This document shows, piece after piece, positions 1 to 64,000 of a DNA stretch of 64,000 nt. Each line of letters starts with the position of its first letter. Positions within the stretch are counted from its first letter, which is position 1. Made by a program: the position numbers and the translations under genes. Under the pieces are notes generated by a model, which saw only the letters and a list, made by a program, of their open reading frames with translations, was not told the origin of the DNA and made no database searches. The DNA is from Vicinamibacterales bacterium (GTDB lineage: Bacteria > Acidobacteriota > Vicinamibacteria > Vicinamibacterales > 2-12-FULL-66-21): the NCBI GenBank assembly GCA_038320555.1, contig JBBQEJ010000003.1, positions 10,587-74,586 of the forward strand, written 5' to 3'.

Positions 1-250
1 CCTCGTCGAGCGACACGTCCGGGTGGTAGCGAATGCCGCCTTTGGCCGGACCAAGCGTAATGTTGTATTGGACGCGATACCCGGTGAAGACTTCAATCTC
101 GCCGTTGTCCATCTGGATGGGACACGACACCGTGATCTGCCGCTTGGGATGCGTGAGGATTTTCCAGATCCCGCGATCGAGGCCCAACAGCCGCGCCGCT
201 CCATCGAATTCCTGGAGCATCGCGTTGAAGATGCTGCCACCTGCTTCCAT
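1..250 (-). CDS. Glu/Leu/Phe/Val dehydrogenase (glutamate dehydrogenase family), 5' part; runs off the window start
   Basis: Manual translation from ATG at 250: [99 protein letters not shown] is the GDH motif; GAGGAG RBS at 255-260. Not in the ORF track because it is truncated. Confidence 0.93.
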
Positions 251-500
251 GTGACTCCTCAATAGTGGCGAAGGCCACGCCGGTGGCCGTCGGCGTAAAG
301 CAAACAGACCAACCTACTGTGCCCTCCGTAACCAAGTCAAGGCGCGGCTGGAACTGACCATATTGTCATGTAAAGTCATATTTTGGACCATCAAGATTGT
401 GTTCCGATGAGCCAAAACTGAACAGCTGTGACAAACCCCGCACAGCGGCGCGCATCCGCTAACTATAAGCTTTCCAAGGGTTTCGACGCTATGGCTGGGG

Positions 501-516
501 TGGCCTTCCGCTTGCT
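501..516 (+). promoter_or_regulatory. Putative sigma-54 (-24/-12) promoter of the collagen-like gene
   Basis: TGGCCTTCCGCTTGCT has GG-N10-GC spacing and matches TGGCAC-N5-TTGCW; it lies about 30 nt upstream of ATG 545. Confidence 0.55.
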
Positions 517-544
517 CGATTCTAAGGCATGCCGGGGAGGCTTT

Positions 545-1649
545 ATGCGCTTATTAAACCGAACCGCGTTCACGGCGGTCGTGTTCGTGCTGATGGGAAC
601 TGCGCTGGCGCAGGCCCAGAGGAAAGAGTCGGACACGCTCACCATTTCGAACTCACAACAGCAGGTCGTCGTGCTCAACACCGTGGTTGACCGCGTCAAC
701 CAGACGCTGACGATACGCGGGCTGTCCTTTGGATCGCCGGCGCCGCAGGTTTGGTGTGAGACCTATCTGATGTCCGTGATCAGTGCAACCGACACCGAGC
801 TCGTCGTGTTTCTGCCGGCGGCAGTTCCCGACGGGACGCACCTGGCTCTCGGTTGTTCGTGGGCCATCGGAAAAGGATCGCGGGTTCTTCAACATGAACG
901 TGGGAACGCCCGGGCGGGGTCCAGCGGGTCCAGCGGGTCCTGCGGGTCCGAAAGGTGATACGGGCGCGGTCGGACCGAAGGGCGACAGCGGCGCTGCCGG
1001 TCCTAAGGGTGACATGGGGGCCATCGGCCCGAAGGGTGACATGGGCGCTGTCGGTCCGAAGGGGGACACGGGCGCGGCCGGACCGAAGGGTGACACCGGC
1101 GCGGCCGGACCGAAGGGCGACACCGGCGTTGCGGGTCCTGTCGGACCGCAAGGTGAAGTGGGACCTGCGGGCCCCGTGGGTCCCACCGGCGCGGCTGGAC
1201 CGCAAGGTGAGGTCGGTTCCGCGGGAGCGACCGGTGCCGTCGGTCCGAAAGGCGATACGGGCGCGACGGGCGCGACCGGCGCGACGGGCCCCAAGGGCGA
1301 TACGGGGGCGACCGGTCCGCAGGGTCCTATGGGTCAGCAAGGACTCATGGGTCCACTCGGACCACAGGGCCTGCCGGGCGTCAGCGGCTATTTCATCGCC
1401 AGCAGCCCGTCGACGACGGTTGCGGTCCCTGGCAACTCGACGACGTCGCTGACTGCCAAGTGTCCCGCTGGTAAGAACGTCATCGGGGGTGGCTACGACT
1501 CGACCCAAGGCGCGGGGACATATGCGCTCCATCCGGTTTCGATGTACCCATCCGCAGCTGACACGTGGAGCGTGACGCTTCGTGTGAGCGGGATTAATAA
1601 CGCAGTGACGATCACGTTCCGCGTCTACGCGATCTGCGCTGCGAGCTAG
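545..1649 (+). pseudogene. Secreted collagen-like (Gly-X-Y) surface protein with an N-terminal IPT/TIG-like domain, split by a +1 frameshift near 844-845
   Basis: GGGGAGG RBS, then ATG 545 and a signal peptide (MRLLNRTAF...ALAQA). The first frame continues to ..PDGTHL; removing one G from CTGG gives HLLSVVRGPSEKDRG, which joins the GXY-repeat frame (GPKGDTGA) and a C-terminal CPAGKNVIGGGY..VYAICAA domain. Confidence 0.8.
918..1380 (+). repeat. Coding 27-nt / 9-nt tandem repeats encoding the collagen triple helix
   Basis: Repeated GG(A/T)CCGAAGGG(C/T)GACAC.GGCGC units encoding GPKGDTGAx. Confidence 0.9.
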
Positions 1650-1662
1650 ACGAGTTACCAAG

Positions 1663-1712
1663 GGGGTCTTGACCCTTGATTCGAGTCGTTACTCGAATCG
1701 GGGTCTGACCCC
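1663..1712. terminator. Hairpin built from GGGGTC-TGACCCC palindromes, downstream of the collagen gene
   Basis: Core GATTCGAGT-CGTT-ACTCGAATC flanked by GGGGTCTTGACCCT and GGGGTCTGACCCC. Confidence 0.55.
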
Positions 1713-1718
1713 GCACTA

Positions 1719-1802
1719 CAGCTTCCAGCTTCCTTTCCAGTTTCCAGTTTCCAGCTTCCAGCTCCCAGCTTTCCGGCTTTCAGTTTCCAGTTTCAGTTTC
1801 CC
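1719..1802. repeat. Intergenic degenerate heptamer tandem array (YTTCCAG)n
   Basis: cttccag/tttccag/ctcccag units, about 10 copies. Confidence 0.85.
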
Positions 1803-1855
1803 GTTCGACCCCGAGCCCTGTACCCTTCCCGTATCCGCTTATAATGCAAGGACGC

Positions 1856-3523
1856 ATGAAAAGCGCGACGGCGGAAACGGACAAGCAGCGCTGGGAACGC
1901 GAGGTGCTCGAGCCAGCGCTCGAGAAGGCGCCCGAGCGCGCCGTGCCGTTCACGACCATTTCGGGCCGTCCGATCGGTCGCCTCTACACGCCCGACGATC
2001 TCTCCGGCTTTGATTACACCCGCGATCTGAACAACCCCGGAGAGTTTCCGTACGCGCGCGGCATTCATCCGTCTGGCTATTGCGCCAGGCTCTGGACGAT
2101 GCGGCAGTTTGCGGGGTTCGGAACGCCTGAGGAAACCAACGAGCGATATAAGACGCTGCTCGCAGCCGGCGGAACGGGCCTGAGCGTGGCATTCGACCTG
2201 CCGACGCTCATGGGACGCGATCCCGACCACGAGTTGTCGCTCGGGGAAGTGGGCAAGTGCGGCGTCAGCGTGGTGTCGCTGGCGGACATGGAGCGGCTTT
2301 TCGACGGCATTTCGCTCGGCGACATCACCTCGTCGATGACGATCAACTCGCCGGCGCCCATGATCTTCGCGATGTACCTCGTCGTGGCGGAGCGGCAGGG
2401 CGCTGACTGGCGCACGCTGTCGGGGACGATCCAGAACGACATTCTGAAGGAATTCATCGCGCAGAAGGAGTACATCTATCCGCCGCGCGAGTCGATGCGG
2501 CTCATTACCGACGTCTTCGCGTTCTGCGCGGAGGAGGTGCCGCGCTGGAACACGGTGTCGGTGAGCGGGTATCACATCCGCGAAGCGGGCTCGACCGCGC
2601 TCCAGGAACTGGCGTTCACCCTGCGTGACGGCATCGAGTACATCCAGTACGGAATCGACGCGGGCCTCGACGTGGACGACTTCGCGCCGCGGATCTCCTT
2701 CTTCTTCAATTCGCACAGCGACTTCTTCGAGGAGATTGCGAAATTTCGCGCCGCCCGCAAGATCTGGGCGGACGTCATGCGCGGTCGGTTCGGCGCCAAG
2801 GACGAGCGGTCGTGGAAGCTGCGGTTCCACACGCAGACGGCAGGGGTTTCGCTGACGGCGCAGCAGCCGTACAACAACGTCGTACGCACCGCCGTGCAGG
2901 CGCTTGCGGCCGTGCTGGGCGGCACCAACTCGCTCCACACCAATTCGCTCGACGAGGCGCTTGCGCTCCCGACGGCCGCGGCGGCGACCCTCGCGTTGCG
3001 GACGCAGCAGATCATCGCCCACGAGAGCGGCGTCACCAACATGGTCGATCCGCTTGGCGGGTCCTGGTTTCTCGAGCGGCTCACGCTCGACATGGAGCGC
3101 GGCGCGAAGGAATATTTCGCGACGATCGATCGCATGGGCGGCATGGTCGAAGCGATCGAACAGGGCTTCCCGCAGCGCGAGATTTCCGAGGCCTCCTACA
3201 AGTTCCAGCAGGCCGTCGAGCGGCGCGACAAGGTCATCGTCGGCGTCAACGATTACGTGCAGAACGACGAGCCGCCGTTCCCGATCCTGTACATCGACGA
3301 CAGCGCCGCCGACACGCAGCTCTCGCGGCTGAGAGACCTGAAGCGCACGCGCGACAACGACGCCGTTCGCAAGTCGCTCGATGCCCTGCGGACCGCCGCG
3401 CGCGGGCGCGCCAACACGATGTATCCACTGCTCGACTGCGTGCGTGCGTATGCCACGGTCGGCGAGATGTGTGATGCGTTGCGGGAGGTGTGGGGGGAGT
3501 ACGAGGAAGTGCCCTTGATCTAG
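1856..3523 (+). CDS. icmA: B12-dependent acyl-CoA mutase, large (substrate-binding) subunit; methylmalonyl-CoA mutase family with an isobutyryl-CoA mutase-like signature
   Basis: [53 protein letters not shown]; no B12-binding domain. Phe and Gln occupy the positions of MCM Tyr89 and Arg207. Confidence 0.85.
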
Positions 3524-3526
3524 GCT

Positions 3527-3642
3527 GAGTGCCAGGGGTGCCCGGAGTGCCACGGGTGCCAGGAGTGCGGGTGGCACCCTGAGCACTCGCAGCACCCAGG
3601 CACCCGAGGCGCTCATGGCACTCATGGCACTCATGGCACCCT
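3527..3642. repeat. Nonamer tandem array (GTGCCnnGG) followed by an inverted array (GGCACynnn)
   Basis: gtgccagggg tgcccggagt gccacgggtg ccagg ... ggcactcat ggcactcat ggcaccc; same unit as 31775-31908. Confidence 0.85.
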
Positions 3643-3650
3643 AGTTCTAT

Positions 3651-4058
3651 ATGCGCAAGATTCGCGTCGTCATTGCCAAGCCCGGGCTCGACGGCCACGA
3701 TCGTGGCGCGAAGGTGATCGCGCGTGCGTTGCGTGACGCGGGCATGGAAGTGATTTACACGGGGCTGCGTCAGACACCCGAACAGATCGTGGCGGCGGCG
3801 CTGCAGGAGGATGCCGATGCCATCGGGCTCTCGATCCTCTCGGGTGCGCACATGCACATCTGCCCGCGGGTCATGGCGTTGCTCAAGGAAAAAGAATTGG
3901 ACGATGTGCTCGTCGTCGTCGGCGGGATTATCCCGGACGTGGACATCCCGAAGTTGCGCGACGCGGGAATCAAGGGGATCTTTCTTCCGGGGAGCCCGAT
4001 GCAGGACATCATCACCTTCATTTCGGAACACGTGAGGCCGCGGGTGGAGCAGGTCTGA
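3651..4058 (+). CDS. icmB: Acyl-CoA mutase small, cobalamin-binding subunit
   Basis: [10 protein letters not shown] (DxHxxG), [16 protein letters not shown]. Confidence 0.88.
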
Positions 4059-5179
4059 TGCCGCACAAGTTGCTCCTCGCCGACGACAGCGTCACGATCC
4101 AGCGCGTGATCGAGCTCACGTTTGCCGACGAGGACGTGCAGGTCGTGGCCGTCGGGGACGGGAAGAAGGCGATTGCGAGCATCGAGGCGGATCGCCCCGA
4201 CATCGTGCTGGCCGACGTCGGGATGCCTGAACGCGACGGCTACGAGGTCGCGGCTTTCATCAAGGGCAACCCCCGGTTTGCCGACATCCCAGTGCTGCTG
4301 CTGACCGGCGCGTTCGAGCCGATCGACGAGACGCGTGCCCGGGCCGTCGGGTGCGACGGCGTGCTCGTCAAGCCCTTCGAGCCGCAGATGGTCATCAACC
4401 GCGTGAAAGATCTATTGGCCGGCCGTCACCCGGCCGGCTTATGGTCGGCAAGTCCCGCGGCGCAGGGGCCGACCCGGCAACCCCCACCGCCGGAGAAGTT
4501 CAATGTTCGGGCTATCGCGTCGCAGGCTGCCGCGCCTCAGGCCGCCGGGTCGCTGGAGGACTATTTCGACCGGCTCGACGCGGCCTTTGCCAATCTTGAC
4601 GGCGCGCCGGAGGTCCATGTCGCTCCGGCTGCGCCGGCGACACCACCTCGGGGCGGTCGCTCAGTTGATTTTGAGTCGGAACACGCTCCGCCCGCGTCCT
4701 CCGGACTCCCAGTGGATATCCTCGACGGGTGGGATCCCGAGTTGACCGGTGATCCGAAGAGGGTCGTACCGATAGGTGCGCGAAGTGCGCCGCCACCGCC
4801 GTCAACGTTTGCACCTGCCGCGCATCCGGCCGCCGTCGCGCAGGATCCGCCTGCGCCGCCGGTTACCGTGCCGTCGCCGGCGCATGTCCCCACGCCCGCT
4901 CAGTCCCCGACGTCAACACCGTCTGCGCCGGCTGCCGCTGCGCCCGTCCCGCCGATGCCCTCGCTGGCGGAGGCGTTTGCGGCGCTCCTGTCGGCCGAGC
5001 AATCGCATGCGATCGTGCCGTCGGCTCTCGGGGCGTCGAGCATGTCCGACGATGTGGTGGACGAGATCGTCCATCGTGTCATCGCCCGTCTCGGCGATCA
5101 GGTGGTGCGGGAGACGGTGCTTGACGTGGCCGAACGGCTCGTCCGCGAGGAAATCGAGCGAATCAAGGCGAACGAATGA
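4058..5179 (+). CDS. Response regulator, RomR-like (receiver domain + Pro/Ala-rich linker + acidic helical C-terminus)
   Basis: LLLADDS..LADVGMP..GYEV..KPFE receiver; C-terminus VVRETVLDVAERLVREEIERIK. Confidence 0.85.
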   Translation: MPHKLLLADDSVTIQRVIELTFADEDVQVVAVGDGKKAIASIEADRPDIVLADVGMPERDGYEVAAFIKGNPRFADIPVLLLTGAFEPIDETRARAVGCDGVLVKPFEPQMVINRVKDLLAGRHPAGLWSASPAAQGPTRQPPPPEKFNVRAIASQAAAPQAAGSLEDYFDRLDAAFANLDGAPEVHVAPAAPATPPRGGRSVDFESEHAPPASSGLPVDILDGWDPELTGDPKRVVPIGARSAPPPPSTFAPAAHPAAVAQDPPAPPVTVPSPAHVPTPAQSPTSTPSAPAAAAPVPPMPSLAEAFAALLSAEQSHAIVPSALGASSMSDDVVDEIVHRVIARLGDQVVRETVLDVAERLVREEIERIKANE

Positions 5180-5271
5180 AATTGGTGAGTTCGTGAATTG
5201 GCGAGTTGGCGAATAGGTGAATTCACCAGTCCATGAACTCGCTAATTCATGAATTCACGAACTCACCAATT
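5180..5271. repeat. Octamer tandem/inverted array (GGTGAATT-like) forming a long hairpin
   Basis: Perfect 20-bp inverted repeat AATTGGTGAGTTCGTGAATT (5180-5199) / AATTCACGAACTCACCAATT (5252-5271). Confidence 0.9.
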
Positions 5272-5296
5272 GCCACGTGGGGTACCATCAGCGTTT

Positions 5297-7897
5297 ATGC
5301 CTGCCGGCTTCGAGCTCAATCATCCCGTTCCCGAGAAACCAGCCCTCGAAGGGCTCGAACAGAAATGGATGGCGCGCTGGGAGGCGGACGGCGTTTACCG
5401 GTTCGATCGGAGCCGCCCGCGCGCCGAAGTCTTCTCGATTGACACGCCACCCCCCACCGTAAGCGGCTCGCTGCACGTGGGACATGTCTTCTCCTTCACC
5501 CACACCGACGTCGTCGCGCGGTTCCAGCGGATGCGGGGGAAGGCCGTGTTCTATCCGATGGGATGGGACGATAACGGGCTGCCGACCGAGCGCCGCGTTC
5601 AGAACTACTTCGGAGTCCGGTGCGATCCGACGCTGCCGTACGACCCGTTGTTTGCCGTTCCTGAGAAGCCGGGGAAGCACCCGATCCCTGTGTCGCGACC
5701 GAACTTCATCGAGCTGTGCGCAAGGCTCACCGCTGAGGACGAGAAAGTCTTCGAGGGCCTGTGGAGATGTCTCGGGCTGTCGGTTGACTGGGCGATGACG
5801 TACGCGACGATCGATCGGCGCGCCCAGCGCGTGTCGCAGCTGTCGTTCCTTCGACTGCTGCGCCGCAATCTCGCCTATCAGCTCGAGGCGCCGACCCTGT
5901 GGGATATTGACTTCCGCACGGCGGTTGCGCAGGCGGAGCTCGAAGACCGCGAGCAGCCGGGCGCCTACCATCGCATCCGGTTCAAATCCGCCGGCCGCGA
6001 CGGCTTCGTCGAAATCGATACGACGCGGCCCGAGTTGATTCCGGCATGCGTGGCGCTCGTGGCGCATCCCGACGACGAACGCTACAAGCCGCTTTTCGGG
6101 ACCGACGTGCTGACACCGCTCTTTGGCGTTCGCGTGCCGGTGAGGGCGCACGCGCTGGCGGATCCGGAGAAGGGCACCGGCGTCGCGATGATCTGCACCT
6201 TTGGCGACCTGACCGATGTGATCTGGTGGCGGGAGCTCGGACTACCGGTCCGCGCCGTGATCCAGACGAACGGAGCCCTCAAGCCGGTCACGTGGGGCGA
6301 GCGGGGGTGGGAATCTACCGACGCGGCGCGCGCGCAGGAACATTACGACCACCTTGCCGGGTTGTCCGCCGTCAAGGCCCGCGCCCGTATCGTCGACGAG
6401 TTGAAAGGGTCGGCTGATCTGATCGGTGAGCCGCGGCCGATCACGCATGCGGTAAAGTTCTACGAAAAGGGAGATCGTCCGCTCGAGATCGTGACGAGCC
6501 GCCAGTGGTTCGTGAAGACGATGCAGTTTCGCGAGGAGCTGCTGGCGCGCGGACGCGAGCTTCAGTGGCATCCGCAATACATGCGGGCGCGTTACGAGAA
6601 CTGGATCAACGGCCTCGCGGGGGATTGGTGCGTCAGCCGGCAGCGGTTCTTCGGGGTGCCGTTTCCGTTGTGGTACAAAGTGCGCGGCGACGGCTCGATT
6701 GACTTCGATGCGCGGCTCGTGCCGGCCGACGATCGGCTGCCCATTGATCCGTCCACGGACGTGCCGGAGGGCTATGTCGCGGGTCAGCGGAATCAGCCCG
6801 GAGGATTCGCGGGGGATCCGGACATCATGGACACGTGGGCGACCTCGTCGCTGACACCTCAGATCGCCTCGAGATGGGAAGAGGATCCCGATCTGTTCGC
6901 GCGTGTGTTCCCGATGGACGTGCGTCCCCAGGCCCACGACATCATTCGCACATGGCTGTTCGACACGGTGCTGCGCTCGCATTTCGAGTTCAACTCGCTG
7001 CCCTGGAAGCATGCGGCGATTTCCGGCTGGGTGCTCGATCCCGATCGGAAGAAGATGTCGAAATCGAAGGGCAATGTGGTGACCCCGATGGGCCTGCTCG
7101 AGGAGCACGGCTCGGACGGCGTCAGGTACTGGGCGGCGAGCGGCCGGCCCGGGACCGACACGGCCTTCGACACGGGGCAGATGAAGGTCGGACGCCGGCT
7201 CGCGATCAAGTTGCTCAACGCGTCGCGGTTCGTCCTGGCGAAACCCGAGCCGCACGGGCCGGTGACGGCTGCGGTGGATCGCGGCCTGCTCACGACGCTC
7301 GCGCGAATCGTGGACGAGTCGACCGTCGACTTCGAGGAGTTCAACTACACTCGCGTCCTGGAACGTGCGGAAACGTTCTTCTGGTCGTTCTGCGACGACT
7401 ATCTGGAGCTCGTCAAAGGACGCCGGTATGGCGATCAGGGAACGGCGCTCGCCGCGTCCGCGAACGGTGCCCTCCTGACGGCGCTCTCGACGATGCTTCG
7501 CTTGTTTGCACCGTTTCTTCCGTTCGTGACCGAAGAGGTCTGGTCGTGGTGGCGCGAGGGATCGATCCACCGATCGGCATGGCCCACGAGGGATGAAGTG
7601 CTGGAGCCATCCGGAGGGGCAGAGGACAACAACGGTGTGGACTCGCTGCAGTTTGCCGCGACCGTTCTCGGCGCGATCCGCAAGAAGAAGTCGGAAGAGC
7701 AGCGTCCGCTCAAGACGTTTGTCACCAAGGCGGTCATCCACGCGCCGGCCGCGCAGTTGGCCTTGCTGCCGGAGGTGGAGAGCGACCTGCGCGCATCCGG
7801 GCTGATCCGGCAGCTCGAGACGGCCGCGGCCGACACCCTGCACGTCGAGGTGGAACTGGCGCCGCCTGAGCTGTCCAGAGAGGAGCGCCCGTCATGA
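5297..7897 (+). CDS. valS: Valine--tRNA ligase
   Basis: IDTPPPTVSGSLHVGH, DWCVSRQRFFG, KMSKSKGN; start moved to ATG 5297 because the upstream ATG lies inside the repeat array. Confidence 0.96.
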   Translation: MPAGFELNHPVPEKPALEGLEQKWMARWEADGVYRFDRSRPRAEVFSIDTPPPTVSGSLHVGHVFSFTHTDVVARFQRMRGKAVFYPMGWDDNGLPTERRVQNYFGVRCDPTLPYDPLFAVPEKPGKHPIPVSRPNFIELCARLTAEDEKVFEGLWRCLGLSVDWAMTYATIDRRAQRVSQLSFLRLLRRNLAYQLEAPTLWDIDFRTAVAQAELEDREQPGAYHRIRFKSAGRDGFVEIDTTRPELIPACVALVAHPDDERYKPLFGTDVLTPLFGVRVPVRAHALADPEKGTGVAMICTFGDLTDVIWWRELGLPVRAVIQTNGALKPVTWGERGWESTDAARAQEHYDHLAGLSAVKARARIVDELKGSADLIGEPRPITHAVKFYEKGDRPLEIVTSRQWFVKTMQFREELLARGRELQWHPQYMRARYENWINGLAGDWCVSRQRFFGVPFPLWYKVRGDGSIDFDARLVPADDRLPIDPSTDVPEGYVAGQRNQPGGFAGDPDIMDTWATSSLTPQIASRWEEDPDLFARVFPMDVRPQAHDIIRTWLFDTVLRSHFEFNSLPWKHAAISGWVLDPDRKKMSKSKGNVVTPMGLLEEHGSDGVRYWAASGRPGTDTAFDTGQMKVGRRLAIKLLNASRFVLAKPEPHGPVTAAVDRGLLTTLARIVDESTVDFEEFNYTRVLERAETFFWSFCDDYLELVKGRRYGDQGTALAASANGALLTALSTMLRLFAPFLPFVTEEVWSWWREGSIHRSAWPTRDEVLEPSGGAEDNNGVDSLQFAATVLGAIRKKKSEEQRPLKTFVTKAVIHAPAAQLALLPEVESDLRASGLIRQLETAAADTLHVEVELAPPELSREERPS

Positions 7898-8787
7898 GGT
7901 CGGTTCCATTCGCGCCCCTCGATCCCGCGCTGTACCGGGAGACCGTCCGGCGCGCGCTTGCCGAAGATCTTGGCTGGGGCGACGTGACGACTGAGGCGAC
8001 GGTTGACGCGTTTCTTCACGCGCGGGGAATCATTCTTGCCAAGTCCGATTGTGTGATCGCCGGACTTGACGTGGCGGCGGAGACGTTCCGGCAGCTCGAT
8101 CCCGGGGCGATCTTCACCTCAAAAGTCGTGGACGGCGATCGATGCACGCCCGGCGCCGTGGTGGCAGAGGTTCGCGGCTCCGCGGCCGCGATGCTGACGG
8201 CGGAGCGCACCGCGCTCAATTTCCTGCAGAGGCTCTCCGGTATTGCGTCGATGACCCGGCGCTACGTCGACGCGGCCGGCGGGACGATTACGGTCCTGGA
8301 CACGCGGAAGACGACACCCACGCTGCGCGTACTTGAAAAATACGCGGTGCGCGCCGGCGGCGGGACGAACCATCGCGCCGGCCTGGACGATGGGATCCTG
8401 ATCAAGGACAACCACATTCGCCTCGGCGGCGGGGTCGCGGAGGTGGTGCGCAAGATGAAGGCCGCGCGCCAGGAAATGCCAATCGAGATCGAGGCGCAGA
8501 GCCTCCAACAGGTTGACGAGGCGGTGGCCGCGGGGGCCGACCTCATCCTGGTGGATAATCTTCCGATCGAGGACGTTCGCGAGGCCGTGCGCCGCATCGC
8601 CGGCCGGGCGAAGGTCGAGGTGTCGGGCGGGGTCACACTCGATCGCATTCCGGAGCTGTCGCGCACCGGCGCCCACTACGTCTCCATCGGCGCGCTGACA
8701 CACTCCGCCCCAGCCGTGGACCTCAGCTTCGAGCTCGAACGGGACGACCGGGTTGCGCCGGGTTCGCCCGCCGAAGCTACGGCGTAG
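7894..8787 (+). CDS. nadC: Nicotinate-nucleotide pyrophosphorylase (carboxylating)
   Basis: EDLGWGDVTT, ERTALNFLQRLSGIA, DTRKTTP, HRAGLDDGILIKDNH. Confidence 0.96.
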   Translation: MRSVPFAPLDPALYRETVRRALAEDLGWGDVTTEATVDAFLHARGIILAKSDCVIAGLDVAAETFRQLDPGAIFTSKVVDGDRCTPGAVVAEVRGSAAAMLTAERTALNFLQRLSGIASMTRRYVDAAGGTITVLDTRKTTPTLRVLEKYAVRAGGGTNHRAGLDDGILIKDNHIRLGGGVAEVVRKMKAARQEMPIEIEAQSLQQVDEAVAAGADLILVDNLPIEDVREAVRRIAGRAKVEVSGGVTLDRIPELSRTGAHYVSIGALTHSAPAVDLSFELERDDRVAPGSPAEATA

Positions 8788-8791
8788 GCGG
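8768..8791. repeat. Short palindromic repeat (CCGCCGAAGCTACGGCGTAGGCGG) overlapping the nadC stop codon
   Basis: Imperfect palindrome; a related degenerate CCGCCTTCGC...AGCTACGGCG copy is at about 54597-54632. Confidence 0.45.
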
Positions 8792-8792
8792 C

Positions 8793-9602
8793 ATGTCTGA
8801 GCCGATTCCGGAAGAGCTGACCCGTGCCCTCGCGGCCAGCTCGGCGCGACGCGGATGTTTTGGTGATCCCCTCTACTTTTTTTCCGAAACTGGTTCGACC
8901 AACGATGTTGCCGAATTGCTGGCGGAGCACGGCGCACCCGAAGGGGCGACCGTCGTGGCGTTGGCGCAGACAGCTGGCCGTGGCCGGTTCGGGCGCACGT
9001 GGTTCTCTCCCGCGGGGGCGGGGCTGTACGTTTCCGTCGTATGCCGGAACCAGGCCGCGGCGCCGCTCCTGACGCTTGCCGCCGGCGTGGCGGTCGCCGG
9101 CGGGATCCGCGCAGCCACCGGCCTGCCGGTGCACATCAAGTGGCCGAACGACATCGTCGTCGCCGATCGCACCGTCCCGGCGCGGCGTCGCAAGCTCGCG
9201 GGCCTTCTTGCGGAAGCATCGAGCGGAGGGGACGGTCTGCAGTACGTCATACTCGGCTTCGGCATCAATCTGCGGCCCGCCGCCTATCCGCCGGACCTGG
9301 CGGATCGGGCGACGTCCATCGAGACCGAGCTCGGACGGCCCGTGGACGGCGCGTTAGTGCTGGCCGAAACGCTCGCGATTTTCGCTGGTTCGTTCGAGCG
9401 GCTTGCGGCGGGTGAGACTCGGCACGTCCTCACACGCTGGCGCGAACTCGCGCCATCGGCGCGCGGCGTGCCGGTCGAATGGGACACGCCCCGCGGCGCT
9501 GTGTCGGGGGTGTCGGAAGGTATCGCGGACGATGGCGCGCTGCTCGTTCGCGTCGGCGATCGCGTGGAGCGGATCATTTCCGGCGAAGTGCGGTGGATGT
9601 GA
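8793..9602 (+). CDS. birA: Biotin--[acetyl-CoA carboxylase] ligase (no HTH domain)
   Basis: STND, QTAGRGRFGRTW, IKWPNDI, KLAGLL, GFGIN. Confidence 0.93.
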   Translation: MSEPIPEELTRALAASSARRGCFGDPLYFFSETGSTNDVAELLAEHGAPEGATVVALAQTAGRGRFGRTWFSPAGAGLYVSVVCRNQAAAPLLTLAAGVAVAGGIRAATGLPVHIKWPNDIVVADRTVPARRRKLAGLLAEASSGGDGLQYVILGFGINLRPAAYPPDLADRATSIETELGRPVDGALVLAETLAIFAGSFERLAAGETRHVLTRWRELAPSARGVPVEWDTPRGAVSGVSEGIADDGALLVRVGDRVERIISGEVRWM

Positions 9603-9624
9603 CCAGCGAGAACGCGGTAGAACC

Positions 9625-10407
9625 ATGCTTCTAGCGATCGACGTCGGCAACACCAACATCGTCCTCGGCGTCTTCGACGGCGCGCGTCTCGCCGAGAGCT
9701 GGCGCCTGGCGACCCTGCGTGAGCGGACGTCGGACGAGCTCGGCATTCTCGTGACGCATCTGTTTGCGCGCAGCGGCATTGCCATCGATCGCGTCAACGG
9801 CATCATTCTGTCGTCGGTCGTGCCGCCTCTGACGCGCACGATGGAGGAGATGGCGGCACGGTACTTCGGCCGGCAACCGCTGACGGTTGAACCGGGAACG
9901 AACACCGGGATGCCGGTCCTGTATTCACCCGTGTCCGACGTCGGTGCCGATCGGGTCGTCAACGCGGTCGCAGCATACGAGGCGTACGGCCGCGCCACAC
10001 GAACGCCGGTCATTGTGGTGGATTTTGGAACCGCCACGACGTTCGACGCGATTTCCGCCGCCGGCGAGTACATCGGTGGCGTGATCTGCCCGGGCATCGG
10101 CATTTCGGCGGACGCGCTGTTTCAACGTGCGGCGCGATTGCCGCGCGTCGACGTGCGCAAGCCGCCTGCCGTCATAGGTCGCACGACCGTGACCTCGATG
10201 CAGGCCGGGCTCTTCTTCGGGTATGTCTCGATGGTTGACGGGATTGTTGCGCGCATGCGCGCCGAGCTCGAGAACGGAGACCGTGGGGCGTGCATCGCGA
10301 CCGGCGGCATGGCGGACAGCATTGCCTCGGAGACCACTGCCATCGAACACGTGGTCCCCGATCTGACGCTCGAGGGGCTGCGGCTGATCTGGGAGAGAAA
10401 TCAATAA
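9625..10407 (+). CDS. coaX: Type III pantothenate kinase
   Basis: MLLAIDVGNTN, VGADR, VVDFGTATT, GGVICPG, ATGG. Confidence 0.95.
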   Translation: MLLAIDVGNTNIVLGVFDGARLAESWRLATLRERTSDELGILVTHLFARSGIAIDRVNGIILSSVVPPLTRTMEEMAARYFGRQPLTVEPGTNTGMPVLYSPVSDVGADRVVNAVAAYEAYGRATRTPVIVVDFGTATTFDAISAAGEYIGGVICPGIGISADALFQRAARLPRVDVRKPPAVIGRTTVTSMQAGLFFGYVSMVDGIVARMRAELENGDRGACIATGGMADSIASETTAIEHVVPDLTLEGLRLIWERNQ

Positions 10408-10434
10408 AGCTTGTACTCTCGCCTCATGCTTGTC

Positions 10435-10524
10435 CTTCCGCCTAAAGGCGGGAGCCACAAGATTCATAGAGTTCGGTGGCCTCCGTCTGTTTTGGTCTTT
10501 GTGGCTTCCGCCTTCAGGCGGAAG
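10435..10524. repeat. Inverted pair of REP palindromes (CTTCCGCCTnnAGGCGGAAGCYAC family)
   Basis: cttccgcctaaaggcgggagccac ... gtggcttccgccttcaggcggaag. Confidence 0.9.
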
Positions 10525-10537
10525 ATCAAATGAACCC

Positions 10538-11242
10538 ATGGATCCCGCCGAGTACTCCCGCGAAATTGAGTCGTACCTCTGCCGCAAAAACGAGGGGCAC
10601 TTGATCCGCATCGTCGGGCCGGCGTTCGAACAGGTGTGCGGATGGGCGACGCTTGGCGTGCCCTTGAAGATTGCCTTCCGGGGGATCGATCAGTATTGCG
10701 AGCGGTACTACGCAAAGGGACCGCGACGGCGTCCCGTGCGGATCGAGTTCTGCGAGGCTGACATTCTCGATCTCTTCGACAGCTGGCGCCGCGCGATCGG
10801 CGTCGGCGCGGCGGGAACCGCGGCGACAGCCGCCGAACCTCCGGCGCGCAAGGCCCCGCTTGCCGCGCATATCGAACGTGCGGTTGCGCGGTTGACCGCA
10901 TTGCGAGCCGGCGGCAAGAGGAGCCAGGAGTTCGCCGAACGAATCGACGCCGCCGTGCGTGAGCTCGATCACCTCGCGGCTGACGCGCGTGCCGCGCGCG
11001 GCGATCGGCGCGCGGCAATCGTCGATCGGCTGCAGGCGCTCGACGGCGAGCTGCTCGAGGCGGCAGCGAAGGAAACAGAGACCGAGGCCTCTGCCGTGGC
11101 GACGCTGAACCGTGAAGCAGAGGCGGAGCTTGCTCCGTTCATCTCACGGATGCCGCAGCAGGCGCTCGATCGCGCGCGCACCGCGGCCTTTCACAGGCTC
11201 CTGCGCGACGCGTTCGGCCTGCCTGTCCTGGCGTACGAGTGA
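10538..11242 (+). CDS. Conserved hypothetical protein (helical; weak DnaD-like N-terminal pattern)
   Basis: Start MDPAEYSREIE after the REP pair; coupled to the next gene; GC-rich third positions. Confidence 0.75.
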   Translation: MDPAEYSREIESYLCRKNEGHLIRIVGPAFEQVCGWATLGVPLKIAFRGIDQYCERYYAKGPRRRPVRIEFCEADILDLFDSWRRAIGVGAAGTAATAAEPPARKAPLAAHIERAVARLTALRAGGKRSQEFAERIDAAVRELDHLAADARAARGDRRAAIVDRLQALDGELLEAAAKETETEASAVATLNREAEAELAPFISRMPQQALDRARTAAFHRLLRDAFGLPVLAYE

Positions 11243-11243
11243 G

Positions 11244-12521
11244 ATGCTGACACCCGGCGACGAAATCGACGCGACGATCGAAAAACCAGCGGCCGGCGGG
11301 CGGATGATCGCGCGACACGATGGGCAAATCCTCCTTGTCGCGGGAGCGATTCCTGGCGAGCGCGCGTCCGTCCGCATCGAACGCGTGGAAAAGCGACTGG
11401 CCTTTGCGTCCGCGGTCCGGATCCTGGCGCCTTCGTCCGACCGTCGGGATGCCGGGTTCGATCCGCTCTGCGGAGGATGTGTGTACGCCCACATCGCGTA
11501 CCCGCGACAGGTGGCGCTCAAAGCGGACATCATCGCCGACGCCTTCACGAGAATTGGCCGCATGCCGATTGAGCGTGCCGTTCCGATTGCAGCCTCGCCC
11601 GAAGCGGGGTACCGCATGCGCGCCCGCCTGCATGTGCGCGGTGATGCAGCCGGCTTTTATCGCGAAAACACGCACGAGATCTGTGACGCACGCCAGACGC
11701 ACCAGCTGACGGCCGAATCGATGGCCGCAATCGGAGCGGCGCTGGCAGTGGTCGGAGACGCGCGCGCCGGCATTGCGTCGCTGGAGCTCAGCGAGAACAT
11801 GACGGCCAACCAGCGGGCGTTTCATCTCGACGTCATACCGGATGCGCGCGAGCTGGAACCTGCGCTTACCCGCGCCACCGCCGCGGCCGGACTGACTGGC
11901 TGTACGGCACGCGGCCGGTTCGGTCCCCTCGTGCGCGTGGGCGACCCGGCCGTCGCAGATCCGCTTGCCGCACTCACTCACGGACGCGCGGAATCCGGTG
12001 ACCTTCGGCGTCAACCGGCCTCGTTCTTCCAGGGCAATCGTTTTCTGCTGCCGGATCTCGTTGTCGCGGTGCTCGACGCGACACCTTTGGACGGACGCAT
12101 TCTCGATTTGTATGCCGGAGTGGGCCTGTTCTCTGTGGGGCTCGCCGCGACCGGACGTGACGGCATCACGGCTGTCGAAGGCGATCGACAGAGCGCCGCG
12201 GATCTGAAGGCGAACGCGGGATCCTACCCGTCCGCGATCCGCGTTCTCGTCGGGCGCGTCGAGGATCAACTGGTCCGCCGCCCCGAAACTGCCGACACCG
12301 TCATCGTCGATCCGCCGCGAAGCGGGATCTCTCGCGAGGCGATGGACATCATCGTCCGGCACGGTGCGCGCCGAGTCATCTATGTGTCGTGCGATCCGCC
12401 GACGATGGCGCGCGACGGGCGTCGGTTGCTGGACGCGGGATACCGTCTCGAGTCGCTGAGGGGATTTGACTTCTTTCCCAACACGCCACATGTGGAGACG
12501 ATAGGTGTGTTTGACAGGTAG
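11244..12521 (+). CDS. TRAM-domain RNA (uracil-C5)-methyltransferase, RlmD/RumA family
   Basis: TRAM N-terminus, CGGC, SFFQGN, LDLYAGVG, VDPPRSG, YVSCDP, FFPNTPHVE. Confidence 0.9.
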   Translation: MLTPGDEIDATIEKPAAGGRMIARHDGQILLVAGAIPGERASVRIERVEKRLAFASAVRILAPSSDRRDAGFDPLCGGCVYAHIAYPRQVALKADIIADAFTRIGRMPIERAVPIAASPEAGYRMRARLHVRGDAAGFYRENTHEICDARQTHQLTAESMAAIGAALAVVGDARAGIASLELSENMTANQRAFHLDVIPDARELEPALTRATAAAGLTGCTARGRFGPLVRVGDPAVADPLAALTHGRAESGDLRRQPASFFQGNRFLLPDLVVAVLDATPLDGRILDLYAGVGLFSVGLAATGRDGITAVEGDRQSAADLKANAGSYPSAIRVLVGRVEDQLVRRPETADTVIVDPPRSGISREAMDIIVRHGARRVIYVSCDPPTMARDGRRLLDAGYRLESLRGFDFFPNTPHVETIGVFDR

Positions 12522-12574
12522 GTCAGAGGCCGCTGGCGTGCTGTGCCAGTTTCGGTTGAATCAGCAGAACCCTG

Positions 12575-13285
12575 CTACATCTTCGACGCCATCCGTTCGC
12601 GCGCTGCAGCCACGAAGGCGTCGAACAGCGGCCGGAACTCGCCTGTGCGCCAGAAGTTTTCCGGGTGCCACTGCACCCCCACACAGAATCGTGCCGCCGG
12701 CGCCTCGATGCCTTCAATCACGCCATCGGGCGCCGTGGCCGAGGCGACCAGGCTCCTGCCGAGTGCGCCGACCGACTGATGATGACGGCTGTTGACGTGG
12801 CATGCGGACGATGCCTCCACGGCGCCGCCCATCGCGGCATGCAGCCGCGTGTCGCTGACGATGTGAATGTCGTGCGCGACGCAGTCCTTCGGTAACTCGA
12901 GGCTGTGCGTCAGATCCGTCTTCAGGGCTGAGGGAATGTCCTGGACGAGGGTCCCGCCGGTCGCCACGTTCAGAACCTGAGAGCCGCGGCAGATCGCCAG
13001 GACCGGGAGGTCCGCTTCCAACGCGCGCCGCGCGAGATCGATTTCGAATTCGTCGCGTCCCGGCTCCGCGTCGTGGACGCTCGGGTGCCGCTCCTGGCCG
13101 TAGAAGGCCGGATCGACGTCGCCGCCGCCCGTGAGCAGGACGCCGTCAATCGTATCAATCACAGCGCGCGGGCTCTCGCTCACCTCGAGCACGCGAGCAC
13201 GCGCACCCGAGCGTTCCACCGACGCGAGGTAGTCGTCCAGGCGGCTGCAGCGGGTCACGCCGATGACTGGTTGCCGTTCGCTCAT
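12575..13285 (-). CDS. Gamma-glutamyl-gamma-aminobutyrate hydrolase family protein (peptidase C26)
   Basis: LLTGGGDVDP, LAICRGSQ, VNSRHHQ, GVQWHPE. Confidence 0.92.
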   Translation of the reverse strand: MSERQPVIGVTRCSRLDDYLASVERSGARARVLEVSESPRAVIDTIDGVLLTGGGDVDPAFYGQERHPSVHDAEPGRDEFEIDLARRALEADLPVLAICRGSQVLNVATGGTLVQDIPSALKTDLTHSLELPKDCVAHDIHIVSDTRLHAAMGGAVEASSACHVNSRHHQSVGALGRSLVASATAPDGVIEGIEAPAARFCVGVQWHPENFWRTGEFRPLFDAFVAAARERMASKM

Positions 13286-13290
13286 ACGCC

Positions 13291-15318
13291 TTACATCTTA
13301 TTTGGCACGCTGCATCCCATCAGGTCCAGTGCGCGCGCGAGTTGCGCACTGTAGTACGCGACGGCGGCGGCGCGCCAGGTCCGCGCGTCCTCGCGCTCTT
13401 CGTTGAGGATTGAGTACTTGTGATAGAAGCCGTTGAACGACTGCGCGAGACCGAAGGCGTACTTCGCCAGCACCGAGAGCTCGAGCGTGCGCACGGCCTG
13501 CTCGACGACCTCGTCCAGACGCGCCGCCTCGAACACGAGCCCCCAAAGATCGTGCGCTTCTTCGTCGTCGGCCGTGAGCACGGTCTCGGATGCTGACGCC
13601 ACCGCCGACACGACGGCAGCCTGGTCGAGGCCGTGACGTTCCTTCAGCTTATTGAAGATGTTGTTGGCGCGCACGACCGCGTACTGGAGATACGGGCCGC
13701 TCTCGCCCTCGAAGCTCAAGGCCTCGTCGATGTCGAAAACGATGATCTTGCCGCGCGAAAACTTCACCATGAAATAACGGACAGCAGCGATCGCGATTGT
13801 CTCCGCAATCTGCTGCACCTGTTCCGCGGGCAGGTCCGTGTTTCGTTTGGATACTTCTGTGGCGGCCTTTTCCGTCAACCGATCCAGGAGATCGTCGGCC
13901 TTGACGCCCAGGCCTTTGCGTCCTGAAACCTCCACGAACGGCCGGTCCGCTCCCTCGCTCGCGTCGTACCCCAGCTCGCGCGCTGTGACGTGCGAGAGGG
14001 CCACCATTTCGTACGAATAATGGACTGAATGCGCGGCTTGTTCCTGGTAGCCGAGCACCGCGAGCGCCTGCTTCACGAGCTTCTGCAGATACGACTGCCG
14101 GGTGTCGATGACGTTGCAGACCCATGCCGCCCGGCCAAACGGCGGCGCGCCAGGCGTTCCCGCCGCGGGATCTGACGTCGTCGACCACAGGCGCGACGGA
14201 CGCTCCTCGAAGATCCGGTAGTAGAAGTCCTTGCCGAGCAGGCCGAACTTCCACAGCTGGTACGCCATGTCCTTGCCGACGTAGGTGACCGTGCCGTCAG
14301 AACGCACGATCACTTTCTCGCGCCGCTCCTCTTCAGACTCCTCATCCACCGGGGCGGGCGGTACTGAGGAATCGTCCTGGGGCGCGCCGTCCGCGGCGTC
14401 GTCGTCGATCCGCATGACCCAGCAGCCCTTGAGCTTGCCCTCGGTCTGCAGGAACACGGCCCCTATCTTCTTCAGGAATTCGAACGCATGCGTCCAGAAA
14501 TGCAGGCGCAGGATGTCTCCCTCCCAGGTCAGGAGGTCGTAGCCGATGTTCATGCGACGCATGGTCTTCAGATGCGCGCGGACGATGCGATCGGCGATGA
14601 AGCGCGCGAGGGCAGCGGTGTCGTTGTCACCCTGCTCGATGTCGTGGAGCGCCCTCGTGCGGATCTTCAACCGCTCCTTGTCCCCCTCGTACCACTCGGT
14701 GACACGCGCGTATAAGTCCCAGCAGTGGTAATCGAAGCGGCCGGCGTCGGCGATTGCGCGGACCTCGTCGAGCGTCTTGCGCTCGAGCTCGCGGAAGCCG
14801 ACCGCGACGTCGGCAACCTGCACACCTGTGTCGTCGATGTAGTTCTGGATCTCGACTTCGCGGCCGAGAAACCGGAGCAGGCGCCCGAACGCATCGCCGA
14901 GCGCGGCGTTTCGCAAGTGCCCGATGTGCGCCGCCTTGTTCGGGTTGATGGCCGTGTGCTCCACGATGGCCTTGCCCTCCGACGAGACGGCCGGGGGCGT
15001 CCCGCGAAGCCACTGCCTCACAAAGGCCGGTCGATCGAGAAAGAAATTGACGTACCCGTTTGGCGCCGCGTCGATTCGTGAAAAGCCCTCGATCGTGCCG
15101 AGCGCGGCCGCGATTTCCTGAGCGATGGCGCGCGGGGGTTTGCGGAGCCGGCGGGCCAGCTCGAACGCGAGCGGCACGGCCAGGTCCCCGAGCGCCCGCC
15201 GCGGGGCGGGCTCAACCGGAATCGCCGCCAGAACGGGATCGCTGGCCGGGATGTTGTAGAGGCGGCCGACGGCTTCTGCAATGCGGGCGCGGACCAGTCT
15301 GTGAATCGGAAGAATCAT
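13291..15318 (-). CDS. argS: Arginine--tRNA ligase
   Basis: EHTAINPNKAAHIGHLRN, SGRKG, GESGPYLQYA, anticodon-binding C-terminus. Confidence 0.95.
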   Translation of the reverse strand: MILPIHRLVRARIAEAVGRLYNIPASDPVLAAIPVEPAPRRALGDLAVPLAFELARRLRKPPRAIAQEIAAALGTIEGFSRIDAAPNGYVNFFLDRPAFVRQWLRGTPPAVSSEGKAIVEHTAINPNKAAHIGHLRNAALGDAFGRLLRFLGREVEIQNYIDDTGVQVADVAVGFRELERKTLDEVRAIADAGRFDYHCWDLYARVTEWYEGDKERLKIRTRALHDIEQGDNDTAALARFIADRIVRAHLKTMRRMNIGYDLLTWEGDILRLHFWTHAFEFLKKIGAVFLQTEGKLKGCWVMRIDDDAADGAPQDDSSVPPAPVDEESEEERREKVIVRSDGTVTYVGKDMAYQLWKFGLLGKDFYYRIFEERPSRLWSTTSDPAAGTPGAPPFGRAAWVCNVIDTRQSYLQKLVKQALAVLGYQEQAAHSVHYSYEMVALSHVTARELGYDASEGADRPFVEVSGRKGLGVKADDLLDRLTEKAATEVSKRNTDLPAEQVQQIAETIAIAAVRYFMVKFSRGKIIVFDIDEALSFEGESGPYLQYAVVRANNIFNKLKERHGLDQAAVVSAVASASETVLTADDEEAHDLWGLVFEAARLDEVVEQAVRTLELSVLAKYAFGLAQSFNGFYHKYSILNEEREDARTWRAAAVAYYSAQLARALDLMGCSVPNKM

Positions 15319-15959
15319 GAATCAGCGTCCGTCATGGGGCGGGTTCGTCCAGTCGTGATACGATCTTGCGTCGATTCCGGCTTCCATTCACTCAACCCCT
15401 TGGCGCGCTCGTAATCATGCGGCGTGTTGACGTTCACGAAGGTCAGATCATTGCCCACGCCGATCTCGGCGACACGCAGGCCGGCTGGCAACGTCGCCGC
15501 TTCGTACTCGCGCCGTGTGAGGCGCGCGTGAATGTCTCCTTCGCAGGCGCGCGAGTAAATCGCGCACAGCGGCTCGTACCCGCATTCACTTCGCGGAATG
15601 ACGAGGTCGGCATCCTCCACCGCAGCCAGGCGCAGCAGAAACGCGCTGGACAGAAAAGGCATATCGCAGGCGACGACCAGCGTGCGATCGCATGGCGAGC
15701 ACCTGATGGCTGTGTAGATGCCCCCAAGCGGACCCGCACCCGCTATCTCATCGGGAACGACACGAAGGCCCCGCGCGTCCCAGGCCGGATCTTCACGCCC
15801 GACCACGAACACGTCGGTTGCGAGCGCGCGCAGCACCTCGAGCTGACGATCGATGATCGCCGCGCTCCCGATGGGGAGCGTGCCTTTGTTTACGCCGCCG
15901 AGACGGCTTGCGCGGCCGCCGGCCAGGATCGCCGCCGCCAGCGCGGGCCCGTTCGTCAT
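15315..15959 (-). CDS. mobA: Molybdenum cofactor guanylyltransferase
   Basis: ILAGGRASRLGGVNKG, GPLGGIY, VACDMPF, EPLCAIY, NVNTPHD; start at ATG 15959. Confidence 0.9.
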   Translation of the reverse strand: MTNGPALAAAILAGGRASRLGGVNKGTLPIGSAAIIDRQLEVLRALATDVFVVGREDPAWDARGLRVVPDEIAGAGPLGGIYTAIRCSPCDRTLVVACDMPFLSSAFLLRLAAVEDADLVIPRSECGYEPLCAIYSRACEGDIHARLTRREYEAATLPAGLRVAEIGVGNDLTFVNVNTPHDYERAKGLSEWKPESTQDRITTGRTRPMTDADS

Positions 15960-16033
15960 GTCCAGACCGACAAGAGTATCAAACCTCGCGTGCACCCGAT
16001 CCGGCCGCGTGTGCCGCCATGTAGGATGTGGCG

Positions 16034-16633
16034 ATGAGCGAGCCACGCATCGGACGGGTGCTCGTGGCCAGCCTGCACCAGGCGATTGCCGAACTGCTCC
16101 CGAACAGGCTGGAGTTCTACGAGAACTGGCTGAACGTGTCGGGCCTGCGGCAGGGCACGATTGGCCTGGCGCCGTTATTTGCCGTGCTGAGCTTTCTGCG
16201 AACAGAAGGCGAGGCGTACAATTCAATCACGTCGCGCGCCGGTGAATACGCGGCGGATTGGACCGTCAACAATCTGGCGCCTCTCGAGCGCCGCGTGATC
16301 GGGGCGCTGCCCGCGCGGCTGCGCGCGCGCGCAGCCCTTCGCACCGCGCGTGCGCTCGTGCGCGACACCTATCCCGGATCCCGGGCGATCGTCCGTTTGA
16401 GGCGAGGCACCGCGTCGGTCGATCTTCGCGGGTCGTTGTTCTGCGAAGTACGGGAGGCGTCTATTCTTCCATTGTGCGGATTCTATGCCTCGGCCATCGC
16501 GCGCGTTCTGCACCTGTTCGCCCTTCGCGCCGACGCGCACGTGAACGAGTGCCGGGCTGGCGGCGCACGCAAGGGCTGCCTGCTGTCGGTGGTGGTCACC
16601 GCCGCACGTGTCGACGAGCCGGCTCCTGCCTGA
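16034..16633 (+). CDS. Hypothetical protein with a V4R-like Cys pattern
   Basis: SLFC..PLCGFY..ECRAGG..GC; coupled to the TPR gene by a TGATG overlap. Confidence 0.7.
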   Translation: MSEPRIGRVLVASLHQAIAELLPNRLEFYENWLNVSGLRQGTIGLAPLFAVLSFLRTEGEAYNSITSRAGEYAADWTVNNLAPLERRVIGALPARLRARAALRTARALVRDTYPGSRAIVRLRRGTASVDLRGSLFCEVREASILPLCGFYASAIARVLHLFALRADAHVNECRAGGARKGCLLSVVVTAARVDEPAPA

Positions 16634-18267
16634 TGACGCACATCCTTGCCGTTGCGGCCACACTGGTGCTCCTCGCGCCGCCGCCGGTGGCCGCACAGGC
16701 TGCTACCGGCAGCCGGATACTCGTGGTCCCCTTCGAAAACATCCAGCACGAGCCGCGATTGCACTGGCTGTCGGAGGCCTCTGCCGTGCTGCTCGCCGAC
16801 CAGTTGAATGCCCGCGGTCTGGGAGCGATCGCTCGTGATGAACGCGTGCGCGCCTTCGAGCAACTGCATCTGCCGCTGACAGCGTCGCTCAGCCATGCGA
16901 CGGTGATCAAGGTGGGACATCTCGTCGGCGCGACGGAGGTGATCGTCGGAACCCTCAGGCTCGAGGCGGACAACCTCAAGGTCGAGGCCCACAGCATCCG
17001 GATCGACGTGGGACGGTTGCAGCCTGATGTGTCCGAGCGCGCGCCCCTCACTGGCTTGTTCGCAATCTTCGATCGGCTTGCGGGACGGCTTGCTCCCGAT
17101 GCGCGCGTCATCGCGGGGTACGGCGGCACACGCCCGCCCCTCGACGCCTTCGAGAATTACGTGAAAGGCCTGATCGCGGAGAGCCCGGCTGTCCAGGTCA
17201 ACTTTCTGGAAACAGCGGCCAAGATGTTTCCGCGGTACGACCGGGCGGAGCTCGCACTCTGGTCTGTGCGGACCGATCAGGACGATTACGGCGCCGCACT
17301 GGCTGCCGCCCGTGCGGTTCCGCCCGGATCGCCGCTGGCACGCCGCGCCCGCTTTCTTTCCGGCGTGTCGCTCGTCGAGTTGAAGCGCGATGACGAGGCG
17401 TTCGACGAGTTCAAAGCGCTGGTCCAGGACGCGCCCGCCCCGGGCACCGCCGCCCGTAATCCGGGCATGGCGGCGGCTTTGAACAATCTCGGCATCGTGC
17501 AGATCCGTCGTGGGTCGACGCCGCAGGCAGGCACGGCGACGTTTTACCTGACGAAGGCAGCCGAGGCCGATCCGGGAGATGCCGACTACCTGTTCAATCT
17601 GGGTTATGCCTATCTGCTGGAGGGCAACGCACAGGCGGCGATTTACTGGCTGCGCGAAGCTCTTCGGCGGGATCCGGCGGACCCCGACGCGCATTACGTG
17701 CTCGCGGCTGCGCTTCTGGGATCCGGCAGCGGCGTGGAGGCGGCACGCGAGAAGGCGCTCGCGCGGCAGCTGTCCTCCAGGTACGAGGAGCTCGAGCGGC
17801 GGGCGGCTGCCGATAAGCTGCCCGTTCCGAAAGGTCTCGAGCGGATGCGTATCGATCCGGACACGCCAAGCGGCCTGAGCCCCGAGCAGACGATCGTCAA
17901 CTCCGCGCAGCGCGATCAGCGCGAGCTTGCGACATTCCATCTGGAGCGCGGACGCCGTCTGTACGAGCGCGAGGCCGACAGCGAGGCGATGGTGGAGCTC
18001 CGGCGCGCCGTGTATCTCTCGCCGTACGAAGCGCAGGCTCACTTGCTGATCGGGCGGATCCACCTCCGGGCGGGCCGCCCGCAGGAAGCGGTCAATGCGC
18101 TCAAGATTTCGATCTGGAGCGAGGACACCGCCGCGGCGCGCGTCGCCCTTGCGCAGGCGTACCTCAAGCTCCAGAATAGCGGCGCCGCCCGGACAGAATT
18201 GGAGCGCGCGCTGGTGCTCGATCCGGCCTCCACCGACGCGAAACGGATGCTCGCGGAGATCAAATAA
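16633..18267 (+). CDS. Secreted tetratricopeptide-repeat protein with an N-terminal TolB/CsgG-like domain
   Basis: Signal peptide MTHILAVAATLVLL; ILVVPFEN; TPR motifs ALNNLG, YLFNLGYAY, AHLLIGRIH. Confidence 0.85.
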   Translation: MTHILAVAATLVLLAPPPVAAQAATGSRILVVPFENIQHEPRLHWLSEASAVLLADQLNARGLGAIARDERVRAFEQLHLPLTASLSHATVIKVGHLVGATEVIVGTLRLEADNLKVEAHSIRIDVGRLQPDVSERAPLTGLFAIFDRLAGRLAPDARVIAGYGGTRPPLDAFENYVKGLIAESPAVQVNFLETAAKMFPRYDRAELALWSVRTDQDDYGAALAAARAVPPGSPLARRARFLSGVSLVELKRDDEAFDEFKALVQDAPAPGTAARNPGMAAALNNLGIVQIRRGSTPQAGTATFYLTKAAEADPGDADYLFNLGYAYLLEGNAQAAIYWLREALRRDPADPDAHYVLAAALLGSGSGVEAAREKALARQLSSRYEELERRAAADKLPVPKGLERMRIDPDTPSGLSPEQTIVNSAQRDQRELATFHLERGRRLYEREADSEAMVELRRAVYLSPYEAQAHLLIGRIHLRAGRPQEAVNALKISIWSEDTAAARVALAQAYLKLQNSGAARTELERALVLDPASTDAKRMLAEIK

Positions 18268-18325
18268 GACCACGAGGCCGCCTGATCCCAGAGGACAATG
18301 GGAGCACGGAGTTCAGGAGGCCACT

Positions 18326-19639
18326 ATGCGAGGTTCCCTCGGTATCGCCCTGGCCGGCGCGTTTCTCGCACTATCTGCGGTGTACGGCCAGGCCCCCCCG
18401 GCCGTCTACACCGCCGAGATTGACGGAATCATTCACCCGGTCGCCGCCGCATACGTGCGTGAAGTGATTGCAAAGGCAGATGCCGCCGGCGCGGCCTTGG
18501 TCGTGCTCACGCTTCGCACGCCCGGTGGCCTGGTGGACTCCACCCGCGACATCAACAACGCGATCATCCACGCGAAGACGCCGGTGGCCGTATGGGTCGG
18601 CCCGTCGGGCAACCGCGCCGCGTCGGCGGGGTTCCTGATCACGATGGCTGCCGACATCGCGGCGATGGCGCCGGGCACGCATATCGGCGCCGCGCATCCT
18701 GTCGCCGGCAACGGCGAAAAGATCGACGACACGATGGCGAAGAAAATGGCGTCCGACGTCGCGGCGTACGCGCGTACCCTGGCGACCGAGCGGAAGCGAA
18801 ACGTCTCGCTCGTCGAGCAGGCCGTGCTCGAGAGCCGCTCCTTTACCGAGCGGGAGGCGTTGGCCGCGGCTCCGCCGCTCATAGACCTTGTCGCCAACGA
18901 CGTCCCGGACCTCGTGCGCAAACTTGACGGACGGACGATCACTCGCTTCGACGGCGCCACGCAGACGCTCCATACCGCCTCGGCGACGACCACGAACGTC
19001 GCGATGACGTGGCAGCAACGGGTGCTGAGCGCGATCGCGCATCCGCAGATCGCGTACCTCCTGCTGACGCTGGGGACGCTTGGGCTGACAATCGAGCTGT
19101 GGAGTCCCGGCGCAGTCATGCCGGGCGTGGCGGGCGGCATCTGCCTGCTGCTGGCATTTTTCGCGTTCCAGGTCCTGCCCGTGAACTATGCCGGGATTCT
19201 GTTGATCCTGTTCGGCCTTGCATTGCTGGTGCTCGAGGTGAAGGTCGCGAGCTTCGGCTTGCTCGCCGTCGGCGGGATCATCTCGCTCTTCCTGGGCTCG
19301 TTGATGCTCATTGACTCGCCCTTGCCCGAATTGCAGATCGGTCTCCGCTTCATCGTGCCGGTCACGCTGGGTATTTCAGGGATTCTGCTGTTTCTTGTCA
19401 CGCTGGCGGTTAACGCGCAGCGTGCGCGCCCGGTCACGGGAGCATCCGCCATGCTCGACGAGATTGCCCATGCCCTTACCCCGATCGAGCCCGGTGCCAC
19501 GGGCAGCGTTCGCACGCACGGTGAGATCTGGACCGCGACAGCCGACGAGCCCATCGAAGCAGGCAGCCCCGTCCGCGTCACCGCGGTCAATGGATTGCTT
19601 CTGCGCGTTACGCCCGCCTCGAAGCGAATCGAAACCTGA
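18326..19639 (+). CDS. nfeD: NfeD family membrane-bound serine protease (long form)
   Basis: AGGAGG RBS; TPGGL, AASAG, GAAHPV, TM helices and C-terminal OB fold (GEIWTA); upstream of stomatin. Confidence 0.92.
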   Translation: MRGSLGIALAGAFLALSAVYGQAPPAVYTAEIDGIIHPVAAAYVREVIAKADAAGAALVVLTLRTPGGLVDSTRDINNAIIHAKTPVAVWVGPSGNRAASAGFLITMAADIAAMAPGTHIGAAHPVAGNGEKIDDTMAKKMASDVAAYARTLATERKRNVSLVEQAVLESRSFTEREALAAAPPLIDLVANDVPDLVRKLDGRTITRFDGATQTLHTASATTTNVAMTWQQRVLSAIAHPQIAYLLLTLGTLGLTIELWSPGAVMPGVAGGICLLLAFFAFQVLPVNYAGILLILFGLALLVLEVKVASFGLLAVGGIISLFLGSLMLIDSPLPELQIGLRFIVPVTLGISGILLFLVTLAVNAQRARPVTGASAMLDEIAHALTPIEPGATGSVRTHGEIWTATADEPIEAGSPVRVTAVNGLLLRVTPASKRIET

Positions 19640-19699
19640 CGACGCGCGCCGCCGATCGCTCGCCGCAGTGGAGTTGGACGGAGGCGACGGAGACGAATT

Positions 19700-19771
19700 C
19701 ACCACAGAGGTAGCAGAGAAAACAGAGAAATTCCGCTTTTATTCTCTGCTAGCTCCGCGGACTCTGTGGTG
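19700..19771. repeat. Nonamer (nnCAGAGnn) tandem/inverted array
   Basis: CACCACAGAG/CTCTGTGGTG and TAGCAGAGAA/TTCTCTGCTA inverted pairs. Confidence 0.8.
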
Positions 19772-19862
19772 GGATCCGCCGTTGACTCTGTTCTCAGTCG
19801 CGAGCCGCGAAGCGAGAGTCGGGAATCGTCAGTAACGTGTATGATGCCGCCGGAGGCATGCC

Positions 19863-20612
19863 GTGTCGATACCGATATTGATTGTCGCCGTTATCGTCGT
19901 CTTCTGGTTGCTCAACTCGATCAAGATCCTCAACGAATATGAACGTGCCGTGATCTTCCGGCTGGGAAAGCTCCTGGGGGCCCCCAAAGGGCCGGGGGTG
20001 ATCCTCGTGTTCTGGCCGATTGACCGGATGGTGCGCGTCAGCCTTCGGACGATCGTCATGGACGTGCCGCCTCAGGATGTGATCACGCGCGACAACGTGT
20101 CGGTGAAGGTCAACGCCGTCGTCTATTTCCGTGTGATGGATCCGCGGCGCGCGATTGTCGAGGTGGAAAGCTACCACTACGCGACATCGCAGCTCGCCCA
20201 GACGACGCTGCGAAGCGTGCTCGGACAGGTCGAGCTCGACGACCTGCTGTCGGAGCGCGAACGGCTGAACCAGCAGCTCCAGCAGATCCTCGATCAACAC
20301 ACCGACCCGTGGGGGATCAAGGTCTCCTCGGTCGAAGTGAAACACGTCGACCTCCCCCCGGACATGCAGCGCGCGATGGCCAAGCAGGCGGAAGCCGAGC
20401 GCGAGAAGCGTGCTAAGATCATTCACGCGGCGGGAGAGTTGGAGGCATCCGAAAAGCTCGCGTCAGCGGCAACGGTCATGTCGGTCGAGCCCATGACGAT
20501 TACGTTGCGGTATCTGCAGACGTTGACCGAGATTGCCTCGGAAAAGAACTCCACGATTATCTTTCCGCTGCCCATTGAGTTGATGAATCTCATCACACGG
20601 CCCAAGGCGTAA
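19863..20612 (+). CDS. SPFH/stomatin (slipin) family protein
   Basis: [42 protein letters not shown]; GGAGG RBS before GTG. Confidence 0.94.
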
Positions 20613-20614
20613 GC

Positions 20615-21304
20615 GTGTCCGAGCTCTCACACGATACGGCGGACGACGGGTTTCACGAAATCCAGTTGAGCGGGAAGCAGCTTGTCTTCCTGTTCATCGT
20701 GACGACCACCGTCATCGTCGTCGTCTTTCTCTGTGGAGTGAAGGTCGGCCGCGGCGCGCGCGCGGCGCAGGGGGATGAGCCTGGGCCTGCGCCGGTCGCG
20801 ACGGCGACACCCAATCCCCAACCGGTCCCGGACGCCGGGCCGCCGGCAGCCGAGCCGCCTGCTCCCGCCTCGGAGACGCCCGACGAGCTCAGCTATCATG
20901 GACGTCTGAAGGACGCGGCCGCCCCGGAGGATACCCTCAAGAAGCCAAAGGCTGAAGCGCCGCCGCAACCGAAACAAGAGCCGGCTTCGAAGCCGACATC
21001 GACATCGACAGCGTCCGCTCCGCGGCCGGCCCCGTCTGCTCCATCGGCCGGCGTCCCGGTCACCGGCCGCCCGGGCACATGGGCCGTCCAGGTGATTGCC
21101 ACGCGCGATCGCGACATGGCGACCTCCATCGTCAAACGGCTCGTTGGCAAAGGGTACCCGGCGTTTCTCGTCGCCCCGCCCGGAGGCGCCGGCCCGGCGT
21201 ACTTCAAGGTACACGTCGGCCGGTACAGCGATCGCGGTGAGGCCGAACAGGTGTCGTCCCGCATCAAGAAGGAAGAACAGTTCCAGTCCTGGATTACGCG
21301 CTAG
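20615..21304 (+). CDS. SPOR-domain membrane protein (FtsN/DedD-like)
   Basis: N-terminal TM, Pro-rich linker, WAVQV..FKVHVGRY SPOR domain. Confidence 0.88.
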   Translation: MSELSHDTADDGFHEIQLSGKQLVFLFIVTTTVIVVVFLCGVKVGRGARAAQGDEPGPAPVATATPNPQPVPDAGPPAAEPPAPASETPDELSYHGRLKDAAAPEDTLKKPKAEAPPQPKQEPASKPTSTSTASAPRPAPSAPSAGVPVTGRPGTWAVQVIATRDRDMATSIVKRLVGKGYPAFLVAPPGGAGPAYFKVHVGRYSDRGEAEQVSSRIKKEEQFQSWITR

Positions 21305-22824
21305 CTTTCCTCTCGGGCGCGCTGCTCGCACTCAGCTTCCCGAAATTCGGCAATCCAGCATGCGCCTGGCTCGCATTGACGCCGCTGATCGTGGCCGTGG
21401 TCCGCGCGCCGCAGGCTCGCAGCCGGCGTGCGTTCTCCCTTGGCTTGCTTGCCGGCGCGGTGTATTTCGCCGGTACGCTCTACTGGCTGGTCGAGACGAT
21501 GACCACGTTTGGCGGGTTGTCGATGGCGCTCGCGGTTCTTGCCGCGGCATTGCTCGTCGCCTACCTTGCGCTCTTTCCGGCGGCGTTCGCGCTCATCCTT
21601 TCGCGGCTTCATAGCGCATTCGGGACCCGCGCGCTTCTTCTCGCGCCGGCGGTCTGGGTCACGACCGAGCTCGGGCGGCAGTATGTGTGGGACGGTTTTC
21701 CGTGGGCGCTGCTGGGGTATAGCCAGGTCACCGTGCTCCCGGTCGCACAGGCCGCTTCGCTCTTTGGCGTCTACGGCCTCTCGGCGTTGCTGGGCCTCAC
21801 GGCCAGCGGCGCGGCGTTCGTCATCATCGATCGGGGCCGCGCGCGCTGGCTCGTCGCCGGATCGATCGCGGGCTTGCTGGCGATTACGACGCTCTGGGGG
21901 CAGGCGCGTTTGAGATCCTCGGATCTGCTGACACACGGCGAGCCGGTTCGGGTTGCCGTCATTCAAGGCAACGTGGCGCAGGAGGAGAAATGGAATCCGG
22001 CGAACCGTCAGGCGATTACCGACCGCTACATCACGATGACGCGGCAGGCGCTCGCGCAGGGGGCCACTTTCATCATGTGGCCCGAATCTGCCACGCCGCT
22101 TCCGTTCGAGCAGGACATCCCCGGCGGCTCCGCAATCCGGCGCATCGCGATCGAATCACACGCCACCCTGCTCGTCGGCAGCGATCAGGTCGAGCCGATC
22201 AAGACCGCGACGCCGTCCGACAAGGAGCAGTCGCGCTACTACAACGCGGCATATCTCGTCCGGCCTGACGGCAGCGTCGGGGCCGTGTATCGCAAGATGC
22301 ACCTCGTGCCCTTCGGGGAATACGTTCCGCTGCAGTCAGTGTTGTTCTTTGCGGGGCCCATCATCGGTGCCCTGGCCGACTTTTCCTCGTTCACACCAGG
22401 CGACGTGCCGGTACTGCTGCCGATCGGCCGTCATCCGATCAGCACGGCCATCTGCTACGAGGTCATTTATTCGAACCTGATCCGTCAATTCGTCCGCGAC
22501 GGCAGCGAGCTGTTGACGACGATCACGAACGATGCCTGGTACGGGCGGTCGTCGGCCGCGTACCAGCATTGGGACCAGGCGTCGATGCGCGCCATCGAGG
22601 AAGGGCGATACCTCGCCCGCGCCGCCAATACCGGCATCAGCGGCTTCGTCGATCCGTACGGCCGTATCATCACCAGGACCGCCCTGTTCGAACCGGCGGT
22701 CGTCGTCCGGGACATCCGGTTCCTGACGGATCGGACGATCTATAACCGGATCGGCGATTTGGTGGCCTGGCTGTCGGTGGCGTTGACAGCCGCCGCGCTT
22801 CTCGGGGCTGCGCGAGTCAGATAA
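21289..22824 (+). CDS. lnt: Apolipoprotein N-acyltransferase
   Basis: GFPW, IQGNV, WPESA, KMHLVPFGEY, ICYE, TNDAW, RAANTGIS; the conserved N-terminus (SGALLALSFP) lies upstream of TTG 21376, so the start is uncertain (CTG 21289 proposed). Confidence 0.92.
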   Translation: MDYALAFLSGALLALSFPKFGNPACAWLALTPLIVAVVRAPQARSRRAFSLGLLAGAVYFAGTLYWLVETMTTFGGLSMALAVLAAALLVAYLALFPAAFALILSRLHSAFGTRALLLAPAVWVTTELGRQYVWDGFPWALLGYSQVTVLPVAQAASLFGVYGLSALLGLTASGAAFVIIDRGRARWLVAGSIAGLLAITTLWGQARLRSSDLLTHGEPVRVAVIQGNVAQEEKWNPANRQAITDRYITMTRQALAQGATFIMWPESATPLPFEQDIPGGSAIRRIAIESHATLLVGSDQVEPIKTATPSDKEQSRYYNAAYLVRPDGSVGAVYRKMHLVPFGEYVPLQSVLFFAGPIIGALADFSSFTPGDVPVLLPIGRHPISTAICYEVIYSNLIRQFVRDGSELLTTITNDAWYGRSSAAYQHWDQASMRAIEEGRYLARAANTGISGFVDPYGRIITRTALFEPAVVVRDIRFLTDRTIYNRIGDLVAWLSVALTAAALLGAARVR

Positions 22825-23027
22825 ACTGTGGAGTTGACGAAGGGAACGGATTCACAACGAAGAAACGAAGTAAACGGAGACGAACGAAGGAGAACACAGC
22901 CGTCAGGCGCCTCCCGCCGCCTGGGTCTACGTTTCCACGGCGGGAGCGCCTGGCGGCTGTTTCCTCGTTCGCCTTCGTTAGCTCCGTTCCTTCGTTTTGA
23001 ACCCGTATTCTTCGCCATCTCTGTTAG
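22823..23027. repeat. Long imperfect inverted repeat with nonamer (AACGAAGnn) units upstream of prfB
   Basis: aacgaagaa acgaagtaa acggagacg aacgaagg..acagccgtcaggcgcctcccgccg / cggcgggagcgcctggcggctgt..ccttcgttagctccgttccttcgtt. Confidence 0.85.
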
Positions 23028-23038
23028 CAGTCAGATTT

Positions 23039-24173
23039 ATGGCTATACAACTCGACGAACAGCTTCGCAGGTATCAGGACCTTGCGCGCCGCGCATCCGA
23101 TCTGCGGAGCTATCTTTGACGCCGCACATCCCGCGGAAGAGCTTTCGACCATAGAACAGCGCGTTTCGCAACCCGACTTCTGGAAGGACCAGGCGGGGGC
23201 GCAGAAACTGCTCCAGCGCCGGCGCCGGCTCGAGGAGGACCGCGATCTCGCCGAATCGCTGCGGGCGCGGGCGGAGGATCTGGCCGTGCTCGTCGAATGG
23301 GCCGAAAGCGGTGAGCCCGTTCTCGAGGATCTCGCGCGGGGGCTCGACGATCTGTCGACCGTCGTGGATGCGGGCGAGACCAAGAAGATGCTCGGCGGCG
23401 AGCACGATCGAAAGAACGCGATCGTGACCATCCATCCCGGCGCGGGCGGCACCGAGTCGCAGGACTGGGCGGAGATGCTGCTCCGGATGTATCTGCGGTG
23501 GTCGGAGCGGCGCGGCTTCAAGCGCGATGTGATCGACCTGCAGCCCGGCGACGAGGCAGGCATCAAGAGCGCGACGATGACGATCGTCGGCGAGTACGCG
23601 TACGGAATGATGCTGGCGGAAGCCGGCGTGCACCGGCTCGTGCGAATCTCGCCGTACGATCAGGCGTCGCGGCGTCACACGTCCTTCGCGTCGGTGTTCG
23701 TCTGGCCCGAACTGCCCGAGGACGTCGACGTCGAGATCGATGAAAAGGATCTCCGCATCGATACCTACCGATCGAGCGGCGCCGGCGGCCAGCACGTCAA
23801 CGTGACGGACTCGGCGGTGCGCATCACGCACCTCCCCACGAACATCGTCGTGTCGTCCCAGAACGAGCGATCCCAGCACCGCAATCGTGATTCCGCGATG
23901 AAGGTCCTGAAATCGCGCCTCTTCGATCTGAAGCTGAAGGAGCAGCAGGCGAAGCTGGATCAGCTCGGCGGGGAAAAGAAGGACATCGCCTTCGGCCACC
24001 AGATCCGCAGTTACGTACTTCACCCGTATCAGCTGATCAAGGACCACCGCACGAAGGAAGAAGTCGGGGACGTGAACCGCGTGCTGGACGGCGACATCGA
24101 CGGCTTCATCAAGAGCTATTTGATGAAGAAGGCCTCAGGGACGCTCGGGCAGGCCGCGCCTGAGGAAGATTGA
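23039..24173 (+). CDS. prfB: Peptide chain release factor 2, with programmed +1 frameshift
   Basis: ATG 23039 reads MAIQLDEQLRRYQDLARRASDLRSYL, then CTT TGA C at 23114-23120; the +1 frame has GAGGTESQDWA, GGQHVN, QIRSY. Confidence 0.96.
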
Positions 24174-24446
24174 GCGTCGCGGGTGATTACTGTCTTTGCG
24201 TGAGCGGTGAATGCGACCCAGCGTCACCGTGGTGAACGGGTTCGCAAACTCCCCTCGAGAGGTGACATCCGTTGCCGCGCAGAGGCGGGCGCGCCGCCAG
24301 CCCCGCGCATCTCGTTCTTGCTCCCGCGGACGTGGGGTCCCCGACGCGCACGCTTGCGCGTTGGGGTAGCGTTGCGCCCACTGCCCAGCTCGAAGCTGAT
24401 CGCGAGCACGTCGAAGGGTCAGCAATCGCCAATCAACAATTCACGT

Positions 24447-26702
24447 TCACCGAATCGACCCGGGCTGGGTGCCGGCGATGAACGCTTCGGAGATGGCGCC
24501 CGCCGTGCCCTCAACCTCGGGATTGCCCGACGTCTTGTCCACTGTCACAAAGACGATGTTGCCCGGAGGGGGGAACATGGGCAGGTCCTTGCGGTCGCCA
24601 ATCCACGCCTTCATGATGTCCATCCAGATTGGCAGCGCCGCCTCGGCGCCTGTTTGATTCGACCCGATTGGCTTTTTCTGATCGAGGCCGACCCACACGC
24701 CGATCGTGATGTCCGGATCGAACCCGATGAACCACGCGTCCGTGTAGTCGTCGGTGGTTCCGGTCTTGCCCCCGAGCGGCCAGTTGAGGGACGCGGCTTT
24801 GGCCGCGGTTCCCCGTTGCACGACGCCGCGCAGGAGGTTGGTCATGACGAAGGCGGTGTCGGCCCGGATCGCCTCCTTGGGCTCGGGCCGATTCTCTTCG
24901 AGCACGTTTCCGTCGCGATCCGACACCTTGAGAATCGGATACGGACGCATGCGCACGCCCTGGTTCGGGAACACGGAATATGCGCTCGTCATTTCCGTGA
25001 GCGTGGCCTCGGCCGCGCCGAGCGCGATGGCCAGGTACGGAGGCAGCGGCGAGGCGAGGCCTAGCTTGCGGGCGTACTGAATCACGTGTGCCGGACCCAA
25101 CTGTTCCATCACGCGCACCGCCGGCACGTTCCGCGACTCTTCGAGCGCGTGGCGCAGCGTGATCGGCCCTTCGAACTTCCGGTCGTAGTTCATCGGTGTG
25201 TAGACTGGCGATCCTGGTCCGCCCGGAAAACTCGACGGGGTATCAATGATGATCGTCGTCGGCGTGTAGCCCCGATCGATGGCCGCCGTGTACACGATTG
25301 GCTTGAAGGCGGACCCGACTTGGCGGTACGCCTGCGTCGCGCGGTTGAACTTGCTGCGCTCGAAGCTGTAGCCGCCGATCATCGCGCGAATCTGGCCGCT
25401 CCGGTTGTCGATCGCGAGCACCGCCCCCTCGACGAGCGGCGGTTGCTCGAGCGAAGCCGTCGCCGTATGCGCCGCGTCGTCGACGGTCAACAACCGGGTT
25501 TCGACGAGATCTCCGGGCGTGACGAGCTGCGTGCCGGCGGTCTTGCGGGTCCACGCGAATCCTTTGCGATCGATCGTGACGCGGAGCGAACCCGCGCGCA
25601 GCTGGATCGTCGCGCCGTCGGCGCTGGTGACGATCGCGGGGACGAGATCGTTGGCGGCCATCGGGCGTTCCCATCGCGCATGCCGGAATGTCTCGAGGGT
25701 CTGTCCGTCGGCTACCACGTTCCGGCGAGGCTTGCGGAACCCCCGGCGTTTGTCGATCCGGCGCAGCCCGTCGTCGAGCGCGCGATTCGCGGCTTCCTGA
25801 AGGTGGACGTCGAGGCCGGTCTGCACCGAGAGGCCGTTTTCGTAGAGGCGCTTGGCGCCGTAACGCGCTTCCAGCACCTTCCGCACTTCTTCGAGGAAAT
25901 ACGGTGCGACAGACGGCTGGCCGGACGGCTCGCCTCGCAGCACGATCGGCTTCTTCCTGGCTTCTTCCGCGGCGGCGGGCGTGATGAACCCGACTTCAGC
26001 CATGCGGCCGAGCGTGTAGTTCCGGCGCCGAAGCGCGGCGTCCATGTTCACGTACGGACTCTGCCGCACGTTGCCCTGGAGAATGCCGGCGATGAGCGCG
26101 GCCTCTTCGACGGTGAGATCTTTTGCAGACTTTCCGAAATACAGCCGCGACGCGGCCTCGACGCCGTAGACGCCGTGGCCGAAGTACATCTGATTGCAGT
26201 AGAGGGTGAAAATCTCGTGCTTGGTGTAGCGCTTCTCGATACGGATCGCGAGGAGCGCCTCCTTGATCTTGCGTTCCCAGGTCTTCTCATCGGTCAGAAA
26301 CAACTTGCGCGCGAGCTGTTGTGTCAGCGTGCTGGCGCCGGCCGCTTTCCGCCGCTCTATGATGTCTTTCATGAGCGTGGCCACGATCCGCGGAATGCTG
26401 AGGCCGATGTGCTGCTCGAACTGGTCGTCCTCCGCGGCCATGATCGCCTGCCGCAGATTCGGCGAGATCGCCTCGTACGGGATGACCTCGCGCCGCTGGA
26501 TTGCGAACTCGCCGACCACTTCACCGCGGGATCCGTACACTCGCGTGATCGTGCTCGGCGCGTAGTCATCCAGCGCCGAGATCTGGGGGAGATCGCCGGC
26601 GTACGCGAAGATGACGCCCGTCGTGATTCCGAGGAGCGCGGCGATGAGGAAGAGCGCAATGAAGCCGGCGTTGCGCGCGAGCTTGACTACGTATGTGGCC
26701 AT
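24447..26702 (-). CDS. Penicillin-binding protein 1A (bifunctional transglycosylase/transpeptidase)
   Basis: AEDDQF, GASTLTQQL, RKIKE, SAFK, SRN, KTG; start ATG 26702 (MATYVV) precedes the TM anchor. Confidence 0.94.
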   Translation of the reverse strand: MATYVVKLARNAGFIALFLIAALLGITTGVIFAYAGDLPQISALDDYAPSTITRVYGSRGEVVGEFAIQRREVIPYEAISPNLRQAIMAAEDDQFEQHIGLSIPRIVATLMKDIIERRKAAGASTLTQQLARKLFLTDEKTWERKIKEALLAIRIEKRYTKHEIFTLYCNQMYFGHGVYGVEAASRLYFGKSAKDLTVEEAALIAGILQGNVRQSPYVNMDAALRRRNYTLGRMAEVGFITPAAAEEARKKPIVLRGEPSGQPSVAPYFLEEVRKVLEARYGAKRLYENGLSVQTGLDVHLQEAANRALDDGLRRIDKRRGFRKPRRNVVADGQTLETFRHARWERPMAANDLVPAIVTSADGATIQLRAGSLRVTIDRKGFAWTRKTAGTQLVTPGDLVETRLLTVDDAAHTATASLEQPPLVEGAVLAIDNRSGQIRAMIGGYSFERSKFNRATQAYRQVGSAFKPIVYTAAIDRGYTPTTIIIDTPSSFPGGPGSPVYTPMNYDRKFEGPITLRHALEESRNVPAVRVMEQLGPAHVIQYARKLGLASPLPPYLAIALGAAEATLTEMTSAYSVFPNQGVRMRPYPILKVSDRDGNVLEENRPEPKEAIRADTAFVMTNLLRGVVQRGTAAKAASLNWPLGGKTGTTDDYTDAWFIGFDPDITIGVWVGLDQKKPIGSNQTGAEAALPIWMDIMKAWIGDRKDLPMFPPPGNIVFVTVDKTSGNPEVEGTAGAISEAFIAGTQPGSIR

Positions 26703-26730
26703 GATGGGTGCTGACTGCTTTCGATCGATC

Positions 26731-27219
26731 TTAACCCCGGCGGCTCTTGAGGGCCTTGAGAAATTCCGCTGGTGTTTCCACGCGGATGCCGTACCGGAGC
26801 GTCGCGAGGAAGTGACGCCGGTTATCTGTAACGATGACGCCGGCCCCGGCGGCGCGCGCCACCTCGGCAATGTGCGCGTCGTAGATCCGTCCCCCGGCCG
26901 TGTTGTCCTGGGCTGCCGCGTGCAGCAGATGCACGCGATCGGCCGCCGGCAGATCGTAGACAGCCATCCGCCCGAACACCTCGTCCTGGAGAAGTCGAGC
27001 GGCGTCCACGGGCGTCAGTCTGAATTCGGAAGGGAGCCTGGTTGCGACCGAGAAGAACTCGAGGCAACAGTGCCACGCAGTGGCAGGTGACTGGATGGTC
27101 TTCTCTGCCACGGCGTGCAGAACGGACTGAGCGGGCGCGCTCTGCGGGCCGAAATCCAGCATGCCCGCCAGGAGCACGCTCGTATCGAGGAAGCTTGTCG
27201 CGATGCCTGTTACGGCCAT
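26731..27219 (-). CDS. PIN-domain toxin (VapC-like)
   Basis: FLDTSVL, EFFSVATR, IYDAHIA, VTDNRRHF; overlaps the antitoxin stop. Confidence 0.88.
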   Translation of the reverse strand: MAVTGIATSFLDTSVLLAGMLDFGPQSAPAQSVLHAVAEKTIQSPATAWHCCLEFFSVATRLPSEFRLTPVDAARLLQDEVFGRMAVYDLPAADRVHLLHAAAQDNTAGGRIYDAHIAEVARAAGAGVIVTDNRRHFLATLRYGIRVETPAEFLKALKSRRG

Positions 27220-27464
27220 CGGTTGCGCTCTTCTTCGATGAGCGCGGCGATGTCGATTCCGGGGCGCACGTCGGCGGCAACCGTGGGCCGCGCGACGGTA
27301 CGACGGCCAACTTTGACGAGCCGGGGACCCGGGGCGACGCGTTCGAGCCGGATGCCGAACTCGTCGACGGTGATCTCGAGCTCGGTACCAGGCGTCAGGC
27401 CGGCGCGGTCCCTGATGCCCGCCGGGATGACCACTCGACCTGCCTTGTCGATGGTGGTTTTCAT
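27210..27464 (-). CDS. AbrB/MazE/SpoVT-family antitoxin
   Basis: MKTTIDKAGRVVIPAGIRDRAGLTPGTEL. Confidence 0.9.
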   Translation of the reverse strand: MKTTIDKAGRVVIPAGIRDRAGLTPGTELEITVDEFGIRLERVAPGPRLVKVGRRTVARPTVAADVRPGIDIAALIEEERNRWP

Positions 27465-27483
27465 GGTATCAGAATACCATGAA
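27460..27483. promoter_or_regulatory. Putative TA autoregulatory operator overlapping the -10 element and start codon
   Basis: Perfect inverted repeat TTCATGGTAT-CAGA-ATACCATGAA. Confidence 0.65.
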
Positions 27484-27518
27484 CCACATTCATGGCTTGT
27501 CCTTCCAAGTGGCTTGTC

Positions 27519-27582
27519 CTTCCGCCTGAAGGCGGAAGCCACGTGTTTTCTCACATTTGTGGCTTCCGCCTTCAGGCGGAAG
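27519..27582. repeat. Inverted pair of REP palindromes (same family as 10435)
   Basis: cttccgcctgaaggcggaagccac ... gtggcttccgccttcaggcggaag. Confidence 0.92.
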
Positions 27583-27621
27583 GGTCACCAAGGCGACGGA
27601 TACGCTCACGCGGAGAACCGG

Positions 27622-29652
27622 CTACCGCCCGCCGCCGCGTCTGACGGCCCCCCCGGATGACGGTTGCCCGCCCGGCCGCGCGCGACCCTGATTCGGCGCG
27701 CTGCGATTGTCGGGTGCGGGCGCATTGCGGTCAGTTCCGGGGCTCGAGCGTTCGGGGGCCGCTGGACGCGCGCTTTCGGGTGGGGGCCCCGAGGGGCGAT
27801 CGTTTGCCGGAGCCCGGCGCTCGATGCCGCCAGAAGGGCGGGCCTCGGGTGCTGAGGGCCTGGCGGACTCCGGACCGTTCGGCGATGCGCCGCCGTAAGG
27901 ACGAGCCGATTCAGGTGCCCGCGGGATCGCGGTGCCGTACGGCCGATACTCCGGCCGCGGATTGGCGCCCGGCTCCGACCGATCCGGAATACGACGTCCG
28001 TAGTCACGATAGCCTGGCGCGGCACTGTCTTCCGCGCGGGGGGTTGCGGGAACACCGCGCTCGGCTCCGTAAGCTCGCTGCGAGGGAATGGGGACCCCGT
28101 ACGTCGAGTTTTCACGCGGCACAGCCCGGCGGCCGACAGCCGGATCGCGCTCGACATTTGACGACGGCGTGCCCGCGGCCGGGTTGCGTCGGCCCGGATC
28201 GCCTGCGTCGCGGGCGTTGCTGTCCATGGGGCTTCGGCGGGCGAGGCCAGGCTCGCGCGCGGCGCGCCCCGGCGTGCTCTCTACAACCGAGCTGCGAGGC
28301 TGTCCGACAATCACGCGCGGAGCGCCCGAGCCGACTCGAGATGCGCCCGGTTCGAGGTTCGTGTACACGGGGGAGATCGGCCGCCGTGACTGCTCCGTAC
28401 CCGCGACACGAATCGGGGCGCTGGAGCGCGGTACGGCGTATCCGCCGGAATCCGGCGCGGAGCTGCGTGTCACGAACGACTCCCGCGTCCGCACGTCGAA
28501 GGTGCGTCCGGCGACGTAATGCACGGTCACGTAGTCCACGCCGAAGTGACGCCGCGCCACCGCGGTCCACGCACGCCACGGATCGTAGCCGCGCCCGTAG
28601 CCCCCGTAGCCGTTGATGTTGCCGATCTGAAGTACCGGCCGATTGTTCCATCCTAGCGGACACCAGCTGACGTATCCCGGTGCGTACGCCCACGAGACCC
28701 ATGCGGGTCCCCAACTTCGGCCCGGAATCCAGAACCACGTGCCGGCCGATATGCCCCACCGGCCATAGTGATGCGTCGGCCACGCCCAGGGATCGACGCC
28801 GATCCACGTCCATCCATACGGCCGCAGCGTGGCCCAGCGGCCGTTGTAATACGGTCGCCAATCGACCGAGACCCGCGGATACCAGACGTAGCCGTACGCG
28901 GCTTCGTAGCCCCAGGCGCCGTACCGATCAAAAGACGGCGCGTACGGCCGCACTTCCTCGGGAAGATATTGCGCCGAGACCCCCAGGCGCTGATCGCGGC
29001 GCGCCTCCGACCAGCGATCGAAGCTGTCCCACGACGCCGAGTTGAAGACGTATGCGTAAGACGGCGCGGCATTCGCGCGCGCATACGCGCGTTCCCCGGC
29101 CCGGAGCGGCGTCCTGCCGTCGTCGTTGACGAGCTCCGCGGCGCCCCGAATGACGGCCAGCTCGATCTCCGCCTCGCGAGCGCCATGCAGCACCGCCAGG
29201 CGATACTCGCCGGGCTCAGTGATCAAGGCCGACGCCGAGGACGCATCGATGCGATACGACACGCGACGATTCGGGCCCGGTATCGAGAGCCGGATCCGTC
29301 CGTCGAGAAGCCGCACGAGCTCATCGGACTGAAAGTCCAGGGTGGTGTTCGCATCGACATGCAGCGCGCTGCCGTCGGCAAAAAGAATCTCGACGCGTCC
29401 GCCCTGCGTACGCATTCGATCTCCGGCAAGGAGCGGCATGTTGGCCGGGGCAGAATCCGGCTGGCCGTCACGTTCGAGAACGGCCGCGCCGTCTACAAAG
29501 GAGACGTGAGCGGGCGGATCGGCCGCAAGCGACTCGGGGTTGCCGGCCTCTGGTGGCTGGGCCAACGCGAAGGCCGAAGCGCCAATCCATAACAGCCCGG
29601 CAATGAACGCAATCGCTCGGACACGCGAGACGACACTCAGGAGGCGGGTCAT
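27622..29652 (-). CDS. Secreted FecR-like / DUF6600-type protein with a Trp/Tyr-rich repeat region and disordered tail
   Basis: Signal peptide; NMPLLAGDRMRT..GRVEI FecR-like domain; YGYVWYP..WRPY..G.W..PWAWPTHHYGRW..WGPAWV. Confidence 0.8.
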   Translation of the reverse strand: MTRLLSVVSRVRAIAFIAGLLWIGASAFALAQPPEAGNPESLAADPPAHVSFVDGAAVLERDGQPDSAPANMPLLAGDRMRTQGGRVEILFADGSALHVDANTTLDFQSDELVRLLDGRIRLSIPGPNRRVSYRIDASSASALITEPGEYRLAVLHGAREAEIELAVIRGAAELVNDDGRTPLRAGERAYARANAAPSYAYVFNSASWDSFDRWSEARRDQRLGVSAQYLPEEVRPYAPSFDRYGAWGYEAAYGYVWYPRVSVDWRPYYNGRWATLRPYGWTWIGVDPWAWPTHHYGRWGISAGTWFWIPGRSWGPAWVSWAYAPGYVSWCPLGWNNRPVLQIGNINGYGGYGRGYDPWRAWTAVARRHFGVDYVTVHYVAGRTFDVRTRESFVTRSSAPDSGGYAVPRSSAPIRVAGTEQSRRPISPVYTNLEPGASRVGSGAPRVIVGQPRSSVVESTPGRAAREPGLARRSPMDSNARDAGDPGRRNPAAGTPSSNVERDPAVGRRAVPRENSTYGVPIPSQRAYGAERGVPATPRAEDSAAPGYRDYGRRIPDRSEPGANPRPEYRPYGTAIPRAPESARPYGGASPNGPESARPSAPEARPSGGIERRAPANDRPSGPPPESARPAAPERSSPGTDRNAPAPDNRSAPNQGRARPGGQPSSGGAVRRGGGR

Positions 29653-29760
29653 ACAGACCTCGACGGGGAGCGGCGATCCCCTAAGCAGCGGTCACGATCC
29701 GCTGGAGCAGGCTGGCAACCGTCATTCTACCACGCACTTAGGCGAAGTCCAGCAGTACGG

Positions 29761-29790
29761 CTTGACTAATTAACGCTCACATTTTATATT
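29761..29790 (+). promoter_or_regulatory. Sigma-70 promoter of dnaK overlapped by a degenerate HAIR (HspR) operator
   Basis: TTGACT (29762) - 17 nt - TATATT (29785); CTTGACT-N7-GCTCACA compared with the HAIR consensus CTTGAGT-N7-ACTCAAG; hspR is in the same operon. Confidence 0.65.
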
Positions 29791-29847
29791 ACTAACGTTA
29801 TAAAGATTTGCCGCATAGCTGAGCGGCAGGACGTGAGGACAAACGGC

Positions 29848-31773
<1,926 letters not shown>

Positions 31774-31774
31774 T

Positions 31775-31908
31775 GTCTGGGTGCCAGGGGGTGCCAAGGG
31801 TGCCAGGGGTGCCAGGGGTGCCACGCGTGCCGGAGGTGCAGCGGTGCTAGTAGGGCCACTCGTGGCACGCAGGGCGCCCGTGGCACCCAAGGCACCGATG
31901 GCACTCTG
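31775..31908. repeat. Nonamer tandem array (GGTGCCAGG) plus an inverted array between dnaK and dnaJ
   Basis: gtgccagggg gtgccaaggg tgccaggggt gcc ... tggcacgc..tggcaccc aaggcacc gatggcact. Confidence 0.88.
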
Positions 31909-31910
31909 AT

Positions 31911-32996
31911 ATGGACTTTTACGTCATCCTCGGACTCGAGCCGGGCGCAAGCCCGGCCGAGATCAAGCGGGCGTATACGCGGCTGTCCCGGCGGTACCAT
32001 CCCGGGGTCAACCCGGGTGACCGCCAGGCAGAAGCGGTGTTCGACCGGATCACCGAAGCGTACCAGACGCTGAGCGATCCGGATCGCCGGCGGCAATACG
32101 ATGCCGCGGGCGGATCGCCCAACCCGCGTCCACAAGCGGGCGCGTTCGAGTTCGCGGGATTTGATTTTTCGTTCGCCGCGCGCGGCACCGAAGCCGCGAC
32201 ATTCAGCGAACTGTTTGCGGATGTGCTCCACCCGCCCGTCAAGGATGATGGGCAGGCCGAGCCGGGGGCGGATCTCTTCGGCTCACTGACGGTGACGTTC
32301 GAGGAATCGCTCCGCGGCGTCGATCGCCAGGTCGTCGTGACCCGCCAGGTGCTCTGCGGGGCGTGCGCGGGGGCTGGACGGATTCGCACGCCGGAAGGCC
32401 GTTGTCCGCATTGCCTCGCGACCGGCCGGGTGCAGTGGGCGCGCGGGCACATGGTGTTCGCGAAATCGTGCGCGGCGTGCGCGGGCACGGGCCGCCAGCG
32501 TTTTCAGCGCTGCGAGGTCTGCGGCGCGCAAGGCCGTCTCGTTCGCAGCGAGCCGGTGCCGGTGCGCGTGCCGGCCGGCGTGTCGGGCGGCACACAGTTG
32601 CGATTGCCGGAACGTGGACACGCGGGGACGCGCGGTGGACCGAACGGCGACTTATATGTGGACGTCCACGTGGAGGCGCACCCGCTCCTGCGCCGGGAGG
32701 GGGATGACCTTTTCATCGTCGTACCGGTGGCAGTGCATGAAGCCGTGCTCGGCGCGCGGATCGACGTGCCCACGCTCGACGGACGCATCAACGTGAAGAT
32801 TCCGCCGGGTACACAGGCCGGGCAGCGATTGAAGGTGAGCGGTCGCGGCGCGCCGACGCCGTCGGGATTGCGCGGCGATCTGATCGTCGAAGTCAAGCTG
32901 GTGCTCCCGGCGGTGTCCGATGAGCGATCGAAGGAGCTGATGCGCGAGTTCGGCCGGCTGAACGATGAAAACGTGAGAAGAGACTTACACGTATGA
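31911..32996 (+). CDS. dnaJ: DnaJ-family co-chaperone (J domain with HPG instead of HPD, 4 CxxC zinc-finger motifs, C-terminal domain)
   Basis: DFYVILG..IKRAY..YHPG; CGAC/CPHC/CAAC/CEVC; GDLYV. Confidence 0.88.
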   Translation: MDFYVILGLEPGASPAEIKRAYTRLSRRYHPGVNPGDRQAEAVFDRITEAYQTLSDPDRRRQYDAAGGSPNPRPQAGAFEFAGFDFSFAARGTEAATFSELFADVLHPPVKDDGQAEPGADLFGSLTVTFEESLRGVDRQVVVTRQVLCGACAGAGRIRTPEGRCPHCLATGRVQWARGHMVFAKSCAACAGTGRQRFQRCEVCGAQGRLVRSEPVPVRVPAGVSGGTQLRLPERGHAGTRGGPNGDLYVDVHVEAHPLLRREGDDLFIVVPVAVHEAVLGARIDVPTLDGRINVKIPPGTQAGQRLKVSGRGAPTPSGLRGDLIVEVKLVLPAVSDERSKELMREFGRLNDENVRRDLHV

Positions 32997-33445
32997 CCGC
33001 CAAACGGTCGGGCAAGGCGTACTACATGATCAGCGCGGTGGCGCAGAAGTACAACATCCACCCGCAGACGCTGCGCCTGTACGAACGCGAAGGCCTGTTG
33101 AAGCCGTCGCGCACGGAAGGGAATACGCGGCTCTATTCGGAAGATGATCTCGAGCAGCTCGAGACCATCCTGTCGTTGACCCGCGATCTCGGCGTCAATC
33201 TCGCGGGCGTCGAAATCATCCTGAACATGCGTCGCAAGATCGAGGCGATGCAGCACGAAGTCAACGAGTTCATCGACTACGTGAAGCACGAGGTCTCGCG
33301 CGGCATCGGCGACTGGGAGCAGCGGTTGAGCACCGCGCTCGTGAAGTCGTCGCCGACCGACCTCGTCCGCGCCGCAGCCGCTTCGGCCCATACCGAAACC
33401 ACCGTCGAGCCTGAACAGGTCGAAGAGCCTCGCCGAAAGGCATGA
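32993..33445 (+). CDS. hspR: MerR-family heat-shock repressor HspR
   Basis: YMISAVA..IHPQTLRLYEREGLLKPSRTEGNTRLYS..LGVNLAGVEIIL; downstream of dnaK-dnaJ. Confidence 0.9.
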   Translation: MTAKRSGKAYYMISAVAQKYNIHPQTLRLYEREGLLKPSRTEGNTRLYSEDDLEQLETILSLTRDLGVNLAGVEIILNMRRKIEAMQHEVNEFIDYVKHEVSRGIGDWEQRLSTALVKSSPTDLVRAAAASAHTETTVEPEQVEEPRRKA

Positions 33446-33542
33446 CGCGCCTCACAGCGCCTTTCTTCTTCGTATCCGAGCCGCGGCTATCGCCGTGATC
33501 GCCTGATTGCCAACCCGGGCGGGTTGCGCGGATGATATTCGT

Positions 33543-34176
33543 ATGGCGCACGCCCCTTCGGACGACACCGATGCAATCTCGGGCTGATCGAGGCCGGCCG
33601 GCGGTTCGATCCCGATCGGAACGTGAAGTTCATCCCCTACGCCGTGTGGTGGATTCGCCAGGCCATCACCCACGCGCTCTCGGGCCAGACTCGGGCATTC
33701 ACCCTCCCGCAAAAACTGTCGGCAGTGGCCTCGCGTTTTCGGGCGTGAGGTCTCGGAATTGGCCGAGGAGCTTCGCCGTAGCCCGACGCATCGTGAAATC
33801 GCCGACGATCTCGATCTGTCCGAAGGGGAGGTCGAAGCACTGATCCGAATCGGCGACCGCGACGTGTCCCTGAGCGATGGACCGGAGCTTGGAGAAAATG
33901 CTCCGGCAGGTGAGCGTGCCGCCTGCCGAAGAGGAGCTGATTCATCGGCGGCTGCACGCGGGCGTGCGCGGCGCGCTCGGCGAGCTGGACGAGAAGGAGC
34001 GGGAAGTGATCGAACTGCGGTTCGGCCTCGATCGCGACGGCGACCCTCGCACCCTGCAAGAGGTGGGCGACACGCTCGGCCTGTCGCGCGAACGCATCAG
34101 ACAGATCGAGTCTCGTGCCAAAGAAAAACTGCGGCGCTCGAAGCGCGCGGGTGAACTGCGCAGCTATCTGAATTGA
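33543..34176 (+). pseudogene. RpoD/RpoS-type sigma-70 factor pseudogene (internal deletion plus two frameshifts)
   Basis: Three frames: [31 protein letters not shown] (region 2), ELRRSPTHREIADDL (region 3), RTLQEVGDTLGLSRERIRQIE (region 4). Shifts at TTTT 33736-33739 and AAAA 33895-33898; regions 1.2 and 2.1 are missing. Confidence 0.85.
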
Positions 34177-34240
34177 CGATTGCGGATTCGAATCAACCGT
34201 CTTACAATCACGATTCACGTTCGTCAGATTTCCCATCCAC

Positions 34241-35095
34241 ATGGCCTGTCCGCTTTGCGACGATACCGGCTGGAAGGCCGTTGAGGCCGATGGCGTCCGC
34301 CGCGTTGTCCGATGCGATTGCTGGCGTCAAGGGCTTTCGACGCGTCTGTTGGACGACGCGCGAATCCCGCCGCGCTACAAGCGGTGCGATCTCGAAACCT
34401 TCGTGACGTATCCGAACGAAAAGCTGCTGGGCGCGGTGAAGCAGGCCCGCAAGTTCGCCGAAGAGTTTCCCGAGCCTCGCAAGAGTCTCTGCCTGATCGG
34501 TCCTCCCGGCATAGGCAAGACGCATCTCGCGGTGGCGGTGCTGCGTGACGTGATCGTCACGAAAGGGGCGCGCGGACTCTTCTACGATGTGCGCGATCTG
34601 CTGCGAGTCATCCGGAGCACGTACAACCCGCTCGTTCGCACGGCAGAGATGGACATCCTGCGGCCGGTGATGGAAGCGGACCTCCTCGTGCTCGACGACA
34701 TCGGCTCGGAGAAGACGTCGGAGTGGGTCGAGGAAACCATGAACCTGATCGTGAATACGCGCTACAACGAGCGGCGCCACACGATCTTCACGTCGAACTA
34801 TGAGGACACGCCAGAGGGGGACTCCGAGGGCCAGGAATTCACGCTCAAGGAGCGCATCGGCTTTCGCATTCATTCCCGGCTGCACGAGATGTGTGAATTC
34901 CTCGAGTTCGACGGGGCCGACTTCCGTCACGCGCCGCCCAACGCGGGAGGAGACGACCTCCTTACGATGTGGAAGGCGAAAACACCCGGCCGTCGCACGC
35001 TCCCGACGCGCTCGAAGGGTCCGGTCCGCGCACAATTAAGACCCGAATCCAGGGGGAAGGACCTCGGGTGGACCGGCGGGAAAGCCGGGACGTAA
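34241..35095 (+). CDS. DnaC/DnaI/IstB-family AAA+ ATPase with an N-terminal Cys cluster
   Basis: CPLC..CDC, IPPRY, GPPGIGKTHLA, LLVLDDIG, IFTSN, RIHSRL. Confidence 0.88.
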   Translation: MACPLCDDTGWKAVEADGVRRVVRCDCWRQGLSTRLLDDARIPPRYKRCDLETFVTYPNEKLLGAVKQARKFAEEFPEPRKSLCLIGPPGIGKTHLAVAVLRDVIVTKGARGLFYDVRDLLRVIRSTYNPLVRTAEMDILRPVMEADLLVLDDIGSEKTSEWVEETMNLIVNTRYNERRHTIFTSNYEDTPEGDSEGQEFTLKERIGFRIHSRLHEMCEFLEFDGADFRHAPPNAGGDDLLTMWKAKTPGRRTLPTRSKGPVRAQLRPESRGKDLGWTGGKAGT

Positions 35096-35123
35096 TTCGG
35101 GGTCTTTCGGTGTGTGACGCACA

Positions 35124-36242
35124 ATGCTGGGTCTTTACCTTCACATTCCGTTCTGTTCCGCCATCTGCAACTACTGCAATTTCAACCGCGGACTCTTCGA
35201 GCCCGGGCTCAAGGATCGGTACGTCGCGGCGCTCGAGCGGGAAATCACGGCTTCAGGTCGAGGCGAGCCGGTTGATACGATCTTTTTCGGGGGCGGCACG
35301 CCGTCCCTTCTTGACCCCGCCGAGATCGCGCGGCTGATCGCGGCAACGCGCGCGGCCTTTGGCGTGGCGCCTGACGCGGAAATCACGCTCGAGACCAACC
35401 CCGAAACCTCAACGTCAGAACGGATGAGCGGGTTTCGGGAAGCGAGTGTGAATCGCATCAGTTTCGGCGTGCAATCGTTCAGGGACCAGGAGTTGAAAAG
35501 GCTCGGACGCATTCATTCCGCCGATCGGGCACGGGCCGCCGTACACGAGGCGCGCAAGGCCGGCTTCGACAACGTCTCGCTCGATCTGATGATGTGGCTG
35601 CCGCAGCAGAGTGCGGCGGACTGGCGCGAGAGCGTCCACGGGTTGATTGAGGTGGCGCCCGAACACGCGTCGCTGTACCTGCTCGAGCTCTATCCGAACG
35701 CGCCGCTGAAGGAAGACATGGCGCGCGCCGGCTGGTCCCTCGCGCCCGACGACGATGCCGCAGAGATGTACTTGTGGAGCCTGTCGCGCCTGGACGACGC
35801 AGGGTACGAGCAGTACGAGATTTCGAACGTGTCGAGGCCGGGGCGGCCGTCCCGGCACAATCTGAAATACTGGAAGGACGGCGAGTGGATCGGGTTCGGC
35901 TGCGGCGCACATTCGACGCGGAATGGCGCGCGGTGGAAGAACGTCGCGTCCACTGAGGAGTACATTAGTCGCCTCCACGCCGGACACTCAGTCGTCGCCG
36001 AACGCCGGGAGCTGACGCGCGAGGCACAGCTCGAGGAGGCGTTGTTTACGGGCCTGCGACTGTCAGAGGGACTGGACCTGGACACCGTTGGACAACAATA
36101 CGGCATTGATGCGTGGGACCGGTACGCGGACGCCCTGCACCCTGCGATCGAGGCCGGGTTGGCCATCCGCGACGGCCCCCGGTTACGGCTGTCGCGCGAC
36201 GGCATGCTTCTGGCTAATGAAATCCTGTCGGTGTTCGTATAG
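35124..36242 (+). CDS. hemW: Radical SAM heme chaperone HemW (HemN-like)
   Basis: LYLHIPFCSAICNYCNF, FGGGTPS, YEISN, HNLKYW. Confidence 0.93.
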   Translation: MLGLYLHIPFCSAICNYCNFNRGLFEPGLKDRYVAALEREITASGRGEPVDTIFFGGGTPSLLDPAEIARLIAATRAAFGVAPDAEITLETNPETSTSERMSGFREASVNRISFGVQSFRDQELKRLGRIHSADRARAAVHEARKAGFDNVSLDLMMWLPQQSAADWRESVHGLIEVAPEHASLYLLELYPNAPLKEDMARAGWSLAPDDDAAEMYLWSLSRLDDAGYEQYEISNVSRPGRPSRHNLKYWKDGEWIGFGCGAHSTRNGARWKNVASTEEYISRLHAGHSVVAERRELTREAQLEEALFTGLRLSEGLDLDTVGQQYGIDAWDRYADALHPAIEAGLAIRDGPRLRLSRDGMLLANEILSVFV

Positions 36243-36338
36243 AACGAGATCTGCCGCCGCAGTCTAGGCAGGTTGGCGCGGTGTACGGTAGAGTGTCGTC
36301 TCCGTTTCACTTCGCTGTTCGATCAAGGAGGAGATTGA

Positions 36339-36860
36339 ATGCGTCGCCCCTTCGTTATTTCGAGTTTTGCTCTGGCAATGGCGTTGGCTCCCGCCGTGCT
36401 GTTTGCACAGGCGCCCGCTCCCACGCAGCCGCCGGCTGGCCAGACGCCTCCCGCCCAGGCGCCAGCCCAGCCCGCAGCTCCGGCTGCGCCAAAACTGGCG
36501 TTGACGAGCCCTGCCGGCGCGTTGCTGGTTCCGATAAAGCCGGGTGAGACCGCGGTCTTCGAGGAATTCGTGGCGAAGCTGAAGGCAGGGCTGGCGAAAA
36601 CGTCGGACGCGACGCTGAAGCAGCAGGCCGCCGGCTTCAAGATCTACAAGGCAGCCGAGCCCTTCGGCCCCAACGCGCTTTACGTCGTGACGATTGAGCC
36701 GGTCGTGCCGAGTGCCGATTACGAGCTCTTCGACATGCTGCGGCGGACCATGACGCCCGAAGAGCTGCGCGCACCGGAGGCCGCTGACATGTGGAAGCGT
36801 TACGCCAACGCGTTCGCCTCGGGCCCGAGCCGGTTGAGCCTGACGCCCATCGGACAGTAG
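36339..36860 (+). CDS. Secreted hypothetical protein
   Basis: AAGGAGGAG RBS, signal peptide, Pro/Ala-rich linker, globular domain. Confidence 0.8.
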   Translation: MRRPFVISSFALAMALAPAVLFAQAPAPTQPPAGQTPPAQAPAQPAAPAAPKLALTSPAGALLVPIKPGETAVFEEFVAKLKAGLAKTSDATLKQQAAGFKIYKAAEPFGPNALYVVTIEPVVPSADYELFDMLRRTMTPEELRAPEAADMWKRYANAFASGPSRLSLTPIGQ

Positions 36861-36870
36861 GCTCGGTTCC

Positions 36871-36923
36871 CTGACAAGGGACACGGCAAAAGGGAACAGT
36901 CCCTTTTGCCTGTCCCTTGTCAG
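36871..36923. terminator. Hairpin between convergent genes (probable bidirectional terminator)
   Basis: CTGACAAGGGACA-C-GGCAAAAGGGA-acag-TCCCTTTTGCC-TGTCCCTTGTCAG. Confidence 0.75.
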
Positions 36924-37402
36924 AACCTCAGATTAATCCCCGCGTAGAAGCGCTGCGGCTTTGAGTGGAGCGGGGTGCCTCGCAACGTGAAGACGCGGTA
37001 GTCGAACCGGAGTCGAAGCGGTCCGACGAGCGACATCTTCACCCCGCCTCCGACGTTGATGCCGACGTTGGTCTCCGACGCGACGTCAAGCGTCTCGCGA
37101 AAGATCCCCCCGCCCGCGGTACCGTAGAACTGCAATCCGCCGATTGGAATGGGTGTCTGCACCAGCCCGTTGAACATGAACGTCCGCAAGCTGGGCGCCG
37201 CGTTGCTGAGGTCTTGGTTCGTGTGCGCGTACTCGAATTCGAACCCGGCGACCAGAAGCCCCATCCCGGCCGCGAATCCCTTCACCACGCGCGCCGAGGG
37301 AGTCGGCGTCGCGCCGAGGAAGGCCGTGACGTCCGCTGAGGCCGCCGACGGCAGGAAAAGCGAGATGGTAAAAGGGACGAGGAAAAAGAAACGGAGACGC
37401 AT
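36920..37402 (-). CDS. Small outer-membrane beta-barrel protein (OmpA/porin-like)
   Basis: Signal peptide from ATG 37402; alternating beta strands; C-terminal YAGINLRF (terminal Phe, BAM signal). Confidence 0.85.
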   Translation of the reverse strand: MRLRFFFLVPFTISLFLPSAASADVTAFLGATPTPSARVVKGFAAGMGLLVAGFEFEYAHTNQDLSNAAPSLRTFMFNGLVQTPIPIGGLQFYGTAGGGIFRETLDVASETNVGINVGGGVKMSLVGPLRLRFDYRVFTLRGTPLHSKPQRFYAGINLRF

Positions 37403-37420
37403 GTCATCAGCATAGCGCGT

Positions 37421-37464
37421 TCCTTGCTCCCTTTCCCTTTTCCCTTTTCCCTTTTCCCTTTTCT
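37421..37464. repeat. Heptamer tandem array (TCCCTTT)n
   Basis: tccctt tcccttt tcccttt tcccttt tcccttt. Confidence 0.85.
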
Positions 37465-37481
37465 CGGTACAGTCCGTCGTG

Positions 37482-38624
37482 ATGGACTTTCGGCTAACCG
37501 ACGAGCAGGAAATGCTCCGCCGCAGCGTGCGCGAGTTCGCGGAAGCGGAAATCCGCCCGCACGTGATGGAGTGGGACGAGTCGCAGCACTTTCCGATGGA
37601 TCTCCTGCCGAAGCTCGCCGCGCTGGGCCTGACGGGCATCCAGTTTCCTGAGCAATACGGCGGCGCGGGGATGTCGTCGGTTGATTACTGCATCTGCATC
37701 GAAGAGCTGGCGCGCGTGTGCCCAGCCGTCGCGCTGTCGGTTGCCGCACACAACGGCCTCTGCACCTCGCACATCGCGATGTTCGGCAGCGACGCGCAGA
37801 AATCGCAGTTCCTCCCGCGGCTGGTCGGCGGTGAGGTCCTCGGGGCCTGGGGCCTGACCGAGGCGAGCGCCGGCAGCGACGCGGCCGCCATGCGAACGAC
37901 CGCGGTGCGGCAGGGGGAATGCTGGGTCCTCAACGGATCGAAGACCTTTATTACCCACGGCCGCATCGGCGGCGTCATGGTTGTCGTGGCGATCACCGAT
38001 CGAACCAAAGGGCATCGGGGCATCTCGGCGTTCATTGTCGAGCACGGCACCCGCGGCATGAGCGCGGGGAAGAAAGAAAACAAGCTCGGCATGCGTGCGA
38101 GTGACACGAGCGAAGTCATCTTTCAGGAGTGCCGCGTGCCGGCCGCGCATCTGCTTGGCGAGGAAGGCCAGGGGTTCATCAATACGCTGCAGGTCCTCGA
38201 CGCGGGACGCATCGGGATCGCAGCCCTCTCGGTCGGCCTTGCTCAGGGGGCGTTCGAGGCGGCGCGCGCGTACGCCAAGGAAAGACGGCAATTCGGACAG
38301 CCGATTGCCGGGTTTCAGGCGATCCAGTGGAAGCTTGCCGACAACGCCACGCGGATCGAAGCCGCGCGCCTTCTGACCTATCGTGCCGCCTACCTCAAGG
38401 ACCGCGGCGCGCGAACGACCCGCGAGTCGTCGATGGCCAAGCTCTTCGCCAGCGAGATCGCCGTCAAGGCCGCCGACGACTGCGTGCAGATCCACGGGGG
38501 CTACGGATTCGTGAAGGACTATCCGGCCGAGAAATACTTTCGCGACGTGAAGCTCGTCACCATCGGCGAAGGCACCAGCGAAATCCAGCGCCTCGTCATC
38601 GCGCGCCAGCTGCTCGGACAGTGA
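37482..38624 (+). CDS. Acyl-CoA dehydrogenase (short/branched-chain type)
   Basis: [50 protein letters not shown]. Confidence 0.95.
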
Positions 38625-39592
38625 CGCGTCCGGACCTGTCTCAACGTGTGATGGAGGGAGACGCGCGGGCCGTCGCGCGCGCGATATCCCTGATCGAGGA
38701 CGAAACCCCCTCCGGCGCTGAATTGATCCGGCGCATCTTTCCGAGCACCGGCCGGGCCTATCTCGTTGGCATCACGGGGCCGCCCGGCTCCGGCAAGAGC
38801 ACCCTCGTCGATCGGTTGACATCCGAAATCCGCAAGACATCGAAGACGGTGGGCGTGGTGGCGGTCGATCCGACCAGTCCGTTCAGCGGCGGCGCTCTCC
38901 TGGGCGATCGGGTGCGGATGCAGGCGCACGCCGGCGATGCCGGTGTGTTCATCAGGAGCATGGCCACGCGCGGCCATCTGGGCGGGCTGGCCCGGGCCAC
39001 GTTTGAGGCGGCGCTCGTGCTCGACGCTGCCGGCAAGGACGTCGTGCTTATCGAAACCGTCGGGGTGGGACAGGACGAGATCGATATCGTGCGAACCGCC
39101 GATGTTTCGATCGTCACCCTGGTGCCTGGCTCAGGAGACGAGGTCCAGGCGCTCAAGGCCGGGATCATGGAAATCGCCGACATCTTCGTCGTCAACAAGG
39201 CGGATCGCGAAGGTGCAGACCGTACCGTGGCCTCGATCGAGGCCAACCTGTCCTTACAGACGTTCGCTCCGGGAGAATGGCGGCCACTGATCCTGAAGAC
39301 CGAGGCAATCACGGGACAGGGAGTACCGGAGCTTCTCGCGGCAATCGAGCGCTTTCGGGCGTACTCCGCCGATTCGCAAGGGCGCCGGCGCCGCGCCCGT
39401 GCCGAGTTTCGAGTGCGGGAGCTGCTCGCGCAGCGCTTCGTTCAGCACGTCGAGCAGGAGGTCCTCGCCGACGGTGAGCTCGGGGGGATACTCGATCGCA
39501 TCGCGGCGCGCGAGCTGGATCCGTATGCGGCGGTGGACGAGATTGTGCGGCGAACATTAACGGGTGCTCGCCTAGAGGTGCTTCCGCCTTAG
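38621..39592 (+). CDS. meaB: Acyl-CoA mutase-associated GTPase MeaB/ArgK
   Basis: [42 protein letters not shown]; GTG overlaps the ACAD stop. Confidence 0.94.
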
Positions 39593-39621
39593 AGGTGCTT
39601 CCGCCTAAAGGCGGAAGCTAC
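39573..39621. repeat. REP palindrome with a tandemly duplicated left half
   Basis: tagaggtgcttccgcct x2, then aaaggcggaagctac. Confidence 0.88.
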
Positions 39622-39627
39622 AAGAGT

Positions 39628-40065
39628 ATGAAAGCAACCCTTGATCACATCGGCATTGCGGTCGCGAATCTGGACGAGGCGCTGGCGTTTTATCGCGACG
39701 CACTGGGCCTGGAAATCGAGTCGCCCGAAGAGGTCGCGTCGCAGAAGGTTCGCGCGCATTTCATTGCGCTCGACAACGCTGCGGAGCGTAACCGGGGGAC
39801 GGGGGCGAGCCTGGAATTGTTGGAGGCAAGTGACCCGAGCTCCCCGATCGCGAAGTATCTGGAGAAGCGTGGCCCGGGCCTTCACCACATCACCCTCCGG
39901 GTGGACGACATCGCGGAGGCGCTTGCGCGGCTCAAGGCGCATGGCGTGCGGCTCATCGATGACGCTCCTCGGCCCGGCGCGCACGGCTCGCTCGTCGCGT
40001 TCATCCATCCATCGAGCGCGCACGGTGTCCTGCTTGAGTTGAAGCAGGCGGCCACTCCGCGCTAG
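39628..40065 (+). CDS. mce: Methylmalonyl-CoA epimerase (VOC family)
   Basis: LDHIGIAV, LELLE, GPGLHHI, FIHP..GVLLEL. Confidence 0.92.
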   Translation: MKATLDHIGIAVANLDEALAFYRDALGLEIESPEEVASQKVRAHFIALDNAAERNRGTGASLELLEASDPSSPIAKYLEKRGPGLHHITLRVDDIAEALARLKAHGVRLIDDAPRPGAHGSLVAFIHPSSAHGVLLELKQAATPR

Positions 40066-40267
40066 CTTGCCCTTCAGGAGCCTTCACCGTCGCGCTGTGG
40101 CGCCCTTCGACTGCGCTCAGGGCTGCCTGCTGGCGGGACCGCGCTACGCGCTCTATCGCCGGCCGGAGGGCGGCGTCCCACCAGCCCATATCTGTCAGCC
40201 GTCGCAAATCAGATGGGGGTGCCGTTTCCGACTCGGCTTGAGCTAGAGTGCGTAACGGATCACGTGC

Positions 40268-41107
40268 ATGCAATTCGGCGATCTTGAACTGCTCTCAATC
40301 AGCGACGGGTTCTTCCGCCTCGACGGCGGCTCAATGTTCGGCGTGGTGCCGAAGCCGCTGTGGGAGAAGCGTGCGCCCGCTGACGAGAAGAACCGGATTA
40401 CGCTCGGTCTGCGCCCGCTGGTCGTTCGCGGTGACGGCCAGACGATGATCATCGACGCGGGGATCGGCGACAAGATGGACCCGAAAAGCATCGCGATCTA
40501 CGGAATCGATCGCTCGCGAGACCTGGATGACGCGCTCGGGGAAGCCGGGCTTGACGCTGTCCGGATCGACCTCGTCCTCGCGTCGCACCTGCACTTCGAT
40601 CATGCCGGCGGCTTCACAACGCGTGATGCGTCCGGCGCGCTGGTGCCCCGCTTTCCGCGGGCTCGATACGTGGTGCGCACTGGCGAGTGGGAGGATGCGA
40701 CGCACCCGCACGAGCGGAACCGGGCCAGCTATCTCCAGGAAAACTTCCTGCCTTTGATGGACGCCGGTGTGGTGGAGCTCCACCCGGGGGACGCGACGAT
40801 CATGCCGGGGGTGCGAGTCGTGCGTACCGGGGGTCACACGATGTATCACCAGATTGTCCTGATCGAGTCGAAAGAGCGGACCGCGGTATTTGCCGCCGAT
40901 CTGATCCCGACAACCGCGCACATCGACGCGCCCTGGATCATGGCGTACGATTTGTACCCGATGGATACGCTCGCATTCAAACGGTCGTTCATTCGCGAGG
41001 CAATTGAGCGCGAATACCTCATCTTCTTCGAGCACGACCCGCTGATTGCGGCCGGCTATATCCGCGAGAAGGACGGCCGGAAGTACGTCGAGCCGGTCGT
41101 CCCGTAG
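40268..41107 (+). CDS. MBL-fold metallo-hydrolase (YtnP-like)
   Basis: LDGGSMFGVVPKPLW, SHLHFDHAGG, GGHT, ADL, EHD. Confidence 0.92.
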   Translation: MQFGDLELLSISDGFFRLDGGSMFGVVPKPLWEKRAPADEKNRITLGLRPLVVRGDGQTMIIDAGIGDKMDPKSIAIYGIDRSRDLDDALGEAGLDAVRIDLVLASHLHFDHAGGFTTRDASGALVPRFPRARYVVRTGEWEDATHPHERNRASYLQENFLPLMDAGVVELHPGDATIMPGVRVVRTGGHTMYHQIVLIESKERTAVFAADLIPTTAHIDAPWIMAYDLYPMDTLAFKRSFIREAIEREYLIFFEHDPLIAAGYIREKDGRKYVEPVVP

Positions 41108-41168
41108 CTTCCGCCTTGAGCTCGTAGCTTCCGCCTTCAGGCGGAAGCACCTTTGAGGCGGAAGCACC
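41104..41168. repeat. REP palindrome flanked by duplicated left and right halves
   Basis: gtagcttccgcctt..gtagcttccgccttcaggcggaagcacc..aggcggaagcacc. Confidence 0.88.
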
Positions 41169-41224
41169 CGAAAACGCGGAAGACGTGACGGAAGTACATT
41201 CAAGCGGAGATAGACTCTACACGC

Positions 41225-42115
<891 letters not shown>

Positions 42116-42179
42116 CGCGATTCGCGACTCGCGGTTCGCGATTCGAAATCATCAATCAGCGTTCAGCAATCACAAATTC

Positions 42180-43118
42180 ATGAACATCGTCGTCACCGGT
42201 TCGATCGCCTTCGACTACTTGATGTCGTTCCCCGGGAAATTCACCGAGCATTTCCTGCCGGAGCACATGTCGCGTGTCAGCCTGAGCTTTCTCGTGGACA
42301 CGATGGACAAGCGACGCGGAGGCTGCGCCCCCAATATCGGCTATACCCTCGCCCTGCTCGGCGAACGCCCGCGGCTGATGGCGACCGCGGGGCAGGATTT
42401 CAGCGACTACCGGCGCTGGCTCGAGGCCGCGCACGTCGATACGTCGCTCGTGAAGGAGATCGACGGCAAGTTCACGGCCTCGTTTTTCTGCAGCACCGAC
42501 GTCGACAGCAACCAGATTGCGTCGTTTTATACCGGCGCGATGGCCAACGCCGGCGAGCTGTCGTTCCGCGACGTGCCGGACTGCGGGCTGGCGATCATTT
42601 CGCCCAACGATCCGGGCGCGATGCTGCAGTACGCCGAGGAATGCCGCACGCTCGGGATTCCGTTCATCTGGGATCCAGGCCAGCAATGCGCCCGAATGTC
42701 CGGAGATGAGCTGCGAGACGGGATGGCGGCCGCCACGATCGTGATCTGCAACGACTACGAGTTTGAATTAATCCGTCAGAAGACCGCTCTCGATGAAGAC
42801 GCGATCCTGGCGCAGAGCGGCGCCCTCCTCGTGACCCGCGGAGAGCAGGGTTGCTCCATTATCGAGCGGCGGGGATCGACTGACGTGCCCGCCGTGACGC
42901 CCCACCGCCTCGTGGATCCGACCGGCGTGGGGGATGCCTTCCGCGGGGGACTGCTGAAGGGCATGGCGCGGGGCGCCAGCTACAAGGTGTGCGCACAAAT
43001 AGGCAGTGTGGCGGCGACTTACGCCCTCGAGCACCTGGGAGGTCAGAGTCACTCGTACACGTGGCAGGAGTTCCTCGTCCGGTACGAGACGCATTTCGGC
43101 CACACCGCGGGTCTCTGA
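42180..43118 (+). CDS. PfkB-family carbohydrate/nucleoside kinase (adenosine kinase-like)
   Basis: GSIAFD, GGCAPNI, DPGQQ, NDYE, DPTGVGDAFRGG. Confidence 0.92.
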   Translation: MNIVVTGSIAFDYLMSFPGKFTEHFLPEHMSRVSLSFLVDTMDKRRGGCAPNIGYTLALLGERPRLMATAGQDFSDYRRWLEAAHVDTSLVKEIDGKFTASFFCSTDVDSNQIASFYTGAMANAGELSFRDVPDCGLAIISPNDPGAMLQYAEECRTLGIPFIWDPGQQCARMSGDELRDGMAAATIVICNDYEFELIRQKTALDEDAILAQSGALLVTRGEQGCSIIERRGSTDVPAVTPHRLVDPTGVGDAFRGGLLKGMARGASYKVCAQIGSVAATYALEHLGGQSHSYTWQEFLVRYETHFGHTAGL

Positions 43119-43262
43119 CGTCTGTTCCAGAATGGCGGATCGCCGCGCACACTCTGTCGCGATTGCGTCGGCGTCACCTGTCGTTTGGTTCGAACTTACG
43201 TAGCTCTCCAATCATCGGAAGTCGCTTTTGCTATTTTGTCAGTAATTCGGTAAGGTCGCGCT

Positions 43263-43278
43263 CGGAACGCGCTTTGCA
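43263..43278 (+). promoter_or_regulatory. Putative sigma-54 promoter of the VWA gene
   Basis: CGGAACGCGCTTTGCA (GG-N10-GC), preceded by an AT-rich tract. Confidence 0.45.
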
Positions 43279-43304
43279 GAGCCGCGCGGGTGAGGAGGAG
43301 AGTT

Positions 43305-44291
43305 GTGAAACGCCCCGCCGTCGGATGGGCAGTCCTCGTTGGTGTAATCCTGGCGGCGTCAGCCAGCGCCCAGACCCCGGCGCCTGCCGCGCCGGAGCAA
43401 GGGACGGTCTTCCGAAGCGGAGCAAGCCTCGTCGCCCTCAACGTCACGGTCAGCGACGGAAAACGCCTCGTGCCGGGTCTTACCCTCGACGATTTCTCCA
43501 TCTACGAGGACGGTGTGCTGCAGCGCGTTCAGTTCTTCGAATCGCAGCAGGTTCCGATCGATCTCATTCTTCTCATCGATACCAGCGCGAGCATGTCGGA
43601 CAAGATGGACGTGGTCCACGACGCGGCCGTTGGTTTTCTGAAGACGCTGCGCGACGCGGACCGCGGAGCGGTGGTGACCTTCGGCGACAACGTCAACATC
43701 GCCCGGACGCTCACGTCGGATCGCGCCCTGCTCGAGGAGGCGGTGCGCCAGGCGCAGCCCCACGGCTCCACGGCGCTCAACAACGCGCTGTATGTCGCGA
43801 TGAAGCAGTTCGCGCGTTCCGCGCAGCAGACCGGCGAGGTTCGGCGGCAGGCGATTGCGGTGCTGTCGGACGGTGAGGACACGTCCAGCGTCATCGGGTT
43901 TGACGACGTGCTCCTGATGGCCCGTAAGAGCGGCATCAACATCTACACGATCTGTCTCCAGAATCGGTATTCGATCGCCCGCGCCGAGAGCGGTCACAAG
44001 TATTTTTCGGAATCCGACTACGCGATGAAGACGCTCGCTCAGGAGACGGGCGCGCAGTCGTATTTCCCGCAGTCGGTGCAGGAATTGAAGGGCATCTACG
44101 CCGGGATCTCCGACGAGTTGTCCAAGCAGTATTCGATCGGCTATGCGCCGATCAACTGGCACCCCGATGGCCGGTTCCGCCGAATCATTGTCAGGGTGAA
44201 CGCCCACCCGGAATTCAAGTCGCGTGCGCGTCTGGGCTACACGGCCGACGGCGTCCGCTCCACGCAGTCGCTTCAGATCCCGGAACGTTGA
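43305..44291 (+). CDS. Secreted VWA-domain protein (acidobacterial VWFA-related family)
   Basis: GAGGAG RBS, GTG; FRSGASLVALNVTV, DTSASM (MIDAS), LSDGED, QYSIGY. Confidence 0.9.
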   Translation: MKRPAVGWAVLVGVILAASASAQTPAPAAPEQGTVFRSGASLVALNVTVSDGKRLVPGLTLDDFSIYEDGVLQRVQFFESQQVPIDLILLIDTSASMSDKMDVVHDAAVGFLKTLRDADRGAVVTFGDNVNIARTLTSDRALLEEAVRQAQPHGSTALNNALYVAMKQFARSAQQTGEVRRQAIAVLSDGEDTSSVIGFDDVLLMARKSGINIYTICLQNRYSIARAESGHKYFSESDYAMKTLAQETGAQSYFPQSVQELKGIYAGISDELSKQYSIGYAPINWHPDGRFRRIIVRVNAHPEFKSRARLGYTADGVRSTQSLQIPER

Positions 44292-44364
44292 ACGGCGGCA
44301 CGCCGAAGATCCCTCGGCCGCCACGACTGCGCCCCGATCGTCGCTGCCAATGTACAATGTATCC

Positions 44365-44856
44365 GTGGGACGAGCGCTCGCGGCGGTACTCACGATTGGC
44401 GCGCTCGCCTGGAGTGCGACCCTCTTCGTTGCCCCGTTCGCGCTGACCAGCAGCCACCCTCGACTCGTGACTGCCGCGGCGGCCGTGTACAGCGGCGCGG
44501 GACTCATCTGCCACCAGCGAGCGGAGCGGTCGTTCCACCTGGCGGGCGTGCAGCAACCGGTGTGTGCGCGATGTGCCGGTCTGTATGTGTCGGGAGCGGC
44601 GGGCGCGTTCGTGGCAGCCTTGTGGCGCCGCCCGCGTGTGCCGCGTCGAACCCGGAGTGTGCTCGCTCTGACAGCGGTCCCGACCGCGTTGACCGTCGCC
44701 CTCGAATTCGCCGGACTTGTGCATCCCTCCAACACCGCCCGCGCCCTTTGTGCCCTGCCGCTCGGCGGCGCAGGCGCCTGGGTGTTCATTCAGTCGCTGC
44801 GCGCGGAAGCGGCCGAGGCGCGGCGTTTCGAGGAGGTCAGAGGGGATGCGTTATGA
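44365..44856 (+). CDS. DUF2085-type membrane protein
   Basis: ICHQRAERSF..PVCARCAGLY; start is either ATG 44350 or GTG 44365. Confidence 0.85.
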   Translation: MGRALAAVLTIGALAWSATLFVAPFALTSSHPRLVTAAAAVYSGAGLICHQRAERSFHLAGVQQPVCARCAGLYVSGAAGAFVAALWRRPRVPRRTRSVLALTAVPTALTVALEFAGLVHPSNTARALCALPLGGAGAWVFIQSLRAEAAEARRFEEVRGDAL

Positions 44857-44868
44857 TGCGATAGGAAT

Positions 44869-45279
44869 ATGACGACGAAATCGACGGCTGCCGAGCGTCC
44901 GCGGGCCGCCGCGGAGCCCGGAATGCTCGTGCTGTTATGCCTGGCCGCCTGGGTGATCCCCGGCGCTGGTCATCTGTGGATGGGGCGCCGGCAGAAAGGT
45001 CTCGTTTTTCTCGTGGCGCTCCCGGCGATGTTCCTCGTCGGTCTGCTCCTTCACGGGCGGATTTTTCCTTTCGACCTCTCCGAGCCGCTCGTCGCCCTCG
45101 CCGCGACGGCCAACGTGTGCGCGGGAGCGCCGTGGATGATCGCGCGAATGCTCGATGCGGGCGGCGGCACCGTGACGGCCGTGACATACGAGTACGGCAA
45201 CTGCTTTCTTATCGTTGCGGGTCTCCTGAACTTCCTCGTAATTCTCGACGCCTTTGATATCGGGATGGGACGCAAATGA
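44869..45279 (+). CDS. DUF6677-like membrane protein
   Basis: LAAWVIPGAGH..YEYG..AGLLNFLVILDA. Confidence 0.8.
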   Translation: MTTKSTAAERPRAAAEPGMLVLLCLAAWVIPGAGHLWMGRRQKGLVFLVALPAMFLVGLLLHGRIFPFDLSEPLVALAATANVCAGAPWMIARMLDAGGGTVTAVTYEYGNCFLIVAGLLNFLVILDAFDIGMGRK

Positions 45280-45449
45280 CGAGCCACTTCTTCCTGCTCG
45301 TCCTGTTTTCGTTCTTCGTGTCGCTCGTGTTCGCCGTACTCCTTCGCGACGATCCGCGTCAGCAGATCCGGACAGGCGGGATGATGTTCGGCGGCTTTAT
45401 CGTCACCGCCCTCGTGCTCGGCTGGCTGATGTATCCCTTCCCTCTGTGA
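45276..45449 (+). CDS. Small 57-aa two-TM membrane protein
   Basis: ATGA overlap with the upstream stop; MTSHFFLLVLFSFFVSLVFAVLLRDDPRQQIRTGGMMFGGFIVTALVLGWLMYPFPL; below the ORF-track cutoff. Confidence 0.8.
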   Translation: MTSHFFLLVLFSFFVSLVFAVLLRDDPRQQIRTGGMMFGGFIVTALVLGWLMYPFPL

Positions 45450-45454
45450 CGCGG

Positions 45455-45901
45455 ATGCGCGCCCGGACTCCACGAACCTTCGGCGGTGCTCACGCCCTGA
45501 GCAAGGTCGAAGGGCAATCGCCGCTGTGGCTCTGGGGTCCGGTCGTGCTCCAGATGGCCATCATCTTCGCGGCGTCGTCTATTCAGAATCTCGGAGAGCT
45601 TCCCGGCGGCATGTCGGACAAGTCCGGCCACTCGATCGGATACGCCCTTCTCGGCGGACTGTTCCTGCGCGCGTTCGCGCGCGGCAGGCTGCGCGACGTC
45701 ACCTGGCGGCGCGCGGCAGCCGCGATCATCGTTGCGACGTTGTATGGCGTGTCGGACGAATTCCACCAGATGTTTGTCCCGGGCCGCACCGCGGATCGCT
45801 ATGATGTGCTTGCCGATTGCATCGGCGCGACGCTCGGCGTGGCGGCCGGCTGGCTCGCGGGCGCGTTGGGTCGCTGGGGTATACTCGACTCCTCGTCATG
45901 A
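45455..45901 (+). CDS. VanZ-family membrane protein
   Basis: DKSGH..Y..L, YGVSDEFHQMFVPGR..DVLAD..G; start uncertain. Confidence 0.88.
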   Translation: MRARTPRTFGGAHALSKVEGQSPLWLWGPVVLQMAIIFAASSIQNLGELPGGMSDKSGHSIGYALLGGLFLRAFARGRLRDVTWRRAAAAIIVATLYGVSDEFHQMFVPGRTADRYDVLADCIGATLGVAAGWLAGALGRWGILDSSS

Positions 45902-46689
45902 CTCTCGACCCTCTCGAAAACATCCTCGTCGAGCGGGACGGCGGCGTCGCCACCGTCACCATCAACCGTCCGAAAGTCCTCAACGCGCTCAGCACGCAGA
46001 CGCTCGACGAACTGCGCCGCGCAATCCTCGCGCTGAAATACGACGATGGCGTGCGGGTGGTGATCATCACGGGCGCGGGCGACAAGTCGTTCATCGCAGG
46101 GGCGGATATCAACGAGCTCTCGCAACAGACCCCGATCGGCGGGCGCGAGCATGCCCTGCGTGGACAGCATGTGTTCGATCTCATCGAGAATATGGGGAAG
46201 CCCGTGATCGCTGCGATCAACGGGTATGCACTCGGAGGCGGGTGCGAACTCGCCATGGCCTGCACGATTCGAATCGCGGCTGATACGGCGAAGCTCGGTC
46301 AGCCGGAAATCAACCTGGGGATTATCCCCGGGTATGGCGGATCCCAGCGGCTGTCGCGCCTGGTCGGCCGCGGACGTGCGCTGGAGCTGTTGCTGACCGG
46401 GGATCAGATCAGTGCCGCCGAAGCGTACCGTATCGGCCTCGTCAATCGCGTGGTCACCGGGGCGAACTTGATGGGCGAAGCGCGCAAGGCTGCCCAGGCG
46501 CTGGCCGCGAAAGCCCCCATCGCGGTGCGCTACATCATCGACGCCGTCAATAAAGGCCTCCAGATGCCCTTGCCCGATGCGCAGGTCTTCGAAGCCACGC
46601 TGTTCGGGCTCGTCGCGGCGACCGAGGACATGCGCGAGGGGACGAAGGCATTCCTCGAAAAACGCAAGCCGGAGTTCAAGGGGAAGTAG
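45898..46689 (+). CDS. Enoyl-CoA hydratase (crotonase)
   Basis: INRPKVLNAL, FIAGADI, ALGGGCEL, GQPEINLG.IPGYGG. Confidence 0.94.
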   Translation: MTLDPLENILVERDGGVATVTINRPKVLNALSTQTLDELRRAILALKYDDGVRVVIITGAGDKSFIAGADINELSQQTPIGGREHALRGQHVFDLIENMGKPVIAAINGYALGGGCELAMACTIRIAADTAKLGQPEINLGIIPGYGGSQRLSRLVGRGRALELLLTGDQISAAEAYRIGLVNRVVTGANLMGEARKAAQALAAKAPIAVRYIIDAVNKGLQMPLPDAQVFEATLFGLVAATEDMREGTKAFLEKRKPEFKGK

Positions 46690-46692
46690 CCG

Positions 46693-47247
46693 TTGCGCCA
46701 TCAGGATTCCGCGCTCCCTCCGGCGGCGCCGCCCGGAGCTGCCGGGTACCGCTTCGCCGTGATCGTCTCGCGCTTCAACCCATCGATTACCGAAGCGTTG
46801 CGTGAGGCCGCCCGCTCCGCGCTTTCAGACGCGGGAGCCAAACCGGAAGACATCGAGGAGCTGCACGTTCCCGGGGCGTTCGAGCTGCCCCAGGCCGCGC
46901 GGTGCGTTGCGGAAACCGGCCGGTTCGATGCGGTCATCTGCCTTGGTTGCGTGATTCGCGGCGCGACTCCACATTTCGAATACATCTCGTCGGCCGTCGC
47001 GAACGGACTCATGGAAGCGGCGGGGGAGACAGGTGTGCCGATCGCGTTTGGCGTCCTCACTACGGACAACGAGGCGCAGGCGGAAGAGCGCGCGGGCGGC
47101 GGCCGGGACAACAAAGGGTGGGAAGCAGCGGCTGCGGCAATCGAAATGGCGGTGCTCTTTCGAAAGCTCGGGCGCCCGCCGGCGCGCGCGTCCTCGTCGC
47201 GGCCGTTCGGATTTGAGCCCGGCGCGGCCCGCGGCCACGACTCATGA
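46693..47247 (+). CDS. ribH: 6,7-dimethyl-8-ribityllumazine synthase
   Basis: VSRFN, VPGAFELP, LGCVIRGATPHFEYI, FGVLT, NKG. Confidence 0.95.
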   Translation: MRHQDSALPPAAPPGAAGYRFAVIVSRFNPSITEALREAARSALSDAGAKPEDIEELHVPGAFELPQAARCVAETGRFDAVICLGCVIRGATPHFEYISSAVANGLMEAAGETGVPIAFGVLTTDNEAQAEERAGGGRDNKGWEAAAAAIEMAVLFRKLGRPPARASSSRPFGFEPGAARGHDS

Positions 47248-47681
47248 CGAACGCTGATGTCACCGCCCGGCGGCGTGCGCGCGCGGCGGCCTTACAGATG
47301 CTGTACCAGTCGGAGGTTGGCCGCGCCACCGCGCTCGAGGCGATCGAGACGTATTGGCCCGCCCACGACCCTGACGCCGAGGTGCCGGAGCTGCTGCGCG
47401 AGTTCGCAAACGCCCTGGTCCGCGGAACGCTCGACCGAGTCAAGGAGATCGACGCCGTTTTGTCGGCGCACGCGCAGAACTGGCGGGTCGAGCGCATGGC
47501 GGTGATCGATCGCCTGATTCTCCGGCTTGCGGTCTACGAGTTCCTGGCCGAAACGAGCACGCCGCCGCGCGTCATCATCAACGAGGCGCTGGAGCTGGCG
47601 AGATCGTACAGCGGAGAGGAAGCTGTCGCGTTCGTGAACGGCGTCCTGGACGCGGTGCGCAAAGAGTTGAGGCCGGAATAG
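47244..47681 (+). CDS. nusB: Transcription antitermination factor NusB
   Basis: RRRARAAALQMLY, NWRVERM, VIINEALELA, FVNGVLD. Confidence 0.95.
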   Translation: MTNADVTARRRARAAALQMLYQSEVGRATALEAIETYWPAHDPDAEVPELLREFANALVRGTLDRVKEIDAVLSAHAQNWRVERMAVIDRLILRLAVYEFLAETSTPPRVIINEALELARSYSGEEAVAFVNGVLDAVRKELRPE

Positions 47682-47687
47682 GGGATC

Positions 47688-49193
47688 ATGACCGACGAGA
47701 CCCGCGACTCGGATCTGCTGCGCCAACGCCGCGCCAACTTTGACGAGCTGGTCCGGCTCGGCATCGATCCGTACCCGCGCAAGTTCGAGCGGACCGACAC
47801 GATTGCCGATCTCGTAGCGGCGCATGGCGCCAAAAGTAAGGAAGACCTCGAAGCGGGCGCCATTCACACGCGCACCGCGGGGCGTATTCTGGCGATCCGC
47901 AGCTTTGGCAAGGCGAACTTCCTCGTCTTGTCCGACGGGGCCGCAAGAATTCAGGCCTACATCCGGCAGGACTCGCTGCCGGAGAAGGACTTCGCAGCTT
48001 TCAAGCTCCTCGACTTTGGCGACTACGTGGGCGTGGAAGGGAAGCTGTTCCGGACCAAGACCAACGAGCTGACCATCTTTGCCTCGTCGCTGCAGTTCCT
48101 GGCCAAGTGTTTCGAGCCGTTGCCGGAGAAATGGCACGGGCTGAGCGACGTTGAGATTCGCTACCGGCAGCGGTATCTCGACCTGATCGTCAACCCCGAC
48201 TCACGTCGCGTGTTCCAGGTTCGAAGCAAGGTGCTCGCCAGCATTCGTGGATTCCTGAACGCACGCGGGTACCTGGAAGTCGAGACCCCGATGATGCAGC
48301 CCATCGCGGGAGGCGCGCTCGCGCGCCCGTTCGTGACCCATCACAACGCGCTCGACATACAGCTGTTTCTCCGGATCGCTCCGGAGCTCTACCTGAAGCG
48401 GCTCGTCGTCGGCGGCCTGGAACGCGTGTACGAAATCAACCGTAACTTCAGGAATGAAGGGATCTCGACGCAGCACAATCCAGAATTCACGATGCTGGAA
48501 TTCTACCAGGCGTACAGCGACTACCACGAGCTGATGCTGATGACCGAGGAGATGCTGACGGCCTGCGCGCGCGACGCGGTCGGTACCGACCAGGTCACGT
48601 TTGGCGGACATCAGATTTCGCTCACGCCGCCGTACCGTCGCATCTCGCTGCGCGAAGGCGCGCGTACGAAGGCCAGTGAGCGTCTGGGCAGGGCCGTCAG
48701 CGACGCGGATCTCCGACAGCGTGAAACCGCGGCCGCACTTGCCCGCGCGGTGCATCTCGAGGTGCAGCCCTCGTGGGGTCCGGGAAAGATCGCGACGGAG
48801 ATCTTCGAGCGCCTCAACGAGCACGATCTCGTGCAGCCGACGTTCGTGTACGACTTTCCGACCGAGGTCTCGCCGCTGTCCAAGCAGAAGCCTGACGATC
48901 TCGACACGGTCGAGCGCTTCGAGCTCTACATCGGCGGGTTCGAGGTCGCCAATGCCTTCAGCGAGCTCAACGATCCGGCGGAGCAACGGCGGCGTTTCGA
49001 GGCGCAACTCGCCGATCGGGCCGCGGGCGATGCCGAGGCGCACGCCATGGACGAGGACTATATCCGGGCGCTCGAGTACGGCCTGCCCCCGACCGCCGGT
49101 GAAGGGGTCGGGATCGATCGTCTGGTGATGCTCCTGACCAACAGCCCGTCGATTCGCGACGTCATCCTCTTCCCCCTGATGAGACCAAAGTAG
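47688..49193 (+). CDS. lysS: Lysine--tRNA ligase (class II)
   Basis: LPEKWHGL, YRQRYLDL, EVETPMM, FRNEG, HNPEFTMLE, GIDRLVM. Confidence 0.97.
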   Translation: MTDETRDSDLLRQRRANFDELVRLGIDPYPRKFERTDTIADLVAAHGAKSKEDLEAGAIHTRTAGRILAIRSFGKANFLVLSDGAARIQAYIRQDSLPEKDFAAFKLLDFGDYVGVEGKLFRTKTNELTIFASSLQFLAKCFEPLPEKWHGLSDVEIRYRQRYLDLIVNPDSRRVFQVRSKVLASIRGFLNARGYLEVETPMMQPIAGGALARPFVTHHNALDIQLFLRIAPELYLKRLVVGGLERVYEINRNFRNEGISTQHNPEFTMLEFYQAYSDYHELMLMTEEMLTACARDAVGTDQVTFGGHQISLTPPYRRISLREGARTKASERLGRAVSDADLRQRETAAALARAVHLEVQPSWGPGKIATEIFERLNEHDLVQPTFVYDFPTEVSPLSKQKPDDLDTVERFELYIGGFEVANAFSELNDPAEQRRRFEAQLADRAAGDAEAHAMDEDYIRALEYGLPPTAGEGVGIDRLVMLLTNSPSIRDVILFPLMRPK

Positions 49194-49208
49194 TCGAGAC
49201 CGACATAA

Positions 49209-50438
49209 TTGGATCTGCCCTTCGAGCTCTTCGTCGCCCTGCGATATCTGCTTGCAAAGCGCAAGCAGGCGTTCATTTCCGTGATCTCTCTAATCTCCGC
49301 GCTCGGCGTGACGGTCGGCGTCATGGCTGTGCTCATCGCGCTGGCGTTGATGACCGGGTTGCAGGGAGAGTTGCGCGATCGCATCGTCGGATCGATGGCG
49401 CACGCGTACGTGCAAAAGGCCGGTGGCCTGACGGATCCGGAAGCAGAAGTGAAGAAGCTGTTGAGCGTCCCCCGCGTCATCGGCGCGGCGCCGATCGTCC
49501 AGGGAAAGGCGCTGCTCACCAGTGACGGCGGGGGAGAAGCGTTCATCGAAGTGAAGGGCATCGTGCCGGAGCAGGAACGGACGGTGACCCAGATCGAGCG
49601 GGCGATGCTCACCGGCAGCCTCGCTGCTCTCAATACGCCAACCGGGGAAGTCTCCGGCATTCTCCTGGGCAAGGACCTCGCGGCCAATCTGCACCTCTCG
49701 GTCGGCGACCACGTGCGGCTGCTGACGCCCGAAGGCACCCTGACGCCGTTCGGCCCGATCATGCGGCCGCGCCTCTTCACCGTCGCCGGCACCTTCAGCC
49801 TTGGCCTCTTTGAGTACGACTCCGGGTATGGTTTCGTGCGACTCGATGTGGCCGAGCGCATGCTCGGGCGGACCCTGCCGGACTTAATCGAGCTGCGCAT
49901 CGACGACATGTTTGCCGCCCCGCAGGTGGTGAAGTCGATTCCGGCGCGTCTCGGGTCCGACTACCTGGCCCAGGACTGGGCCGACCTGAACGGCGCCCTC
50001 TTCTCAGCGTTGTGGATCGAAAAGATGGCGATTTCCATCACGATCGGACTCATCGTGATGGTGGCCGCGCTGAACATCGCCGGCTCGCTCATCCTGCTGG
50101 TCATGGAGAAAAGCCGCGACATCGCCATCCTGAAGACCATGGGCAGTTCCGCGGTCAGCATCCGCCGCATCTTCATGCTGCAGGGGCTCGTGATCGGCGT
50201 GCTCGGGACCTCCACCGGAGCGGCGGCCGGCTACGCCCTCATTTACGTCCTCGATCGGTACAAGCTCATTCAAGTGCCGATCGACGTGTACCAGATTTCA
50301 TACGTCCCCTTCACACTGAGACCGCTGGACTTCGCCATCGTCGTCGTGGCCGCGCTGGCCATCTGCTTTGTGGCGACGATTTACCCGTCGCGCCAGGCGT
50401 CCAGACTCGATCCCGCGCAGGCGTTGAGATATCAGTAA
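49209..50438 (+). CDS. lolE: Lipoprotein-releasing ABC transporter permease LolC/E
   Basis: VALRYL..RKQAFIS, VAALNI, EKSRDIAILKTMG, YPSRQAS.LDP..ALRY. Confidence 0.9.
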   Translation: MDLPFELFVALRYLLAKRKQAFISVISLISALGVTVGVMAVLIALALMTGLQGELRDRIVGSMAHAYVQKAGGLTDPEAEVKKLLSVPRVIGAAPIVQGKALLTSDGGGEAFIEVKGIVPEQERTVTQIERAMLTGSLAALNTPTGEVSGILLGKDLAANLHLSVGDHVRLLTPEGTLTPFGPIMRPRLFTVAGTFSLGLFEYDSGYGFVRLDVAERMLGRTLPDLIELRIDDMFAAPQVVKSIPARLGSDYLAQDWADLNGALFSALWIEKMAISITIGLIVMVAALNIAGSLILLVMEKSRDIAILKTMGSSAVSIRRIFMLQGLVIGVLGTSTGAAAGYALIYVLDRYKLIQVPIDVYQISYVPFTLRPLDFAIVVVAALAICFVATIYPSRQASRLDPAQALRYQ

Positions 50439-50439
50439 T

Positions 50440-50533
<94 letters not shown>

Positions 50534-50535
50534 CG

Positions 50536-51207
50536 TTGTTCATCGAAGTCACCAACCTGACGAAAAGTTACCCGGTGGGCGGCACCCGGTTGACGGTGCT
50601 GAAGGGCCTGGACGTGTCGCTCGATCGGGGCGAGATGGTAGCTATCGTCGGCGCCTCCGGCGTCGGCAAGAGCACACTCCTTCACGTGATCGGCGGACTC
50701 GACGCGGTGGACGAGGGTACCGTTCGCATTGGCGAGACGATGCTGACCGGATTACCCGATGCCGACGTCGTCGCCTTTCGCAACCGCCACGTCGGATTCG
50801 TGTTCCAGTTTCACCACCTGCTGCCGGAATTCAGCGCGCTCGAGAACGCCGAGATGCCGATGCGAATCGCGCGGCGCCCGGCCGCCGAGCGGCACCGCCG
50901 CGCGGCGGACCTGCTTGCCCGGGTCGGCCTCGAAGCGCGGCTGGACCATCGCCCGGGCATGTTGTCGGGCGGCGAGCAGCAACGCGTCGCAATCGCGCGG
51001 GCGCTGGTCATGGACCCTACTCTGCTTCTTGCCGACGAGCCGACCGGCGACCTCGACGAACACACGGCCGACTCGCTGCACGAACTGCTCCGCGAGATGC
51101 ACCGGGAGCGCGGCCTCACGTCGATCATCGCCACGCACAATCCGCGCCTCGCGGCGGCGTGCGATCGGGTTCTGCGGCTGGAAGACGGAAGACTGAAACC
51201 CGCGTAA
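50536..51207 (+). CDS. lolD: Lipoprotein-releasing ABC transporter ATPase LolD
   Basis: GASGVGKST, GFVFQFHHLL, LSGGEQQR, ADEPTG; TTG start after the repeat. Confidence 0.92.
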   Translation: MFIEVTNLTKSYPVGGTRLTVLKGLDVSLDRGEMVAIVGASGVGKSTLLHVIGGLDAVDEGTVRIGETMLTGLPDADVVAFRNRHVGFVFQFHHLLPEFSALENAEMPMRIARRPAAERHRRAADLLARVGLEARLDHRPGMLSGGEQQRVAIARALVMDPTLLLADEPTGDLDEHTADSLHELLREMHRERGLTSIIATHNPRLAAACDRVLRLEDGRLKPA

Positions 51208-51214
51208 AGCAACC

Positions 51215-51274
51215 GTAGCGGGGGCGTCAGCCCCGCGTCAACGTCCCTGACGCGGAGGCAAAGGTCCGCGCTAC
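51215..51274. repeat. Second GTAG-type REP pair between convergent genes
   Basis: GTAGCGGGGGCGTCAGCCCCGCG ... CGCGGAGGCAAAGGTCCGCGCTAC. Confidence 0.7.
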
Positions 51275-51873
51275 TTTGAGACGGCGAACGGCGCGGACGC
51301 GACGACGGTGTCCCACATGAGGACGAGCTTGCCGCCGGCTGCCGTGACGTCCGCGAAGTTCCATGTCAGTTCGTCGATCGACATCGGCAGCTTGGCGATC
51401 TTCATCGCCACGCGTGCGACGTCTTTGTCCGGCGTGTAGCCGAACGATCCCCACAGGGCTGCTTTGTTGTTCGCGTCGTATTTCTGCTGCGCGGCCCACG
51501 ACGACACGATGAGGGTCCAGTCCGTGGAGGATTTCGTGTCGATGAAAAGGCTGTATTCGCCGGCGGGGACCGTTTTTTCCCCAATCTGCAGCGGCACTTC
51601 GGTCTTCAATCGTGTCGAGACATTTGCCCCGGCACGCCACACCTTCGCGTCGTCCTGGAGCAGCACGTCCTTGGCGTATGAAGAGCCGCTGCCCCAGACA
51701 TCGCGGCCTCGCTTAATGGGGCGGCTGTAGCTGATCTCGACCCACTTGCCGCCCTTGCCGAGCTGGGTTTCCGCTGAACCTCCGGGACTTGCCGGACGGC
51801 TCGTGCCCTGTGCGCCGACGACCGTGGCGGCGGCAACGAGCGTCATAACCAACGTGAGTGTTCGTTTCCACAT
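51271..51873 (-). CDS. DUF2911-domain secreted protein
   Basis: GGAGGAG RBS; signal peptide; SP..YSRP.KRGR..VWRAGAN..T..VPAGEYSLF..W. Confidence 0.88.
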   Translation of the reverse strand: MWKRTLTLVMTLVAAATVVGAQGTSRPASPGGSAETQLGKGGKWVEISYSRPIKRGRDVWGSGSSYAKDVLLQDDAKVWRAGANVSTRLKTEVPLQIGEKTVPAGEYSLFIDTKSSTDWTLIVSSWAAQQKYDANNKAALWGSFGYTPDKDVARVAMKIAKLPMSIDELTWNFADVTAAGGKLVLMWDTVVASAPFAVSK

Positions 51874-52092
51874 GCTGTGCTCCTCCATGGGGAACGATTG
51901 TAGTCTGTTGCTGGCTTGGAGAAGGCAAGCATAGGAAACGCGGCTGGCCCCTTGCACGACGAATGAAGTCAGAACCACCAGCACCCGATGATCAGTTGTA
52001 CGGTGCGTATGGTTACAGCCGGTTCGTCTCCTGGACGGCTCTGGAGATAGCCCTAAATGCCATATAGAGTCTCACTTAGGCCGAAAAACTGA

Positions 52093-52121
52093 TTGGCCGA
52101 ATCTGACCATTGCCGTATAAT
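52093..52121 (+). promoter_or_regulatory. Sigma-70 promoter of clpC
   Basis: TTGGCC - 17 nt - TATAAT, 38 nt before the ATG. Confidence 0.6.
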
Positions 52122-52159
52122 GACAGCAGGGTAAGTCCTGCTTCCACATAGGTAACCGG

Positions 52160-54595
52160 ATGTTCGAACGCTACACGGAACGAGCGCGGCGCGTGCTGTT
52201 CTTTGCACGCTATGAAGCGAGCCAGCTCGGGAGCATTTCCATTGAAACCGAGCACCTCCTTCTTGGGTTGATTCGCGAGGGCAAAGGGCTCACGAGCCGT
52301 ATTTTTGCCCGGTCCCACCTGTCTCTTGAAAGCATCCGCAAGGAAATCGAAGGACGTACGGTGTTCCGGGAGAAAGTGTCGACGTCGGTCGAGATCCCGT
52401 TCAGCGCCGAAACGAAGCGGGTGCTGCAGTTTGCCGCGGAAGAGGCCGATCGCCTTCTCCACAACTACATCGGCACCGAGCATCTGCTGCTCGGCATCCT
52501 CCGCGAGGAGCGTTCGGTCGCCGCGACCATCCTCATGGAAAAGGGGATGCGGCTCAACACGGTGCGTGAAGACATCGTCGCGCTGCTGAACGAGAAGACC
52601 ACGCTGACCCGCGTGAAGGAAACGCCGCTGCTTGCCGAATTCAGCCGCGATCTCACGGAAGCGGCGATGAAGAACCAGCTCGACCCGCTCGTCGGGCGTC
52701 ACATCGAAATCGAGCGCGTGCAGCAGGTGCTCTGCCGCCGGACCAAGAACAACGCCGTGCTCATAGGCGAACCCGGGGTCGGGAAGACCGCCATCGTTGA
52801 AGGGCTCTCCCAGAAGATTGTGTACGGCGACGTCCCGCATTTCCTCGCGGATAAGCGCCTCCTGGCGCTCGACATCTCGCTCATCGTCGCGGGCACGAAA
52901 TACCGCGGTCAGTTCGAAGAGCGCCTCAAGGCGATCATGAAGGAGCTGACCGAGAACCCGAACATCATCGTGTTCATCGACGAGCTCCATACGCTCGTGG
53001 GGGCCGGCTCGGCTGAAGGCTCCCTCGATGCGGCCAATATCCTGAAACCCGCGCTCTCGCGCGGCGAGATCCGCTGCATCGGCGCGACGACGCCGTCGGA
53101 GTACCGGAAATACATCGAAAAGGATCGCTCGCTCGAGCGGCGGTTCCAGGCGATCAAGGTCGATCCGCCCAGCGAGCGCGAGACGATTGAAGTGCTGACG
53201 GGCGTCAAGGACCGGTACGAGTCCTTCCATCATGTCGAGTACACGATGGAGGCCATCGAGGCTGCCGTGTACCAGTCGAGCCGGTATATCACCGATCGGT
53301 TCCTGCCCGACAAGGCGATCGATCTCATCGACGAGGCGGGCGCGCGCGCGAAGCTGCGCGAAGCCGGCTACAGCGAGGAGTTCGGCGAAATCAACCGCAG
53401 TATTCGCGTGGCTGTCGAGCAGATGGAGACGGCGGTCTCCGAGAAGAACTTCGAGAAGGCCCAGTTTTACCGCGAACAGGAAGTACAGGCGCGCGAGAAT
53501 CTGCAGTTCGTGCGCGAGAAGTTCGACGTCAAGTCGAGCACGCGGCGCGTGGTCGTCGGCAAGGGAGAAATCGACGAGGTCGTGTCGAAGTGGACGGGGG
53601 TCCCGCTCACCTCGATCAACCAGGACGAAGGAGACAAGCTCCTGCACATGGAAGACTCGCTGCACAAGCGGGTCATCTCGCAGGACGCCGCGATCTCGGC
53701 GCTCTCACGCGCCATTCGCCGGTCACGCGCGGGACTCAAGTCGCCGAATCGTCCCGTCGGCAGCTTCATCTTTCTCGGCCCGACGGGGGTCGGCAAGACG
53801 GAGCTGGCGCGGGCGATCGCGAATTTCCTCTTCGGCAGCGACAATGCACTCATCCGCTTCGACATGTCGGAATACATGGAGAAGCACTCGGTGTCGAAGC
53901 TGATTGGCTCGCCTCCCGGATACGTCGGCCACGAGGAAGGCGGCCAGCTGACCGAGAAGGTCAAGCGCAACCCTTACTCCGTCGTCCTGCTCGACGAGGT
54001 CGAGAAGGCGCACCCGGACCTCTTCAATATTCTGCTGCAGGTGTTCGAGGACGGCCACCTGACGGACGGCCTCGGCAACAGGGTGAACTTCAAGAACACC
54101 ATCATCATCATGACCTCGAACATCGGCGCCCGCTTCATTCAGAAGAAGGCGTCGCTCGGGTTCCAGTCGGCCGACAGCGGCGTGATCAGCCGCAGCGTCA
54201 ACGATATGGTCCTCGGCGAGGTGAAAAAGACGTTCAATCCGGAGTTCATCAACCGGATCGACGAGATCATCGTCTTCGAGGCGCTCTCCGACGACGACCT
54301 GCGCACCATCACGCGGCTGCTGGTCAAGCAGGTGAACGACAACCTGGTCGATCGCCGGCTCCGGCTCGAGCTGGAGCAGGACGTGATCGACTGGATCATC
54401 GAGCAAACGTGCAAAGACCGCTCGTACGGCGCGCGCCCGCTTCGGCGGGCGATCCAGCGCTATATCGAGGATCCGCTCTCCGAGGAGCTCATTCGCGGGC
54501 ACCTCAAGGGGGGCGACATCCAGGTCTACCTGGAGGGTGGCGCCCTGGCGTATCGGCCCGTCGGGTCGACAGAGGACGGCCGCACGCTGGCCTGA
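52160..54595 (+). CDS. clpC: ATP-dependent Clp protease ATP-binding subunit ClpC
   Basis: [12 protein letters not shown], two Clp-N repeats, [11 protein letters not shown]-like middle domain, [11 protein letters not shown] loop. Confidence 0.96.
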
Positions 54596-54746
54596 CCCGC
54601 CTTCGCACGGGTGGCAATGCATAGCTACGGCGCGGCTTCGGCAAGGCCGCTCGGTAGCCTTGCACGTCTAAAATCCAGTAAACTCATGGCTTGGCCTCTG
54701 CCCGGACATCCTGTGCGGGCCGGGGCAAGCGGTCCGCACCCCCTTT

Positions 54747-57554
54747 ATGCGTGTTTTTGCTCTAACGCTCGTGGTCCTTGCGGCCGCGTCCGGCGCGTCC
54801 GCCGTCGCCCATCAATCGGCGCCCGTCCCGGCCGGGCAAGCCGCCATCGCCGGTCAGGCGGTGCCGGCGCCGGCCGCCCAAGGGGTGAGTCCCGCGGCGC
54901 AGGGGCCGGTTCCGACAGGGCCAGTGCTCGATCTTCCAGCGACAATCTGTAACCAGACCGTCCCTGAGCCGGCCCGGCTGCCGCCGGCCAATGCCGCCCC
55001 CGTCCTGACCGCCATCATGCTCTGCTTCGAAAAGCAGGGCGGAAGCCCCGTCGTCGAATCCAACACGTACCTTTATTACATGCAGGCGAAGGGCAGCCGC
55101 CCGTCGCTGAACGAGTGGATCCCGTACGACGACACCGTCCAGCAGCTCGCGCTCGGCGATTTCAAGCGGCTGTGGGCCACCAACTTTCTCGACGATCTGC
55201 TGATCGAAGTCCGCGATGTCCGCTACGCGAACGGCGTCCGCGGCAAGGTGCTCGTGTACAACATGGAGGAGCGCCAGCGCGTCAAGATCGTCGATTACGT
55301 CGGGACGATGAAGGTCGACACCTCGAAGATCGAAGAGGCCCTCAAGGCCAAGTCGATTTCGATCCGGCTCGACTCGTTCATCGACCCTGGCCTTATCCGG
55401 CGCGTCAGCGGCGTCGTGCGCGACGTGTATGCGGAAAAGGGATACGAGTTTGTCGAAGTCAAGCCCGAGATCAAGGAAATCGCCGGCGGCCCCAAGCTCG
55501 TGAACGTGACGTTCCACATCACGGAAGGGCCCAAGGTCAAGATCCGCTTGATTGATTTTGTCGGCAACAGCGCGGTGAAGGATCGGAGGCTCGCGCGCCA
55601 GATGAAGGAAAACAAGGGCGGCGGCATGTTTTCGTTCATTCTCGGCAACGGCACGTACAAAGCCGACAAGTTCGAAGAGGATGCCGACAAGGTCGTGGCG
55701 TACTATCGCGATCGAGGTTATATCGAAGCTCGCGTCGGACAGCCCGAGCTGAAGATTATCGAGGACTCAAAGGACGCCAAAACCCGGTTTGTCGAGCTGC
55801 GAATTCCCGTTACCGAAGGGGAGCGCTATCGCATCGGCAAGCTGGAGTTCGAGGGCAACAAGATCGTCGACGCCAAGGCGCTGCGTCCTCTGTTCAAGGT
55901 GGAGGAAGGGGACGTTTACAGCGAGAAGAAGATTAAGAAGGGTTTTGACAAGGCGAAGGAAGTGTACGGCACCGGCGGGTACATGGAATTCACGGGATTT
56001 CCGGATCTCGCCCCGCGCGGCGCACCTCAGACTCCTGTCGCAGGGGGGGCCTCGGACCCACCGGCGCCTCCGGTCCCGGCGGCCAAACCGTCCGGCCCGC
56101 CGATCGTCGACGTGACGCTCCGGTTGCAGGAGGGCAAGCAGTATTTCGTCAACCGCATTACCTTCGTCGGCAATACGACAACGCGCGACAACGTCATCCG
56201 GCGGGAGATCAGGCTGGTCGAAAGCGGGGTGTTCAACACCGAGGCGTTGAAATACAGCATCAAGCGCCTGAATCAGCTGGGGTATTTCAAGCCGCTCGAA
56301 GGGGAAGCGATCGGCGTCGACAAGACCGCCGGGGCCGACAACAAGGTCGACGTCAAGCTGAAGTTCGAAGAGCAGAATCGAAACCAGCTCACCTTCGGCG
56401 CGGGCGTGTCGCAATACGACGGCTTCTTCGGGCAGCTGTCGTTCCAGACGTCGAACTTCCTCGGCCGCGGTGAAACGTTCACGCTGTCGGCGCAGCAGGG
56501 AAGCCGGGCGACGAATTACCAGCTCGCGTTCAGCGAGCCGTTCCTCTTCGACAAGCCGCAGACGGCGGGCGTCGATCTCTTCGTCCGCGAGCTGCAGTAC
56601 ATCGGGTTGTATACGCAGCGCTCGGCGGGCGGAAACATCGTCTACGGCTTCCAGGTCGCGGACTTCGCCCGGATGTTCGTCAACTACAGCTACGAAGACG
56701 TTCAAGTGAAGGACCTGAACCCGGCGTTCAACGATCCGCGTGTGCTCGCCGGGAACCCCCTGCTCGCCGATTCGCTGCTCATCGGGGAAGGGGGCAAGCG
56801 GACGATCAGCAAGATCGGTCCAAGCTACGTCTACAACACCGTCGACAACCCGATTTTCCCGACGTCGGGCCGCCGGTTCACGCTGTCTTCGGATTTCGCC
56901 GGGCTTGGCGGAAACACGAATTTCGTGAACCCGCGCGCGGAGGCCATCTGGTATTTCCCGCAGACGAAACGGACGTCGTTCGGCTTCCGGGTCGCGGGGG
57001 AGTACATCCGCCCCTTCGGGCACACCACGGCGCTCCCCATCTTCCAGAAGATCTTCCTGGGGGGCGAGTACAGTATCCGCGGCTTTGACATCAGGTCGGT
57101 CTCGCCACGCGATCCAACGTCAAACGTGCAAATCGGCGGTAATAAGAGCCTCTTGTTCAACGCGGAATATCTGATTCACATTGCCGGGCCCGTCCGCCTG
57201 GTGCTGTTTTACGATGCCGGCGAGGTTCGCGACATCGGCGAGCACTTCTCGTGGAAGGAACCGATTACCGAGCGGGTTGCGCAAGGCACTCTGTATCCCA
57301 CGTTCCTGGACACCGTTGGTATAATCCAGAATCCGCTCCTCGGGCTCACGTCGCCGATAGAGACCCGCACGATCGGTGAGACGAGCGGGTTCAAGACCTC
57401 CACGGGGGCGGAGATCCGCTTCTTCATGCCGGTCCTGAACGTGCCTTTCCGGCTGATTTTTGCGATGAATCCCCAGCGTGGGAACGTGCTCGACAACAAC
57501 CTGAGTCCCGAGAAGCGCTTCAAGTTCCGTTTCGCCGTCGGCTCGACGTTCTGA
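54747..57554 (+). CDS. bamA: Outer-membrane protein assembly factor BamA
   Basis: POTRA repeats (GNTTTRDNVIRRE), SIRGF motif, C-terminal Phe. Confidence 0.95.
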   Translation: MRVFALTLVVLAAASGASAVAHQSAPVPAGQAAIAGQAVPAPAAQGVSPAAQGPVPTGPVLDLPATICNQTVPEPARLPPANAAPVLTAIMLCFEKQGGSPVVESNTYLYYMQAKGSRPSLNEWIPYDDTVQQLALGDFKRLWATNFLDDLLIEVRDVRYANGVRGKVLVYNMEERQRVKIVDYVGTMKVDTSKIEEALKAKSISIRLDSFIDPGLIRRVSGVVRDVYAEKGYEFVEVKPEIKEIAGGPKLVNVTFHITEGPKVKIRLIDFVGNSAVKDRRLARQMKENKGGGMFSFILGNGTYKADKFEEDADKVVAYYRDRGYIEARVGQPELKIIEDSKDAKTRFVELRIPVTEGERYRIGKLEFEGNKIVDAKALRPLFKVEEGDVYSEKKIKKGFDKAKEVYGTGGYMEFTGFPDLAPRGAPQTPVAGGASDPPAPPVPAAKPSGPPIVDVTLRLQEGKQYFVNRITFVGNTTTRDNVIRREIRLVESGVFNTEALKYSIKRLNQLGYFKPLEGEAIGVDKTAGADNKVDVKLKFEEQNRNQLTFGAGVSQYDGFFGQLSFQTSNFLGRGETFTLSAQQGSRATNYQLAFSEPFLFDKPQTAGVDLFVRELQYIGLYTQRSAGGNIVYGFQVADFARMFVNYSYEDVQVKDLNPAFNDPRVLAGNPLLADSLLIGEGGKRTISKIGPSYVYNTVDNPIFPTSGRRFTLSSDFAGLGGNTNFVNPRAEAIWYFPQTKRTSFGFRVAGEYIRPFGHTTALPIFQKIFLGGEYSIRGFDIRSVSPRDPTSNVQIGGNKSLLFNAEYLIHIAGPVRLVLFYDAGEVRDIGEHFSWKEPITERVAQGTLYPTFLDTVGIIQNPLLGLTSPIETRTIGETSGFKTSTGAEIRFFMPVLNVPFRLIFAMNPQRGNVLDNNLSPEKRFKFRFAVGSTF

Positions 57555-57577
57555 TATCTGAATTCTATTGCTCGACG

Positions 57578-57607
57578 TAGGGCGGGGTCCTGTGCCTCCC
57601 GCCCTAC
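57578..57607. repeat. GTAGGGCGGG...CCCGCCCTAC palindrome (third REP-like family or terminator)
   Basis: gtagggcggggtcctgtgcctcccgccctac. Confidence 0.65.
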
Positions 57608-57628
57608 ATTTCTGAAGGGGATTGTTCG

Positions 57629-58276
57629 ATGAAATTGTTGAAGAAGATGCTTGTGATGAGTGCGATGGGCGTGCTGCTGGCCGCCACGCGAGGATACGCG
57701 CAGGCGCCCGCCGCGCCGGCGGGGCAGAAACCTCCCGCGACTCCGCCGGCCGCCGTAGCCCCGGCCCCGGCGCCGACCCCGGCCCCGAAGCCGCCCGCGC
57801 CATTCCCTGAGGGCGCCAAGTTCGCCTTCATCGACATCCAGGCCGTTGCGAGCAACTCCGCCGAAGGTAAGGCGGCGACCGCGAAGCTCGACGAGCTCCG
57901 AAAGAAGAAGAACGGCGAGCTCCTCGCCAAGCAGACCTCGCTCAAGGCGATGCAGGACAAGTTGAACGCCGGCGGGTCGGTCATGAGCGATCAGGCGCGC
58001 GGACAGCTCGAAAAGGACATCGAGAAGGCCAGCCGCGATCTGCAGTTCGCGCAGCAGGACGCGCAAACCGAGGTCACGGATATGACCAACCAGCTTCAGG
58101 GGGATTTTCAGGAGAAGCTCAACCCGGTCATCGAGCAGCTGCGCACGGATAAGGGTCTGCTGATGATCTTCAGCATCCGCGATTCGGGTGTCGTCTCGGC
58201 GGAGCCCGGACTCGATCTCTCGGTCGAAGTCATCAAGCGGTTCGACGCCGCCAACAAGCCCGCACCGAAGAAGTAG
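57629..58276 (+). CDS. skp: OmpH/Skp periplasmic chaperone
   Basis: Signal peptide, KFAFIDIQ, coiled coil, DLSVEVIKR; follows bamA. Confidence 0.9.
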   Translation: MKLLKKMLVMSAMGVLLAATRGYAQAPAAPAGQKPPATPPAAVAPAPAPTPAPKPPAPFPEGAKFAFIDIQAVASNSAEGKAATAKLDELRKKKNGELLAKQTSLKAMQDKLNAGGSVMSDQARGQLEKDIEKASRDLQFAQQDAQTEVTDMTNQLQGDFQEKLNPVIEQLRTDKGLLMIFSIRDSGVVSAEPGLDLSVEVIKRFDAANKPAPKK

Positions 58277-58280
58277 GACG

Positions 58281-58354
58281 CTAGAGTTCTAAAGTTCTAG
58301 AGTTCTAGAGTTCTCGGGTTGGAACTCTAGAACTTTAGTAGAACTCTGTGAACC
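58281..58354. repeat. Octamer tandem array (TAGAGTTC) plus an inverted array
   Basis: Perfect 17-bp inverted repeat CTAAAGTTCTAGAGTTC (58289-58305) / GAACTCTAGAACTTTAG (58322-58338). Confidence 0.9.
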
Positions 58355-58374
58355 CTCTGCTACACTCCCTTCCA

Positions 58375-59640
58375 GTGTCGTCGATAAACATACCCCAGGT
58401 TCTCGATCGCCTCTGCTCCCGGTACCCGTCTGCGCTTGTGGACGCGGTGACGGAGCACGAGCCCGGGCGCCGCGTCGTGGCGTACAAGAACGTCACCGTC
58501 AGCGAAGAATTCTTCCAGGGGCACTTTCCCGGCGCGCCGTTGATGCCGGGCGTGTTGATGATTGAGTCGCTCGCGCAGGTCGCGACCATCCTGCTCACCC
58601 AGTCCGGCGAAGGCGCGGCTACTCACGCATATCTGCGGGGCGTCGACAACGCGAAGTTCCGGCTGCCCGTCGTACCCGGCGATCGCCTTCGGCTCGAGGT
58701 GACGATGGGACCGCGGCGCGCTCGTCTTGTGCGCACGCATGCGAAGGCATTCATCGGCGAGAACGTCGCGGCCGAGGCGGACCTGCTGATAGGCGTCGTG
58801 ATGGAGCCGCGCACGGGCGGCCGGGCGGGGGCCACGATTGACCCGAGCGCGGTCGTGCATCCGGGCGCGGTGATCGGCGCCGGCACCATCGTCGGCCCGC
58901 ACGCGGTCATTGGCGAACATGTACGCCTCGGACGCGACTGCCGCGTCGGCGCTTCGTCGGTCGTCGAAGGGCCATCCGAGATCGGCGACGGCAATGAGAT
59001 CTTTCCGTTGGTGTCGATCGGCCTGATCCCCCAGGATTTGAAGTTTCGCGGCGAACCGTCGAAACTCGTGGTGGGCAATCGAAACGTCTTTCGCGAGTTC
59101 GTGACGATCCACCGGGGGACGGCAGGGGGAGGGGGCGTCACCGAGATCGGCGATCACAACGTCTTCATGGCGTATGCGCACATCGCGCATGATTGCCATG
59201 TCGGGAACCACACGATTTTCGGGAACGCCGCCACGCTCGGCGGGCACGTTACGGTCGAGGACTACGCGACCATCAGCGCGTTTTCAGGCGTCCACCAGTT
59301 CTGCCGCGTGGGGAAGCACGCCTTCATTGGGGGCTTTTCGGTCATCACGAAAGATGCGCTGCCGTTTGCGAAGACCGTGGGCAACCGCGCGCGCATCTAC
59401 GGCTTGAATACGATCGGTCTCGTGCGGCGGAAGTTTTCGTCAGACTCGATCACGAAACTTCGCCGCGCCTACCGCTACCTGCTGCACTCCAACACGAGCC
59501 GCGCGCTCGCCCAGATCGAACGCGACCCGTCCCTCAAGTGCGACGAAGTGCAGTATGTCGTCGACTTCATCCGTACGTCGAGCCGCGGTGTCGGGTTGCG
59601 CCGGCCGAGCCGGCGCCTCGAAGAAGTGGTAGACGAATAA
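58375..59640 (+). CDS. lpxA: Fused FabZ (3-hydroxyacyl-ACP dehydratase) - LpxA (UDP-GlcNAc O-acyltransferase)
   Basis: N-terminus RYP..LVD, KNVT, FQGHFP..PGVL.IE (FabZ); C-terminus hexapeptide repeats, PQDLKF, TIHRGT, HIAHDC, VHQF (LpxA); one uninterrupted frame. Confidence 0.93.
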   Translation: MSSINIPQVLDRLCSRYPSALVDAVTEHEPGRRVVAYKNVTVSEEFFQGHFPGAPLMPGVLMIESLAQVATILLTQSGEGAATHAYLRGVDNAKFRLPVVPGDRLRLEVTMGPRRARLVRTHAKAFIGENVAAEADLLIGVVMEPRTGGRAGATIDPSAVVHPGAVIGAGTIVGPHAVIGEHVRLGRDCRVGASSVVEGPSEIGDGNEIFPLVSIGLIPQDLKFRGEPSKLVVGNRNVFREFVTIHRGTAGGGGVTEIGDHNVFMAYAHIAHDCHVGNHTIFGNAATLGGHVTVEDYATISAFSGVHQFCRVGKHAFIGGFSVITKDALPFAKTVGNRARIYGLNTIGLVRRKFSSDSITKLRRAYRYLLHSNTSRALAQIERDPSLKCDEVQYVVDFIRTSSRGVGLRRPSRRLEEVVDE

Positions 59641-59687
59641 GGTGCTTCCGCCTGAATAAGGTGCTTCCGCCTGAAGGCGGAAGCTAC
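59635..59687. repeat. REP palindrome with a tandem 19-bp duplication that includes the lpxA stop codon
   Basis: gaataaggtgcttccgcct x2, then gaaggcggaagctac. Confidence 0.9.
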
Positions 59688-59737
59688 AGGAGTCGGGCAG
59701 CCAGGCGGCCATCGCTCGCGAGTCGCCGGCAGTGCCG

Positions 59738-60169
59738 TTACGGATGCGCGATCGTGACGGTGAAATTGACGGGCGTCGCCGTGACCTTTCCAGTGTCGTA
59801 GACACGAGCACAGAGGCTCGCCGCAGACGTCACCGTGCCCGTGACCACTGCCGTCTGAGTGGCGGCGTCGTTGGCGATCACGATCTGGCAGGCGGATCCG
59901 GTCCAGGTGCCCAGGCTCAACCCGATGGGCAGGGTTGCGTCTCCGCTCACCGAGGTCAGAGTCAGCGTGATGGTACCGGCCGCCGTGGCCGTAAACGGAA
60001 ATGTTCCGGCGCCATTCATGTTCAGCGTGCCCGTGAACGTTTCGGTCACCGTCGGCGTCGTGGTGGTAGTGGTGGTCGGAGTCGTGACAGTCGTGTTGTT
60101 GCTACTGCCGCAGCCTGCCGAGGTCGTGGCGAGCGCGAGCAGCAAGATCCCTGGTAGCAAACGGCGCAT
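59738..60169 (-). CDS. Small Thr-rich lipoprotein with a beta-sandwich (PPC-like) domain
   Basis: AAGGAGAGG RBS; MRRLLPGILLLALATTSAG-C lipobox; two further Cys. Confidence 0.85.
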   Translation of the reverse strand: MRRLLPGILLLALATTSAGCGSSNNTTVTTPTTTTTTTPTVTETFTGTLNMNGAGTFPFTATAAGTITLTLTSVSGDATLPIGLSLGTWTGSACQIVIANDAATQTAVVTGTVTSAASLCARVYDTGKVTATPVNFTVTIAHP

Positions 60170-60204
60170 TTCCTCTCCTTGAAGATCAAAAGGGCGAGCT
60201 TCCA

Positions 60205-60220
60205 AGCAACAGGCATTCCG
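60205..60220 (-). promoter_or_regulatory. Putative sigma-54 promoter of the lipoprotein gene
   Basis: Minus strand CGGAATGCCTGTTGCT (GG-N10-GC), 35 nt upstream of the ATG. Confidence 0.5.
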
Positions 60221-60355
60221 CATCGCCCTTCCAATAATACGTCGTAAACCACCCTGGCACCTCGGCCGCCGTCTCCGTCTGGTGACTTCGTGACGTGGAT
60301 CGAGGACGATGGGCAGGGGCGCGGCCTCCATCTGATAGACTTCTTTTCTTCGCGC

Positions 60356-61192
60356 ATGAGCAAAATCGGTCTCATCGCCGGCAACGGCAGATTTCCCTTT
60401 CTCGTGCTGCAGGGGGCTCGCAGCCTGGGCCACGACGTCACGATTGTGGCAATCAAGGAAGAGGCGTTCCCCGATCTCGAGGGATCGGCGAGAGAGGCGC
60501 GGGCCGGCTTTCACTGGGTCTCGCTCGGTCAGCTTGGCGCGTGCATCAGGATTCTCAAAGCGGCCGGCGTCTCGCAGGCCGTGATGGCCGGCCAGGTCAA
60601 GCACGTGAAGATCTTCTCCGGCATCATGCCGGATCGCGCGCTGCTGTCGGTGCTGACACGGCTCAGGGCGCGGAATACGGATGCCCTGATCTCGGCCGTC
60701 GCCGACGTCATGCGCAAGGAAGGGATCGAACTGCTCGATTCAACGACGTTCCTGCAGCCACTGCTCGCGGGTGCCGGCACGTTGACCGAGCGGATGCCGA
60801 ACGAGGAGGAACATGAGGATTTCGCATTTGGTTACCGCATGGCGGACGCCATTGCCGCGCTCGACATCGGCCAGACCATTGCGGTAAAGCACAAGGCCGT
60901 GGTTGCCGTCGAAGCGATGGAGGGAACCGACGAGGTCATCGGCCGGGCGGGGCATCTGGCGGGCCCGGGTGTGCGGGTCGTCAAAGTCGCAAAGCCGAAG
61001 CAGGACATGCGTTTCGACGTGCCGGTCATCGGGATCGCCACCATTCAGGCCATGCGCGTTGCGGGCGCCTCTGCGCTGTCGGTCGATGCCGAGCGCACAC
61101 TCGTGCTCGACGGCGAGCATGTGATCGCTTCGGCGAACGAAGCCGGCATCGCGATCATCGGTCGGCCGCGGAGCGATCAACGTGCCGGGTGA
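60356..61192 (+). CDS. lpxI: UDP-2,3-diacylglucosamine diphosphatase LpxI
   Basis: [39 protein letters not shown]. Confidence 0.94.
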
Positions 61193-62114
61193 TCGCATTC
61201 GTGTCGCCGTGATCGGCGTCGGGCACCTCGGGCGGCATCACGCACGCATCCTGAGCGGCATGGAAGGAGCGGAGCTTGTCGCGGTCGTCGACACGGATCC
61301 GGAGCGCGCCGCGGCGGCATCGTCGGCGACCGGGGCGCCGGCGCACGGAGACTTCCGCGAGATCATGGGCGGAGTGGACGCGGTGACGGTCGCCGTGCCC
61401 ACCGAGCGTCACCGGGACGTTGCGCTGCCGTTTCTCGAGCGCGGCACAGCGGTTCTGGTCGAGAAACCGATGGCGCGGTCGCTGACCGAGGCTGACGAGC
61501 TGGTCGCGGCGTCGCGCGCGTCCGGCGCGACGCTTGCCGTGGGCCAGACCGAGCGATACAACCCTGCGGTCGCCGCCGTGATGCCGCTGGTCACCTCGCC
61601 GCGGTTCATCGAGGTGCACCGGCTTGGCGCGTTTCCCGACCGAAGCCTCGACATCGACGTCGTCTTCGACCTGATGATTCACGATCTCGATATCATTCTC
61701 GCGCTCGTGCGATCGGAGGTCGAGTCGATCGAGGCGGTCGGGGTGCCGGTGCTGACGTCGAAGTACGATATTGCCAACGCCCGGCTCCGCTTCGCGTCGG
61801 GCTGCATCGCAAACGTGACGGCCAGCCGGATCAGTAGAGAACGCGTGCGGAAGATCCGCTTTTTCCAGCCAGACGCCTACCTGTCGATCGATTACGCGGC
61901 GCAGGAGGTCGAGGGATGGCGGCTCGTGCGGCGCGACGGCGCGCGTCCCGGGATCGAAGGCGGCCCGCTGCCCGTCGCGCGCGATGAGCCGCTGCGGCGC
62001 GAGCTCGCCGATTTCATCCGCGCCGTGCGCACGAAGACCGCGCCGCTCGTCGACGGCGACGCCGGCCGCCGCGCACTGGAATTGGCAACGCGGGTTGCCG
62101 AGAAAATGGGATGA
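61182..62114 (+). CDS. Gfo/Idh/MocA oxidoreductase (GnnA-like)
   Basis: [33 protein letters not shown]; overlaps lpxI. Confidence 0.88.
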
Positions 62115-62145
62115 GCTGACAGCCGGAAGCTGGAAGCTGTTAATA

Positions 62146-63597
62146 ATGTTCAACGATCTGAACGAATTCCTCGCCGCGCTCGACAGGGAACGCGAACTGG
62201 CCCGGATCGCCGATCCGGTGAGCCCCGACTTGGAGATCTGCGCGGTGACCGATCGTGTATCCAAGTCTCCCGGCGGCGGGCCGGCCTTGTTATTCGAACG
62301 GCCCGCCGGCTTCGACATGCCGGTCGCACTCAACCTGTTCGGGTCCATGAAGCGGATCTGCATGGCGCTCGGCGTCCGCACGCTCGACGATCTCGCGCGC
62401 GAGATCGAAGACTTGACCACGCCGAAAATCCCCGCCGGGATGCTCGACGCGTTGAAGATGTTGCCGACGATCAACCGGCTGCGCGATTTGATGCCGAAGA
62501 CCGTGTCCGACGCGCCGTGCCAGGAAGTCGTCAGCCTCGACGGGTCGCTGGATGACTTTCCGATCCTCAAGTGCTGGCCCGAGGACGGCGGCCGCTACAT
62601 TACCCTCCCGCTCGTCTTTACGAGGGATCCGGAAACCGGCGTGCGGAACATCGGCACGTACCGGATGCAGGTCTTCGACGGCCGATCCACCGGCATGCAC
62701 TGGCAGCGGCACAAGGGCGGCGCCCAGCATTACCGGATCGCCGAGCGTCTGAACACACGCATGCCTGTCGCGGTGGCGCTCGGTCCGGATCCCGCGTTGA
62801 CCTATGCCGCCACGGCGCCCATGCCCGAAGGGCTCGACGAGCTGATGCTCGCGGGATTTCTGCGGCGCGAGCGGATGGAGCTCGTCAAGTGCGTCACGAT
62901 CGACCTCGAGGTGCCGGCAAACGCGCAGATCATCCTCGAAGGCTATGTCGAACCTGGTGAGCGGCGCCTCGAAGGCCCCTTCGGCGATCACACTGGCTTC
63001 TACTCGCATCTCGACGAGTACCCCGTGTTTCACGTGACGTGCATCACGCGGCGAAAGCGCCCCGTGTATCTCACAACCGTCGTGGGCATTCCGCCGATGG
63101 AGGACTACTATCTCGGATTGGCGAGCGAGCGTATTTTCCTGCCGCTCATCCGCAAGACGCTTCCCGAGATCGTCGACATGCACTTTCCGGCGGCCGGTAT
63201 TTTTCACAACATTGTCCTCGTCTCGATCGACAAGCGGTACCCTGGCCACGCCCGCAAGATCATGAACGCGTTCTGGGGGCTCGGCCAGCTGATGTTCTCG
63301 AAAACAATCATCGTCGTCGACAAGGACGTCGACGTGCAGAACGAAGCGGAGGTCGCCTGGATCGTCGGCACGCATTACGATCCCGAGCGCGACGTCCAGT
63401 TCACGCGCGGACCTGTGGACGATCTCGAAGACGCCAGCGATCTCGCGGCCTACGGCAGCAAGATGGGCATTGACGCGACGCGCAAGTGGGCCTCCGAGGG
63501 ATTCACGCGACCGTGGCCGACACGGATCGCCACGAGCGCGGCCGCGGCCGTCAAGGCCGAGGCGATCTGGCAGAAGATTCGACAGGGATGGAAATGA
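62146..63597 (+). CDS. UbiD-family (menaquinone/futalosine pathway) prFMN decarboxylase
   Basis: GPALLFE, WPEDGGRYIT, NIGTYR, EGPFGDHTGFY, GSKMGIDAT. Confidence 0.92.
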   Translation: MFNDLNEFLAALDRERELARIADPVSPDLEICAVTDRVSKSPGGGPALLFERPAGFDMPVALNLFGSMKRICMALGVRTLDDLAREIEDLTTPKIPAGMLDALKMLPTINRLRDLMPKTVSDAPCQEVVSLDGSLDDFPILKCWPEDGGRYITLPLVFTRDPETGVRNIGTYRMQVFDGRSTGMHWQRHKGGAQHYRIAERLNTRMPVAVALGPDPALTYAATAPMPEGLDELMLAGFLRRERMELVKCVTIDLEVPANAQIILEGYVEPGERRLEGPFGDHTGFYSHLDEYPVFHVTCITRRKRPVYLTTVVGIPPMEDYYLGLASERIFLPLIRKTLPEIVDMHFPAAGIFHNIVLVSIDKRYPGHARKIMNAFWGLGQLMFSKTIIVVDKDVDVQNEAEVAWIVGTHYDPERDVQFTRGPVDDLEDASDLAAYGSKMGIDATRKWASEGFTRPWPTRIATSAAAAVKAEAIWQKIRQGWK

Positions 63598-64000
63598 TCT
63601 CCGACAGCGAAGCGCAGGAGATGCTCGAAAGCCGGGACCTGATCTCGATCGGCGTCAGGGCCGACGATCTGCGCCGACGTCTGCACGGCGCGCGGACGAC
63701 CTTCGTTCGTGTGTTCGAACTGCCCGTCGACAGGCCGCCGGCATCGCGGCCTTCGGGAACCTCGGCGGGCGAATTCAGGATTGTCGGGCGGCCCGCGTCG
63801 CTCGACGCGGCGATTGCCGCCGTGCGCAGTGCGTCACGCATCGCCGGCGACGTGCCCGTCACGGGATTGTCGCTCGTTGATCTGCTCGCGCTCGACGGGG
63901 CACCGTCGCTTGCCGCCGCCTGCCGTGCCTTGAGAGAGGCCGGGCTCGAGGCAATCGCGGCGGTACCGCTCGATCGTCTGGACGATCCCGGCGTGGCGAT
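63594..64000 (+). CDS. MqnC/MqnE(CofH)-like protein lacking the CxxxCxxC motif; runs off the window end
   Basis: ATGA overlap with the ubiD stop; manual translation MISDSEAQEMLESRDLISIGVRADDLRRRLHGARTTFVRVF..AGEFRIVG..VTGLSLVDL..RALREAGLEAIA. Confidence 0.7.
   Translation, partial: MISDSEAQEMLESRDLISIGVRADDLRRRLHGARTTFVRVFELPVDRPPASRPSGTSAGEFRIVGRPASLDAAIAAVRSASRIAGDVPVTGLSLVDLLALDGAPSLAAACRALREAGLEAIAAVPLDRLDDPGVA

Follow-up and report, generated by a model that had tools for sequence, protein, structure and literature searches.

Tandem heptamers inside an inverted-repeat stem are known from the intervening sequences (IVS) of 23S rRNA. As described for Coxiella, the terminal inverted repeats of the IVS form the stem, tandem heptamers in strain-variable number lie within it, and an S23p open reading frame (ORF) occupies the loop; RNase III cleaves the stem where the first repeat begins (PMC4990558). 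Heptamer repeats have also been described in intergenic DNA. The Xanthomonas GGGAATC and Nostoc GGGGAYT repeats, each a single G-rich unit, were studied as G-quadruplex formers (PMC4692102), whereas the Beggiatoaceae TAACTGA repeats are reported as direct repeats that immediately precede start codons, with 1 inverted case in 170 (PMC4679880). Here, we analyzed a 64,000-nt stretch of DNA (the window) from a Vicinamibacterales bacterium, a soil acidobacterium, together with the whole genome and its relatives. We conclude with moderate confidence that the intergenic arrays of the window are gene-less members of genome-wide extragenic palindromic elements that are REP/REPIN-like and have 23S IVS architecture, and that they are probably RNase III or mRNA-stability hairpins.

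RESULTS

Tandem arrays and inverted partners in the window and genome

A first-pass annotation had described about a dozen intergenic gaps with tandem arrays of 7- to 9-nt units, most followed by their inverted copy and most lying between co-oriented genes. TRF and reading of the sequence found tandem units at 13/13 of the places listed (Table 1). Tandem-then-inverted strong hairpins were present at 9/13, with minimum free energy (MFE) z scores between -4.4 and -12.9 (reference, 100 dinucleotide shuffles), and the remaining 4/13 (starting at 1719, 24395, 42116 and 62115) were one-armed or degenerate (z -1.1 to -2.4). The listed arrays occupied 12/32 window gaps of at least 30 nt; 11 of the 12 were co-oriented and 1 was convergent, and 0/4 divergent gaps were occupied. 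These results agree with the earlier description.

Table 1. Repeat arrays and hairpins of the window. Gene identities are from Pfam profile matches.
Position	Feature	Strand	Evidence	Arms and setting
1719..1805	One-armed tandem array, ~11 copies of CAGYTTC	.	TRF period 7; z -2.4	CCAGYTT "first-arm" type, inverted partner absent; separates collagen-repeat gene and methylmalonyl-CoA mutase large subunit
3524..3645	Hairpin, 9-nt units, (GTGCCAGGG)n then (CCATGGCAC/CCTGGCAC)n	.	TRF and arm pairing; MFE -79.2, z -6.3	Arms 38 nt, 82% complementary; fills gap from mutase large subunit (stop 3523) to B12-binding subunit (ATG 3651)
5180..5271	Hairpin, 8-nt units, (AATTGGTG/AGTTCGTG)n then (AATTCACG/AACTCACC)n	.	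MFE -47.9, z -10.6	First base directly after response-regulator stop codon; upstream of ValRS-like gene
19677..19800	Hairpin, purine-rich 8- to 9-nt units GACGGAG/CACAGAG/AACAGAG and complement	.	z -4.6	Arms 19700-19729 and 19742-19771; between NfeD and SPFH genes
22826..23012	~190-nt hairpin, (AACGAAGNN)n ... (CTTCGTTNN)n	.	MFE -107, z -12.9	GC-rich central stem; starts 2 nt past Lnt stop, upstream of release-factor gene; unit type that of arms around relatives' PF13366 genes
24395..24446	Degenerate half-array (CAATCAN)n, "second-arm" type	.	z -1.1, weak	Convergent gap, release-factor gene and PBP1
31774..31910	Hairpin, 9-nt units, (GGGTGCCAG)n then (TGGCACCCA)n	.	MFE -97.4, z -9.0	Arms 41 nt, 80% complementary; occupies entire dnaK-dnaJ spacer
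36871..36923	Compact hairpin, AAGGGAC/AAAAGGG units and complement	.	MFE -42.8, z -10.6	Arms 23 nt, 83% complementary; 10 nt past stop of hypothetical gene
37354..37465	Hairpin, degenerate GGAAAAG-type units then (TCCCTTT)5	.	TRF TCCCTTT 5.3 copies; z -4.4	Upstream of acyl-CoA dehydrogenase gene
42116..42176	Two adjoining half-arrays, (CGCGATT)4 and (CAATCAN)n	.	z -1.3, weak fold	CGCGATT unit quasi-palindromic; fills PNP-PfkB spacer
50441..50534	Hairpin (AGTTTCC)4 ... (CTGGNAA)4	.	MFE -56.8, z -8.7	CCAGTTN family (most abundant); arms 30 nt, 87% complementary; between lolE-like (stop 50438) and lolD-like genes; family-list entry C3:61028-61118
58279..58347	Hairpin, 8-nt units, (CTAGAGTT)4 then complement	.	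MFE -35.8, z -5.8	Arms 17/17 complementary; fills skp-fabZ/lpxA spacer
62115..62147	One-armed short array, GGAAGCT ~2.7 copies	.	TRF; z -2.4	"Second-arm" type, CCAGCTT family; immediately 3' of GFO-oxidoreductase stop

Arrays and inverted partners occur beyond chance across the genome. A rough codon-bias gene caller made for the analysis (82% coding) separated coding from noncoding DNA. In the noncoding part, TRF returned 784 period-7, 190 period-8 and 243 period-9 arrays, compared with 28 to 45, 43 to 57 and 37 to 52, respectively, in five dinucleotide shuffles. A reverse-complement partner (three units, at least 80% identity, at most 130 nt away) accompanied 274/934 noncoding arrays, compared with 8 when the unit was reversed and 19 when it was complemented. 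The genome contains ~730 array loci, of which ~160 to 190 are clear hairpins; 535/729 loci have no strict partner, and one-armed and decayed copies are common. The hairpin folds had medians of 83 nt in length, -35.5 kcal/mol in energy and 28 bp in pairing, and 121/193 loci reached at least 20 bp.

Unit families and independence of the arms

Individual units recur genome-wide, the most frequent being AACCGCG (74 arrays), AAACTGG (73), AGCCGCC and AATCAGC (51 each) and AACTGGC (47), and at least 15 unit families, with units of 7 to 11 nt, coexist in the genome. These recurrent families contradict the earlier claim that each locus carries a different unit. Together with the inverted partners and an arm order that is fixed within families (158/159), they uphold the claim of one genome-wide class with a common architecture. 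Families also have conserved termini (e.g., GA-ATTGCTG...CAGCAAT-TC), and their loops are unconserved.

Variant units are mirrored between the arms at 5180 (outer 20 bp) and at 58289, as had been noted, but mirrored unit order was not general: 8/107 informative hairpins beat a unit-order permutation (p ≤ 0.05; 5.35 expected). The variable seventh base of CCAG-family units was complementary in 6/53 hairpins, with ~7 expected for independent arms. These counts argue against unit-by-unit copying of one arm from the other. Each arm evolves independently in copy number and uniformity; copy number varies, and each arm is internally uniform. Adjacent loci had exact units in common no more often than expected by chance (8/338 versus 7.5 expected). 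Since the CCAG-family hexamer core is conserved on each arm (CCAGTT/AACTGG) and the seventh base is free and without co-variation, motif recognition fits better than selection for perfect pairing.

Position between genes

Hairpin loci occupied 138/1567 co-directional and 36/475 convergent gaps and were rare in divergent gaps with promoters (12/542). Arrays began 14 nt (median) past the stop codon, a quarter of them within 3 nt, and elements often extended to the next start codon. A U-tract was mostly absent, with TTTT no more than 12 nt away at only 20/194 hairpin loci. Genes upstream of arrays had a higher codon bias (median, 0.277 versus 0.232; Mann-Whitney p 1e-13), and 16 ribosomal-protein operon spacers contained two-armed hairpins (genes verified). 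The genome encodes RNase III, and public RNA runs contained only dnaK fragments of relatives. Judged from sequence, the elements sit in spacers that would be transcribed, and their position fits the earlier suggestion that they may be mRNA stability or processing hairpins.

Turnover at orthologous gaps

Presence/absence and unit switching, proposed earlier as a check, were both seen at orthologous gaps. The dnaK-dnaJ gap held arrays in 9/36 relatives examined, with a different unit in each, and was at most 33 nt long in 15. Among 14 congeners, the mutase gap was empty in G002 (overlapping stop/start), contained a plain hairpin in G005, and carried CCAGTTN in 4, CCAGCTN in 4 and others in the rest; the array was one-armed in G006, and an IS interrupted the element in G010. 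The gap between the response-regulator and ValRS-like genes retained the same unit family as hairpin 5180..5271 in G001, G006 and G012, and turnover was also seen there, some relatives having an empty gap. Across close relatives, a given gap can be empty, one-armed or filled by another unit family. The dominant variant is genome-specific, and the mutase-gap array matched it in 8/9 genomes. Because the variant in a gap mostly follows the dominant variant of its genome, sequence information passes between loci, and we infer copying between loci from these patterns. Neither target-site duplication nor recent identical copies were seen among the loci, and loops and internal regions were unique.

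Since many orthologous gaps are empty in close relatives, no single hairpin is essential. This finding bears on a second reading, possible but on balance unlikely, in which the hairpins are selected cis-acting RNA or DNA sites whose heptamer cores bind a putative host factor and which are retained because they set mRNA processing, mRNA stability or the translational coupling of neighboring cistrons. Unit switching would then reflect co-evolution with the putative factor of each genome rather than mobility. The conserved hexamer core with its free seventh base, the genome-specific dominant variants and the location of elements right beside stop and start codons, in almost all ribosomal-protein spacers and after genes of high codon bias are all consistent with such sites, and a hairpin could substitute for the stop/start overlap seen in the empty G002 mutase gap. 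The 15 or more unit families of this one genome would nevertheless require many factors, and the abundance of one-armed and decayed copies also speaks against selected sites.

Gene-bearing members

The first-pass annotation linked similar arrays to the flanks of PF05635 and PF13366 genes in other genomes, and this proved correct. Inverted arrays were visible in the flanks of 6/6 such genes here, and 5/6 scored at least 35 in a flank test, compared with 21/3614 of all genes. In other genomes, 23/28, 18/28, 8/12 and 12/15 of these genes were enclosed by an array and its reverse complement, and array-flanked examples were found in several acidobacterial classes. PF05635 four-helix-bundle genes are enclosed by arms of 7- and 10-nt units, and PF13366 GxxExxY genes by arms of purine-rich 8- to 9-nt units. 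The search for gene-enclosing copies also found the only RAYT/TIRYT-like tyrosine transposase gene of the genome (C34), with arms of the 11-nt unit GGGGTCAGACC, and one Smr-domain ORF enclosed by ACAGGAG units. Arm order agreed between gene-bearing and gene-less members in 4/4 testable cases. The enclosed genes are single-copy and occupy chromosomal sites conserved within the genus, and some are broken in genomes that still have abundant arrays; they look long-resident and vertically inherited. These features lend no support to the suggestion that the arrays are remnants of an element whose enzyme is encoded elsewhere.

The enclosed PF05635 four-helix-bundle and PF13366 PD-(D/E)XK proteins could themselves be the engines, in analogy to REPIN-RAYT, recognizing their own arrays and copying, maintaining or processing the gene-less hairpins, although we consider this improbable. 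Enclosed genes are flanked by the abundant units AACCGCG (rank 1), the CCAGTTN group (ranks 2 and 5) and AATCAGC (joint rank 3) and by the top-ranked 8-mer and 9-mer, in the same arm order as gene-less members. PF13366 is placed within a nuclease superfamily (PMC3424549), yet biochemical activity is known for neither family. Protein clades match unit classes, with 8 label changes (minimum, 7) compared with an average of 14.8 in shuffles (0/200 as low), and the match includes the non-syntenic G000-G032 pairing of the CAATCNG class; however, same-class loci within the genus are orthologs in synteny, so that vertical descent accounts for most of the tree signal. The arm variant was the dominant variant of its genome in 6/8 genomes, which is not significant. 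The fewest CCAG arrays occurred in G002 (20) and G005 (35), where no ortholog was found, and in G008 (25), which has a remnant only. CCAG-type arrays were nevertheless abundant in genomes whose matching PF05635 gene is truncated (G000, 418) or has an in-frame TAG (G012, 543), in those with remnants only (G003, 475; G004, 391) and in G021 (411), a 70% complete genome in which the gene was not found.

A purely local origin, in which slippage in place and template switching, both raised in the first-pass annotation, produce each array and its partner, respectively, with no descent between loci and no function, is highly improbable: the varying copy number, internally uniform arms, one-armed arrays (e.g., the G006 mutase gap) and unrelated loops are compatible with it, but it is strained by a few units recurring at hundreds of loci and by the fixed arm order, which counts against it because local switching predicts both orders, and it also fails on the conserved termini, the adoption of the dominant variant at orthologous gaps and the same architecture around specific gene families in several acidobacterial classes.

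DISCUSSION

Under the preferred reading of the arrays as gene-less REP/REPIN-like palindromes, the larger members, which carry a small gene between the two arms, would have the same architecture as ORF-bearing 23S rRNA intervening sequences but in mRNA spacers instead of rRNA. On transcripts, the elements would form long, imperfectly paired stems that lack a U-tract, and the stems may act as RNase III substrates and/or as barriers to 3' exonucleases, so that insertion between cistrons would be tolerated or even useful. As a counterpoint, mismatches at every seventh base could make the stems poor RNase III substrates. Spread and replacement would proceed by REPIN-like copying or conversion on hairpin DNA, through a putative enzyme. 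The 23S rRNAs of five relatives (all 2989 to 3001 nt) contained no large insertion, so the link to intervening sequences is architectural only.

Comparison with described repeat systems

Like MITEs, the elements are small, noncoding, intergenic and built on inverted repeats, and they vary in presence between relatives; unlike MITEs, they have unconserved internal sequences and lack a matching transposase, and target-site duplications were not seen. Abundant intergenic heptamer arrays adjoining coding regions are also described for Beggiatoaceae TAACTGA, with a proposed post-transcriptional role (PMC4679880), and for the tandem heptanucleotides of cyanobacteria (Calothrix; cited in PMC4692102). 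In contrast to TAACTGA as described in PMC4679880, the arrays here lie 3' of stop codons, and a large proportion of them form inverted pairs.

The Xanthomonas and Nostoc repeats resemble these arrays in being 7-nt tandem repeats strongly overrepresented in intergenic DNA, and in that related strains share the repeat type but differ in its length; 70 to 75 Xanthomonas cases are two convergent opposite-strand arrays, inverted pairs capable of forming stem-loops (PMC4692102). By comparison, at least 15 families occur here, most without G-quadruplex capacity (CCAGTTT, ATTGCTG, CGCGGTT), and the relevant passages of PMC4692102 describe neither a fixed order of the arms nor genes enclosed by arrays nor arrays that fill operon spacers.

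REP, BIME and REPIN sequences are likewise described as high-copy extragenic palindromes whose inverted doublets form hairpins, found downstream of genes and inside operons, with families and abundance that differ between strains; in REPIN-RAYT systems, as here, a single-copy gene is flanked by inverted repeats (PMC3116915, PMC3337134, PMC3733652). The 11-nt unit of the C34 gene fits the GGGGWSAS motif given for acidobacterial TIRtrons (PMC3733652). The arms here are tandem arrays of 7- to 10-nt units, whereas a REP is described as one 20- to 40-nt palindrome with a GTAG or CGTC tag, and, unlike in REPIN-RAYT systems, the genes enclosed by heptamer families are not tyrosine transposases.

As described in PMC4990558, 23S IVS share with the elements a long inverted-repeat stem with variable-number heptamers, a PF05635 four-helix-bundle ORF in the loop, the existence of ORF-less versions and frequent decay of the ORF. 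RNase III cleavage is published for the IVS and is predicted here. The IVS lie in helix 25 or 45 of 23S rRNA, and the elements described here lie in mRNA spacers, with longer arrays on both arms (3 to 18 units), hundreds of gene-less copies and many families.

Array loci in the window and in the genome

Pfam finds ordinary housekeeping genes in the window: a split methylmalonyl-CoA mutase, ValRS-like, ArgRS, DnaK/DnaJ, LysRS, LolE/LolD-like, ClpB-like, BamA, Skp, FabZ-LpxA, LpxI, and UbiD. The assembly is of 5.75 Mb in 340 contigs, with 64% G+C, and the nearest DnaK loci among named genomes are those of Vicinamibacterales/Acidobacteriota MAGs (80 to 91% identity). The first-pass annotation had described tandem units in the spacers, mostly between co-oriented genes. 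TRF and the sequence itself recovered these units at 13 of 13 named places. Of the 32 gaps that are at least 30 nt long, 12 contain array loci; 11 of these 12 are indeed co-oriented and one is convergent, and the four divergent gaps are all unoccupied. Nine loci form tandem-then-inverted hairpins (z, -4.4 to -12.9 versus dinucleotide shuffles), and the other four are one-armed or degenerate. A stop codon lies no more than 5 nt before the array start at 8 of 13 loci. With Rfam 15 at the gathering score, the entire window gave no match.

Coordinates of the arrays and of other features (window positions unless a contig, C, is given; G000 is this genome, other G numbers are relatives, and L numbers are fetched loci)
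Position	Feature	Observation
G000:C3:10587-74586	Window	
1719, 24395, 42116, 62115	Array loci	One-armed or degenerate
3524-3645, 31774-31910, 58279-58347	Array-bearing spacers	Filled up to the following start codon, among several such
5249-5277, 50494-50539, 61984-62148, 38129-38640	Longest-ORF starts	Extend into hairpins or upstream genes
1662-1715	Small palindromes of GGGGTCTGACCCC type	Just upstream of the 1719 array
783-1649	288-aa ORF	Collagen triple-helix repeats (Pfam E 2e-25); TRF DNA periodicities 9, 27, 54, and 81 nt
58348-59640	430-aa ORF	FabA/FabZ-like dehydratase domain plus hexapeptide and acyltransferase domains of LpxA type; apparent fabZ-lpxA fusion
10505, 27519, 27563, 39598, 41128, 59664	CTTCCGCCT-n(1-5)-AGGCGGAAG palindromes	Six in the window
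27518-27583	Doublet of these palindromes (27518/27559)	25 nt arms, 100% complementary
G000:C11:36074-56461 (L210)	str-S10-spc-alpha run	Hairpins and single arrays
G000:C21:14047-14425	88-aa Smr-domain ORF (MutS2 C-terminal-like)	Between (AGGAGAC)4 and (TGTCTCC)4, ACAGGAG arrays
G000:C34:36183-37152	RAYT-like gene	Between tandem and inverted 11-nt GGGGTCAGACC arrays
G010:C4:575873-577040 (L140)	Mutase gap of a relative	Insert of ~900 nt splits hairpin; integrase-like ORF on opposite strand, judged by eye

The scan covered one whole genome, G000, and about 200 loci. Genome-wide counts are those of G000, with coding and noncoding DNA separated by our own rough gene caller, which leaves ~18% of the genome noncoding. 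TRF returned 1172 period-7 rows, 836 of them noncoding. Noncoding period-7 arrays numbered 784 versus 28 to 45 in five dinucleotide-preserving shuffles, demonstrating that arrays are commoner than in shuffled noncoding DNA; enrichment was 4-fold for period 8, 5-fold for period 9, and about 15-fold for period 14. Among noncoding arrays of period 6 to 10 with at least 2.8 copies, 274 of 934 had a reverse-complement partner within 130 nt, whereas control searches with the reversed and the complemented unit gave 8 and 19, respectively. The arrays merge into 729 loci, of which 194 are hairpins by this strict partner criterion.

Of 1567 codirectional gaps, 138 contain a hairpin locus, as do 36 of 475 convergent ones but only 12 of the 542 that are divergent. 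The median distance from the upstream stop codon to the array start is 14 nt, and codon bias is higher in genes preceding a hairpin (p 1e-13). Inside TRF-defined spans the median hairpin has 83 nt, -35.5 kcal/mol, and 28 bp, values that are too low where TRF called one arm alone. Intrinsic terminators consist of a GC-rich stem and a U-tract, and a TTTT no more than 12 nt away on either side was present at just 20 of 194 hairpin loci; therefore, these are not classical terminators, and hairpins also separate almost all ribosomal-protein cistrons. Exact units do not cluster in neighboring gaps (8 of 338 versus 7.5 expected).

Since longest-ORF starts run into hairpins, ORF calls are inflated by the arrays, and for the ValRS-like, LolD-like, UbiD, and MeaB genes the real start probably lies further downstream. 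Another repeat family, unrelated to the arrays, consists of CTTCCGCCT-n(1-5)-AGGCGGAAG palindromes, often inverted doublets, with 70 copies genome-wide; one also lies inside the mutase gap of relative G010.

In our view, the most surprising single observation, known from one genome, is the array content of the ribosomal-protein operon on C11 (S12, S7, EF-G, S10, L3 and onward to S4 and RpoA, verified by Pfam). Here, 16 intercistronic spacers carry two-armed heptamer hairpins and there are 6 additional single arrays, most of the arrays beginning 1 to 4 nt past a stop codon.

A limited set of unit families with fixed arm order

The units had been described as different at each locus. This did not hold across the genome, where a limited set of families recurs: AACCGCG (74 arrays), AAACTGG (73), AGCCGCC (51), AATCAGC (51), AACTGGC (47), and AATCGCG (43). 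Arm order is fixed per family in 158 of 159 hairpins, with AGTTTCC leading in 24 of 24, ATTGCTG in 20 of 20, and AGTTGCC in 17 of 17. Because this order is identical on both strands, it belongs to the element itself and is not set by transcription direction. A Shine-Dalgarno-like second arm was rejected as its cause, since the ACAGGAG and AAAAGGG families lead with the purine-rich arm. Family termini are conserved (e.g., GA before ATTGCTG and TC after CAGCAAT), and loops vary in sequence and length.

In the CCAG family (heptamers CCAGTTN and CCAGCTN), the hexamer cores pair, CCAGTT with AACTGG, and the seventh base is free. Majority spacers were complementary between the arms in only 6 of 53 hairpins, with ~7 expected if the arms are independent. 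The exact mirroring of variant units claimed from the sequence is present at 5180 and 58289 but was rejected as a general rule, with 8 of 107 versus 5.35 expected in an ungapped test of limited power. These findings indicate that each arm homogenizes alone while the core remains complementary; the internal uniformity of each arm is a signature of slippage.

Orthologous gaps differ in occupancy and unit

As the first-pass annotation had led us to expect, orthologous gaps in relatives vary by presence or absence and by unit switching. The dnaK-dnaJ gap was compared in 36 of 80 listed loci, namely, the loci nearest to the window with a small number of other classes added. Of these 36, nine have tandem-then-inverted arrays, every one with a different unit (GATCTCA, GATTGTT, GGCGCTC, GGCTCTA, GAGGATCT, GGTGATT, GAGGATTT, GCAGATT, and CCCAACT), and in 15 the gap is array-free and at most 33 nt long. 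Public RNA runs, sampled as small shares in contig form, yielded mostly relatives' dnaK. In run X1, which may be DNA, one contig joins 31772 to 31912 via 5 other letters, which we take to be the empty dnaK-dnaJ site of a relative.

The mutase gap, between the large and B12-binding subunits, was compared in 14 congeneric genomes with flanks 78 to 84% identical. It carries CCAGTTN hairpins in G001, G007, G012, and G021; CCAGCTN in G003, G004, and G009, with one arm only in G006; CAGCTNN in G008; and composites in G011 and G022. The gap is a stop/start overlap in G002 and a plain GC hairpin in G005, and in G010 a 967-nt insert with an integrase-like ORF lies inside the element. In the RR-ValRS gap, an 8-nt GGTGAATT hairpin is common to G000, G001, G006, and G012; other families are found in 4 genomes and none in 5.

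In pattern counts, every genome counted shows its own dominant CCAG variant. CCAGCT and CCAGTT numbered, respectively, 74 and 344 in G000, 388 and 3 in G004, 226 and 32 in G006, and 287 and 692 in G007, with reversed-pattern controls of 0. The mutase-gap array is of the genome's dominant variant in 8 of the 9 genomes with a CCAG[T/C]T array there, the exception being G021. Because these arrays follow the dominant variant, sequence information appears to have been transferred between loci rather than changed in place alone. On the sequences compared, this points to interlocus transfer by re-insertion or conversion.

Arrays enclose PF05635 and PF13366 genes

PF05635/TIGR02436 (four-helix bundle, related to DGR Avd) and PF13366/TIGR04256 (GxxExxY) proteins are very common, enigmatic small proteins. 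Gene-containing versions of the arrays, which the first-pass annotation placed in other genomes, do exist, with genes of both families lying between an array and its reverse complement. This is true of all six such genes in G000 (four PF05635 and two PF13366); one PF13366 gene lies at G000:C36:10292-10699. When the 300-nt flanks were compared by local alignment, the left one against the right one reverse-complemented (score of at least 35), 5 of the 6 passed, versus base rates of 21 of 3614 genes and 4 of 812 genes of up to 200 aa. Inverted flanks were found at 23 of 28 PF05635 loci in 17 relatives and at 18 of 28 PF13366 loci, as well as at 8 of 12 PF05635 loci from two MAGs, one of Blastocatellia and one of Versatilivoraceae, and at 12 of 15 loci in three further genomes, one labeled Betaproteobacteria. 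The partner search at 130 to 2000 nt was not used for enclosed genes; its matches are mostly adjacent same-family hairpins around ordinary genes.

PF05635 arms consist of 7-mers (CCAGTTN, GCTTCCA, CGCGGTT, ATTGCTG, and others) or 10-mers (GGTTCTACNG). PF13366 arms are purine-rich 8- to 9-mers (ACGGAGNN, ACGAAGNN, GGAGATCA, and GCGCAGAGN), unit types that also make up window loci 19677 and 22826. In 4 of 4 testable cases, the arm order of gene-bearing elements is that of gene-less members of the family. The Smr-domain ORF on C21 possibly represents a third type of enclosed gene.

That the enclosed proteins drive the arrays is improbable. On the PF05635 tree, unit classes change 8 times (minimum, 7), whereas shuffles average 14.8 and 0 of 200 are as low. 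This match is largely vertical descent, since same-class loci within the genus are syntenic orthologs; only the CAATCNG class joins nonsyntenic loci of different lineages. The CCAG-class PF05635 gene is intact in G001, G006, G007, G009, G010, G011, and G022, truncated in G000, interrupted by an in-frame TAG in G012, and a remnant in G003, G004, and G008; searched for across the genus, it was not found in G002, G005, or G021. The intact G010 ortholog is locus L099. CCAG array counts are low in G002 (20), G005 (35), and G008 (25) and high in G003, G004, G021, G000, and G012. With this mixed evidence across the genus, dependence of array abundance on an intact gene was not accepted. Internal regions of gene-bearing elements are single-copy, and blastn found no remnants of them inside gene-less loops. 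Thus, the proteins are not shown to be needed, because arrays are abundant in genomes where the gene is broken or was not found and the internal regions are single-copy.

Interpretation and significance

We interpret the arrays as palindromic elements of a REP/REPIN-like kind, having arms of tandem repeats and an IVS-type (intervening sequence) architecture, and the window loci as gene-less members in operon spacers. The original observation is confirmed, and its interpretation, a shared generating mechanism with possible roles in mRNA processing or stability, is supported in part. The genome has an RNase III gene at G000:C68:5578-5961, and the hairpins may be processed by RNase III and may stabilize mRNA; a copying mechanism would multiply the elements. 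Tentatively, and as a possibility that we rate below even, IVS-type elements would be widespread hairpin elements with array arms, tolerated at the RNA level, with PF05635 and PF13366 as element-encoded genes, that have colonized spacers in Vicinamibacterales.

If so, IVS-type elements would be no oddity of rRNA genes, the cell would cut or absorb the hairpins at the RNA level, and the PF05635/TIGR02436 and PF13366/TIGR04256 proteins would each be linked to their own unit class. In Vicinamibacterales, gene-less forms would fill spacers between cistrons by the hundred, among them almost all ribosomal-protein spacers, and the processing of operon mRNAs would now be shaped by them. The loop of an array-armed hairpin provides a reproducible genomic signature for the four-helix-bundle and GxxExxY proteins, and the gene-less version of that architecture occurs in hundreds of operon spacers. 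This unites three observations treated separately, namely, heptamer overrepresentation in certain bacteria, intervening sequences of rRNA, and palindromes of the REP type. This further raises the questions of whether the enclosed proteins bind or cut their own arrays and whether the hairpins are RNase III sites that split polycistronic mRNAs, those for ribosomal proteins included. For annotation of Acidobacteriota genomes, the arrays account for long spacers that seem empty and for ORF calls that extend too far.

Comparison with known repeat systems

In the open literature, which mostly leaves out subscription journals and was taken without supplements, we found no description of such arrays in Acidobacteriota and, within the same limits, no link of PF05635 or PF13366 to inverted tandem arrays outside rRNA. 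In the accessible parts of Rehm et al. (PMC4692102), intergenic heptamers are overrepresented in Xanthomonas and Nostoc, Xanthomonas has 70 to 75 convergent inverted heptamer pairs, and heptameric repeats are described as then without detailed literature. The present arrays are likewise overrepresented intergenic tandem heptamers, partly in convergent inverted pairs. However, those repeats are G-rich and of G-quadruplex type, whereas the dominant units here (AACCGCG, AAACTGG, AATCAGC, and AACTGGC) have no G-runs.

The Coxiella 23S IVS, as far as the available text of Warrier et al. (PMC4990558) describes it, has a 28-bp stem made by its terminal inverted repeats, an S23p ORF in the loop, and three or four tandem heptamers, the number varying by strain, and RNase III cuts where the first repeat starts; the solved S23p structure is that of a Xanthomonas protein. 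Our elements likewise have terminal inverted repeats that pair into a long stem, and the loop may or may not contain an S23p/PF05635 ORF. Unlike IVS, which lie in 23S helix 25 or 45, all window elements lie between protein genes. A search of this assembly found no 23S rRNA gene, and five relatives, with 23S lengths of 2989 to 3001 nt versus a 2925-position model, had no large 23S insertion, so direct IVS membership was dropped. By analogy, IVS architecture is what occurs here outside rRNA.

Unlike MITEs, the elements have loops that are unrelated within a family and gene-bearing internal regions with no other copy. No target-site duplication was seen between filled and empty sites, whose flanks are only 78 to 84% identical. 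The C34 GGGGTCAGACC element matches acidobacterial TIRtrons with a GGGGWSAS motif, as outlined in the part of PMC3733652 available. The GGGGTCTGACC motif occurs 16 times per strand in the genome, and the GGGGTCTGACCCC-type unit upstream of the 1719 array is the 11-nt unit flanking this RAYT/TIRYT-like tyrosine transposase gene.

Like REPs and REPINs, the arrays are high-copy extragenic imperfect palindromes whose inverted doublets form hairpins. A REP unit, in the same part of PMC3733652, is a single 20- to 40-nt palindrome ending in a conserved GTAG (or CGTC) tag, whereas the arms here are tandem 7- to 10-nt units, and no GTAG/CGTC tag appears in the family listings. Of four PF01797 matches in the genome, C34 alone has inverted flanks, and it scores 67.9 bits against NCBIfam REP_Tyr_transpos, short of the cutoff of 80. 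Unlike in REPIN-RAYT systems, these flanks are 11-nt GGGGTCAGACC units and not the heptamer families. In population behavior, the closest analogue of the arrays is the REP/REPIN-RAYT systems, as they are characterized in the accessible portions of PMC3116915 and PMC3337134.
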